Of a DNA stretch of 64,000 nt, positions 1 to 64,000 are shown in pieces. The notes beneath the pieces are model-generated. The model saw nothing but the letters and a program-made list of their open reading frames with translations. It searched no databases and was not told where the DNA came from. How positions within the stretch are numbered: the stretch's first letter is position 1; every line of letters starts with the position of its first letter. Both the position numbers and the translations under genes were made by a program. Origin of the DNA: Lingula anatina (lineage: Eukaryota > Animalia > Brachiopoda). The stretch spans positions 3,778,587-3,842,586 of the forward strand of contig CM120648.1 of the NCBI GenBank assembly GCA_051362555.1, in the 5' to 3' direction.

Positions 1-859
1 ACATCCTCAAGATGTCAAACTAAATGCATAATGCTATCTGTCTTTACATCTTCAAGATGTCAGCTGACCAGCAGCATTAGATAATTGTTACAGTATCAAT
101 ATATTTGATATAAACATAAGAATATAGTTTAAAAGTAATTTTGACTTTCAATCCTTTTAAATATTTTTCTTTAAGTTTGCAACTATAGTTTTTCTTTCCC
201 CCGAAAATAAAAAATAAAAAATCACCTTGCGTTTCATTTTGGTGATTATTAGTTACAGCTGGGTTCTATTGAGAATTATTCTGAAACCTTTAAAGTCTAC
301 ATACAACTTAAGGTGTGAAGAATCATCCACAATATAACAAAAAAGTAGCAGCACTGTTCCATAATATTAAAAGAGGAATCGAAAGATATTCGAAATGTAC
401 GCAGATGTTCCTCCTTGCTATATGGACACAATGCTGAACTTTTGGAGAAAACCCTAAGTTAATTAATCCCAAAAGAAGTAAAATTTCTCTCCAGGCACTG
501 CTGAATGTAAGATCTCTGAAAGAACTGATGGCGATGACAAAAATCAAATATTTAAGTTATCAAGGTAAAGGGTGGTTGTGGAGTCATACTTAATTTTGAC
601 TCCTCTTTCTCCCCCTTATCCAAAAAAATTATCAAATGGGCTTGGAGTGTACAATTTCTCTTCTTTTGGGAATGGCTGAATATGCCATTATGATATTGTG
701 TTGCAAAACTACACCTCTTTTGCAAACAGTAATCATTAGTTTAAGTACGTAGCTGGATACACAGATGTACCATTAATTAATGCTAATAACATTTTTTTAA
801 AAAGTATCTTTACAGATACCCCCAAGAAACAAAACGGGTATCCAATAAGTGATACAGCG

Positions 860-902
<43 letters not shown>

Positions 903-3361
903 AAGGTAAAATAATTTAATGGCATTTACAACTATTATAATATACTATTATTATGTAAGCTGGGTTTGTTAACAAGTGTTTTCCTACCAATCTTGGACGG
1001 TGTCAAATTCTCTTTGGTCCTTCACTTTTTCTTAATAAAAAGCACACCTACAGAAACAATTGGTCCCTTATTTGAAGAAATAAAATAGATCACATAGAAA
1101 ATGATAAAACTTTGATCCAATTGTAATGGCTGGATAATATGTAAACAAGTTAATATAATATCACAATAAATGTGTTTTCCTATACACACTTCTGGGACGG
1201 ATAGGCACAATAGACCACGGAATGAAGATTGTACATCACACTGGTGAATCATTATTTACTGGAAAGGAGTGAGTGAACAGCAAAAGAAGCCCCCTCCCCC
1301 CCCCCCCCCCCCCACCCCCAAGCCAAGAAGATGAGGTTCAGATTAACTACTAATAATGCCACACAGCATTTCTGACCTATTAAATATTTTGTGTAACTCA
1401 ATGCTAAAACAAGAGTGATCAATGAAAAAGGTGAGTGTCAAGATTTTGTCCAGCAGTTGAAGGGACTGGGTCTCAACTGGTAGTTCATAAAAATCATATT
1501 CATATGCTTGTCTTTGAGTGTTTTTTTTTTCTTTTGGTAAAAAAAATGTTATTAAATGATGTGGCAAAAATTCAAAAGGCCATTAAAATAGTTTCACACA
1601 AAACCTGTAAAAATTCAAGAGTTAACTGTTCAAAAACCTGCTACAAGTAATAAAACAGTTCTATTGATTAGAAAACTGTTTGCTTTGAGTGGCAGTTTCA
1701 TCATGATTCACTGTGATTGTCTGAGATTCACTCTGCGCCTAAGTCTTCATCGAACTATTATACTGCAAATAACAGATAAGCAGTGTAAACTTACAGACCA
1801 GTTCAGGAGGAGAAAGCTTTCTATTTGTTTTATGACTCATAGTTATGCTGAGTCTTAGCATGATGCCACAATGCCTTTCATACAAACTATGAATTTTCCA
1901 TCTTTTCAAATGAAATATGGACAAATCCTACTTATTTTGTCAGTTAATGCATTTCCTATTGATGGGGGAGAGGCGGGGGGGGGGGGGGGGGGGGGGGGGA
2001 GGGGGGGAGTTAGTCAGAAAACTGTGCCCAGTGGCTGGAATTTTGCCTTTTTAAATTGGTTTTGATAGATAGCTTGGTAAATAAGAAAAAATATATAAGT
2101 AAAAGTCCTGAAGAGAAAAAGCTCTGACTGCTGACGTTTCAATTTCTGGTAAATAAAAAAAATCGATTGAAAATAGCATTGAGATATCTGTTTAATAATC
2201 AATGAGTCACTTCTTTTTATGAAACTCAACCAACCATTAAAGTGAAACTTGAGATAAAGTGCACAAAACAAAGCTTCACAGAAATGTGTCATAGATCGAG
2301 ATTATAGGGCAGTCGGACTATTCAGTTATTACGTGTTGCTTATAGCACTTTCAATCTAAGTCCGTACTTTAAAGGGAGAAGAGATTCACGGCCCATTATC
2401 ATTAAATATTGATGACAAATATCCAACTTCAATGAAATAGCTCTCACAAACTGACTACGTTGATCTACCTCAAAGAATAACATCCTAGGAAGGGGGGGGG
2501 GGGCAGAATTACTGTTCACCAATCAAAAAGATACCTTCTAACATCACAGTCAAATATGTACATCTTAAATATCACTAACATATGCCCCAAAACAATGACA
2601 ACAGCATCCTTGTTGACATTTATCATCATGATTATCAGCAGCATTAACTGTTGTACATAATAAACTATTGGCTGTCTTAAAGGATTTTTTACCAATTTTT
2701 GACAATATCATGATTTTACATTATTTTTGTTTATATCCTGTTCAAAATAAATATAGACAGAGTTGGCATAATTAATTATCAGAAATAATCAGAAATTGGA
2801 TCTTCATGTTCTCCTTTACAAAATATACACAATATATCATCCACATGCACCAACATGAGGCATTTGGCAAAGATAGCAGCACAAATAAATACACAATAAT
2901 AAATAATAAGTAAATTTTTGTCTATAACTTTCTTCATTATCAGAAACCTTGCCTTCAATATTGGACCCACATTATAATGCAAATCCATTACCTTCACAGA
3001 AGGAGCATTAATTGTGACCCAAAATTGAAGAATTATTTTGTCTTTTGGTGAGACATAGATGCTTGTTTCCAATAACCGTTGACAATCAGTGGACATTTAA
3101 GTAAAATAGTGTGGTTACTGCTGCTTGGGTATTGTGCAATGGCATAGAAGACCAATGATCTTAATGGACAATTTGAAGCCTTCACTGAGGCAATACCTAG
3201 GTGTAACTGTACTATCCAGATATCACAGCACAATTCTTTCTGGCATGGCTGTTCTTTCTTTTTCACAGACCAAAGTTTGAGACCCATCATCTTTCTCTGA
3301 TTGCAGTTGCGGAGTATCGAAACCTCTGACATCTGTGACCTAGCAACAGGATATTTGTGAC

Positions 3362-6172
3362 CTAGATATGGGACACCAACTCGGACAGCATCTGCGAATA
3401 GTTCTGCTCTCGACTCAAAGCAGGGAGCATCACCGACTTGTCACCCTCTCGTAATGTCACCACATGCAATTGTGACGAGTGTCCCAAACCACTGTAGCCC
3501 TGCTGCTTGCTACTCTCCAATGAGAGTTGTGGAAATAGTTTTTCTGCCACTGCGTCCATGATGAAGGGGTCCTCTCCAGTTACAAACGCTTTTCCTTGGG
3601 TTGAATGAACCTTCTTTGGTCTGCAATTTTTGGAATAAATTCTTATAAATTGACATGATAAAATTTAATCAATTATTAATAAGCATAAAATTTTGGAAAA
3701 GGTTAAGGTATACTATACAATTAATAAACAAAAAAATTGTTTAAACTTTTAATTAACTCAAGGCAATTCATTTAATGATGACTATCCTGAGCTCCATACG
3801 GATCTGATGCATGTCAACTTCCTTTCTTCCATTCATGTTATGTGTTAATTTACTGTTAAATGGACATAAATGTGGAAATATGAAAATGAAACTGACAAAG
3901 TCAGCCAGACCGCACATGTATCATTTCTGAATATCAGCAATTACTTATATTTATAATTTCCAATCGCTTCTCTTTTTACTTCTTATACTTAAACTTTATT
4001 TTCTGAGATTAATTATTTTCAAAAACACATGGCAGTTTACTTTCTGACAGAAAACTTAAGCCTTTCTATATGTAACACTTTGTTTGGGGAATGGGATCAT
4101 TAATTCATGCTATTTGAATTTATTGAGTAATTACTGTTACTTATGATTGATTTTCTTACATCATGCGGACACTATGGACATATTAGGTCACATAAAAACA
4201 ACACACTCATGTAATATGGCTATTTAAGATTGATTAATAAGCAAAAATAGCACTCTTAAGATTAGTTCGCACAATGCTCTTTTTTATAGTGCTCATTTAG
4301 GCACAAACTACGCATTGTTGCACATTTTCTCCATTTTCCTTACCTTCCCCTTTTTATTATGCTAGTACCGCCCTTTTTCTTCTCATCACCATAACCTTCA
4401 AAGAGTTTAAACAACAAGTCTGGGTTCCCCAGTGTGATCTTCCTCTCGGGAGGTTTAGGTGCCTTGTTTTTCTTTTCTTTTTCTTCTGGTGGAGTGACGG
4501 GTCGAACCTCTGCAATGAATTAAAGATAAGAAAATCAAGAACGACGCTTGACAATCGAAGAAGCTGACAAACACATCAGCCAAGCATGGTATTAAATAAC
4601 AATGAGATATGATAAGGATCAATTAGAAAATGGCAGATTTTAGGACATCTTGTCAATAGTTAATGACAAAGAAAGGGAGCAATGGACACAGTATTAAAGG
4701 CAAATTTACACTGGAGGGTGAGAGAAAATCAAAGATGACAGATACACATAACGGCTGCATGAACAAACAACCCAGAGAAAAACAAACAAAACAAAGAGGG
4801 ATGTTGGCTGATAAGAAAAAAAGATTATGGAAAAACAAATTTCAGAAACAGTAGAAACAGTCTGATGGCAATAAACACATATGTGTAAATGAAATTCCAA
4901 AAATTGTCATTAAAATATCAAATATATATAGAAACATTTCAGCAATGCATTTGCATCAAACATTATTAATTAACAATGTATTTGAGATTTAAGTTTCCTA
5001 TATTTGTACAAAACAAATAATTCCACATTTTTAAACTTTAAAACACTATAACCAAGTTTAAAACGTAAACTCTCCGAGTCGTCCTGTCTTGAACCAGACA
5101 TTTAACGTTTACCTGTCACATCGCTGTCCCTGTTCATTAACGGTGGAAGCACCGGATAAGCAGCACCGGGAGAAACATTGTGCGGCACGTTTGGCTGCTG
5201 AAAGAATGACTGTGGGAGAGCACGCATTCTCATAGGGAGAGGATCTGAAAATGTAAAATGATCAAAATAAGTACATATCAAATTTGACATTTAATTTAAT
5301 ATGTAGCTGCTGAGAGAATGACTGTGGGAGAGCACGCATTCTCATAAGGAGAGGCTCTGAAAATGTAAAATAACAATGATTTAATACAAGTGTCATTATG
5401 ACTTACTAGTATATGAACAGCAAAACTATATCATTAGAATAACAAAGATGTCCTTCCTATTATCACCCCATGCCTCTTTCATATAAAGATCTTACATCTA
5501 TCTATTTTTATTCTATACATTAATTATTTTTATTTTTATTTATTTATTTATTTTTTTTGAAAAGTATCTATCTATTTTTATTCCATACATTAATCATTTT
5601 TATTTATTTATTATTATTATTATAATTTTTTTTTTTTTTTTGAAAAGTATGGGGACTATGACATCATCCACAACTGCACTGTTAACTCTTCATGAAGAAT
5701 TCATTTTCTCCCCTGCCCCCCCCCCCCCCTTCTTGTGCTCCTCTCAATCCGTCCTGATGGAAAACTCCTGGTAGTGGCATATTAAAATTGCATAATGTGA
5801 ACGGGAATACTTCATATCACCTTGTGGATGTGTATATTATACATCCATAATACATTTAATGGCAAAATCAATGCTTAGGGTAATTACCTACATCTATAAA
5901 ACGCCTCACATTTAAGGATTCTCATTTAATTATCTTTTGTTTGAGTATATCATTTTCAGCTTAAAAATATACAAAGAAAAAGAAAAAAATGAAAAGAAAC
6001 ATACATATTTCTGTCATGATGACAGCTTACTAGTAATTTCAGATCTGGGGCATAAGTAACAAAAATTGTGTTGAGAAGTCCAATCAATTTTGTATTGCAA
6101 TCTTGAGTAATTACTCAGTACCATATATGAGTGCATCTTTGAGGGAAAAACTCCAAGTGTGTAAGTGCATGC

Positions 6173-6220
<48 letters not shown>

Positions 6221-9200
6221 CCATCCATGCAAGCACAATTGTGTGCAACAAGGTGAAAAAAATAATTACTGAAAAGTGTACAAAACAACACTCATGGCAA
6301 CACCCAGGAGATAGATACCCCCCCCCCCCCCACCTCCCACTCCTCTTTTCAATTTAAATGAACTTCTATATCTAAATCTGTTCAATAAGAGAATTTGTTA
6401 ACATGACTGCACCAATTTCATTTTTATTTCCTCTGATGTATGCCCTTTAAATTCAGCATTCACCATGCTTTTCAAATTTGTATAGTATGAGAAATTGTTA
6501 AATTAAATGTAAGAATTGAAAGCTCTCCATGCAATGACTCTACATACGCACAGTACAAGTTTATTCAACAAAAATAAACTGCAGCTATTTTAGGAGTAAT
6601 CAATGGTGTATTGAGAATGGTTACACAACCACTAATAGTACAATACACAACCTTTTTTTCAATTTGCAAGTCATGATCTGACTTTGAATTCATATACTGA
6701 CATGCTTAAATGCATGTTAAGGTGTTACCGGGGTAGGTATGTCCATAACTTGCATATATGGCAAATGATAAATTTAAGTTATTCATATTAAATCCTTTGG
6801 CAGCATTTCATCATTATACCTATTGATTAATAAAAAATTGATCAATAAAAGAGATATCAGCCTAAAAAACTGCATAGAAAACAGATACTGATACTGGAAT
6901 GCATTTTAATCCTTTCTTAAGGTGACAAGATAAGAGATAAGACTTCAAATTGCATTTAAGTTACAAGCATGCTCTATTTGTGGCTTGGGCTATCTTTTAA
7001 CTACCATGATAGTACAAATATGATTTTACTTTTTTTGTCAAATAACTTTTTTAAAAAGAAAAAAGAAGCCAGGATTGGTAAGCTTGCTGCTACATTAATG
7101 ACGAAATTGCCAATACTCATTTATTTTCTGCCAAACAGGCAATAATGCTAATTCACACTGGCAACTGACATCATAAATAATTATGAGAGCACCAACCTCT
7201 TCCAAAGCAGCTCAGCTATCATTAATATACTAATTAATTGATCACTAGCAAGATCTCATCAAGTCTAAGTCAGCCAATTTCTGAGCAATTTTGAAAATTT
7301 CATCAAAATCTGTCCATAAATGTTTGAGTTAGGCTGGTGATGAACAAACCAATAAAGGGGAAAAAACACCCTGGTAGAAATAATCAACACAGTTCATTTA
7401 TCTTGTCAAATGACGTGTTCTGTCGTGGCGTGTACAGTATAGGCTGTTTGGACAGGATCAATAGAGGAGAGATGAGTTTGTTTCCAGACACCAAAACATC
7501 CAATATCATCAATATGTCAACATGTAATGATAAGTTGCTCCAGTATTGGTGCTCTGACTTCTCTCTCTCTCTCAATTTTTTACTGTAGGCAGTTATAGAC
7601 ACAACTTATTAAGCTGTTTGTTTTTGTTTGTTTTTTCTAATCAACAATAAATTAGCAGTCAAGAGGTATATTATTAATATCTTACTTTCTGTTTAGTCTT
7701 GCAGATAAACCTTATCAAAATTAGTCTGAAAATGTTCTTCACTAGTTGGAGATTATTGTGCACATTGGTTATTAGTATAAACTTACTTTGTGTCAGAATC
7801 TTCTGTATATCTTTTTATAAAGAAAATTGAAATATATAACTTTTACTATTATTATTATCCCACGTATTGTTTTATTTATATTTTTTTATTTCCAAATCTT
7901 ATTGATCACAGTTAGTGTATCCATGTACTAGTATCTGTATATGAAGGCTGTATCACACATTTCCGATCCGTACATGTGTAAACTAATCCTTGATTACGTA
8001 TCTTTAAACACCATTTCCTCTCCTCTTTTCCTTTATATTCTTCCTCTCAGCAGATATTTTCCAAACAAAAATGATGAAAACAATTTTTTATACACATAAA
8101 ATCAAATGAAGTATCAAGAAAGAGAGAAAGGAATGAAGCTTTTATTCATTTTTTAAGAAATTTTTTTATCGTAATCCACATGCCGGGTCACTGCTACAGG
8201 TGGGGTTTCACCAGGCGGCTTTAAATTTGATAAACAGCGATAACATTTCTATGTGTTTGGCTCAGTTTAGGATTACATCCAATTCTCTTATCGTTACCTA
8301 GCTGCCTCACTACACCAACAAACTCATGAAATGAAAATAAAATGTTGTGAATGATAAAAAAAATCACTTTGCAGATTCATTCAAAGTTAAATTCCCCAAA
8401 GCAATCACAAAGAAATCCTACACGCTTTAAATTTGACAAATGCTGATAATATTTTAAAGTGTATATGCCTGCAGGTTAGAGCTACTTCACTTATCTCAAA
8501 CCTCAACTTCTGCAACAACAAAACTTTCCATGTTGTAGCAACATGGAATTCTTCAAAGGACGAAGTCCTTGGTAAATACACACAACTCAGGCCGAACAAA
8601 ATAGCAACTAAATACCTTCTATTGTGCACAGTCTTGGAAACAGTCAATATAAAAAGTTGTGGAATTTGCTTTTGTGAATGGATCGATTACCTTTGAGCCC
8701 TTTAGGGTCAGACTAGTTACCATTTTTGTATAGTTATTTAGGGACTAGAAATGAAAACATACAAATGTACTAGTAAGGGTTTTTAGGGATTCATTTTGCC
8801 TTTTAGTATATTTCATAAGGTTAACTGCAATATATTGGTGCTAGCAATAGGGCAAAGACCGAGAAATGCAATATACTATCCGATACCATCAAATAAGATT
8901 GATGTAGTAATGCCATGTGCAACAATGGAAGAGATTTAATATTTGCACACTGGTTATTAAGTGGTATGTCACGATGTACTATGTACTAGTATTCTGTTTC
9001 CTTTACTTAACCTGTGTTGACTCAATTGTTTATCTATTTAAACATATATAAATAATATAAATGTTTATCTTTGTAACCAGCAACGACACTAGCCAAATGG
9101 CACCTCTATGTGAAATGTAAGCTTGTTCTTCAATTGCTGTTTGGATAGTTAAGTACTACAGTACTGGTTTCTGATGCAAATGTGATAAGTGCATTCATTT

Positions 9201-9935
9201 TATACATATCTCATTAAGTATCATACTGGGTATGTACAGTGTGTGTGGAAAAGTTGAACTGGAATCATACAGTACAGCTTTAAATTCCATGTCAGTAACA
9301 ATGAATTGACACCTCTTTTAGAAGCAATTGAAAATAATCTGTGCAACACCAAGATCACACTGTTATCTGAGGTGAAGACAGAAAAACTCACAGAAAATTA
9401 TCTGGAATTACATATTCTGATTCTACCACAACTTGACATAAAAATGGAAAAAATGGAAATATTTACCTTTCTTAGATTTGGGTCTTGGGGGAGTGGGTTC
9501 TCTTTTCTTCAAACCTTCCTTCATGGCTAAGATGGCTCTTTTCTTCCTCCAGCTCGGTTTCGATGCTGGAGTTTTCAAAATCTCTTGTCCATGGTGTGCG
9601 AAACCAGGCGGCCGTACATAAATAGGTCCACTGGCCGTACTACTCCCTCCAGGGGAGGCAACATTTTCATAATCCGAAGATGCATTTGGAGATGGGGTGG
9701 ACGGCGAAGACGTAGTTGTCGACGTTGATGACACCGAAATGTTTACAGCATCTCCTGCATCTTCTTCATCGCTAGAATTTGCTAAGGGTCCAGAGGGACC
9801 TCGTTTTCCCCCGCTGGGAGGACGGTTAGGAACCACAGCATAAGTGCTGGGACCTAATTTCCCTCCCGTTGTCTTTGGGACGGAACTCATGTTTGTAGAT
9901 TTGGATATGTTGTAATGAGATCTGTAGTCCTCCAT
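3362..9935 (-). CDS. FAM181/YAP-like TEAD-interacting omega-loop protein with AT-hook (341 aa, 4 coding exons)
   Basis: Exons 9935-9467, 5244-5113, 4509-4344 and 3620-3362 have GT-AG boundaries with consistent phases (1,1,2) and give an open 1026-nt frame. Exon 2 encodes PLPMRMRALPQSFFQQP (YAP omega loop is PMRLRKLPDSFFKPP). Exon 3 encodes DLLFKLF. The exon 3/4 junction encodes KRGRPKK. The C-terminus is ...NYSQMLSELVSHI*. Confidence 0.82.
5306..5371 (-). repeat. Intronic duplicate of the acceptor and first ~17 codons of the omega-loop exon
   Basis: Near-identical copy of ~5194-5259 (gaatgactgtgggagagcacgcattctcata.ggagagg.tctgaaaatgtaaaat), including the ttttcag acceptor. Confidence 0.85.
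6176..6219. repeat. (GT)n microsatellite
   Basis: Read directly. Other simple repeats: (TAA)n ~860-900, poly-C ~1290-1320, poly-G ~1975-2008, (CA)n ~22099-22130 and ~53379-53408. Confidence 0.95.
7186..7375 (-). mobile_element. Degraded copy of the non-autonomous repeat family found at 26925-27152
   Basis: gagagcaccaacctcttccaaag resembles the reverse complement of ccttggcggaggtctgcgctctc. gaaaatttcatcaaaatctgtccataa resembles the reverse complement of ttatggaccgattttgatgaaattttc. Confidence 0.55.
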
Positions 9936-11698
9936 GCAAATTTACATGGCACTTTTTAAATGAAAAAATATATATTAAACATTAGAGGTGCTAATGAAGT
10001 AATATAAGTAAGAAACTGGACGGAGTCAGCTTGTACATGTACAGTATATATACTGTATATATGGCTTCAACTTGGCTAAGAAAATACTGGCTTCAGGTTT
10101 CAGTTGATATCATTGTATTCCTCACATGGTGCTGGTGGCCCAACGATTACCACAATGTGCATCGTCCCAGCATGTTTTTTCTTCCATGGAGTTAAAATCC
10201 TTGCTGAAAGAATCTGAAAAAATCCAACTTCAGAGATCCTAGAATTGTTTCGTGTGAGATTGCCAGATAATTAAGGCAGCACAACAATCCGTTTCTGTGA
10301 TAACAACTTGCAAAAAATATGGCTTAACAGCACCGCTGGATAAATTGCAAATTAAATCTTCGATAGCAATTTTTAACACTTAGTTTCGTTGACATGCACC
10401 GATCAGCTGTTGTATGAAAATTGAGAAAGAAGTAGCGCCAATTAAAAATCCTCGCACCTTGGCAAAGTCTGCTGAGAAATGAAAGTCGTCCCGCGTCTGT
10501 TACGTCGATTATAATCTGTGTTTTCTCTCAAGGTGCTCTCGGTAATTTTTTAACCACAAATGGCCTTGATAATCGCCATTTTCTAAGGACTGTTTAGAAC
10601 TGTTGACTCGAAATTAGGTCGTCTCCATGTTGACTCTGATGTTGATTACATGCCGACGACCTTGAAAGGTTACACGGGTGGTCCACGCTGATTGGCTCAA
10701 AGCATGTGCTTGGAATAGCACAATGGGGGTAACCACAACCACAATCTGAATTTTTGCAACGCTCATGACTCAGCACCACAAATAGAAAATTACATCATGG
10801 AATGAAGTTAACCTCAAATTTTTTATGCATTGAGTTTCACTATCTTCGCGTCTTTGAAATGTGGCTTGGATTTAGGAAATTTGAAGAGAATACTTGGAAA
10901 GGACGGGCATAGGTCCTTCTCCATTCTCGAAAGAAAAACGCACTGACATAGTGCACGTGCTTTTTGGCCGGGGTGTACCAGCATAATTATGTTAACGATA
11001 CGTGATCAAAATGTATAAACAGCGTGTTTATGGTGTTGGGGGTTAAATTTCAGTCTGCTCTTGATGATGATTTTTTTTTCTTTTTTCGATAAAAACCCCG
11101 AAAACAACCTCCCTTTTGTGTATATAGGCCTATATATAGGCCTACCAGTACGTATGGGTCTTGGTGTCCATGTTCTGTGCAGCTGCTTTTTTTCCTTTCA
11201 GTAGGTAGACCTTATAGGCCTAGCTATATACATGTATATATCCATGCACAAATTGAGATTATTTTACATTACTTCTGTTTTGGATAACTTCATGAAGACC
11301 GACATGATGCCGCTTCGCAACACTGCCCGGCCCCTCCCTGTTTGCTAATGATAAAAGTGATAGAAAAATATCCCCAATCTGTGAGACAAAAATCTGAGAG
11401 TCAATAAATTAAATAAATCATGTAGAAAATACAAAGAAAAATGTTATGAAAATAATATTTTAACATCCGTTAGTATTCTGTAAAATGGCACGCGGGGATA
11501 CTGTATTTCTTTGGAAAACTATATATACCCAATGCTGCTGCCTTCTGGGACAATTTTCCAGGTAAATTCTGATTACTTTTTTCTAGCTGAAATATAATTC
11601 AACACTGCTTTGTGATGACAATTTTGTAGGCCTAATCTAGATGTACCATGTTTCTGTATATAGTACTTACTGTTAGTAAGGGATACAGGTGAATTTGT

Positions 11699-11752
11699 GT
11701 CACGACGCGACGAAAACGTCACGTGACGTGCGACATACTTACATGACGTAAT
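11699..11752. promoter_or_regulatory. CpG-rich E-box/CLEAR and CRE-like cluster upstream of the TRIM gene
   Basis: Perfect 14-bp palindrome ACGTCACGTGACGT at 11716-11729 (contains GTCACGTGAC) plus ATGACGTAA at 11743-11751, about 200 bp upstream of the ATG in an otherwise CpG-poor region. Confidence 0.45.
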
Positions 11753-11948
11753 AATGATGGGTTAGATTAGGTCACAACTGATTTAGTGGTCGTCGCGGTA
11801 ACAAGAAAAACACTGAAAACTACTTTCTGGCCATTAGTTTTTGTCTTCTCGGCCGAAAGGCAACGTTTTATTTTTTATTTTGGTTTTCAGTTGAGCTCAG
11901 CCATGCTCTGCACCACAAATAACCGATTCCATCACAGAAAGAGAAAAC

Positions 11949-14900
11949 ATGAGTGAGACAGCAAGAAAGGGTCCCCCGGCGGCTGCATCGTTTGGGGCGC
12001 GGTCTCCGTTCAAAAACATTGGCAAGGTAGAGGAGCATAATGACTTTTTACATTGCCCTATATGCTTGGAGGAGTTTTTCAACCCAAAAGCCTTGCCTTG
12101 CCTACACACCTTCTGTTTGCAATGCCTGGAAAAACATGTGTACGGAGCTTCTTATAAACACGAAGCCGCAGCAGAAAATATCGGCCCCAGTGCCGGGAAT
12201 GTCAATCCAGTGGCCGCTACGCAGAGTTACCCCCTGGGAAATATACCTTCACTAGCCGCGCAAGCCAATTTATCCACCCAGGCACCAACGATTCCGCCGG
12301 CATTTTCGCTTCCACAGAATCTCCCGGTAACGTGGTCAACACAGACTCCACAGGCACAGGAGACGGCAACGCTGCAGGCACAGGCGCAACTTGCGGCTTC
12401 TTTGAACTTGAATGGACCAGCGTCTATGTTAAATCCACAGGCTCAAATGCTAGCGGCATCAAATATGCAGGCACCAGCTCACAACCCTTTCAACCAGCAA
12501 ACTGGTGGTCAATTTCAAATTCCGACTCAGTCCAGATCGATACAACAGTTTCCGCCAACACAACCGATACCCCCACTGATGCCACAACCACGAAACCCTC
12601 AACGAAACCAGAGAAACCAACAGCAGCAGCAGCAGCAGCAACAACAACAACAACAACAACAGCACAACCAACAAAGCGCCAAATACCCCAAATTTCCGAA
12701 GTCGTTTAAATGTCCGACATGTCGCAAGGATACAAAAGTGCCTGTGAACGGACTCGACAAATTGCCAGATAACTTTTTACTCCATAAATTTGTTGATGCT
12801 CTAAGGGTAGTGGAGCAGAAAACTCAGTGGAAGTGTTGTGTCTGTAAATATTTAGGTAGGTATATGGCTGTTATATGTATCAAAACCAGTCATCACGAAA
12901 CATGTTAAATGCAATGACAGCAATGACGAACATTGGTTGATATTACTATTCAAATGATCTTTTAAAAATTGTAAATTATTTGATTTTAAAAATTTGAATA
13001 TATTTTTTCTTTTTTTCATAGGCGAAAGCATAGACGCAACCCATTACTGTGAAAATTGCTCTCGTCTACTGTGCGAGAACTGCGTTGCCGCGCACAAGAA
13101 AATAGGCGACGCCGGCGAGGGCGCTCACCATCTCCTGTATCTCTCAAATAAACGCCCTGGCGATAAAAACGCGGATCAAACCGCAGAAGGCGAGAATGTA
13201 TGCAGCGCTCATGAGAACGAAGGCCTTCTCTACTACTGCTCTGACTGCGACGCCCTTGCTTGCATGGTCTGCGTGTTGCATTGTCACACGGGTTGCAATG
13301 TGTACCACGTAAGCGTCGCTCGCGACGAAGAAGAAAAGAAACTAGACCAACTGGCAGAAAATGCCCACATCATTCGAGTTTACACGGAGAAGGAGTTGCA
13401 GAGCACTAAGAAGAAGATTGACGAACTGCGAATGGAGGAGAGAAAGATAATGGAGCACTTGGAACACTGGCAGGGAAAGTTGGAAGAAACGACGGCGGAT
13501 TTAAAGAGTGTGGAGGTTTCTCATGTGTGCCTTGGTGAGTTATTGTTGTTTTGTCATGCCTTTTTTGTTTAAAATTTATACAAATTAATTTATCTCAGGC
13601 ATTTTTTTTCGTCATATGTTTTTACTGCTTCCAAAACCCAACAAGCTTGTAATATCTTTGATGAAAATTTAATGAAAGAGTTATTTATAGACGATAGACG
13701 ATCATTAATTTTTATATGGATTTAAAAAGACATAGTTTAATATAAGTACAATGTGGACTTTTATATGTCTTGTGATTAAGATGAAGATATAAAATAATTG
13801 GTAGCACAAAAAGAAAACCTTAAATTATTTTTCTTCATGATTTTAATTTCTGCAGAGAACGAATTTTCGGAAATCGTGACCACGCTGGACGGAGTGGCCA
13901 TAAAGGAGATTACAGACAAAATGGAGTTTTTAAGCAACTTGAGAGACGTGAAAAGAAATCTAGCCAAGTTCTCTGTCATACCATCGGTGATAATGGAAGC
14001 AATCAAAATCGAAAGTGATCTGGCTGAAAAAGAAACTGCCTCAGCAGCAAGCATGCTCGATACGATTCCTGAAGAGGATGAGGAAGCCAATATCTCCGAA
14101 TTCGACAATGATTCCAAGATGGCAGGTGCTACGCCTTCAAGAGCCGCTGAGCAGAATACAAACAACAACAGTGCTGAAAACAGGCGCAGCTTAAACTCAT
14201 CTGGACACTGTCCACTTCAGTATGATGTGCATGTCGCAGCAGAACCCGAGTCAAGTGATCAAGACAAGGCTGGAAGAACGACGCACGCGCAAGAACATTT
14301 TCAAGCACAGACAGAGCCATTGGTCGGTGCAGTAGGGGGAAAAGTTTGTCACCATGCTACGGAGAGCGAAAATGACATCTTCCTATCAGTATTCGAACAG
14401 GGCGCGGAAAATAAAACCAATAACATACAGAATTTTTCTTTAGCTGGTGAATTCCTTTATGAAAAAGTGATTCAAAAGACTGAGGAGAACCGCGGGGTCG
14501 GAGAACTTTCTCTGGAAACGCAAGAATTGGTAGGGGCCGAAGGTGGAATTGCGGAATCTCACGGTCAAGAAAACGAAAGAGAAAGTTGCACGACACAGAG
14601 AGTGAAAGTAAAACGTAAGCGCAGGAACAACAATGTGGATGAAAAGGAGAATGGCAATTCTGCATCAAATTTGACTCTTCAGTCGTCTGGAGAACAAAGT
14701 CACCATGGCAACATGAATAACGCGGGAGATCGCACCCACTCTGAAAGAGAGCGGAGCTTGGCATCTGGAGGAACAGACGTCAGTCGCGCCGATGCACAGT
14801 TACTGTCTACTACGGGCCAGGTGAACTCATTGCGAGAGGCATCAGGTGGAGCTTCTCTTCAAGAGGCTGCCACAAACGAAAGCGAAAGTGTACCTTCTCA

Positions 14901-15282
14901 AAAGAACAACGGGCAGAACGGACACAGTAGCAGCGGCAATAACAATACTTTAGCGCCTGCCTCTGGTGAATCAACATGCACGGGACGGGGTTCAAATGAC
15001 AGCCATAATGTCCCAGTCGGTGAGACACGCCCACGGCGACAGCAACAGAATCAGAATAACGCGGGGGGTCCAGCGCATGCGCAGGGCCGAGCGCGCAGGG
15101 GCCGAGGCTTCAGCTACCACTGCGACATCCGCGCCGAGTCTATACGTTTGCGGGAGATGCAGCAGGCAAAAGCGGCACGGGAAGCAAAGGAAGCGAGGAG
15201 AATGCCATACCATCATGACATTGAAAACGAAAACAGAAGCGACAGCAATAACTGGCTTGTTCACTGGACAAGAAGGTTTTAG
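11949..15282 (+). CDS. TRIM/RBCC family RING E3 ubiquitin ligase (RING, B-box1, B-box2, coiled coil, long disordered tail; 948 aa)
   Basis: Exons 11949-12855, 13022-13534 and 13856-15282 (phase 1, GT-AG). RING C3HC4: CPIC...CLHTFCLQC...CPTC followed by LPDNFLL. B-box1: CCVC...CENCSRLLCENCVAAH...H. B-box2: CSAH...YYCSDCDALACMVC...H. A heptad-rich segment follows. Confidence 0.88.
12617..12673 (+). repeat. CAG/CAA polyglutamine tract within the TRIM RING insert
   Basis: caacagcagcagcagcagcagcaacaacaacaa... encodes QQQQQQQQQQQQQQQHNQQ. Confidence 0.9.
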
Positions 15283-16172
15283 ACCTTGGTCAATTTGGGA
15301 TGGGAAATAAAAATGACAGAGCTATACCAGATGCCTGATCACTGCCAGGGATAATACACTACCTGGATAATAAACCTGGTTGAATCGTTATAGATAAATC
15401 AGGAAAACGAATGACTATATAAGAAAAGTTTAATTTATGCCGAACTTCACACGTTAAAATTTTGTATCTTACATTAATTTGCAAATTTTTTAACTCTTTA
15501 TAGTCTGTAATGAAAACAATATTTTATCATTTTTCTTTGCTTTGATATTTTGGTACTCAATATTCTATAGGTGGACTACAATTCTGTCACACCGATCAAT
15601 TTTATTGTGATACTTGCGTTTTGATAGTGTCTATATACCTTTGGATGTAGCGGGGCTGCTTTTTCTCTCTTTTTTTTCAAAAATTTAAGCTCCTTCATAA
15701 CTGTTTAAAGGAGGCGTTAGTATATGTATATACATGTTTACACATGCCCAACATATGCAGTTTTTCAATATTCATTCAAATAAAAACAATCATTATCTTG
15801 GAATCGTCTTCACAATTACTGGCACATTGACTGCCGTACATCCACTTCTGATTAGTATAATACCTACCCTTTATCGCTTTAATTTAGTTTTAATGAATAT
15901 TACACTTCATCTTAAGTTAATAGCAGCACTGCGTTTTTGATATGATCTGAGAATTTTGTAATTGTTTCGTAATTGTTACTCGTGCGACTGCAATACCTTC
16001 TCCCAGTTATTTTAAAAACATTTTGTTCTGTCTCTCTCTCTCTCTCTCTCTCTCTTTCGTATAAATACTGCAACATTTGCCCTCCTGTTTGCTTTTGTGG
16101 CGTGTCTGTTCATTTAACTATAAGCCCTCTAAATAATATTATATCTAAGCGTGAATATGGCCGAAAAGATCC

Positions 16173-16287
16173 GATTGGTCTCAAAACAAAAGGTACAAAA
16201 ACTTTTATCCAATCAGATACCCGTTTACAATATCTCCACGCCCCATGACCTACCCTTGACCTAATTTTTACATTGACGACGTATAAG
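16173..16287 (+). promoter_or_regulatory. AGXT proximal promoter: CCAAT boxes, GC/CACC box, perfect DR5 nuclear-receptor element, TATA box
   Basis: gattgg ~16173, ccaatc ~16209, ccacgcccc ~16236, TGACCT-acccT-TGACCT 16246-16262, TATAAG 16282-16287. Confidence 0.55.
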
Positions 16288-16303
16288 TAGGTCGCGCAGT
16301 GCA

Positions 16304-19300
16304 ATGAGGATTTTCTACAGACTGTGCAAGATGTCGAGCCTTATGCCTCCGCCGCAATCGCTCTTAAAGCCCATGAACTTCCCCAGGAAGTCGCTGTACG
16401 GGCCTGGGCCGTCAAACTGTCCCCCAAGAGTGCTAGCAGCGTGTGCTTTGCCTCTTTTGGGCCACTGTCATCCCGAATTTTTTCAAGTAAGTCGGTGAAT
16501 AGAAATTAGATAATGTGTAGGCTATCGGATGGCAGAATGATTGGGGTCGGAATGATTGTACTAGAAGGTCAGCCAACCGGTTCAGCGCCTGCCGCCGTTC
16601 TTGTTGTTGACACGTTGATAAATAATCGGATCATTCAGAATGCGACGGTTTGCGTGTTATGGGGGTATGTAACATATTGTACAGGTTGATCTATGCTGCG
16701 GCAAGTTAACTGTGTTAAACAATTCTGTTACATTGTTCATTGTGTTATCTGCATGGCTGGGTTGTCAACTTGCTCGGTGAATGAAATAAAAAATAAACCA
16801 CACTAGCCCACAGTAATAAAATATTAATAATAATAATAATAATAACAATAACAGTAATAAAATGATCAAAACAGGTTTAAAATTTGTTATGAAGTATTTA
16901 TTTGATTTTGATCATTTTTATATATTTTTCCTTTTTTTCGTTATCGTAGACTATAGTGTGGCAAATAATTAGAAGTTTTTCAGTGTATTTTTTCTATTAT
17001 TATTCATTTACGGATCATGATGACAGAGAAGCATTAATCATATCAATGAGACACATCATTAATTGGCACTGTCAGTAGTGGTGCCTGTTCCAGATATTCA
17101 TGATGGGACACTTTTTCACTGCCACATATATACTGTAACTAGCTGCAACTTAATTATTTTTCTTAATTTATTTATTTGGAATCAAGTGTGCCCAAAGAGT
17201 ATATATAAGACTTTGTCCCGTATACCAAAGCAAAGCAAGAGGAAGTTTAAAATAAAATTGTCTTTTCTCTCATATTTTTTCCACTGCTGATCTCACCCTG
17301 TGTGAAGCACAGCACTGTTAATTTCATATGTATATTTATTGTTAAATTCACCATAGCGTTTTGTGTATTTAAAAAGACTTGGTGTACATGTGTCTGATTT
17401 TTTTATTGTTTGTTTTACAGATAATGGATGAAATAAAAGAAGGGGTGCAGTATGCATTTCAAACACAAAATGAGCTAACTTTGGCCATTTCAGGGACAGG
17501 TAAAGTAAAGCCCGTTACAAGTGTGATAGTGAAGTGTCCATAGTTTTCATTAAAGCTATGACAATTTAAAAGTCTCGAGGTCTAAAACCCTCTGCCCCCC
17601 CTCCCCCCCCCCCCAAAAAAAAAGAAAATAAATAAATAAATAAATAAATAAAAAATAATGAAGAAAAAGTTTTTTCCATAAAAATTGATCTGTAAGAAAT
17701 AAAGCATTGAAATATCTAGCTGCATCGGATTTTGTTGTAGTTTGATAGACCATGAAATATCTTTGGTATCAGTCTCTTACCTAATTTTTTGATTGTCAGG
17801 TCACGCTGGAATGGAGGCGGCAGTCTGCAACATGGTCGAACCCAAAGATGTGGTGGTGGTGTTTTCGGCTGGTCTTTGGGGAGAAAGATTCGCCGACATG
17901 GCAGAGAGACACGGTAAGAAACAGATGAGCTTGAAGCAAAAGAGTCCCTGCAAGGTAAAATTCCAAAGGAAAACATTCAACATAGCCCAAAGCCTCCTGG
18001 TTTCTTGTGATATGAAGTGGGATTTTGGGCAGTTTATATATTATTAGAAAAAAGAGTTATCAGATTTAAGAAAGGCTAGCAAGTGTGGTTTGTCAGTGAT
18101 TAAAACCTGTAAGGGCTTATCCATGGATATTTTTCTGTAACAGTACAAATGAACAGTACAAATTAATTTTGTGTAGAGTGTCACATTTGTATGGACTTCC
18201 AATACAGTATTCTTGGTTCTTAAAATTTAACCCCAATTGCAAAAAAATTAACACCAATATCCTCATGCAAATTCCAGCACGTTTTCTTGTCTTGCATGAC
18301 ACCAAGCCGACAGTCTCTTTTTTTCCATCTGTCTCTCTGATATTCAATTTGAATGGATTTGCGTCTCAACAGTGATATATACTAATATATAGGCTGCGTG
18401 TTGGTAGTGAATTATAGAATTTTAGCAACATGTGGCATCGGTGAAAGATTTGAGTAACATCTGCTAATATTGATACAAGTCATGGCCTGGTCCTTGTTAG
18501 ATTCAATGTTTTATCGGTATTATCATTTTCAGCAATTTATCAGGGGAATAGCCTTAGTTCAAATTCTTACCAAATACAAAGATATAATTTTTTTTTCTTT
18601 TTTCAATTTTTTAAATCAATTTATTTTTCAGATGCTGATGTCCGGGTCGTAGAAAAGCCAATGGGGGCAGTGTTCACATTAGATGATGTTAAACAGGTAC
18701 AGTTGGCTCACTAATACCCCCTTTACACTGGACGGCGTCCTTTCTGCGTCCTTTCTGCGACCATGAAATTTGGCATCGCTGTGGTCTTAATAAGGAGGCA
18801 CGAGCATTGATTTGGTATCAGAATGAATGCTCAATGATCAGCCAGTTGTCGGCACGTAAAGTATTATAATTCTTTAACTCTCAAATGGGGCCGAACTGCT
18901 GGACGCAGAAGGGACGCCGTCCAGTGTAAAGGGGGCTTTACCAGAATACCAGCGTGAAGAGGTCATTTGTCATTGCCTGAACATGGAGCTTTTTCACCAG
19001 CATTGTTCAGAGAGTTATTTACCTCATGATCTTACATTTTACTTGTTCTTACTTTAATTTTTAAACAGTTATATTATTGTATATGATTCAATTTTTATGA
19101 TAAAGGATCAATTGTTTTGCGTTTTTTCATTTAAATGTATTAAAATCATCTAATTTCTAATCTTTCTGTAACTTTTACCACAGCATATCTGTTTAATATC
19201 ATGTTGTAAAGTCTGCTGAACATTTTATAGGTTTTAGACTCAGAATAAGTATTATTATCACTTTTATTATTATATTATAATAATAAATCTAGAGAAGAAC

Positions 19301-22091
19301 TTATGTGAGTCACATACGTGTCCTTTATGTGACTCACATAAGTCTCATTTGAATGCTTGTCACTGTACTACTACTACTACTACTACTGTAACATCTATTT
19401 TCAGGCCTTGGACCATCACAAGCCGTCGGTGGCATTCATAGCTCACAGTGAGTCATCCTCTACTGTGATGCAGCCCTTGGAAGGGATAGGAGACCTGTGC
19501 AAGAGGTATTGGTGACAGGGATGGATCTGGAAGTGGGGAATCTTTTTTTTTTTTTTTTTTTTTTTTTTTGTTCAGTTAAACTGTTTTGTCACACCAGCTC
19601 TTGAGTTAAAGACTGAACTAAGACTGAAAGGGGACTGAATGTTTTTTTTTCTCCTTTTTTGCACGCCTCCTCGTTCAACAAATGGTACATTTGTGATTGT
19701 TATTACCCTTTTCTTCAGCTGCAGCTACATCAAATTCATGTTTTAGGAACAGATATATCTAATAAATATTATTAATATTGTTAAATAAGGAACATAGGGG
19801 TTTTAGGAGTAATTTCTTTTTTTTTTACTTATTATATAATAAGTTCAAGGTTCATACATCTTCATTCTTTGTAGAATTTATTTATAATTGTAATTATTTT
19901 TTTTGGATTTTTTTCTAGTCACAATTGTATCCTGATAGTGGACTGTGTGGCATCACTGGGCGGTGCTCCAATGTTCATGGATCAGTGGAGTGAGTGCTAA
20001 ATCTAACCATTTTGGATATTTTTTTGTCTTGATTATTTATTTATTTGTTTTGTAGATAGTCATTTGTAAGAAAAAAAAAGTTCTTATGTTTGTAAGGCTA
20101 GATTTACATAAAGAGTTCTACAGGTCTGTACAACACCTTGATTTACGCAATAGTTCCCTTTTACTGACAAACCAACTGGATATCAACTCTGTTTGTAAGT
20201 GTAAGTGTACTAATTGATACGTGAATCTAGAACTACCTGTTTATTCTCTCATATTGCAAGAAGGTACAAAATGAGTTCATTGCATTTTCTTATGAACTAA
20301 GCTAATATGAAACTGACACTATTTCAATTTACCTATCAAAAGTAGGAAAATTATTTTAATTATTTTCCAGATATTGATGTCTTATATAGTGGGTCACAAA
20401 AGGTTCTCAGTTGCCCACCAGGGGCAGCACCTATCTCACTCAACCAGAGAGCCAGGTAGTGTTAGAGCGCATTCTCAACGAATTAAGCCAGGCTTTACAA
20501 AGCCGGTGACCTAAAAATGGCGGACGTACATGAAAGAAAAACCGCCTAATCTTTTAATAGTCTCTCCGCCTCTCACACGCCTCCCCACACGTCGTCCCTG
20601 CGGGGTACAGTAATTAAATCTCGGCTCCGAACATAAATATATCCGTGAATATCTCTGGTGATATTATCTCCGTAGATAGTCGATTCATTGCTGCTCTACG
20701 GGCCAAATTATTCCTTTTTCATCTCTGTTTTCAAAGATAATAGAACAGAAGAGCTTTTTTCCTTCGATCGCCTTCAGCCGCCATGCTTTCTTCACCACGA
20801 GTTTAACTGATGAGCATGCGCACTTAATATTTCTCGGGTAGCTTCCGCATGGCGAACGGAGACGCGATTTAATTACTGTACCCCGCAGGGACGACGTGTG
20901 AGGAGGCGGAGAGACTATTAAAAGATTAGGCGGTTTTTCTTTCATGTACGTCCGCCATTTTTAGGTCACCGGCTTTGTAAAGCCTGGCTTAATTCGTTGA
21001 GAATGCGCTCTTACAGTAGTTAATGCCCACCAGCGGCAGCACCTATCTCACTGAGTCAGAAAGCTTGATAGTGTAATTTATGCCCACCAGGAGAAGCACC
21101 TATCACATTCAATTAGAGAGAGTGGTAGTGTAGTTTATGTCCAAAAGGGGCAGCACTTATCTCCCTTGATTAGAAAACAGGGTAGTGTATAGTTTATGCC
21201 TAGGAAGCAGCACACTAATATAACTTGATAAGCAGAGTTGAAATAAAATCTACAACTATTCAATGAACATCTGTACTATAATCTGTACAATAATCTCATT
21301 TTAACACATGAGGAGTACCTTCTCAGTATTTTTCTTGGGTTTTTGTCAGCTCTAACTAGTATACATGTAATTTTTTTTTTACGCGTACAGGGGAGATCAC
21401 AGATATTGTTCATTAAATCAGTGAAAAAAATTTGTAGACCCTCTCTCCTACTCCTCCAATGAGTTTCAAAGTTGAAACTCTGAAATACATAATTCCTGTT
21501 AGAATATATTCAAAGTTATTTGTTCACTTTGATGCCTGCAGATTTTATTTTTGCATCTTTTCTTTAAAATCAGTTGAGAGGGGAATTGGGTCAAATTAAT
21601 GAAAACAGCTGAAGGCAGGTAATTATTTTTTAATGCCTTTTTTTGCAGAATTTCCACATTGCATTTTCTAACTAGGGAAATGTTTTTACAGGAATAAATT
21701 GGCAGCAAGGAAGACAAAAGTCAGGTCATTTTATCTCGACATGAACTGGTTGGGGAATTATTGGGGCTGTGATGGTCAACCTAGAAAGTAAGTGTCCAGT
21801 TTTATGGTCAACTTGGAAATAAACGTCCAGTTTTATTGTAAGCCTAAAAAGTAAGTTAGGGGTCATCTGTCTTTATCGTCATTTCACAAGCCTACAAAAA
21901 GGAGTCTTTTTCCATACCCCCCTCCCTTTCCGACAGTACAAGGTGAAAGCTAGACATGATGACCTTTGGTGTACAGAGGGCAGTAACCACCACACACCCC
22001 AGGGTAAGGTTGGTAGACTCGTGAAAATGATGATAAAAATGGAATTTCCTGTTCCCTGCATATAACAGTATCCCCCCTCCCCCCCCCCCCC

Positions 22092-22134
<43 letters not shown>

Positions 22135-24355
22135 CAAAAACTGTAACAGTATTTTACCTTTTATTGTAGATATCACCACACAGGACCCATATCCTCAATG
22201 TACGCCTTGAGAGAAGGATTGTCCATGCTAGTCGAGGAGGTAAAAATATTCCAATTTTAGGAACTATAAGACAACTGGTACACTAGATTCAGTATAAAGG
22301 CTTGAAACCATGTTTATATTGGTTTTAAAAAATCGTTTTAGTGTGAAATTCAGGAAGTACAAGTGTCTATAAGGTTGGGTTCAAAAATTTTTTTTTTTTC
22401 ATGATGGAAATGTTTTGGTTAAAAGTGAAAGGATGAAAATCACTGAAAACCTCTTGATTATGTCTGTAAAATCTTAACAGTCTCTTGTTGCCACAAGATA
22501 ACGGTAAAAAATATCGACTGAAACTCAAAGCATGGTGGTAACAATTATTCAGTGTTATGGAACTGATTGTTTATCACATTCTAAAATTTTTTTTTTACCA
22601 TCGTTAAATTCATGTTACAATAAAGGGTGTCCTGAGCCAGCTAATAATTTGTTTAAGCCAGTGATATCAGTGTCACGACTATGGGCCTCAAAACCTGTAC
22701 CCCAAAGCAACTTCTGATCAGACAGCAGTATGGATTTACATTAACATAATTTAGCTCATTTAACTATTTTATGTAATTTTTAACCAGACTTTTATTTGTG
22801 GAAATTTTATTTTATCAACAGGTCATGGAGATTTTTATTTTACGATTTGTATAAGTATGACGAAGTTTAATTATCTATGATCTGTCGTTTGTTTTGGTAG
22901 GGTTTAGAGGAGTGTCAGGCAAGGCATCAGAAGTGCGCAAACATCTTGTATGAAGGCCTGGAAAAAATGGGACTGAAACCTTTTGTGAAAAACAAGGTAA
23001 TATAATACATGTTTTTTACAAGAATTAACTGAGTGTATTACAAATCTGAAACAAGAATTAAGCCATAATTTTTTGTGCATTGTGGATTGGTCCATGTTGT
23101 TATTGTTGTTGTTTCTTTGTCGGATGTTTGTTTTCATGATATGAGAGAGATTTTATGTTTTGGTAAGAAGTAAATTATTTTTATAGATTTTTTTTTTTGT
23201 TTGTTTGTTTGTTTTGTTTTTTCTTTATTATGAGGCATAATGTTTTGGCTCTGGATCAAAAGGACTGGATCGCATGCCAGATTGGATCTAACTATTTAAG
23301 AATTATACCTTTTTTACCATCATTGTACAGGAGACAGTTGAACATATTTCACCATAAATTATAACCTGTTTGCGTTTCATGTTTCAACTTTGCAATCTGT
23401 TACATGGCTACACCCAAGTCAGGTCTCCATATTACCAAGTGGTGAATAATTTATTGTTAAAGAAAATGTTATACCAGCATGATTTATAATGCATATGTTT
23501 ATTGAACACTGACTTTGTGCTTCGGTAACATTTACAGACTGTTTTCTACAGAAACTGTTTTATATTTATAACAGAGTTTTCTAGCATATAGGGTTATAAA
23601 CATTACAAATTAGTACACAAATAAGTGATGCGATATGGTGATAACTAATAACATTACAGTCTGCTCCCCCCCCCCCCCCCCAAAAAAAAAAAAGAATGGG
23701 CCTAAGAATCCATTGAACTAAAGTGCCAAAAAAGTGACCAGTTACTATAACAGAGGTTTTCAGGCCAGAGTTTTTTTTTACTGACATACCGTGCTCTGTT
23801 TGTTTACCCTAGCTAGTTGTTTGATATTGTTTCCAGGCCCACAGGCTCCCCACCCTAACTGCTGTGGAAGTACCAGATGGAATTGACTGGAAGAAAGTCT
23901 CGCAATACGCCATGGACAAGTATGGAAACATTTTCAAAATTAACTTTTTTCTTTTTTTTTTTAATTTTTTTGTCAATTTTCGTTCAAAACAATTGCTTAT
24001 CATGAGAAACATAAGGAAATGCAAAATGCACTCTATATGCCAAAAGGTTGTTATGCCTCAAACACAACTGTTACTGTATTTTATATAGGGTTTGACCCGA
24101 ATGCTGGTATCCATAAGTTTCCATGAGCAAGATAGAAACAGTCAGGATTTGGAACTAATACATCAATATAACCGTACAGATGTATTTTTCAGGTATAAGA
24201 TAGAGTTGGCTGGTGGTCTAGGGGCCTCGGCAGGAAAAGTGTGGCGACTTGGCTTTATGGGATACAATGCGCAGCCAGAGAATGTGCGAACTACTCTCCG
24301 TGTCCTGCAGGAGGGGATCGAATGGTACAGGAATAGTCCCCAGTCTAAGTTGTAG
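16304..24355 (+). CDS. AGXT: Alanine--glyoxylate / serine--pyruvate aminotransferase (class V PLP enzyme, 401 aa, 12 exons)
   Basis: Exons 16304-16486, 17421-17499, 17800-17913, 18632-18696, 19405-19505, 19919-19989, 20371-20455, 21692-21787, 22170-22239, 22901-22996, 23837-23919, 24193-24355 total 1206 nt in frame. Motifs: [42 protein letters not shown] (PLP lysine), [21 protein letters not shown], and C-terminal SKL (PTS1). Confidence 0.96.
18715..18937. mobile_element. MITE, PIF/Harbinger-like (copy 1; AGXT intron 4)
   Basis: TIRs ccccctttacactggacggcgtcc / ggacgccgtccagtgtaaaggggg with TAA/TTA flanks. A second copy lies at 51477-51687. Confidence 0.8.
20465..21010. mobile_element. MITE with long (~165 bp) TIRs and TTA target-site duplication, PIF/Harbinger-like
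   Basis: gagcgcattctcaacgaattaagccaggctttacaaagccggtgacc... is mirrored almost perfectly at the 3' end, with tta on both sides. Inserted about 9 bp after the AGXT exon 7 donor. Confidence 0.88.
21024..21216 (+). repeat. Three to four degenerate ~57-bp tandem copies of the 3' end of AGXT exon 7 and its donor region
   Basis: tgcccaccagcggcagcacctatctcactga..., tgcccaccaggagaagcacctatcacattcaa... and tgtccaaaaggggcagcacttatctccct... compare with exon sequence tgcccaccaggggcagcacctatctcactcaaccagagagccaggtagtg. Confidence 0.8.
21772..21857 (+). repeat. Three ~31-bp tandem copies spanning the AGXT exon 8 donor
   Basis: atggtcaacctagaaagtaagtgtccagtttt / atggtcaacttggaaataaacgtccagtttt / attgtaagcctaaaaagtaagt. 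Confidence 0.7.
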
Positions 24356-25749
24356 ACAGATGGGCCCTCTCATTGGACAAATTAGTATCCAATCGGTGGG
24401 CTTGGTACGGATTGTGTGTGGAATATGGCATGGAATCAATCTGATTGAATGCTTCTCTTCTCTGTTGTGCATTTTTTAATTATAAGCCAATTAGTGTTTA
24501 CTATATGATATTTTCCAAACACCCTTGATAATTGAAACATGCAGTACTTAATAAGCAGTTATCGTGAACATGTGACTAGTTTGAGGCTGTTTGTCATTTA
24601 TCCATCCCTATCATTCATTTTCCTGACAATTTTCAGAATTGCTCTTGCCCATTTGGTTTTTGCATCAACAAACATGATATATTCGAAACCCTTCTCTTTT
24701 CACTTCAGCCAAATTAACATGGAAACATGAATTGCTTTTGAGATTTTTAACTTTGAATGACAAGGATTTTTTTCCATGGTGATTTTATATTTATGCTTGA
24801 ATAGGCATATAACAATCTCTTGATGTGTTGATATTAACTTTTTGAAAGTACTAAAGAGAAAATTAAACATTACACTTGAACTCTTTCCTTATGCTTCAAG
24901 TACGTAAACCAGGGTAGTTATGGCATGAAAAGCAACTCTTACAAATCATTATCATAGTGTTCAGATCATAGCTAAATGCTGCAGCTGTGGCAGTGATGAG
25001 AAGCTTCAATCATTCAGATTGATTTGGACTGCTTTTTAGCCCAAATGGCAGGGTTGCCCCCCCCCCCCCCCCCTCCTCTTTTTTTTTTTTTTTTTTTTTT
25101 TGCTAGAGCTTTACCCCTATACCTAATATTGGAATATATCATTAAGAATATTTATTTGATTTTGTGAAGTATAAACAAAGTTTGAATACAAATCTGAGAT
25201 GTGTTTTTTATTTAATTATTATTTTTTTCACATATTTGGAGTAATCTTGGAAATTTGTTTGAAAAATGCTAATCAAATTTGCTAGTAGTTGATGGGAGAT
25301 GGAGAAAAAATTGAAGTCATTGGAAAAAAATTGGTAAGAAGGTGGAATTAGGAATGGATACAGAAACATTTGAATGTTATGCAAATTTAAAATGTTGATT
25401 CTTTTAATAGCTGGTCATGATTGACACCCTCTTACTCTGTTATTTTCATTCATTAATTTTAATACAGTGCATAACTTAACTACATTTCTATACAGTGTAT
25501 GGAGACAAGTTATAACAGAGCTAAATGATAAAGTTACACCATTTTTCACTAGGAAATGAAAATAAGAAAAGGTTCTTGAAGAACAGAACCTACAATTTGG
25601 AATTTGGTTATATTTGTTTTAGCCAAATTCTTCTGTAAGGTAAGTGTTGATGAAATGCATATTTTATACATATTTTTTAAATCTTAACAGGAGCAAAGCT
25701 GGTGGAGATGCCAAGTAAAAAACAGTTGTGGATAATGTTAACAACTGTT

Positions 25750-26090
25750 ACATTAATGGAAGATGTTGGCAACAATAATGGATTAAGTAAACAACAGTAA
25801 AGAGAGAAACAATAAGAATGGAAGATGATAGCAACAATAATGGATTAAGTAAGCAACAAAAATGGATGTGAACAACAATGGAATAAGTAAACAACAATAG
25901 AAAATGTAAACAACAACAGTAGAAGATGTACACAACAATAATGGATGAAGTAAACGACAACAATGGAAGTTGTAAACAACAACCATGCAAACATGATTAT
26001 TAAATGAGGAAAACAACAAAGGATTGAATGAGCAGCAAATGAATAAGCAGATAAAGTGATGGTCACAATGATAAAGATTATAACTAGGAA
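25750..26090. repeat. Degenerate AAC/AAT-rich minisatellite
   Basis: Recurring caacaataatggattaagtaa / aacaacagtagaagatg units. These explain the overlapping Cys/Leu/Ile-rich minus-strand ORFs. Confidence 0.7.
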
Positions 26091-26649
26091 TGAACATAAA
26101 ATCTGAAACAACCAGATAAGAATTATAAAATACTGTTTCAAAATTATGGCTGTGATTTCGTTCATCTCTCTAAATGTTGTCAACATGATGAAATAAAAAA
26201 AGAATCCAGAATATAAAGTATTTTGAAAGTATTTTAAAACTTGTTAAGAATTTAAATGCCTTGAAGTGTTTTCATATTTATTTTTCCAATCCTTCAATGT
26301 GTAAAATTGGGACGCTGGTATTGAGAATGTTAACCCTGATTACAATGACAGCAGAGTTCTTGTTTATCTCTTACTATGATTCACATAAGATGTACTTATA
26401 TTTTATTATTTGTTATTTGTTATTTCTTTTCTCATACAAGCGCTATTGTTATATCATACAGTAGGGAGAAAAGGAGGAGATCATACTTGTGTGTGTATAT
26501 ATACTAGTATATTTACAATTTCTTAGTATATAAGATTTTAAATTTCCACTACAGCATTAAATTTAACAGTTAAAATGTAACATATTTGATGAAAATGTCA
26601 AGGAATCCTCACACCATTAAGATTGCACTAAATATTTTTTTAAATCAAG

Positions 26650-28520
26650 TGTTTAATCCTTGTTGATGATATATTTAAATAGATACTATTCTACAAATGT
26701 GCACTTTCAGGAGGAGATTTTTAAAAAATTAACTAAAGAGCAGTAGTTTAAAGGTTTGGATTTTAAAAAACTTAAATATTTGTGCATGAAATTTAGTGGG
26801 ATCTTTACTTTGTATTCGTCCTCGTACCTCTCAGTTTTGATGGGGACCAAGTGTTCTAGTACTAAAACAGAAGGTCTAGATACAATGGGTTGCTTATCAC
26901 ATTTTCAATTGACTGATCGATTTGGAGGTTATGCCAAGGAAGTTATGTTTTCACCCCTGTTTGTTTGTTTGTTTGTTTGCCCTTCTGTCTGTCATCAACA
27001 GAACTATAAAAGTTATGGACCGATTTTGATGAAATTTTCAGGAACTGTCAGAAATGGGCCAAGGAACAGATGATTAGTTTTTGGTGGTGATCCGGATCAA
27101 TAATCAATCAGTAATCGGTGGAGACTGCTGCCTTGGCGGAGGTCTGCGCTCTCGTATTTATTTTTGAATATATGAAATTATGGATAATACATTTATTATT
27201 ATGTTAATTATATGTTGATATGATTATGAATAAGAAGACTGCATACTTAATATCTGATAATAAAGTCACAATCTTGTAACTTCTTTGTTTGATTATTATT
27301 ATCATTACTATTATAATGGATGTGCATTTACCATGATACTCACGGAAATTTAGATGGATTGCATCTTCTAAACTAGCCAATAGTGATGGTACCTCAGTAT
27401 GTGGGGCTTTCTCTATAAGAAGCCCTTGTATTTGCTTAAATTAGATAGAAAGACTTCAACCAATTTGTTACTGCTAGAACATACAGAAGGTCAAGATAAT
27501 GTACCCTCTACCAGGGCCGCAGTTAAATTATGTATACTTTCTCCAGCGCGTCAGGAGAGAATTGTGTTATGAACTGGTCAGAGACATCTGTTATATCTTG
27601 TGAAAAGTCAACCTGTGACCCTGGTAGAGGCTAGGCACACCGCTACATGTAGTGTGCTTACCGATTTTAAGCATAATTTGCCAACTGAGCAAATTTTTAG
27701 CCCTTAATCCCGTTGGGCTCTTTTGTCGAAGTTTGACATTACACAACCAAATAGTTTTAGAAAAGAATTTTAAAAAAAAAACCAATGCTTTAAATGTGAG
27801 CAAGACGTGATATGATGGGCATTGAATACTGCGAGCTCCAAGAGGATAGAAATGGGTTAAATTTTCTTGCGGTTAACATATTGATTTAGTTCTTTTTAAC
27901 TGGGACGCGCGCGTGCACAGAACTTTGCTGTCACAAACATACATTTAAATACTTGATTAGGGCAAGGTTATCAAAATAAAAAGGTGGATAAAACCCAACC
28001 TCTAGAATAACAAATCGGAAAACGTGGCACTGACGTTTTGTCCAAAATGAGATTTTCATGTGAATTGTGAATGATAGAAAATTACCCGGGCTGTTTGCCA
28101 AGCACTGGCTTCAAAATAGTGAACCTCTTTCAATATCTTGTACTATGAATATTTTTGTTGGAGAATACTTAAATGACGTTTGTCATTCATCCATTGAAAG
28201 TTCAACTGAAATATTGAAGCCTGTTAAAATGCACTTCATTGTGCCCTATGCGACATTCAAGTCCTTATTTCTTTTACGGTATTTCGTTATGCTAAATTAG
28301 TAAAACAAAACATTCATAGAGAAAATATCTAAAGGCCTTTGCAACGTTGAAATGAAGAAGATATTTGGCAAGATTTCAACAGAATTTCACCTCTTTGCAA
28401 CCCCAGATGAAACAGATGGAAATTTGTACCTGTAATAAAGTACAATCTCTGCCAATGGATTACGTAATGTTTTCGGATGATTGATCTTAAGGAACATGCA
28501 AAATGTAACGTTAATTCGCA
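26650..28520 (+). repeat. Upstream segment duplicated at ~29980-31290 (part of the tandem duplication unit of peptide genes 1 and 2)
   Basis: Collinear shared blocks: ggggaccaagtgt, cagaagg..taga...gttgcttatcacatttt, tttgacat.aca.aa.caaatagtttt, aactgggacgcg, gaatgatagaaa.ttaccc.ggctg.ttgccaagcactg, cacctctttgcaacc. Confidence 0.8.
26925..27152 (+). mobile_element. Non-autonomous repeat resembling Helentron/HINE (DINE-like) elements
   Basis: gccaaggaagttatgttttcacc, then (tttg)n, then ggaccgattttgatgaaattttcagg...gatccggatca...ccttggcggaggtctgcgctctc, with sub-terminal inverted gccaagg/ccttggc. Absent from the duplicated segment near 30290. The family assignment is from recall only. Confidence 0.6.
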
Positions 28521-28581
28521 AACCTGCATATTCTTCTTATCGTAATTCGAGTAGTTTTTCCCCTCAATTGAATCAACCAGT

Positions 28582-28628
28582 TCAAGTTCAGTTCAAGGAG
28601 ATAGACTTATATATAAGGTTTGATAACC
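28582..28628 (+). promoter_or_regulatory. Conserved peptide-gene promoter box with TATA (copy 1)
   Basis: tcaagttcagttcaaggagatagacttatatataaggtttgataacc, homologous to the boxes at 31938, 37506, 41376 and 45415. Confidence 0.7.
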
Positions 28629-28722
28629 AAGCACCAACTTGAGACAGGTGCTATAGAGTACTGAGAAGAGAGACCAGCTTAAACAACACAAACTGAAGAA
28701 ATGGGAAGTCAACAGAATCACC

Positions 28723-28765
28723 AGGAAGACAGTGGTACTTATCCTGCTTTGTTTCGTTGTGACGG
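28723..28765 (+). pseudogene. Secreted-peptide family copy 1: signal-peptide exon with ATG changed to AGG and no second exon
   Basis: gaatcacc-AGG-aagacagtggtacttatcctgctttgtttcgttgtgacgg|gtgagtgttgtcagttg aligns with exon 1 of copies 2 and 3 (RKTVVLILLCFVVT). Intron homology stops near 29800 and no exon-2 homolog was seen before copy 2. Confidence 0.75.
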
Positions 28766-28850
28766 GTGAGTGTTGTCAGTTGTCACTTGTGAACATTGCT
28801 GTTCGTTATTCAGGAAGAAAGTCTGTCACACACTCAGTTATTATTAGACT

Positions 28851-29040
28851 GGGTTCCCATACTTAGATCGATCCATCTGGATCGACCTAACTCCCGGGGG
28901 GTTCACGCTAAATTGCTAACAGCTCAAGAGGGAGCCGAGCGCGCACGAAAGTTAATTACCCCCTAACAGCTTTTAGTAGGCGGGACAGACATCGATCCTT
29001 CCCAGGAAGATGGATCGATCCAAATATCTGTGGGAATGCT
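28851..29040. mobile_element. Small inverted-repeat insertion (MITE-like) in the copy 1 intron
   Basis: ttcccatacttagatcgatccatct / agatggatcgatccaaatatctgtgggaa imperfect TIRs. Absent at the homologous position in copies 2 and 3. Confidence 0.6.
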
Positions 29041-30319
29041 TCCTAATAGTTTCTACAAAACAACTTGTGGCCATTAAACGGGCTATTTTCCCCCACACCA
29101 ACCATTTTCACCCTTTTTATAGGTTACTGGATTATATTATATAATATTGCAATAGGACTTATAAAAAGAAATAAAGCTAAGAAATTATTTTAAGGGATGT
29201 TTTAAAATTGACAATGGAACAAATGGTAAATTATATGACGTGTGTTTGTTACACTCTTGATAAATTGAAGGAACGGGCAAGATGGTAACAGACCAAGTTT
29301 TTAAAACATTTTTAAAACTTCACCGTTGTGAGAGTCAAAAAGTGATGAACATTTAAAGAAATTAAATGCTACATGCAGGAAAAGGATTTCGAAAATGTTA
29401 AGCAGCCTCTGCTTTAATTTTCGAGAGGAAAATATATCAGTATGTTTACGTGACTCCTGAAATCAATTTTATTAATTGATCCCATTATGAAATTCTTGAA
29501 AATATGCTGTAGCAATTCCTCTTGTTTGCTTTATATTGAACAGAGCCCTAATGATAACCCTAGCAGTATTAAGGTAAAAGGAGAATCTCGCATTAATAAT
29601 TAATCAAATACAAAGCAAGCTTTCTTGGTAGTAATTAAATGTGACAGTACGTTTTCTCCAGTCTCAGTCTGAAGGTCTCATTTTAATGAAAGCGTACGTT
29701 GTAGAGAGACCAAAATTTAACATATCAATATAACAATATGTGTTTGGTGCATTTTTAACGGAGTATCTCAAAACTGCCAGAGATTAGCTTGTTTTAATCA
29801 GTAAGGCTTGCAATATTATGTTATCAGCTTTGAACGAATCTGGACCAGGCCTCCATATTATATTACTAAGTGGTGAATCATTTGATAACAGAAATGATAT
29901 ACCAGTATTGTTAATTATGCATTATAATCACTGTAAGTGACTGTGTGCAGTAAATCATTTGTCAAAAAATCACTTTAATTTTTTAATCCATATCAGCGAT
30001 GTATTTTAATTAATACTATGTTTACTAACAATTGTAAACTAAATATACCTGACTTGCCAACTCGACATGTCAGCAGCTTTTTAAAAATATGTCTGAAGAA
30101 CAGTAGTTTAAAAATTGATTTTTTTAGAGCTGTGCATGCCTAAATTTTAGTCAGTTCTTTACTTTGTGTTCGCCGTCAAACTTCTCAATTTCGAGGGGGA
30201 CCAAGTGTAAAAATGTTCTAGCACACTACGTCTAGGACAGAAGGTTTAGAAACTAGGAGTTGCTTATCACATTTTTATTTGATTGATAAATTGATTAGTT
30301 AATTTTGATTTTCATTCAT

Positions 30320-30350
<31 letters not shown>

Positions 30351-31937
30351 TCTTAAATAAATAAAATGATGGATAAAAAGACTCTCAGGGGCTTATCTAA
30401 ACTTTTCTAGTGAAAAATCTATCTAGTGCCATTGCCGATACTATAAGCATATAATTTTACCTACTGCACGCTTTTTTAGTCTTAGGCCCTTTTGGCTGTT
30501 AAGTCAAATGTTTGACATCACAGAATCAAATAGTTTTAAAAAAAGAATTTAAAAAGAAACCGATGCTTTGAAAGTGAACAAAACGTGATATGATAGGCAT
30601 TGAACATAGTGAGAGTCAAGACGAAATAAATGGGTTGCATTTTTCTTGTGTTTTTGATATTGATTTAGTTCTTTAAAACTGGGACGCGTGACCGTAGGTT
30701 TAGTGTCACTAACATATATTTAAATACTTAATAAGGGCAAGGTTACAAAAATAAATAAGCCTGTATAATAAGAAAAAATATAAAAAATGAGGATTTGCAG
30801 ATTTGCACGTGAACTGTGAATGATAGAAAGTTACCCAGGCTGGTTGCCAAGCACTGTCTTCAAATTCAAAACCTCTTTTAATTTGTTGTATTATGCCACT
30901 ATGAGAATACTAAAATGATGATATTCATTTTAAACATTAAAAGACCAACCAAAGTATTGAAAATTGTTCAATACTACATTGTTAATTGTGTCTTATGACA
31001 TTTAAGTTCCTATTTCCTTTATTTTGATATGCTAAAGTATGGAAACAAAATGTAAATATGTCTGATGACCTTAGCAACGTTGAAATCAGTATATTTTTTT
31101 ATTAGCTTTCAACAAACAAAAAATCACCTCTTTGCAACCATACGTGAAACGAGCGCAAAATTGTTTGTAAAATGCACTTGCAATACTATTACAATCTGTG
31201 CCAACAGAGTACCTAATGCTTCGAGTGATAGATCTTACTGAATATTAAGATCTAGGGTTAATTTGTAGAGCTGCATTTTTAATTACTTGCAATATCCAAT
31301 AGCAATACGAATAGTTTTTTTCCAATTTAAGCAATAAGAGGGATATTTTAATGAAAACGGCTTGATTGTAAAAATTAACTAAATCAGTTATTACCCCGTG
31401 TTTGCTTGTTCACTTATTTCCTATGTTGACAGATTGGGTGATAATGGCGATTAAATGGATAACATCACATCATATGAGATTTAATATTCCACAATAAATA
31501 CATCGTAAACAACATTTGAAATGTAATAAATTCCACTTTACTACTAAAACGCCTGCTATCTTCGTAATTATTCTCAAATAAATGCTTGCCACCGGGCCAC
31601 TTGGCTTCCCTCCGTAATATTTTTAAGAGGTTATACAAAGAGCACACTTAAAAAACAATCGGATAACTATGAATACCGGAACGGATTCAGAATTATGGTT
31701 ACCATTGGAAAATCCGTTTTTATGTCTTTCGTAAGAGCACGGCACTAGTAAGTAAAACGTTCAACATTTGATATAAATGTTAGAGGTTATATATTTTAAT
31801 AAAAACCATTTTGTCTGACAATTGACTTCATGGTATTCTTTGAGAGTCGAACAGACGCCGGTAGAGGTAGCGCTTCTAGACGTGGTCCAGCCCGTATATG
31901 TCGTCCTAAGAGCACGTTTAGGTCAAGGACGAGCACG

Positions 31938-31986
31938 CATCAAAGTCAGTTCAAGGAGATAGAGTTTTATATAAGGGTTGTTAGCC
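31938..31986 (+). promoter_or_regulatory. Conserved peptide-gene promoter box with TATA (copy 2)
   Basis: catcaaagtcagttcaaggagatagagttttatataagggttgttagcc, ~100-140 bp upstream of ATG 32080. Confidence 0.75.
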
Positions 31987-32079
31987 GAGTTCCCTCTTCA
32001 AACAGGATCTGAAGATTGCTGAGCAAAACGATATCTTTAAACAACACTACCTGAAGCGAATAAAGGCAAAGGAATCACA

Positions 32080-32569
32080 ATGAAGAGATTGGTATTTATC
32101 CTGCTGCTTGTTTGCATCATTTCGACTGGTGAGTGTTGTCAGTTGTTACTTGTGAAAATTTCTGGTCGTTAGTCTGGAAAAGAGTCTGTCGTACTCTTAG
32201 TTTTTGTAATAGGTTTTTCAAAACAACATATGGCAAGAAAAGGATATTTTTCCCAGAAGCCACTTGAGTACAATAAACAAGACAACTCGTTTTAAAAAAA
32301 TATTTGTTAGATCTATTGTATTGATTTCTGTATTTTTTTTTTCATTTTGGGTGCATTTTTAGACCTGGTTATGGAAAGCTCCCGTGGGAGTACATCATAC
32401 AGGGTTACTTATATACCAATAACTTGGTGTGGGTGTGGAGTTTCTTCAGCCACCCCCCCCCCCCCTCCAAAAAAATGTATTTAACTCCATATAAATACTT
32501 TTTTGCATTCTATATATATATATCTTGTACATATTGGAAAGAGTACACAAACCGTATAATAAAAATAAA

Positions 32570-32650
<81 letters not shown>

Positions 32651-33418
32651 AGCTCTAGGGCTCACTCATGAGCTTAAAGTAAAAAATATTTTTTGCTAAA
32701 ATTTTCACTTCAAAGACGTCAACTTCATTGCATTTTGGTCAGGTTATCTTGCGTTTTGTTTTTCTTTTATTCTTGTTAATAACTTCTTTGCGTATTTGAA
32801 AAGATATTAAGATCGTTTCCACCATTACCACCAGACCTTATTCTAGTTTACCTTAATCTCCCTGGGAAGTACTGTATGGTAAAAAATACCCGTTAATTTC
32901 AAAGGTCAGCATAAAATAATGGCAGAAATTGTGGTATTTTGCTTTCTCCATAATTGCCAAACTGGACTAGTGTTTGTTTATTTATTTATATATATATATT
33001 TATTTGGGTTGGGGGTGGGTTGTTTTTTCATTCTACAAATGTTGGTTATATGGTCTCAAAATTGATGGGCATTTTTATCTTCTTTTCATTTCGGTACATT
33101 CACTTATGATGTTGAGATAAAATTTGATTTATTTTTCATTTCAGCTCTTTAACCAAGTGATGCCCTATACTGATCTCTCACGTTATCTTGATGTGTAATA
33201 CGGTGGTACTAATTCCTTTTCTTTTTTCAGTCCTTAGAATCAGTGATGCGGTGGCCATTCCACTGTCAAAAAGAGCAAGGAACGAGAAGCAGCTGAAGTT
33301 AGACGAACGCAGTTCGCCAAGCACCGAAACTGCACCAAGCACCGAGACTGCACCCAGCACCGAGACTGCAGATGACTCTGATGACTCTGAGGACTCCGAG
33401 GAATCTGAAAGCCGTTAA
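32080..33418 (+). CDS. Small secreted Ser/Thr/acidic peptide precursor, copy 2 (78 aa)
   Basis: Exons 32080-32128 and 33231-33418 (phase 1): MKRLVFILLLVCIISTVLRISDAVAIPLSKRARNEKQLKLDERSSPSTETAPSTETAPSTETADDSDDSEDSEESESR*. AATAAA near 33912. Confidence 0.85.
32571..32649. repeat. (AAT)n(TAT)n inverted trinucleotide microsatellite
   Basis: About 13 ATA units followed by about 13 TTA units form a self-complementary hairpin. This is the source of the poly-Ile ORF. Confidence 0.9.
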
Positions 33419-34799
33419 AGAAATATGGAGCAACACACATGTATCAGCATCTTTCCTTTTGTCGAGTCGACCAAGTGCTCCCATCCGCAAGGCAACTTTT
33501 TATCTTTGTTATCATAGTATGTTCTTCATGGCTGAAGACTCTACATGAGATTTATAGTTAAACTTGAATTCTACAGCCATTGCTGCAGTCGAGAGAGGGG
33601 TTGTCTCCCAAAGAATTAGAAATATTTTCTGGAACTTAATTAAGTGTACGCCTTTTCCTTCACTGCATCACATTTCACAAGATTGTTAGTTTTGCTTGAG
33701 CTACCGTCTAGATCGGCATCACAGGCGACACAAATTACTGGATTCCAACGTTTGCAATGGGAGTGACTGAAAGTAAAATACGTGATCTTGATTATGTTTT
33801 AGCAAACAATTGGGAACTATTTTTTTTATTTTTCTTTAATTTCAAACTATATCTAATGTGAGTTGTCCTATAGTATGATTTTGTTTCAATAATCGCTTCG
33901 CTTATTCCTTGAATAAAATGAAAGCTATTAAGACAATATGTGTTTCTGTTCTATGAAATAAGAAACGAAAACAACTTACACTAGTACTTTTAATGAATAA
34001 AATAGAATAAATATATAGAAAATAATAAAAAAATCTTCAGTGAATTAGACCACAAATAAAACAGGTTGTACTCCGTTTGGTAAAAGCACCATTCTATAAG
34101 AAGACATGGATATAATATAATATAATATAATTATAATACACGGAGAAAAGCACATTGGAAAATCAGTTTATGTCAATATGGGTTTATACTGTTTATTCAT
34201 CTATGAATTAATAAAAGAATATTACGTATAACAGCCCTCAAAAATAACATGCCGTTTAACAAGAGACTACTAGGCTACATATATCCGCGTTTTGCATCAA
34301 CTACGTTTTTCTTTCGTGTTATGTAGAACAAGTGCTTTATTTCTTTTAACAAAGGAACATTTGATAAATGATTCAATGACACAATACTTTGTTATTTTTT
34401 AACTAACCCTGGTGCGGGAAGTAATATTTAAACATAATATACCTGTAAAGTAAGCATGATTACAGAAAATAATGCAATAGGTTGAAGTACGGTACATAAT
34501 TGAGTAAATGTAACAAGATATTTGAAATCACATAAAAAAAACCCAAAAGCAATTCCATCCCTGGAGCAAATTGTACAAAGGTGTTGTGGAGGGCAGTGGC
34601 AGATTAAGTTGGGCCAGGGGGGTCCTAAACCCCCCTTCGATTTCTGAAAATAAAACACCAATGGTCCCCTTTTGAAAGTAGAATTTTGACTAGCTGAATT
34701 ATAGTTCCAAACCGAACCAAATGGCACCGTTCGCCCTCTATAATACCAAAACGTTTCGAAACCCCATGCCAACTGGGGGGGGGGGGGGGGGGGGGGGGG

Positions 34800-35490
34800 T
34801 TAGAATACCAGACGACCTCCGAGGAATCCACTGTAAACACCAAAACATCGTTGTATGTTTCTCTAATGAATCGGGGACCTTGACCGTTTCTGGGTTGAAC
34901 ACTGAAACTTCGTGGCTTTCTTTATTGAGGTCAGATTTCACCTGTACCGCTTAACTAGTCAAAACAGAGTTTACAGACATCTAGAAGAGGCCAACGACGA
35001 AGCATGTGCAGCGTCGAAAGTGACTAAGGTCATTAACAGCGTCAGTAGTTGGAGTTGATACCACATTGGTGCCAAAGCACCAATGGTAGTCATCGACGAA
35101 AACCTGAACCAATTCAAACCAAGGAATAATCTGGGAACCACTTGACTATCATTTGATAGGGGGCACCTTAGGAACAATTTTAAGTTGCACGGTGAGATAG
35201 CCGGTTCACACAGAGCACTTTTAATAGCAGATTACTTACAAAACCAAGTGAATGAGCAGCTACCTTGGTCATCAAAATCGCAATATTTGAACCACATAGA
35301 CAGTATGTGGGTAGATCATTATTCGCTGAATCAATGGCCTACATGTCCTACAACAATTTGAACCAAATAGGACAGATTTTGACCGATGCCTGGAATGTTA
35401 TTCCAGATTGAACTCTAAAAACCTATCCCAAGGAATGCCTTGCCACTTGAGAGCGCTGGTAGCAGCCAGAAGAGGTCAGGCGTAACAGCG
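34800..35490 (+). mobile_element. Highly degraded Tc1/mariner transposase remnant
   Basis: Fragments read VCFSNES (cf. VLFSDES), LPWSSKSQYLNHIDSMW (cf. WPAxSPDLNPIExxW), LTDAWNVIP and ALVAARRG, with many frameshifts and stops. Confidence 0.55.
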
Positions 35491-36818
35491 ATCGTTACTG
35501 TGACTAGACACTGACATGAGGGTCCTCTGTGGAGAGTGTAACTCTTTTACAGACAATAATTTGGAAAATATGGAGATCCAAAATATCTCTTTTAATGGTT
35601 GTCGTATGACATAGAATAGGCAATGTGTTTTTGTTTGCTTCTCTGGCGAATTCCTTTAATGGACCGATGTCACAATGACATCAAAGAGATTATTAAAAGT
35701 TATTAAAACACGATTGTAATCCTTATTTTCATTTATCAGTCAGCAAAATAGGAAAAAACTGATGAAAAATGATTTGGAAAAAAAATATTCCATATTAAAT
35801 GTCAAGTCTGTATGACAAGACCGGTGTAACTGGAAGAATATGGTTCAGAGTTTGCTTTTGACATTTACGTAAAAGTCTCCAAAGGTTATTTTCTCCACTT
35901 TTTGATCGATTTTCTGACCCATTTGTGAGGAATTCAACTGGCAACCGCAAAATGAACTCAATGATGAAATCTCGTTATACATCAACCACAACTGTATTTC
36001 ATATCAGGTTTGACCTAAATGTTGATATCTAACCTGCATATTCCATAAACATGATAGAAACAGACAAGTTTCACAACTAAAATACCAGTATAACTGCACA
36101 CTCCCATTTCAGATAGGAATTGTCGGTTTTTCGAGGCCTCAGCAGAAAAAGAGTGTTTGACTAATTGGTTTGCAAACGAAAATAGGTAGGTTTTCGACCC
36201 ATTTTCATCAAGAAAAATTCTTGTATTAATAGCGTAACGACGTTAGAGTAATCGAAGTTTTGGGAAAATAATAAAAAAATATCCAAGTACCTTCAAATGC
36301 AACAAAAGTTTATTGATAGGTCTTACGTACGTGACTGACAACATGAAGTACCGGTAGCTTACATTATCTTGTGATTTAGATTGATTCAATTAAAATCAGG
36401 ACGTGCGCACATCACCTATTCAATATTACTGACACACAACTAAATAATTGATAAGGGCATACCAGCATGAAAGGATGATACACCCAACCTGACGAATAAA
36501 AGAAATAAATCAGGTCATCACGTGAACTCTGAAAGGCACAGATATGTAGACTATACTAATAATAATTAATATCTTTAGAAAATTAGGTTATCACGTGAAC
36601 TCTGAATGGCAGAAAAATTGACAATTTCTTAATAACAATTAAAATCTATAGAAAATTACTAATAAAAGGTTTAACTTTTAAGTTTTAAAGCACTGCAATT
36701 TGTTTAATGAGCCCTATACAGTTTTTGGATCTAATATAAACGTCGTAACACGCTAGGGTAATAATTTCAAAAAACAAATCGTTCTGTCTTTCAGATTGCC
36801 TATGTGGTCGAATTAACC

Positions 36819-37433
36819 CACCCTGAGCTTCAGAGCTAACTTGACACTAACCTTTTCACTGTAGCCTATCTCCATCGTGTCAAGTTACCTCTGACGAAAA
36901 TAGTTTGACCTATTTTATATAAGCCAATCGAATCCATGTTTCAAAATTTTTCACCAAAGTTTGGTGAAAACGCTGATTGGTTGATCGTCAATCGGCAATC
37001 CTCGGCTGATTCCGCAAGCTCCATACTAACAACATAGTTATTGTCGAGTGCGGAGACATCCGAGTAGTTCCGAGTGGTTCCGAGTGCATAACCGTACACA
37101 AAGAAAGCATGGAGTATATCGGAATTGAAACCAGAGCAGTATGATGCCCTGCATCATTATCTACTGAGAGACGATGTTATTTGCGTGCTGCCCACAGGTT
37201 ACGGCAAGACCCTGATATTCAGCCTTATCTTTGATTGGTCCGGATTTGAACAAAGCGCGCTTTGACTCGTTCGCGTTCATTGGCTAGATCGTTTAATGAG
37301 TCATTGAGTGCGGGCTTTTAAATTTGATTGGCGGGCGGCGGAGGCAATCGAATCTGGTCAGAGGTAACTTGACACGATGGAGATAGGCTACAGTGAAAAG
37401 GTTAGTGTCAAGTTAGCTCTGAAGCTCAGGGTG
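36819..37433. mobile_element. Non-autonomous DNA transposon (~77-bp perfect TIRs, 8-bp TSD AATTAACC) carrying a RecQ-like helicase fragment
   Basis: caccctgagcttcagagctaacttgacactaacc...ttacctctgac is mirrored at ~37357-37433. aattaacc lies at 36811-36818 and 37434-37441. Internal 37122-37238 reads ELKPEQYDALHHYLLRDDVICVLPTGYGKTLIF (Q motif and Walker A). Confidence 0.85.
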
Positions 37434-37648
37434 AATTAACCTGACCCCACGCTTAATGTTAGGGCAAAACCGGCACACCAGGTCATAAAGTCAAGAAGAA
37501 GCAGGCATCAAAGTCAGCTCAAGGGCATTGACTCCAGTATTAGAGTTGATAACCAATTTCCCGCTTCAAACAGGATATAAAGATTACTGAAAAGAACGAC
37601 TTTTTAAGACAACATCAACTGACGCGATAAAAATGCAACGGAATCACC

Positions 37649-39202
37649 ATGAAGAGATCGGTGCTTATCCTGCTGCTTCTGAGCATCATTTCGACGGGTG
37701 AGTGTTGTCAGCTGTCAATTGTGAAAATTTCTGTTAATTATTCAGAAAAGAGTCACACACTCTTTTAATGTGATAGTTTCTTTACAACGACTTTTGGCAA
37801 TTAAAAGGGTTATTTTCCCCCAGAAGCAACATTTTCCTCCTTTACTGGATTACATTTTATTTTTATCGATAGGACTTAGAAAAAGAAAAAGCTTAGAATA
37901 TTTTTAAAATCTACATGGGGACAGATGTGAATTGTCGGTAAATTGTCAATTAACGTTATACTGCTGTGGGAGTCAAAAAGTGATAAACATTTATATAATA
38001 AAATTGTAGAAGAGGAATTCTGAAAATGGTCGGCAGATTTTTTGCTTTAATTTTCAAGAAGAAAACAATCGAAAAAAATCCACTCCGCCATAAAATTCTT
38101 GAAAACATTCTGTAGAAATTCTTTTTGTTAACATTATGTTGCACATTATGCCCATATGATTTCCTCAGCAGTATTCAGCAACAAGGAGACGCTCTCTTCA
38201 ATTATTAATCAAATATAAAACGAGCTTTCTTGGCGGTAATCAATTGCGCTTTTTTTCCTGTCTCAGAGACGCTTTAAAAGACGAAAATATAGTATATCAA
38301 CGTTAGCCAATATATGTTTTGGGCTCTTGTAACAGAGTAGTATCTTAAGACCATGAGAGGTAAGCTTGGCTCTAACGATATACCATGCAGCAATATGCTA
38401 TCTGCTTTGGCTAAGTAGGTCTTAAAGCTAGTGACTCAACTGTAAATCGAGAAACAAAGTGACGGTGTTAAGGCCAAAGATTTTGAATACAGAGAATCAG
38501 TAGACTAAATTACATTTTTGCCAGATACTTTTGTGCTCTGCTTTTCTTTTCTTCTTCTTAAACATCTTTGCGTTTTAAAAAGATACTTTTGCATCGTTTG
38601 CCCCATAATTGCATGACCCTGTTCTGGTTTTACTTTAGAAACTCACTGGGAAGTTGTGTATGGCAAAAGTGCAGGTTAATGTGGAAAGTAAGCATAAGTA
38701 TAATAATGGCAGGAATTAATCTATTTTGCTTTCTCCTAACTTCCATATTTTGCATATTTTGTTTAAATATTTTTTTATTGTAGAAATGCCGGTTATACAA
38801 GTTTTAATGCTTTTAAGATTGATGAATATTTGTTTCTTATTCTTTTTGGGTACATATATTCACTTCTGGTGTTTTAGCAATTAAATTTGATTTTTTAATT
38901 TCAATTCAACACTTTTACCTTCTGGTATTCCAATGTTATATTTCGATTAATTTAAATATGAAATACGGTGCTACTGATTCTTTTTAGTCATTAGAAATAG
39001 TGATGCAGTGGTCATTCCACTATCAAAAAGGGCACCCAAGAGGAAAACGATTAAAGCCAACGTAAAGGGGTCGTCACCAAGCACCGGAAGCGCACCAAGC
39101 AGCGAAAGTACACCAAGCACCGATGGTCCACCATGGATTGGCCTAAAAGATTATGGTACAACACACATGTTTCAATACCTTTCCCTTCGCCAAGTTGACT
39201 AA
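37649..39202 (+). CDS. Small secreted peptide precursor, copy 3 (87 aa; C-terminus extends into former 3'UTR)
   Basis: Exons 37649-37697 and 38988-39202: MKRSVLILLLLSIISTVIRNSDAVVIPLSKRAPKRKTIKANVKGSSPSTGSAPSSESTPSTDGPPWIGLKDYGTTHMFQYLSLRQVD*. Promoter box at 37506. Confidence 0.78.
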
Positions 39203-39805
39203 GTGCGTCCATCTGCAAACCTACCTGATAATCTTTTTAACTTTGCTAAGCAACGGTTGAGGACTCTTTATGAGAATCATGGTTTAACTTGAATCCTACA
39301 GCTGTGGCCTGCAGTCGAGGGGTGTTTCCTCCCTATGAATTTTTAATATCTTTCGGATTTTATTAACTGTAAGCCTTTTCCTTCAGTACATCGCTTCACA
39401 AGTTTGTTAGTTTTGCATCTGCCACCATGTCGATGGGTACCACTGGAGAGGCATACAATATAACTGGAATCCAACAGTTCAGAATATATGAAAGTGCTAC
39501 CTGACCTGGACAGGGTTTAAGAAACAATACGAAGCAATTTCCTGATTTATGATTTTATATATTAAAACGGATCTGATAAGGGGTTTCATGTTATGGAGTT
39601 TCATTATATTTCGATTTCTTCGCTTTATGCATGAATAAAATGTTAACCAAAGCAATAAAACTGTTGTGGCCGTTTGTTTCGGTAAGGTGAGATAGAAATT
39701 AACTTATTAATGTACAGTGTAGTGCTTTTTATGAACAAAAAAATAATAGTACTACTTAATGATATATATGTAGAGCACAAATAAAACTATTGCTTTGATA
39801 AAGGC

Positions 39806-39850
39806 ATAATATAATATAATATAATATAATATAATATAATATAATATAAT
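39806..39850. repeat. (ATAAT)n pentanucleotide repeat at a homologous position downstream of copies 2, 3 and 4
   Basis: Also at ~34110-34137 and ~43991-44044. Confidence 0.85.
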
Positions 39851-40744
39851 TGGACGGAGAGAAGCACGTAGGAAGAGTTGTGAAAATCAATATTAGCATA
39901 TACTATGTTTCCTCTAATGAATTAATAAATTAAATCAACGTACAGGTAGTTCTCGCACTAAAATGCCGTTGCACAATAGATCACAAATCTGAAATGAATA
40001 TTGGTTTTTGCTTGCATGCATTTTAGGTTGTCTCTAACATACATCTAAATAGTTCATTAGCGTCGAAGTTGCCCATCCCGTGTAAAAGGTTTCATAAAGC
40101 AAAATATGGCGCTGTCGTCTAATTTGTTCATTGTATGCTGCTGAAGTTTTTTAAAAAAAAATTATAAAATTCATGGCATGTTCTCATGAGAACAGCGAAT
40201 GGCGGAAAGCTTCTCTGGCAGATTGCCAAAAAGGAAATCACGCTGTTAATTAGAAGAAATCCAACGTCATAGGTGAAAGCCTAAATTACTATTTCATTTG
40301 TTCTTTCAAGTGATATTGTGTTGGACAACACCATAATAATTATAATCACTTATGTTATGCAAAATTACTTTCCATAGGTTGACGTTTTACATTATTTTTT
40401 TCCTGGACCCTATACAGTTTTTCTTAACCTTTAAGATCTTAAAAAATTCTTATATTTCTTTATGGTTATAATGATGAGACCAAAATGTTCACTAAAGAAA
40501 TATTTGATGACCTTTGAAGATTTTGAAATAAAGTCGAATTTCGAAGGAATTTCAATAAACACGTTGACTTCGCTTCAAAGCACGGTTTTTAAATGGTGGC
40601 AGTTTGATATTAATAATGCAACTACATTTATCTCTTAAAAAAGGCAAAGACGTCAGTCTATCTGTCAACTTCATTTTTTGGTCCATTAAAAAGCTAAACA
40701 TCGGGCAAGCCCATGCTAGAAGCAAGGACACGGCCCACATAATT

Positions 40745-41335
40745 AGAGAGTTTTGGCAAGGCCTTCCGTACGACGTATAATGTGCGACGTCATCACTTTG
40801 TGCGTAGTTTTTCTCAAGGACAAGTCATAAGTCATACGGCACTACGTATGAATCGGTGATTACACGTAGGTAAGAAACGTATCGAATTTAATAGATTTAC
40901 GCTTATTTCTTTCAAGTTTAACATACTGCAGAGGAATATATAGGGTGTTAAGATTCCACTGAATCACTTTTAGACGCTGTCGGTAGAAATACTCTGTCAA
41001 AACAGCTGGAAAAACAGCCAGTCAATCAGTCGTCCGTAGTAGTATCAAATTCAATTTAAGTTGATTTTTTTTCATAAACAACAGGATCTGCGGCATCAAT
41101 TGGCGTAAATAACACATTCCATTCAACATTTTAATTATTCATCTATCTAAAAAGAATCCACAAGCAGCCCCATGTTCTTGTAATCCATATATATAGGCCT
41201 ATACCTTATCATTTTAAAAACCGCATACGGAGTGAGACCTGCCAAAACCACTGCTAGCTTTCTCGCGTACGTATAACGTATTACGTATTGAACTATACGT
41301 TACACGTCATACGGGAGGCCTTGCCAAAACTCTCT
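40745..41335. mobile_element. MITE with ~35-bp TIRs and 3-bp ATT flanks, directly upstream of the copy 4 promoter
   Basis: agagagttttggcaaggccttccgtacgacgt / acgtcatacgggaggccttgccaaaactctct, with att on both sides. Confidence 0.78.
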
Positions 41336-41522
41336 ATTAATCCTAGGCTCACGTGTAGTTCCAAGGCTGATCATGCATCAAAGTCAGTTCAAGGAGATTG
41401 CCTACTACATAAGGGTTGATAACCAACCTCTGACTTCAAACACGACTCTAAGTTTACCGAGAAGGAAGGTCTTTTTAAACGACACCAACTGAAGCGAAAT
41501 AAATCTTACCTACGAAATCAAT

Positions 41523-42939
41523 ATGAAATCATCGGTGGTTATCCTGCTTCTTGTTTGCTTTGCTGCGACGGGTAAGTATAGTCGATATTTAGAAAATGAT
41601 TTGGTCAACTGTGCTCAACAGTAAGTTAGTAAGCTCAATACCATATGCATATATTGATGTTCAAATAGTTTTAATCTTAGAGGCTTGTTCACTGAAGTAC
41701 AATGCTGTAAAGGGATGATTTTATATTAGTCAGATAAGATTTTAAATAATTGGTAGACTGGCGTAAGTTGTTCTTTATGACTTTACAGTTATTTCTCAAT
41801 AAATTCGACAGATATATTTATCAGCTATAACTCCCAAAATATTTTGGTAGTAATTATAACAGATGTTGACACGATATACTTGAAAAAACTAATACAGAAA
41901 GTCTTGTATCAAAATGTCTCGATTAGTTATAACATTAGAAAAGAGAAGCTTCCGAAAATTTTCAGCAAATACCGTACATGATGTTAACCACCCTCTCTGA
42001 TATCCCTGCTTCTAATTTAAGATTAACGAAGAAAACTTACTGGTTTGCCTGCAAGACTCCACTAACCAGTTTCATTAATTGACCCGCCAATAAATTCTTG
42101 AAATTAATACTGTATTTCTTCTTCTTTTGTAAATTATGTTCCACGAAGGCCTTATGATCATCTTTGCAGTCTTCAACTAAATAATTAATCGAATATGAAA
42201 CAAGCTATGCTCATGATGTGACAGCGATTTTTCTGAAGTCTCACTAGGCTATAAAGGTTAGACTCAAACAATATAATTGACATATGAGAAAGGTGATCTG
42301 ATATCTTCTGGTATAAAAGAATCAAATATATCTAATATAACAAATACTAAACATTCTGTGACGTGATATTAGGCCTATGGTATTTCAATATTATACCTTG
42401 ATACTGAACATCGTGCAGTTGGTATTCTGTGGTATGCTTCAATTGCCACAACTGAACGTGGTTAGCAATGCGACATTATGTGCAGATCTAGGGACTGTTT
42501 CACATAAAACTTAAAGACAATACTTATACCTAATTCTTATTCGACTGAGGGTTATTCAACCTAATTGCATTTCCTAGATAATTTTGAGTATTTTTCTTTC
42601 AAGGTATTTTTAATGGATTGCCCATAACTGCCAAGCTGTAATCTGATTTACTTACAGTGAAATTTGTGTGCCAAAAATGAAGATAAAAGTTGGCATAAAA
42701 TGCTGTAATACCACGATTTTTTTTCTTGTATTTTGGACACGATCCATGTTTTCTGTAATTGCAAAACGTATTTGTGTTCTATTTAAAATTTGTAGATGTT
42801 TTCTATTGTAAAATACTGGTCAAGTTAAAATGGTGCCTTGATTGTTGAACAATTGAAAGCATTAATGCCTTTCTCCTCGTGTATACCAGTTCTATAGTAA
42901 TAATTTCTCATACAACGACTTCCGTAATACAATGGCTTG

Positions 42940-42998
<59 letters not shown>

Positions 42999-43557
42999 GG
43001 GTTGTCGAGACGCCCTTCTTACTTATGGGGTGCAAATGTGACCGGATGATAAGTTGTCACCGTTTTCACGCTTATTGTATCACGTGGGTCGAATGAGCGT
43101 GGAATATAAATTCCCCGCGCTACTTCTTATACGTGTCATTTCTTCGGTCATTTTTGCCTCTGTCATTCGTCAGATGTACTTTATATTAAATAAAGGAGCT
43201 GATATGGAAACTAATGTGCATGTCAATATATATCGAGTTACATTTTTATTTTCGGATATTTACATTCATACCTGGCACTGAGACAATCTTTACACCATTT
43301 CCGGTGAAAGTAATGTATAATTATCTGTATTGTGTATATGCCAGCTGTCCCAAATTCGTCTTTCGGCTTATCCTGGTGAGCAATACAGTGCATTTCATTC
43401 CTTTTCAGTTATTCTAAATGGTGAAGCAGTGAACATTCCACTATCCATAAAAGCATCGGTCGGAGAGGATGAAAACTTGAAAGACCAAATAGAGCCACGA
43501 AGCAGTTCAGGGTCCTCACCAAGCACCGAAAGCTCAGAGAGCTCTGAAAGCCGTTAA
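41523..43557 (+). CDS. Small secreted Ser/acidic peptide precursor, copy 4 (65 aa)
   Basis: Exons 41523-41571 and 43409-43557: MKSSVVILLLVCFAATVILNGEAVNIPLSIKASVGEDENLKDQIEPRSSSGSSPSTESSESSESR*. Promoter box at 41376. Confidence 0.85.
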
Positions 43558-45563
43558 ATGGATATCGAACAACGCGCATGTATCAGCTTCTTTCCCTTCG
43601 TCCAGTCAACCAATTGTGTCCATCTGTAAAACAATCTGATCCACTTTTTAACTTTGCTAAACAATGGTTGAGGACTCTACACTTAACACTTGTTTATCCT
43701 ACGTTCTACCTTCAGAGACGTAGCCTACAGTGAACGCCCCCCCCCCCCTTAGTGGAGGGGTTTGATAAAAATGACAATATTTAAGAAACAATTGGAAAGC
43801 AGTTATATTACTGCATTTATTAACATTCTGAATGGGTAAGATTTGGAGCTTTATGCTCTTATATCTACGGAACTATTCTCTTTCACTTTCATAATGTAAA
43901 ATGATGTTGTTTCAATTTATTACTGTACCTCTTGCTTAAATAAAGTCTTTGCTGGAGATATGCGTTTCAGTGATCGGAATAAAACATTTTAATATAATAT
44001 AATATAATATAATATAATATAATATAATATAATATAATATAATATGCATTCGTAATAAAGTCTCAGTTTTGTAATTTTTAAAAATAAATTTTCTATCAGG
44101 GATTCACCAAGATACTTTGCAGTAATTAGAATAATAATAAAACTGGGAATTGTCGTTTAAATTACCAGCAATTCTTATAGTTCCCAATGGTATGTTGCCC
44201 ATGTTAAGCATCATTTGACAACTTGGCGAATTCAAGAGCTTAATGATATGAGATTTTTATGGCAACAAAAAAAGCTTTGGGAATAATCAAAACAGGCCTA
44301 TGTGTCTTAAAAGCTAAGAAAGCGTGATACATAAGTTGTGTAAATAAAGTAAGCGCAATAAGGTTGGCGCCAGAAGAAACGGGATACACTTTTCTGCTGT
44401 TCTGATATAGTTATGGAGCAAGCACACTTTAAGCGTCATTGACATAAATCTAAATACTTGATAAGCGTCGAGGTTACCAGTACAAAATGGTGGATAAAGC
44501 CCATCCTGTGTTATATTATTCACAAAACGAAAACTAAGAAAGTTTGCTCTGTCGTGTTCTTTTCAAATCTGGAGCTGAAGTAGGCCAAATTAAATAACAA
44601 ATAAACATATTTTAAGTCACATTTCCACGTGAACTGTGAATGGCAAACCTTGCTCTGGAAGGCTGACATTACTTTCAAATGGGGAAAAACCTTGTTAAAT
44701 AGAGTAAAAGAAATTCAATCCCATAAGTGAAAGCCTAAGTTTTTTATTGTGCCTCACTCATAATTAAATTTTATTTACAGTTTGACTTAGGCTTTCAATA
44801 CCATCACGTTCTCAAAGCAATGGTGTAACATATATTGCTTGCTCCCCCAAAAATCTTTGAAAAAATTGAAAAAGATCCAATATATTGTGAAGCAACGAAA
44901 ATGTGATAAGATTTAGTTTGAATATATCAAGTGCAATAAAATTTGTGCCTAGATTGAATTGGTTACATTTTTAGCAGGTTATTTGTTGAATTATAGTTCC
45001 TTTATAGGCCTACTGGTCGCAGCTGAAGCTGCGCAAGCATAAATCAAAATAATTAGTGGTCGTTGATACTTTTTAGAAAATGCATAATATGGAATTGAGG
45101 TGTGACAACCTTTTCGATGAGGATTAAAGAGGTACAGATTGGTATAAAATTTAAAAATAAGTTACATAAAGAACACAAAATGCTGCCTTCATACTTTTAC
45201 CTAGATGTCACGAGGTTAACTGTTTATGGCACCAATATAAATTACTCACTTTCACGTGAATTGTACGTGGAGGAAATAGCTCGGGCAGGCTGCCAAACGT
45301 TTTCGTCAAATAAGGAAATCACTTATTAAAAAATATCACATGATCTGAACGCCAAGGCAAAGGTACTATTGATAGTTTGCCCCATGATCACGATTTGCTT
45401 CAAGGACGAGCATGCATCAAAGTCATTTCAAGGATAACAAACGCAATATAAGTGTTGAAAATCACACTTCCACTTTAAACAATACCTAGAGATAATTGTG
45501 GAGAATACTGCCTCTAAAAATATATCAACTGAATCGAGAAAAGGACATATTTACGAAATCACT

Positions 45564-47766
45564 ATGAAGACGTTGGTACTTTTTCTGTTGCTCGTTTGCT
45601 TCATTGTAACGGGTAAGTATTGTCACCTCTGAATTTGTCATTTTATATACAGAAAGTCATTTTATTAGCTAAGTTATACATTAAGTCTCTGTAATTGTAA
45701 CTTGAAATGATCTTCTGGAGTTACGATACATGAAGGTCCCATATTACTGATGCCGGTTTGAAGAAACTGTTGAAACATGGTGTCATGCTTATTTTCTTAA
45801 CAAATGCCATAGTTGCATTTGTTTTGAGTTTCTTTAAGACTGAACAGTGGAATTCTTTATGTGCATTACTTTTATTCACCTACACACACTGGACAAAAGA
45901 AGTGTCACCCTTACTGAGCCAATACTATGGGGGAGATAAATGACTGTGGAATGATATGCTCCTGGTATCATTTTATTACCATCAAATTTCACAATAAAAT
46001 CACAAAATGAGAACAAAATATACATTCTACCAAAATATGCAATTTCAACTCCAAAATTAGTACTTAGTGGCATAGCCACGTGGCCTAATAATAGGTGCCA
46101 GTCTACGAAGCAAGGATTCGTATAATTGTCTGATGCGTTCAGGGCTTATGCTGGCCCAAGCATGAAACACTGAATATAACAGAGTTTCTCTGCTTGTTAG
46201 ACGGGCATTTGTCCAAAGTTTTGACATATCATTCCACGCATTCTCTATTATGTTTGCATCCGGACTCTGGGCAAGCCACATCACCCTGCGAATGTCGTGT
46301 TGGTCAAACCAAGGAGTTATAACTCCTTGGTCAAACCAATCATCAACTGCTCTGGGCCTGTGACAAGGAACATTGTCATCCTGGTGAACAAATGGATATT
46401 CCTGTCACCAAACATGTTAGTAATAGATGGTACCAAGCATGACTCCAAAACATCGATATATTTCTAGTGATTCATGTTTTCATCAACCACTATCAATTCG
46501 CCCACGCCATGGATGCTGATGCAGCCCCACACCATGATGAATATGCTGCTCCGGGTTCGAAAATTAAGTACATGTGGTTTAAATGCTTTACCAGCAGTTC
46601 GCCAGCATTGTACCCGTCTGTCATCAGAGGTCAGACCAAAGCGACACTCATCAGAAAGAAATATATAGGACCAATTGTCATGGACTGTCCAGTTCCAGAT
46701 CCTGTTGACCCTAGTTCACTCCACGTTGCCCGTTTTGTAACGATATAAGAGGTTTCAGTCTTGCTACCCTGCTGTACACTCTATAAGCATGTAACCGACG
46801 CCTAGCAATTTTCACAGACACATTCTTATCTGTGAAATTGTTCCACTGTGTTGTCAACTGACAAGCAGTGTCGAACTTTGACAACCTGGACATCAAAATC
46901 AGTCGTCGGTCTTCACGGCCAGTAGTTTTTCTTGGACGACCCATCAGAGACAATTTGTCTCTTGATCAAGTGTTTCTATACCGAGACCAGACCCTCTGCA
47001 CGGTTCTGACTAAACAATTCAATTGTATCGATATACTGACATTACTTATATTCCGCCTCTTCAGGTTAATAACTTGCACCTATAACCGTTAGATAATTAC
47101 CTGTATCTTGCCATATTGGAGGAAGACAGGAATAACATACATTAACTGTACATGTCCAAGACCAACAATACAATTCCATGGTATAGCAGTTTTATACTCA
47201 TTAGTCACATTATAAGTAGACCAGGCATTATAAGTACCCAAGATCTGCCTACTTTTATTGCTCTGAGTTAGGGGGTGACACTTCTTTTGTCCAGTGTGTG
47301 TAGTACTGCACGATGTTCCTCACAATGCTCTCAAATAATCAAGTTTTTGCCTAAAGTAAGAAAGCATATATTACATTACATTCTTGATGCCTGAAAAAAA
47401 ACCTTTTATACACACTGTTGTGCGCGCGTTTTGTAAATATCTTTATATATATAAAATAGTGAAAGGCTTTGGTCAAAAAAATATGCATGCCGCTGAAAGT
47501 TTCAATATTCCATACGTTTTTTGTACGTGTCTGCCTGCTGCTCAACTTCCCTTTGATCCCGCTGAATAAAACAGAACGTTTATTTTTCAGTCATTAGAAG
47601 TGGCGATACATCGGCCATCCCGCTGTCAAAAAAAGCGGGAAGCAGATTTAGCGGAGAGCAGATTGAAGCCAAATACAGTAGGTGGGCATCAATCGACCCA
47701 CGTGAGCTACGCACCACAAGTCCGGAGCTCCTCGAAGACTTTGACGCCGTCCCCACATTTAATTAA
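45564..47766 (+). CDS. Small secreted peptide precursor, copy 5 (74 aa; Tc1 element in the intron)
   Basis: Exons 45564-45612 and 47591-47766: MKTLVLFLLLVCFIVTVIRSGDTSAIPLSKKAGSRFSGEQIEAKYSRWASIDPRELRTTSPELLEDFDAVPTFN*. Promoter box at 45415. Conserved 3'UTR block aactttgctaagcaatggttgag near 47838. Confidence 0.78.
45883..47300 (-). mobile_element. Full-length but inactivated Tc1/mariner transposon
   Basis: TIRs cacacactggacaaaagaagtgtcaccc at both ends with TA duplications. Broken transposase at ~47114-46057 includes GRPRKTT, QDDN.PCH and WLAQSPDANIIENAW...GYATKY, with frameshifts and stops. Confidence 0.93.
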
Positions 47767-47989
47767 TTTGGATCAACTGACACACGTGGACATCCTTCCC
47801 AGTAAGACCATCCGCAAACGAAGCTGATTATCTTTTGAACTTTGCTAAGCAATGGTTGAGAACTCTACATAAGCATCTTTCTTAACTGGCATCATGCAGT
47901 TCGGACCGGAAGTCTCTTATATGTTCTTCGGTAATCGGCTATTTGAGCAAGAGCGCTGAAGTTAGTGTCTAGTTTCTAGTTTCCAATTT

Positions 47990-48223
47990 CGTTTTTCAAA
48001 AACGAACCTGGCAACCAGAAACTAGTGTCGTTTTTCAAAAACGAACCTGGCAACCAGAAACTAGTGTCGTTTTTCAAAAACGATTCTGGCAACCAGAAAC
48101 TAGTGTCGTTTTTCAAAAAACGATTCTGGCATCCAGAAACTAGTGTCGTTTTTCAAAAACGATTCTGGCAACCAGAAACTAGTGTCGTTTTTCGAAAAAC
48201 GATTCTGGCATCCAGAAACTAGT
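47990..48223. repeat. 39-bp tandem minisatellite, six units, internally palindromic
   Basis: Unit cgtttttcaaaaacga(ac/tt)ctggcaaccagaaactagtgt with no spacers between units. Confidence 0.92.
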
Positions 48224-48389
48224 ATTTTCAAGGTTTTTAAAAGACATCAACAAACATTTTATTTCAAGTTAATGCAATCAATTTTTCTTTTTATGTGAAA
48301 TGAAAGTCAGTGACAACAAAAATATAATTTTTGAAATAAATCCTATATTGAATCATCTTGTATAGGCCCACGTTACGTTTCACGCAGCC

Positions 48390-48810
48390 CTCACATAGCA
48401 GTATATTCAGCTAAATAAATTACTCACCTCAAAAATTAATCAAATATGAATCGTTTTTTCATGATGTGACAGAGATTCTCTCGTCACACCAAAACCACTT
48501 AATTGACATACAAATATCATCTAAGCAGTATAATCAGCTAAATGAATTATTCGCTTTCATAGTTATTCGAATACGAATCAACTTTTTGACAGATGTTTTT
48601 TCTCCAGTCACACCAAAACCATTAATCCACATTATAGAAATATGATTAAAGTTTTTTCAATTATTTTTGCATGGATTCCTCATTACTACAAGATTCTTAT
48701 CTTGTTTTACTTGAAACTTACTTCAATTTATTTCAGATGTGTAAGGAGAGATGAAGGCCTACTTCAAAAGGTTGACATAAAATACTGCGAAAGAATGTGG
48801 CATTTTGCAT
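48390..48810 (+). repeat. Orphan fragments of the peptide-gene intron (partly duplicated), without exons
   Basis: aattaatcaaatatgaa...atgatgtgacag matches ~42183-42245 and occurs twice. 48650-48800 matches ~42590-42720, ~38580-38720 and ~32800-32940. Confidence 0.6.
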
Positions 48811-51327
48811 GTAGACCGCTTCTCCTATTTTTTAAATAGTGTCATAGTTGATAAACGGTATAAACTTTTGGTCCTTTTTTGCTCAGGATTCCCAGTTCTA
48901 TCACAATGACATCTGATCCAATGGCGCATTCACAACCAGTTGATCCGCGGACTAAGACATCCGAGGATCAAAATATGGCCGCTCTACTTGAAAGCTTAAC
49001 TCCTTAATAGACACTGAATAGATTCGATCGCGCCAGGGATCACGCGACAGACCTTCAAGTGGATCAACTTTGATTGTGAATGCGGTCAGTGGCTCCTCTA
49101 GCACAATGGATTGCTTCTGTCGTGTTTTCACTTGATGCCCTTCAAGAATATAATATGTGTAGACCCAGTTATATATTATATTGTACACAATGAAATTATA
49201 GAAAATATTAAAATAGTTAACATTTTGAGGGAGCAACAAATCAATGAAACGCAACCTGTACTTTGAATTGGTAAGAAAAGGGCAATTTATTTAAAATTAT
49301 TATTCACTTCGAATAATTTAGTACGTTTTGATATCTATGATTTGGGTTTCGTTTGAATGGCTGTGCGAAAATGATGAAAGTGAAATATTGTTTCCATTAA
49401 TAAATAGAATAGGATGATATCTTTAAATTTTAACAAAATCCTCTAACACATCTATCTCTGAGTAAGTTGCAATGTCTTTGTAGGAAAGAAAAGCAGTTTT
49501 GATGATTTCATTCTCTGATATTTTTTTCATGAAAAATGATAACCTATGCTATAACTGTAAACAGACTATACGAAAAGCTAAAGTATGGCACCGTGATAGG
49601 TGTTGATTTTTTCATCATTTATTGGAAACCCGCATATCCTTGTTCTCTGTCATGTTGTGGAATCGACCGTTTAAATTATGAAACGCAGTGAATCATACAG
49701 CTAGGTATCTGTGTCGTTAGATTAAATAGGCCTGTCTTCAAGCTGGTCCATGTGTCCTTAATTGTCTTAAAACTGAATGGCAAAACACTGAGAAGACAAA
49801 AGTCGTTTGGGAAGCTTACATCTTCTGGTTTAAATTAATTAAATTTAGGCAATGAAAAACAAGCATCTAGAGACAGATGTATTCCCGAACCATTTATTAA
49901 TTGTGACTTTTGTTACCAGAATTGATATGAATATTGTTGTTGTTGTTGTTGTTGCGGCTGTTATTGCATATTGACGTACACCTTAGGACAGGCAGGTGGG
50001 GAAGACTTTCGTGAACATTCTCGAGTGGCAAACTGAATTCAATAATGCTGTTGTGGATCTTAGAATTAAATGATTATAATCAAAATGCAGCTGACTTGAG
50101 TGGTGAGAGACGCTGTGCACTTAATCGACCTTATCGGCCTGGCTGACCTGTGTCTTCACTTCGCCGACCTAGCTGTGTGTACAGCATTTGTCACCATGCA
50201 ATAAGCTGATTAAAATTTGGAAAAATGCCCAGTAAAATTATACTGTCTTTTCGCGTGTTTCTATCCACAACTAATGTTGTTCTATATTTTAAATATATAT
50301 TGCCGAAGGCCTCAGTATGCACGTAAAACAACTGTGTAGATTTACACAAGTGACCCGCTTCAATGGAAGCCGATCTCGCTTGTACAGCGCAAGTAATTTC
50401 CTGCCAAGTAACGTATTCAACAAAATGTTTCCATTTTCCCACACCAAGAAGGCGTATCTAAACACACATTGCATCGGAAATACATAGGAAAAGAAAGTAA
50501 CACAAAAATGCACGTTGTAGATACAGAAGGACATTCGAAACCTCTGTCTATACATGTTTGTTCAATCTGAGTCCGTGCCCTCAGTTAAAACTAAGGTTGT
50601 TCGTGACTAAATCACTGTTCAAACTATACTTATTTATTGCAATAATATATGAATCAATATCATCCAAGGTAAAGGTATAATTAACACTATTAATGCCCCG
50701 ATTGCTTAAACGTTGGCTTTAAAAGACTATCAATGCCATATTTTGGCTAAGTTGAGAAAGAGATGGCAAATTGAAAATCAACATTTAAAAAATATCATGA
50801 TGTTGTGTATATAATCCCACAGATATTTAAAAAGAAGGGGTAATTCCAATGCACAGTCGAGGGTTGATTGTGAGTTCGCTTTGCTCTAACCAGCAAAGGG
50901 CATCCCCGTAGCAGACCCTTGTTTTGTTCCAGGCGCTTTCTTTCTTTTAGACTGCTTTTTACTGCTTCCTGTTTGCACTCACATTGTAAAGGGACCGAAA
51001 ATAAATGCGTCCAATGCAGTAACTGACCTTGTAACTTGGTACAATGACATTACCATCGTTAATTGTTCTCAAATCAATGCCAGAACTATTCCAATTATAA
51101 AACCGCGTCATCTGGAACGCAAACAGTTGTATCAATAATGAAGCATTTAGGTTAATGATGCTAGTCTTCTGTCAAGGTTATGTGGTTGGTGTTCAAGACA
51201 TGGAGGTGAATCACAGGCCCGACACCTTCACTAAGACGTTGTCTTTTCCCCTCATGCCCAGCTACTCCTCTTCCATCGATTTAAAAAACCACACCCAAAC
51301 ACGCTTGGGATTTACAGGGTACACGTA

Positions 51328-51768
51328 CACACATTGGACAATAGAAGTGCCACCCCCTGTATCAGAGTAATCAAAGTTATAATGCCTAGTCTACTTATAA
51401 TGTGACTAATGAGTATAAAACCTCTGTACCATGGAATTAATTGTTTTGTTGGTCTTTTTATGTTTAATGTTAATAAAGGCCCCTTTACACTGGATAGCGG
51501 CCTTTGTGCGACCATGAAACTGGCAACGCTGTGGTCTTAGAAAGGAGGCACAATCATCGCTTTTGATACAGAATGAATGGTCAAGATCGGCCAGTTGTCG
51601 GCACGTGAAATATCATATTTTATTTTACTTTCAAACGGGGCCGTACTGCAGGACGCAGAAAGGACGCCGTCCAGTGTAAAGAGGGCTTAAAATGATACCA
51701 GGAGCATATCCTTCCACAGTCATTTATCTCCCGCAAAGTATTGGTTCAGTAGTATTGTCCATTGTGTG
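51328..51768 (+). mobile_element. Internally deleted derivative of the 45883-47300 Tc1 family
   Basis: 51328-51460 matches the reverse complement of ~47155-47300 (ataatgcct.gtctacttataatgtgactaatgagtataaaa). 51692-51768 matches the reverse complement of ~45883-45971 (atgataccaggagcatatc.ttccacagtcatttatctcc). TA flanks. Confidence 0.85.
51477..51687. mobile_element. MITE, PIF/Harbinger-like (copy 2), nested in the Tc1 derivative
   Basis: Homologous over its length to 18715-18937, with TAA on both sides. Confidence 0.85.
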
Positions 51769-52195
51769 TAGGTCTTTGTTCGGTATCTCCATGTGGTCAT
51801 TACCCCTCTCTGTCCGCATTTCGATAATGTTACGATTTATGTTCTAAATATGCTGTTCTTTGATACGAATTATCAACAAAAAAGCTTGATTAAATTGCAA
51901 AATATTTATTTGCTCGAGAATTGTTTAGAGCTGAAAAAGCAAAAAATGTTCAATCTTCTGATTGTTACAAATTGCAATTTTACGTGTACGAAACGTTTAC
52001 CTCCGCCGTTCATTAAGTATTAAAAACTGTAACGCAAACTGTTGGTGACACGCCTTCTTGAGTTAAACACATAAATTACGGTGATTTAGGGCTGATTTTC
52101 AGTTGAGAAGGTTCGAAGGGAAGACTTCATTCAACAGCTTATCTACGAGACCAAGATATCGGTGCCATTGTCGCTTCAGAGTTCCAGTATCAAAT

Positions 52196-53026
52196 ATGAA
52201 GACCGCTATTGTCTTACTCCTGGTTTGCCTTACAGTAGCAGGTAAGTTAAATGTAGCGATCGTCGTTGAATTGAAAAACCAATTTACCATTATAATTATT
52301 ATCGTTATTATCATTATTATAATTATTGGACTTTTAAGTCTGCAACAGTTAATTAGCATTCACGGAATACGTAGGCTCAAACAGCTTTGAGTATTCAAAT
52401 ATGAGTAGGTTCATATATTGTACAAATGTACGGCATAAATTTTATCTGTGAAATAATGTGAAATTATGTACTTATGGAAATTTTTCTTATAATGTGTGAA
52501 CCCAAATCTGTCAAGCACTCAATAATTGCTGTTTCACGCTCGGGATAGTAACTTTTATTGCCCATAACTAAATAGTCAATTAACTTATAAATTGGGTAAA
52601 TACTAATAGTATCTTTCCTTAGAAGTAAATCAACATAAATTTGCTGCATTTTTTAACGTTTGCTGAGTTTTTTACTTACTTGTTTTTTTTCTTTTGGGAC
52701 TATTGTTTTTAATATTTTTTAATTCTTATATTCATTATTTTTTATACTAGTAAATCATTTCACTTTTGGATTTAAATTCAACGGCTACCTCGTATATACA
52801 TATTTTTTCAGTTTCTGCTATTCATATTTGAATAAGTGTTACACAAATGCGTTTTACTTCAGCCTTTGCCAAACCCGGTAGAAAGATACGCAGTCACGGC
52901 GAAAGTACCCACAGTACTCAGTCGCCGACTTCTGCTCCGAGCACGCCGTCACCAACTTCTGCTCCGAGCACGCCGTCACCAACTTCTGGTCCAAGCACGG
53001 ACACCCCTGACGATGACGAACAATAG
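52196..53026 (+). CDS. Small secreted Ser/Thr/Pro-repeat peptide precursor, copy 6 (divergent member, 69 aa)
   Basis: Exons 52196-52241 and 52863-53026 (phase 1): MKTAIVLLLVCLTVAAFAKPGRKIRSHGESTHSTQSPTSAPSTPSPTSAPSTPSPTSGPSTDTPDDDEQ*. Furin-type RKIR site and 27-bp coding repeats. Confidence 0.82.
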
Positions 53027-53374
53027 AAATCTTTTTCTTCTTTCTATTTTGTTTCGAAATCAGAGAATTTGAAAAAAAAGCTAGATTCGCAATACAATTA
53101 ACAATTATGAGAAAAGTGATAACAAGACTATAAAGACAGAATATGTGAGACGTTCTTTCCCATTTTGATGTTTTGCATTACATTTATTCTAAAATCAAAA
53201 AGTTGTCGATTACACCTGTAATACAAATCTACTAAAACATTCAGAGATATTTGATTCTTTAATGAAAGTGCAGTATTACATGATGCACACATGAAAATGA
53301 CGGCATCCATCGTTGTCGTATTTCACACTGTAAGTTAACAAGATAGAAATAATGTTTTAACACCGCTTGATTAG

Positions 53375-53411
<37 letters not shown>

Positions 53412-54399
53412 GATTAATGATTCGATGTCGAATATTATGAACTATCAATTCTGCTTAAAAACTGGTTTTATTTTTAGTGAGTTGGCATTAGTTAAGTGTC
53501 AAGCTGCTGCTTGTTGTGTAATCTAAATGTTATGGAAATTCTACTGGACCCTAGGGAAGAGCTGTTGGTAGCAGGTTTTCAAAATTAGGCAATTCTACGA
53601 GATTCAGAACAGGACAGCGTCGTCCTGAGTCAACACTAATGTTATCTGTAGTTCAATGTCCAACTGAATACCTTGATTTTCTGCATGTTTCTATCTTATG
53701 AAAATTCAATAAATGTTGCACTTTCTTGCATTCTGTACTGAATCGTTTTAAGACCTGTAGATGGATTGAGGCAAGCCGGAGAGAGTCTCAAGTGTTGAAG
53801 AAATTGGGGAAATTTCAGTTTTTTCTATCAAGTTCAGAGATATATGCAAAGTTGTGCAGTTTATGCTTGTGCAATTTCGGGGCGATGGGCACGGTCTTTG
53901 GACGAGCTGCTGTCATATACAAGTGGTTTTGAAAACGGGACAAATATGTATTATGGCCATTTTCCACGATGGTTGCCAAAAGCATATCTGACCCTGTAAG
54001 ACGTCCATGCAACCAAGTGTGCCATTACAATAGAAATTTCACGTACTGACAAAAGAAATTAATGATTCTGAACAGGTTTCATCAGATATTAAGTATGGTT
54101 GAACGTGTGTTTAACTTCTTAGATAAGATTAAAATATTGAGTGGGTTATGAAGGTACCCGATAAACAAAAGCGCTTAAGTATGTTCTACACAACATAATT
54201 GGCATTTTCTTACAGAGATATTCTTTGACAGAAATAAGGCGCAAATAAGCTTGTACGTTTGATCGATAAAAGAAAGAATATAACAATTTAAGCTATATTT
54301 ACTTGCTACTGTAGAAACGCGGGTGTTTCAAATAAATTATTCATTAGGCATTATTTTGAACTTATATTCATGCAAGTCACGATTCACAACAACTATAAT

Positions 54400-54448
<49 letters not shown>

Positions 54449-55356
54449 TATATAAAGGGAGCTGTCAGAACAACTTCAACAAAACTCCGTATAGTTTCAA
54501 CTCTCAGAAGTAAAAGTAAATAATCTCGAGCTCTAACTATCAGTCATGTGATCCCCGTCTACAACACAGGGCAGAAGAGAAGACAGGTCCATGAAGGATT
54601 ATTCCAGAAAACAGACATTCAATTGCAAACGTTTGCAATTAAGGCGCCCACAAGACATCCAAAAATACCAGTTATGTTCATTAACATATTTGTTACTTTA
54701 ATGCAGAATCCGTTAAACGAAGGTTGATAAATTGATCGAAATGAATAAGCCCACCTAAATTTTGTCGTCAATTGTTCAGGCGCATTGCTACTACATGTAA
54801 GCGAAAGTGGATTTATAATCTGTCCATTACGATTTCATAAGAGAAAAATGCCAACAGGCTTACGCAGGAAAACATGTGCTGACAACTTTCAGCATAATAA
54901 GGAATGTTTTCAGAGAATGTACTTAATGTCTGGTAGACTAGTCTGGTACGTGATACATGTATCTTCTAACTTAAATTGATTGAGGGGATCGCGTTGATAG
55001 AGTATTAATGTGAAGACTGTTTCTGATGAATAACCGTGTCATTGTACAAATATGTCCCCAAACAAGAGAAATCCAAAGGTCCACTTATTCCCTGAGGTTG
55101 TATATTTGCATGTAATCTACCCAATTAACTTCATTTTTTATTTGTTCATGTATCTTGGTCAATCCGTCAAATGTAGTTTGATTGATTCGCAACGTTTTTA
55201 ATGAACCAGGCTCTGTTATTACCCATCACCGGAGGAAGTTTCACCCACAGAAACCAGATTCCTAAAAGCCTGATGCAATTAGCTTCGTCAATTAGTAGTG
55301 CTTTATTATCAATAATACGGTTTTACCGGACACGGGGATAGATAATTAAATCGTTA

Positions 55357-55506
55357 TTATATAAAAGACCAACACGACAGTGCTTTGGGAAGTAGTTTCA
55401 GCTATCACACTAGAGCTAGTGGCAGGATTAAAAACACATCGGAGCGTTTTTATTCGCGTGAAACATTCACAACGGACTGTAAAGTGTAATTGAGAGTTTA
55501 AAGCAG
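55357..55506 (+). promoter_or_regulatory. TATA box and probable non-coding first exon of the GPCR gene
   Basis: ttatataaaag at ~55357, donor aagcag|gtgggt at 55506, and acceptor ttttcag at 55782 just before the Kozak-like accATGg. Confidence 0.5.
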
Positions 55507-55793
55507 GTGGGTTCCTACCCATTGTAGATGTTCATGTTTATCAGTTGCTCTAGGAAAAAACTAACGTTGCTATAAAATGGCTATCGCTTTGTACAATTTG
55601 GGATAGGTGTGATAGTGATTTTTCTGGGAAGTAAATGCAAGAAAAGTGTTTTCTTCACGACAGATATATCGACACTTTAGATATATTATAGGCAATTTTG
55701 TCTTTCCATGTAAAGTAACAAGGGCCAAATTAAAAAATGATAATAATAATATTTTGGATGACTTAATTAAAGGATTTTTCAGACTTGTACACC

Positions 55794-58700
55794 ATGGAGG
55801 CATGGGTCTTTTGCACCATTCTTGTCGTTGTCAGCACTGTTGATGGGTTTAGTGCCATTAGTTCAGGTACGTAGATATTAGTAATGGTTATCAACACACC
55901 TTCACACTGCGTTGATGTTGTAATTTTGCTTAGATTATTTAAGGAACGCTTATCTGTCAAATTTGTCAAAATTTAGAAGATGACATGATAAACGCGTGCA
56001 CGGCTATGCGTGCGTGTTGACTTAATGTGCATCTGTAAAGAGTAGTATTTCAATGCCTTCAAATTAAAAAAAAAACACCATCTACATAGTTCCTTTTACT
56101 AGACATAATTTTCTTAAGATCGTTATAAAATCATTCAATACTCCAGCTTATTAACAGTGTTTAAAACGTTAATTGTTATATATTTTATTATCATATCATT
56201 GCTTTTGATTTATTTTAATTTCGAAGAAAAATTATAAATACCATAAGGTTTTTATCAATTCCAACACTGTCTCTGAAACAGGACAGTTGCCCGAAGGACC
56301 ACTAAATGAAATGACACCCAACCACAACGTGCAGGACTTAGATGATGACGACATTCTGAACTCATCCCATCCACCATCAGCTTTAAACGAGACAACACCT
56401 TCACCAGAGAGCCTTCAAAGAGGTCCCAGTCCCGTGTCAACAGCGGTCCGGTCTGGTGCAATCGCAATCACTTCTCCATTCAACCAATCGGAAAGTCAAC
56501 ATTCGGGACCTGATATGCATGTTGGGGGAAGCCATGTTCCAAATGGCTCTTTTGACCCGTTGCCCAGCGACCCGTATAGCACCAAAGGTACAGGAACCAC
56601 TCCGTTATCGAGCGTTAATGTAAACGGCAAAACTGAATATTACTGTCAGCCAGGATCGATTCCTTCCCTCAATGGCCAGCCAGAGCCTAAGTGGTCTTGC
56701 AAAAACCGTTGCACTGATGTAGCCAAGTTCGGCGCAAAGGCGAATGAACACCTGTGCTCCTGCGACGACCTTTGTCATATGTATGGGGACTGCTGTATAG
56801 ATTTCGACCGTCACTGCTCTGAACTGTTGCAACCGTCGTTTGATGTGGGGGACCCTATGTGCGTGGACCGTAGACTGCTGTTTGGTGCGAAATGTGCAGA
56901 GGACTACCACGTGGGGACAGTGATAGAGGCTTGCTTATCTCCCAGCGAGAACAGCACAGATCTAACTTACAGGATCCCCGTTTACGACAACCGCACCGGG
57001 TTGCACTTCAAGAATGTTTTCTGTGCCGTGTGTAACCGTGCAAATAACGTGACGTTCTGGACGACCTCTTTCGAGTGCACAAACCGCACGGATATCAGGG
57101 CCAATCTTTCAAGACATAATTTTGCAGACGACTTACTGTCCCTCTGCCATCTCAGCGTCCGTTCCCCGCCGCCTTTCCCTGAGCGTCCGTGCTATGACCA
57201 AGCCAAGGGAACGTGTTCGTCAGCGTGCTCCTCAAACCCGGATCTTGTCGAAAACTGTCGGAAGTACACGAGACTCGTGAAGGACACACAACTTTCCCTG
57301 ACCCCCAGTGAATACATATACAACAACCCGTATTGCGCTATGTGCAATGGGGCGCAATATGAATACATCCGTGAATGGCCTAAATCAAAGGACGAGCTAT
57401 CTGCATTTGCTGAGGGGAGCATTATTCCAGGCTTTTCCTATACAATCTTAATGGATTTCAGTCCCAAGGGTGGACTTCATGTAGGGGTCGTTGAAGTCGA
57501 TCTTAAAACCCAGACGCGCGAGGACAAGGGGACGTTTTCCTGTGACGTCAATACCGCCGTGACCTTGACCGCAAAAGGTGATGAACGCTGTCTGGCCTTG
57601 CAGTGCCCCAGGGAGTACGAGCTACGAGACAGGGATTGTGTGCCAAAGGCACGTCTGATTCGGATCAACGTGATATTTCTTGGAATAATCACGAGACCCC
57701 CATCTTCTACCTTCGATATGGAAGTTAGCGAAATGTTAGAGAAAATAGGAAGTCGACTGCAAAAGGTGATTGAAACTAGAATTGATGTCTATGGCAACGT
57801 GTCTTGGGTCTATGGAGATGACGACACTGGAAAAAGGGCATTCGAAGACATACCGTTCTCGATGTCATGTTCATTCCACGTGATGACACCGGATACTGGA
57901 AAAGACAAATTTTGCATTCAAATTCAAACCAATGGTAGCGTGCTTATGAACATTTATCTGGCAGCTAGCTCCGAGAATGCTAATCTCTTTGAAAACACAT
58001 CTCTTGATAACGTCAGTATTAATTGCACTGAAATTTACACCGACGCCGGAAACAAAGCACAAAATGATTTGAGTCAGGATGAAATGTGTCCAAAACTTTC
58101 ACTAGATAACTCTGATTTTGCTCTTTGGCAGAACGGTTCTGCACTTTTATCAAACGGCTTGGTCTTACAGCCAGACGAATTTGTAGTAGAAAACAGCAGC
58201 TTGCTATTCTGTGCTGAAAAGCTTTTAAAATACAATCAAGGGACGCACCACCATGTAAATGGGACGTCATACAGAGGTCGGATTACTACAGAAAAGGGGA
58301 TTCTTACCATCGTTTGTTTATGTGTATCCATGGCGAGTCTCCTTGGTAGAATTTGCTTGCAAGGAGTTGTGAAAACATTCCAAACTTTTCCAGGAAAACT
58401 TCAGTTTTGTCTCAGCCTGGCGATGTTCTTGTCCAAACTTTCGTTCCTCCTAGGTCCACCCTTAGTGGGTATTTATGAAGCGTGCGTCCCAATTGCCCTC
58501 CTGCTTCACTGGTCGACCTTGACCTCATTTTTCTGGATGAATGTCATCGCTATCGATATGTGGAGGCGTTTCCATGGCCAATCCTTAACATCCATAAATG
58601 GTCGAAGTCATAATGGTTTCAGGGCTGCTATATACGGAATTTACGCCCTTGGAATGCCTACTCTCATTGTAGTCTCGAGCGTGGTCTTTGATTTTGCCGA

Positions 58701-59271
58701 CCTTGGCTTAGACAGCACTTTCCGTCCTGGTTTTGGATTGGGCCCGTGCTGGTTCACGCAAAAATACCCTTTAATCCTGTTTTTCGTTGCCCCTCTGGCT
58801 GTTATCATTGTAGTCAATGTCATCCTATATGTCTTGTGCTCCATATCGATATACAGTGCCATTAAAGATTCATCTAAAAAACTGAATAAGAATTCCTCGG
58901 GCCACAACTTCTGTATGTATGTGAAGCTGTTAGCTTTGACCGGCTCCACTTGGGCGCTAGGTCTTATTGCTGGAGGAACCCAAAACGAAATAGCCGAATA
59001 CTTTTTCGCGGTATTGGCTGCATCGGACGGCTTCTTCGTCTTCTTGTCAACTGTCTGCACAAGGCTTGTTATCAGAGATCTGAAGAAGGTATATTGCCGA
59101 CGTCTGAGTCAACGTGAGAGACGCAGAGGTGAAAACTGCGAAAGTCGTATGAGTCAATCGACTGATGGCGTTACATTGAGCACAAACCATAACCATTCAC
59201 ATGCCTCCAACACCAGCGTTCATGAAAAAGGCACCGAAACTGAAGTTAGCATTGCAACATCTCGCATCTAA
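55794..59271 (+). CDS. Somatomedin-B-domain, Cys-rich Methuselah/secretin-like (family B-type) GPCR, 1020 aa
   Basis: Signal-peptide exon 55794-55866 (MEAWVFCTILVVVSTVDGFS...) spliced in phase 1 to 56282-59271. SMB domain SCKNRC...CSCDDLCHMYGDCCIDFDRHC; FKNVFCAVCN and YNNPYCAMCN Cys blocks; seven hydrophobic segments with SFFWMNVIAIDMW, CWF and KLLALTGSTW. No GPS motif is visible. Confidence 0.9.
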
Positions 59272-60271
59272 AATGAAATTATAAGTACTGGAAAAGACTT
59301 ATGTGTGCGATTTGCCATCACTCACAGTCATTGTTCGTAGATGCTTAAATGCCTGCAGACCGCCACACACACGCCTACAGTCTAGCAACACGATCGCGGT
59401 GGCGACACAAGTTAGAAGAGAGATATGTTTTGTTGTGACTTGAGGAAATGAAGACGGCAAGTGAATCCAACCTCATATTCCACCTGTTTGTACTGGTATT
59501 ATTTGTGAGCTTTACGCCCATATAAATATATATTGCAGTGTAATTATACGTCTATCCATATTTTTATTTTCATCTGTACAGGAACAAACAAAATTTTGAA
59601 AGGATATTCCTACACTGTATGGCGCTTGATAATTTAACTTATTACAGCTTACATCATGACAATAAAGATATGTAGTGGAATATATTGTTCGTATGCTAGC
59701 TTTTGGCGCCTCGTACAGCAGTTAGGCTCTACCTCTCTCACCGGGAAGTTACGTCAACACCCAGAGCATGTACACCAAAGTTAGATGGACCGAATACAGT
59801 GGTGCCACCTATTGTCGGTATTGTTAAGTGCGCTGTGACGCAGTGGAGTGCTGTACACAGGAACCAAACTTTACTTTTAAATATAAAATTTTGTGAATGC
59901 AAGTTTTTTTCTGAAAATGTTCAAATAATGATGTACTGCTAATTGGGTAAGGTAATACGACTAGTTAAAGAAAAAGGCTTTTGCGCTAATTCAAATAAGG
60001 ACGAGAAATTCGAAAGTTTTGGGATCCTTGTGCAAAACAGAATATATATATATGGTGTATACGAGGGGCCTGAGAGGTCTGATAATAATATGACAACCTT
60101 CTGAGCAGACGTTCCTTTTTTGGCCAAAGTCAGATGCTACCAGCAAGAAATCAAAAAAGGTTCAAAACCGACCAGTATCCAACAGACAAAAAATCAAAGC
60201 TTTCAAAAAGAAAAAGCCCCTTCCAACCGGCTAATTTCGGTCGTAGATTTTACCTGGTTCGGTGTTTGTTA

Positions 60272-63200
60272 TCATGAGGTTTCTGGTGCACATTGGATCT
60301 GTCCACGTCCCTCAGTCAAAAAATTCTCACCGTTGGATTTAGTAACTGCAAGCCGTCGATGCGAGCGGCGCCTGCACGATCTTTCTAACAGAGCAGCATT
60401 AAAAAGCGACGCACAGCCACTGAGCACCGCCACCAATACAAAACTCAACTGAAAACAATGAAGACCGAAACACTCTGTTTCTCCGTCCGCCTTGCGGTAG
60501 CCGTAATAGTCGTAAATTGCCCCAAATAGATACTGCGCTCCCAGACCGCCAAATCCATTGCCCATTAGTATACAGCCCCAGTTGAGACCGAAATGTTTCA
60601 CCCCAAATAGTTCACTGAGAATTGTCGGGGTGAGGCAGTACAAAGTGCCATTGGCCAAGCCAACTCCCAGTGTCATAATTACTAGCCAATAAAACTGATC
60701 TGCGTAAAATATGCTAATTATTAAGATTCCTGTCTGCATTATATTTGCTATTAAAAGAAATAAGACACGCGGGACCCGATTAACTAGTAAATCCGTGACG
60801 AAACCGATGATGAATTTTGAGACGGTCCCAATGGCAAAACTCAGGGTCGTGATAATAGTGCTGAATTTTTCAAAATGGAACGACTGTAAATAACTTGTAA
60901 GGTTCGCCTGTACCATGAGCTGCAGGCCGGCACAAAATATGAAATTCCAGAATAAATAATGAAAATCCCAATCCCGTAGAAGTGCAAGTCCCGTCTTGTC
61001 TACCGTTTCTGGCTCGGTACTTTTCGCTTCCGCTTCCAGGCTCGGTTTCGATTCCGTTTCATCATCTGCAGTTTCTGGTCGCTTCAGTTGCCAACTCAAA
61101 CTTTTATCATCTCCTTTTCCTTCTCCATCTATAAGTCTACTACGATCATCTTCCTTTCCTCCTCCATGTTTAAATCCACCATGCACGTGATCCTCTCCCC
61201 CTATTTCCGTTTCCGGTGGGAAATTCCCTAGTGTCAGGACGCCCAAAATGCTAGCCACGCCAAATCCTATGGCTGAGAAAAGAAAAAATCCTGGTAAATC
61301 TTGTTCGTCTTCGTCGCCGTGTGTGTGACCGTTCATGAAGAAAGCTCCGTAAATCGCAGAAACGGCAGCAGGTCCACCACTAAATGAGGCGTCTAGAATC
61401 CCTATGACGGTTCCTCGGTGCTTTTTGGAGAAATTGTTGATGTTCGTAATCATAGCGGCCATGTATGAGAATATTGCGCCAAATCCTGTTGAAAATGAGT
61501 TCAAAATCATGTAAGTGTTATTGGCGTCTGGAGAGAGAGGCCATTACGTCCACAAAAGTAAAACAAAAGATGTATAAAAAAATATCAAAGGCGGTCAGAT
61601 GATCGAACCATTGTAATTCACACATCTAATTTACATTGGCAGACTCTACAACAAACAAAGTTCCATTGAAAAAACATTGCAAAAACTGATAAAAAAAGAT
61701 TGAATCAATTTTTAGAGAGAAATCCTAACGTACAAATACGCAAATTGCCAACAGACTGCATCGTTAGTTATTGTATACTCCAATAATTTAAATTCCCCTG
61801 AAAGACTTACCAGCTAAAAGAAAGTAAATATAAAGTAGCCAATAAGAATGGATGTAGAATGCAACCATTTTGGTGGTCGACCATATTAAGGTGAAGGACC
61901 CAACTGTGAGAATAAGAGCTACGAATGAGGCCACACGTCCGCCAAATCGTTCCGCACAGTAACCAGCCGGAAATCCGACTGATATCCCTATGTTACCCAT
62001 GGACGCCACCAAGTCCACTGCAATAAAAGAAGTGATTGAAATCCCATATCGTTTCAAAACTTCTAAAGCATTCGCCTTATTATAAGTATGGTAGTCGCCA
62101 TCAGAGCAAAATCTAGCTTCTTGCGTTACTTAAAGGCGTTTTTCTGTCTTCTATTTCTTCTTCAATTACTTATTTGTTCAATTATTTATTTATTTTGACT
62201 TATCACTCTTTATCATTTAGAAGTTCTTTATTTATTGACATATATCCACATTAAATGTTCATCCATCATACCACTACCTTATACAAACACAGTGTGAACA
62301 GCTTTCTAAGCCACGAAGTGCCCAGATATTTAAAGTGTCAAAAACTGACAACAGTGAGAGCCTCAAAGACTTTTAGTCCCTGAACATTGTCAACTATTAA
62401 GCAAAAAAAATTTTTACCAATTCATCCAAAAAATTTAATGCTAATGTAATGTGTTTTAGAAAATGTTAAAAAAATATTTAGGCTAATGTTTGCTTCAGAA
62501 TAATACTTTTTGTATTATAAATGTACCATTCCACTTTTGGTTGTAAAATAAACATTATTTTTATAAACATAGGGTATCCAGGGAAACCTCCGAAAGAAAC
62601 CTGGCGTTTGGCAACAAACTGATAACCTGCTCTCTAGTAAAAAAGATTGTTTTTGAGAAACTGTATGTTATACCCAGTACACCTGTTACATGGTGTGAAT
62701 CATAGAGGTTTATGGGAGATATATCTCATTCTTCAAATCAATGATTAACCGACCACGCCATCGGCATATATTGTTCAGTGGAGGAGGTACCTCTCAGTAC
62801 AACGAGGACTGATGATAAATATTGAGAATTATCTTCAACAATTATTAACCAACGCTGTGTCAACAACTATATCGCCTATCATGTCATCACTAGCGACTGC
62901 CAAACTACCCCATGTCCATAGGACAGATCCAACTCTGTGGCCTCTCTCGCCGAGTGCAATCAGCTTAACTACTTGACCCTCCTCCCCTTGTTTCCAACAT
63001 ACTCGTATTATCACCGGTTTCTCTGTGTTTCACTCAACCCCAGGAGGAGGGGTGTCAGTCATTTGATCTGATTGCACTCGGCGAGAAGGACCGCGGAGTT
63101 GAATCGATTTACGTAGACCGATGGTGTCTGTGGGAATGAGACCAAAGATTGGTTGAAGGATGGTAAATAAGTGCCTAAACTGTCAACTCAAATGGGAAAT

Positions 63201-63864
63201 GTTGTCCCTGAATTGTAGGTATTCATAATATATTCTTACAGATCTGATACATCTTCGGAAAGAAAAAAAATCGCTGTTTGTTTTAACTTTGTGGCATTTG
63301 ATTCCGTTGACTAAAAAACATATCAGTGTAAGTCCACTTAGAGAATGATATTGCAACTATACGGCAAATCGTAAGAAATATCTATTGTGTCGAACCAATG
63401 GGCACTTTCGTGTTAATGAACTAACACAGGTTTTATTGACTGATGTTGGCCAAACTATTTAAGTCATATAGTTGCCTCCACCTTTCGCCTAAGGCCAATT
63501 TCTGACTCTGAGCCTAAAAGAAAAGAGACACGTCACTGTGGGCTACCTCAATTACATAAAATATCACATTTTTGTATGAAATAAATTTAAACGCGAAAAA
63601 CCGACAAGAAATTTAATTTGCTGTCGTGGAACATTAAGAGGGGTGCGTACTGCTATGCATATTTTACAAATTAGTGTTAATATTTTTTTTGAAATATTTA
63701 CCTTGCGATTGTTGCAAATCAAAGGTCTGCTTTACAGCCAATTGGTAGGCGTTGAAAGCGTAGATGGAGCCTGCAAACCCCATTCCAAGACAGCCTACAA
63801 AGAGAGCAAATATTCTGAGAACGACGACGACTCGGTCCATAGCGGTGCATTTCACTGACACCAT
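60272..63864 (-). CDS. MFS transporter, nodulin-like / MCH1-like type (527 aa)
   Basis: Exons 63864-63702, 62017-61811 and 61485-60272 (phase 1, GT-AG; 1584 nt). Motifs AGSIYAFNAY, GYCAERFGGR, NFSKKHRGTVIG, a long hydrophilic central loop, SELFGVKHFGLNWG and CFGLHCF; about 12 TM segments. Confidence 0.9.
62920..63115. repeat. Imperfect palindromic (foldback/MITE-like) element in MFS intron 1
   Basis: caactctgtggcctctctcgccgagtgcaatcag...accctcctcc / ggaggaggggt...ctgattgcactcggcgagaaggaccgcggagttg. Confidence 0.65.
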
Positions 63865-64000
63865 GAAAGATAATTATATAGGAACAACTTCAGCTACAGA
63901 GTAACAAATCCCATCTGCGCGTGCGTTGGGACAAGAGGCAGACGATAAATGATTACGCCATTCGCTTGATAACGCAGAGTGATAAGGGCGACAATGATGA

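Follow-up and report, generated by a model that had tools for sequence, protein, structure and literature searches.

A tandem array of small genes for predicted secreted Ser/Thr-rich and acidic peptides in Lingula anatina

The 64-kb stretch of Lingula anatina DNA analyzed here ('the window') contains, between positions 28582 and 53026, six small units on the + strand (c1 to c6), and raises the questions of whether these units are working genes and, if so, what their products might do. A first-pass annotation of the sequence had described them as five intact two-exon genes and one pseudogene on a single strand. The strand and positions originally assigned hold for all six units, while one of the five genes taken to be intact (c3) proved to be decayed. 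We find the observations in that annotation to be confirmed and its interpretation to be partly supported.

Structure and expression of the array

The spliced open reading frames of c2 through c6 encode 78, 87, 65, 74 and 69 amino acids, respectively. Each consists of a 46–49 nt exon 1 coding part for the predicted signal peptide, a phase-1 GT-AG intron and a second coding exon (Table 1); this arrangement, as first proposed, is evident in the sequence of c2–c6 and is borne out by reads for c2, c4, c5 and c6. Re-reading of the spliced frames likewise upheld the motif IPLS(K/I)(R/K)A in c2–c5, its counterpart RKIR in c6, and the absence of Cys downstream of the predicted signal peptide in c2–c6. 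The first unit, c1, is a 5′ remnant for which no exon 2 of its own was found: it reads AGG instead of ATG at 28723, is two codons shorter, and retains an intact donor at 28765. The hybrid transcript that connects c1 to c3 through a cryptic exon contains no open reading frame longer than 35 codons. The seven flanking ORFs scanned against Pfam yielded TRIM, SMB+7tm_2 GPCR and MFS assignments, and the flanking transporter is identical to Lingula anatina RefSeq XP_013416987.1 at 403 of 404 positions.

Table 1. Features of the array (positions in the 64-kb window; X1, X8, X9 and X10 are RNA runs)
Feature	Positions	Strand	Evidence or remarks
c1 promoter and exon-1 remnant	28582..28765	+	sequence comparison; 23 X8 reads join its donor to 36113
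c2 promoter block, GCATCAAAGTCA-nn-TCAAGG	31937..31956	+	5′ window conservation
c2 coding exon 1 (most of predicted signal peptide, phase-1 donor)	32080..32128	+	
c2 coding exon 2 (IPLSKRA, PSTETA x3, Asp/Glu/Ser tail)	33231..33418	+	4,709 X8 joint reads; X1 contig
Cryptic exon, 73 nt, bridging c1 exon 1 to c3 exon 2	36113..36185	+	23 and 18 X8 reads
c3 promoter block	37505..37524	+	sequence conservation
c3 coding exon 1	37649..37697	+	X8 depth 0 in the bin containing it
c3 coding exon 2, decayed	38988..39202	+	acidic tail gone; runs into former 3′ UTR
c4 promoter block	41375..41394	+	sequence conservation
c4 coding exon 1	41523..41571	+	
c4 coding exon 2 (IPLSIKA, Ser-rich stretch, STESSESSESR tail)	43409..43557	+	3,429 X8 joint reads
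c5 promoter block	45414..45433	+	sequence conservation
c5 coding exon 1	45564..45612	+	
c5 coding exon 2 (IPLSKKA, no clear repeat)	47591..47766	+	112 X8 joint reads
c6 coding exon 1	52196..52241	+	read 5′ ends at 52111-52118
c6 coding exon 2 (RKIR, 27-nt repeat x2.9 (SPTSAPSTP), DTPDDDEQ tail)	52863..53026	+	joint reads: X8 12,367; X9 11,042; X10 9,936

Six of ten RNA runs were used (X1, X2, X5, X8, X9 and X10), all identified by coded labels that carry no tissue names; X5 was compared over 28400–47950 only, and X9 and X10 over 48300–64000 only. Spliced transcripts at the predicted junctions, which the first-pass annotation had set as its own refuting test, were found for c2, c4, c5 and c6. 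Joint reads were absent from X2 and (for the c1–c5 region) from X5, these silent runs being without a housekeeping control, and the flanking GPCR and transporter had a depth near 0 in the four runs compared. Rough estimates of the mRNA share in X8 are 1.1–1.9% for c6, 0.4–0.7% for c2 and 0.3–0.5% for c4. An X1 contig of c2 (depth 50) starts at 32000, placing the 5′ end of that transcript at approximately this position, and its 3′ UTR extends to an AATAAA at 33912; for c6 the corresponding signal is at 53708, with reads stopping at 53717. We conclude that c2, c4, c5 and c6 are spliced, expressed genes, with a high and sample-restricted level of expression.

The promoter block listed in Table 1 is the most conserved 5′ window of c2–c5, with 16 of its 20 columns invariant, and is missing from c6. 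In c2 it is followed downstream by a TATA-like box at 31970. Its TCAAGG core resembles, as a partial match, the FTZ-F1/SF-1 consensus PyCAAGGPyCPu (PMC3630131).

Relations among the copies and to known proteins

Pairwise comparison of the c2–c5 proteins gave z = 13–30 against shuffled sequences. Because of this similarity, and because reads occur at exactly the predicted joints, the array is not a product of chance; chance ORFs were rejected on those joined reads together with the coding constraint described below. The proposal of a single family therefore stands for c2–c5 and less firmly for c6, which appears weakly linked to the others by protein comparison (z of only 2.9–5.7) and has no likeness to them in its upstream region or 3′ UTR.

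The coding parts are conserved while the 3′ UTRs drift: the X1 contig of c2 differs at no more than 1 of 188 coding bases, versus at least 22 of 336 UTR bases (Fisher p <= 6e-4). Repeats of 18 nt in c2 and 27 nt in c6 vary in number between alleles, and this variation keeps the reading frame, each of the six length changes examined in the c6 coding part being a multiple of 3 (forms longer by 54 and 81 nt occur in reads). In the X8 allele of c2 the letters of the tail differ (33370) and its acidity is kept. The third copy, c3, is an open but decayed read-through copy. Its last ∼20 codons correspond to translated c2/c4 3′ UTR, its pI is 10, and both X1 and 15 of 15 X8 reads carry CAA in place of its stop; no native c3 exon joint was among the joints listed; with its tail lost, its stop replaced by CAA and an X8 depth of 0 in its exon-1 bin, it was rejected as a working member.

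The first-pass annotation recognized no characterized family, and protein, Pfam and PDB searches revealed no strong match to one. A profile of the five exon-2 peptides matched none of 2,172 candidates at E<=1 (candidate lengths of 26–123 aa only), and c6 exon 2 alone matched none of 45 at E<=10. Two HMMER matches among 1.84 billion representatives (one an ORF of 58-aa repeats, the other an Fn3 array) were rejected as summed weak repeats, their best single stretches scoring 5.0 and 11.4 bits, as were two PDB matches with E values of 0.47 and 0.96. At E<=0.1 none of the five exon-2 peptides had a Pfam family, and no Rfam match was found within 27000–55000. The public protein set contains the neighboring L. 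anatina transporter, which served as a control, and does not contain the array peptides. No description of the family was found in the literature covered, which did not extend to the study of soluble-matrix proteins of Lingula by Leveque et al. 2004, and PMC9057340 contains nothing about small acidic proteins. These searches support a lineage-restricted family that, as judged from sequence, is without a homologue in the databases searched.

Predicted peptides

The predicted signal peptides have a basic N-terminal end and a hydrophobic core (best 9-residue Kyte-Doolittle mean 3.5–3.8), with small residues at −3/−1 in c2, c5 and c6 and a weaker cleavage signal at the IPLS site of c3 and c4. The predicted mature peptides comprise 53 residues (pI 4.25) for c2, ∼40 (pI 4.38) for c4, 49 (pI 5.18) for c5 and 51 for c6, the last being 41% Ser plus Thr and 20% Pro, and are 2–27% hydrophobic. 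Asp and Glu make up 28% of c2, 20% of c4, 16% of c5, 12% of c6 and 6% of c3, and are concentrated in the C-terminal half of c2, c5 and c6. AlphaFold, run on one sequence, returned no fold or secondary structure (pTM 0.13), which is weak evidence of disorder.

The secretory-kinase motif S-x-E, to which the first-pass annotation drew attention, occurs 4, 1, 3 and 2 times in c2–c5 and is absent from c6; relative to composition-preserving shuffles there is no excess (p = 0.07, 0.16, 0.27, 0.10 and 1.0 for c2–c6). Its density in c2 and c4 is 7.5 per 100 aa, compared with 1.8 in shark Scpp (PMC9122587). Processing, also proposed, finds potential KR/KK/RK sites after the predicted signal peptide in c2, c3, c5 and c6, but a dibasic site is missing from the highly expressed c4.

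Possible roles in mineral, mucus and other secretions

The vertebrate SCPP/SIBLING genes and elasmobranch Scpp genes (PMC9122587, PMC11244640) resemble the array in that they are clustered in tandem and encode secreted proteins that evolve fast and align poorly, with a signal peptide (here predicted), a D/E-rich region and no Kazal or calcium-binding domain, in hosts whose mineral is calcium phosphate; S-x-E sites occur in both, in the array at numbers no higher than in shuffled sequences. SCPP genes, however, have phase-0 coding introns and a shared exon plan derived from SPARC-L 5′ exons (PMC9122587), whereas the array genes have one read-confirmed phase-1 intron inside the signal peptide; moreover, no SPARC-like gene is present among the seven flanking ORFs scanned, there is no sequence match, and c6 has no S-x-E. 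Membership in the SCPP family was rejected on the intron phase and the lack of a SPARC among the neighbors scanned in the window. The array is also alike, by composition only and without homology, to statherin, casein-type and MEPE-ASARM phosphopeptides, which are very small and have basic and acidic halves and a Ser/Asp/Glu-rich end.

Because Lingula is a calcium-phosphate biomineralizer, a role in mineral formation gains weight, and our best explanation, held tentatively, is that phosphorylated c2 and c4 or O-glycosylated c6 may be calcium-phosphate-binding peptides of the shell-forming secretion, exerting a convergent, SCPP-like control of apatite. Removal of the signal peptide would leave 40–53 residues, perhaps shortened further by loss of a small basic segment at the N-terminal end. 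The S-x-E and primed serines (up to five each in c2 and c4) would be substrates of a Golgi kinase of the FAM20C type, and the resulting small polyanion would coat or stabilize amorphous calcium phosphate and apatite granules, its likeness to the action of vertebrate SCPP/SIBLING peptides presumably being due to convergence, not descent. The mantle edge of the pearl oyster expresses FAM20C, which is required there for normal shell crystals (review PMC7948968). A more far-reaching form of the explanation, to which we give somewhat less credence, is that the array might be Lingula's own independently evolved SCPP-like cluster, whose tiny FAM20C-phosphorylated acidic peptides were missed by gene models and shell proteomics and would be the regulators, so far lacking, of how apatite is laid down in the brachiopod's phosphate shell.

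Luo et al. 2015 (PMC4595640) report no SCPP genes and one SPARC in the Lingula gene models searched, unexpectedly no secreted acidic shell proteins (pI<4.5), and novel shell proteins that are mostly basic and Ala-rich. The predicted c2 and c4 products fall below that pI threshold. Like the array peptides, the Lingula-specific shell matrix proteins in Supplementary Table 26 of that study are lineage-specific, secreted, small and in some cases tandem; they differ in length (103–253 aa, the shortest novel one being 103 aa, versus 65–87 aa), in pI (4.9–10.3) and in often being Ala-rich rather than Ser/Thr-rich and acidic, and the array peptides are neither on that list nor among the other 2015 shell proteins examined. 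Nor did 12 array motifs match the supplement of a 2026 shell proteome. Both proteomes searched gene models, and the latter used a 12.5% gel and a search that omitted phospho- and glyco-modifications; c4 and c5 would yield unmodified tryptic peptides of 7–17 residues. Against a shell-mineral role we count this absence from the shell lists examined, the mostly basic, Ala-rich character of the novel proteins in the 2015 data, the lack of S-x-E enrichment, the mucin-like character of the most abundant copy (c6), and expressing runs without tissue labels, so that mantle expression is only presumed. Lingula is the main invertebrate model for calcium-phosphate skeletons, and such a role, if true, would be a case of convergence, at the molecular level, on the bone and teeth of vertebrates and overturn the view that Lingula mineralizes without secreted acidic proteins. 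The cluster is absent from the protein sets searched. In one sample its transcripts account for up to ∼2% of mRNA, and its named 40–53-residue peptides are synthesizable candidates.

The same abundance (1–2% of mRNA) fits bulk secretion, and it is conceivable, if rather unlikely, that the products are mucin-like, probably O-glycosylated peptides of mucus or cuticle, which glands of the mantle margin, lophophore or pedicle would release to line the burrow, bind particles or lubricate, and which would not take part directly in mineral growth. The composition of c6 (with 14 Ser/Thr beside Pro), its variable repeat number and the absence of the array peptides from the two shell lists, as far as examined, are consistent with this, as are the secretory nature of mantle and pedicle and the mucus secretion of the mantle noted by Luo et al. 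2015. Pro/Thr/Ser tandem repeats with allelic number variation (c6, c2) are shared with mucin-type PTS glycopeptides. Mucins, however, are large and carry VWD/Cys-rich or SEA/membrane domains, whereas the array peptides are tiny (4–6 kDa; mature length 40–62 aa), Cys-free, usually acidic at the tail and without gel-forming domains, and the Ser/Asp/Glu tail blocks of c2 and c4 typify phosphorylated, ion-binding ends rather than PTS cores. Should a shell role fail, the array would still be an undescribed major brachiopod secretion, encoded by sub-100-aa genes that annotation missed. A DOPA-type adhesive was rejected, since the copies contain 0–2 Tyr, and none in c2, c4 and c6.

Secretion from an internal source, such as digestive gland, gonad, nephridium or coelomic cells, where the peptides would keep calcium phosphate soluble in granules or body fluid or would coat gametes, is unlikely. 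It draws on the all-or-none expression between runs and on the TCAAGG core, the FTZ-F1/SF-1 receptors being a class reportedly connected with the function of gonads and glands; that core is a putative site, however, and c6 is co-expressed in X8 despite lacking the block.

Least probable by far is a precursor for signaling or defense (neuropeptide, pheromone or antimicrobial), as the first-pass annotation had considered for signaling. The predicted signal peptide, small size, dibasic sites, tandem duplication and fast change are features expected of such genes, but the mature peptides are acidic and poorly hydrophobic, and none of six motifs occurs in the supplement to a survey of brachiopod neuropeptides (which may not cover Lingula). 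Neuropeptide precursors carry conserved short peptides between basic cleavage sites, often with an amidation Gly, and are usually expressed far below the level of the array. A signaling role fits poorly because the repeats of the array are not separated by such sites: basic sites occur only near the N-terminal end, and the repeats lie inside one K/R-free piece, the C-terminal K/R-free pieces being 35, 18, 17 and 44 aa long.

Gene structure and relatedness of the copies

Re-examination of the window placed six tandem units (c1–c6) where the first-pass annotation had put them, and found in five of them a two-exon open frame of 65–87 codons with a phase-1 GT-AG intron behind a first coding exon of 46–49 bases. 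That annotation had counted all five as intact genes; their open frames stand, but c3 is a decayed copy, and four working genes is a better count. The c3 acidic tail is lost, its last ~20 codons correspond to 3′ UTR of c2 and c4, and its pI is 10; its stop reads CAA in X1 (an older RNA contig set) and in 15 of 15 reads of RNA run X8. In X8 a cryptic exon links c1 exon 1 to c3 exon 2, and the resulting hybrid has no ORF over 35 codons. We therefore rejected c3 as a working gene. The remaining unit, c1, still has its promoter, its exon 1 and a donor; its ATG is changed to AGG and exon 2 is missing.

Self-comparison of the window indicated that c1–c5 are duplicates across promoter and exon 1, and that for c2–c5 the duplication extends to exon 2 and the 3′ UTR (pairwise protein z-scores of 13–30). 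The likeness of c6 to c2–c5 is weak at the protein level (z 2.9–5.7); its exon-1 DNA resembles that of c5 (p 0.004) and c4 (p 0.024), not significantly that of c2 or c3, and no likeness to other copies was found upstream or in the 3′ UTR. What ties c6 to the family is consequently its position, its intron phase, the likeness of its signal peptide and its co-expression.

A block, GCATCAAAGTCA-nn-TCAAGG, lies 45–65 bases above the c2 5′ end, and its pattern occurs four times in the 64 kb, once for each of c2–c5; c6 lacks it. It is the most conserved 5′ window: 16 of its 20 columns are invariant, whereas the code for the signal peptide reaches no more than 12 of 20. ATCAAAG is a TCF/LEF-type motif and a candidate site. 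TCAAGG is likewise a candidate, since the FTZ-F1/SF-1 consensus given in PMC3630131 is built around it.

Duplicated segments ahead of c1 and c2 mark the duplication unit. The element directly upstream of the c3 promoter, flanked on both sides by the 8 bases AATTAACC, is a non-autonomous, helicase-bearing DNA transposon; copies of it are transcribed in runs X2 and X5. Reads from shorter copies of the remnant in the c5 intron skip 45994–47158, and most X2 and X5 depth at the c1 intron insert comes from other copies of it (loose read ends).

Features of the window and properties of the predicted mature peptides
Feature	Position	Strand	Detail
Ser/Pro-rich frame	9423–9941	-	172 codons, YENV motif; no Pfam match
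TRIM-type RING/B-box gene	11895–15282	+	RING finger split by Gln/Pro/Ala-rich insertion (~190 residues), then two B-boxes and long low-complexity tail
Upstream pieces, c1 / c2	26712–26917 / 30072–30287		duplicated
Far-upstream DNA, c1 / c2	27647–28532 / 30421–31279		~900 bases, 70% identity
c1 intron insert	~28860–29045		small, inverted-repeat (MITE-like)
c2	32080–32128 / 33231–33418	+	pI 4.25; D+E 28%; 4 S-x-E
Element upstream of c3	36813–37439		627 bases; 83-base terminal inverted repeats (97.6%); DEAD-box helicase N-terminal fragment (Pfam DEAD E 3.5e-05, below cut-off)
c3	37649–37697 / 38988–39202	+	
c4	41523–41571 / 43409–43557	+	pI 4.38; 3 S-x-E
c5	45564–45612 / 47591–47766	+	pI 5.18; 2 S-x-E
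c5 intron remnant	45880–47303		Tc1/mariner-type; 31-base inverted ends; DDE_3 fragment (E 2.9e-05, below cut-off)
Tandem repeat downstream of c5 stop	47969–48223		39 bases x 6, partly self-complementary
c6	52196–52241 / 52863–53026	+	pI 5.38; S+T 41%, P 20%; no S-x-E
Somatomedin-B + 7tm_2 receptor	56209–59271	+	single exon, 1,020 codons
MFS transporter 'mch1'	60272–62129	-	403/404 identical to XP_013416987.1 (Lingula anatina); best other source 49%

Expression and coding constraint

Six of ten listed RNA runs, which carry no tissue labels, were aligned to the window; most reads are 90–95% alike to it and come from other animals or populations. The predicted junctions are spliced in X8 for c2 (4,709 joint reads, in which exon 1 has an allelic end), c4 (3,429), c5 (112) and c6 (12,367); the c6 joint was also read 11,042 times in X9 and 9,936 times in X10 (one study, so the counts are not independent). 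X1 contains spliced c2 at depth 50; this contig starts at base 32000, and a TATA-like box stands 30 bases above it. Taking joint reads over bases read, and assuming a mean transcript of 1.5–2.5 kb, the rough share of mRNA is ~0.9–1.9% for c6, 0.4–0.7% for c2 and 0.3–0.5% for c4. Depth was zero over c2–c6 in X2 and over c2–c5 in X5, despite thousands of reads on window repeats in each. The two flanking genes examined have almost no depth in any of four runs and so give no housekeeping control for this silence. The genes of the cluster are co-expressed: certain samples devote a large share of their mRNA to them, others none.

The cluster is also constrained and repeat-variable. Between the X1 c2 contig and the window, at most 1 of 188 exon-2 coding bases differs, whereas the UTR differs at 22 or more of its 336 bases (p <= 6e-4; 6 gap letters unplaced). 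Reads of c6 carry three single-base deletions that together remove one codon, and in-frame repeat gains of 54 and 81 bases, unlike their UTR indels, which are mostly out of frame. A second c6-like form lacks KPGRKIR and is 21 or 48 bases shorter, in frame; its mature chain starts about where cleavage after RKIR would put it, which suggests that the basic piece of c6 is dispensable. Across X8, X9 and X10 this transcript (52241–52940), a further paralogue or an allele, ranges from a few percent of the main form to roughly one tenth of it, and its first bases resemble an unused acceptor at 52812.

Predicted peptides and possible roles

With cleavage placed before IPLS (c2–c5) or KP (c6), ends assumed without SignalP, the predicted mature peptides are Cys-free, 40–62 residues long and 4–7 kDa. 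In c2, c5 and c6 the N-end collects the basic residues and the C-end the acidic ones. Modelled from a single sequence, the c2 exon-2 peptide shows no secondary structure. Counts of S-x-E, the FAM20C kinase motif, do not exceed those of same-composition shuffles.

The match of the flanking transporter to an L. anatina protein (403/404) places the window in Lingula anatina, a brachiopod with a fluorapatite shell (PMC13425148). We tentatively favor a role in the shell matrix. The peptides would be secreted and trimmed of their basic N-end, c2 and c4 phosphorylated by a FAM20C-type kinase and c6 O-glycosylated, and the polyanionic tails could then bind calcium phosphate, stabilizing precursor mineral or limiting apatite grains. 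FAM20C is reported from oyster shell (PMC7948968 and PMC5824888) and the lingulid shell as GAG-rich (PMC11006422). On the mineral reading the cluster's mode of action would resemble that of acidic SCPP peptides. It does not itself belong to SCPP, because it lacks the gene structure that defines that family in PMC9122587 and PMC11244640. The species makes the idea sharp and cheap to test.

Published shell proteomes bear on this reading. Luo et al. 2015 (PMC4595640) report neither SCPP genes nor any acidic secreted shell protein (pI<4.5) in Lingula. That study matched its peptides to gene models, and its 14 novel shell proteins were 103–253 residues long. Chen et al. 2026 (PMC13425148) used a 12.5% gel, trypsin and gene models, with Met oxidation the sole variable modification, and none of 12 cluster motifs matched its whole supplement. 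Each acidic tail falls within a stretch devoid of K and R (35, 18 and 44 residues) that would escape detection if modified; c4 and c5 are also predicted to yield ordinary tryptic peptides, so non-detection is excused only if the authors' models lacked these genes.

The most abundant copy, c6, points instead towards mucus; as an account of the cluster, a mucus or cuticle secretion is somewhat less likely than the shell-matrix role. That the peptides are a secretion of an internal organ is improbable, and signalling or defence peptides are very unlikely.

Homologue searches and neighbouring genes

The first-pass impression that the family has no recognizable homologue was borne out by profile, single-copy, protein-wide HMMER, Pfam and PDB searches; two matches in the protein-wide search were repeat artefacts. 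A local control puts the window's own peptides at E <= 1.6e-11 under this profile, and they are therefore missing from a collection that includes the neighbouring L. anatina transporter. No description was found in the literature searched (subscription papers and large data spreadsheets may bear on this), including the accessible parts of PMC13121700 and bioRxiv 10.64898/2026.03.09.710468, and six family motifs were absent from the PMC8557429 supplement. The cluster is real, expressed and, as far as searched, undescribed.

Among the neighbours, the receptor gene has almost no reads in four runs, and the Ser/Pro-rich frame probably belongs to another gene as one of its exons. For mch1, RefSeq lists near-identical proteins from a scaffold of 562,781 bases and one of 128,399 bases, which may represent two haplotypes or a duplicate.
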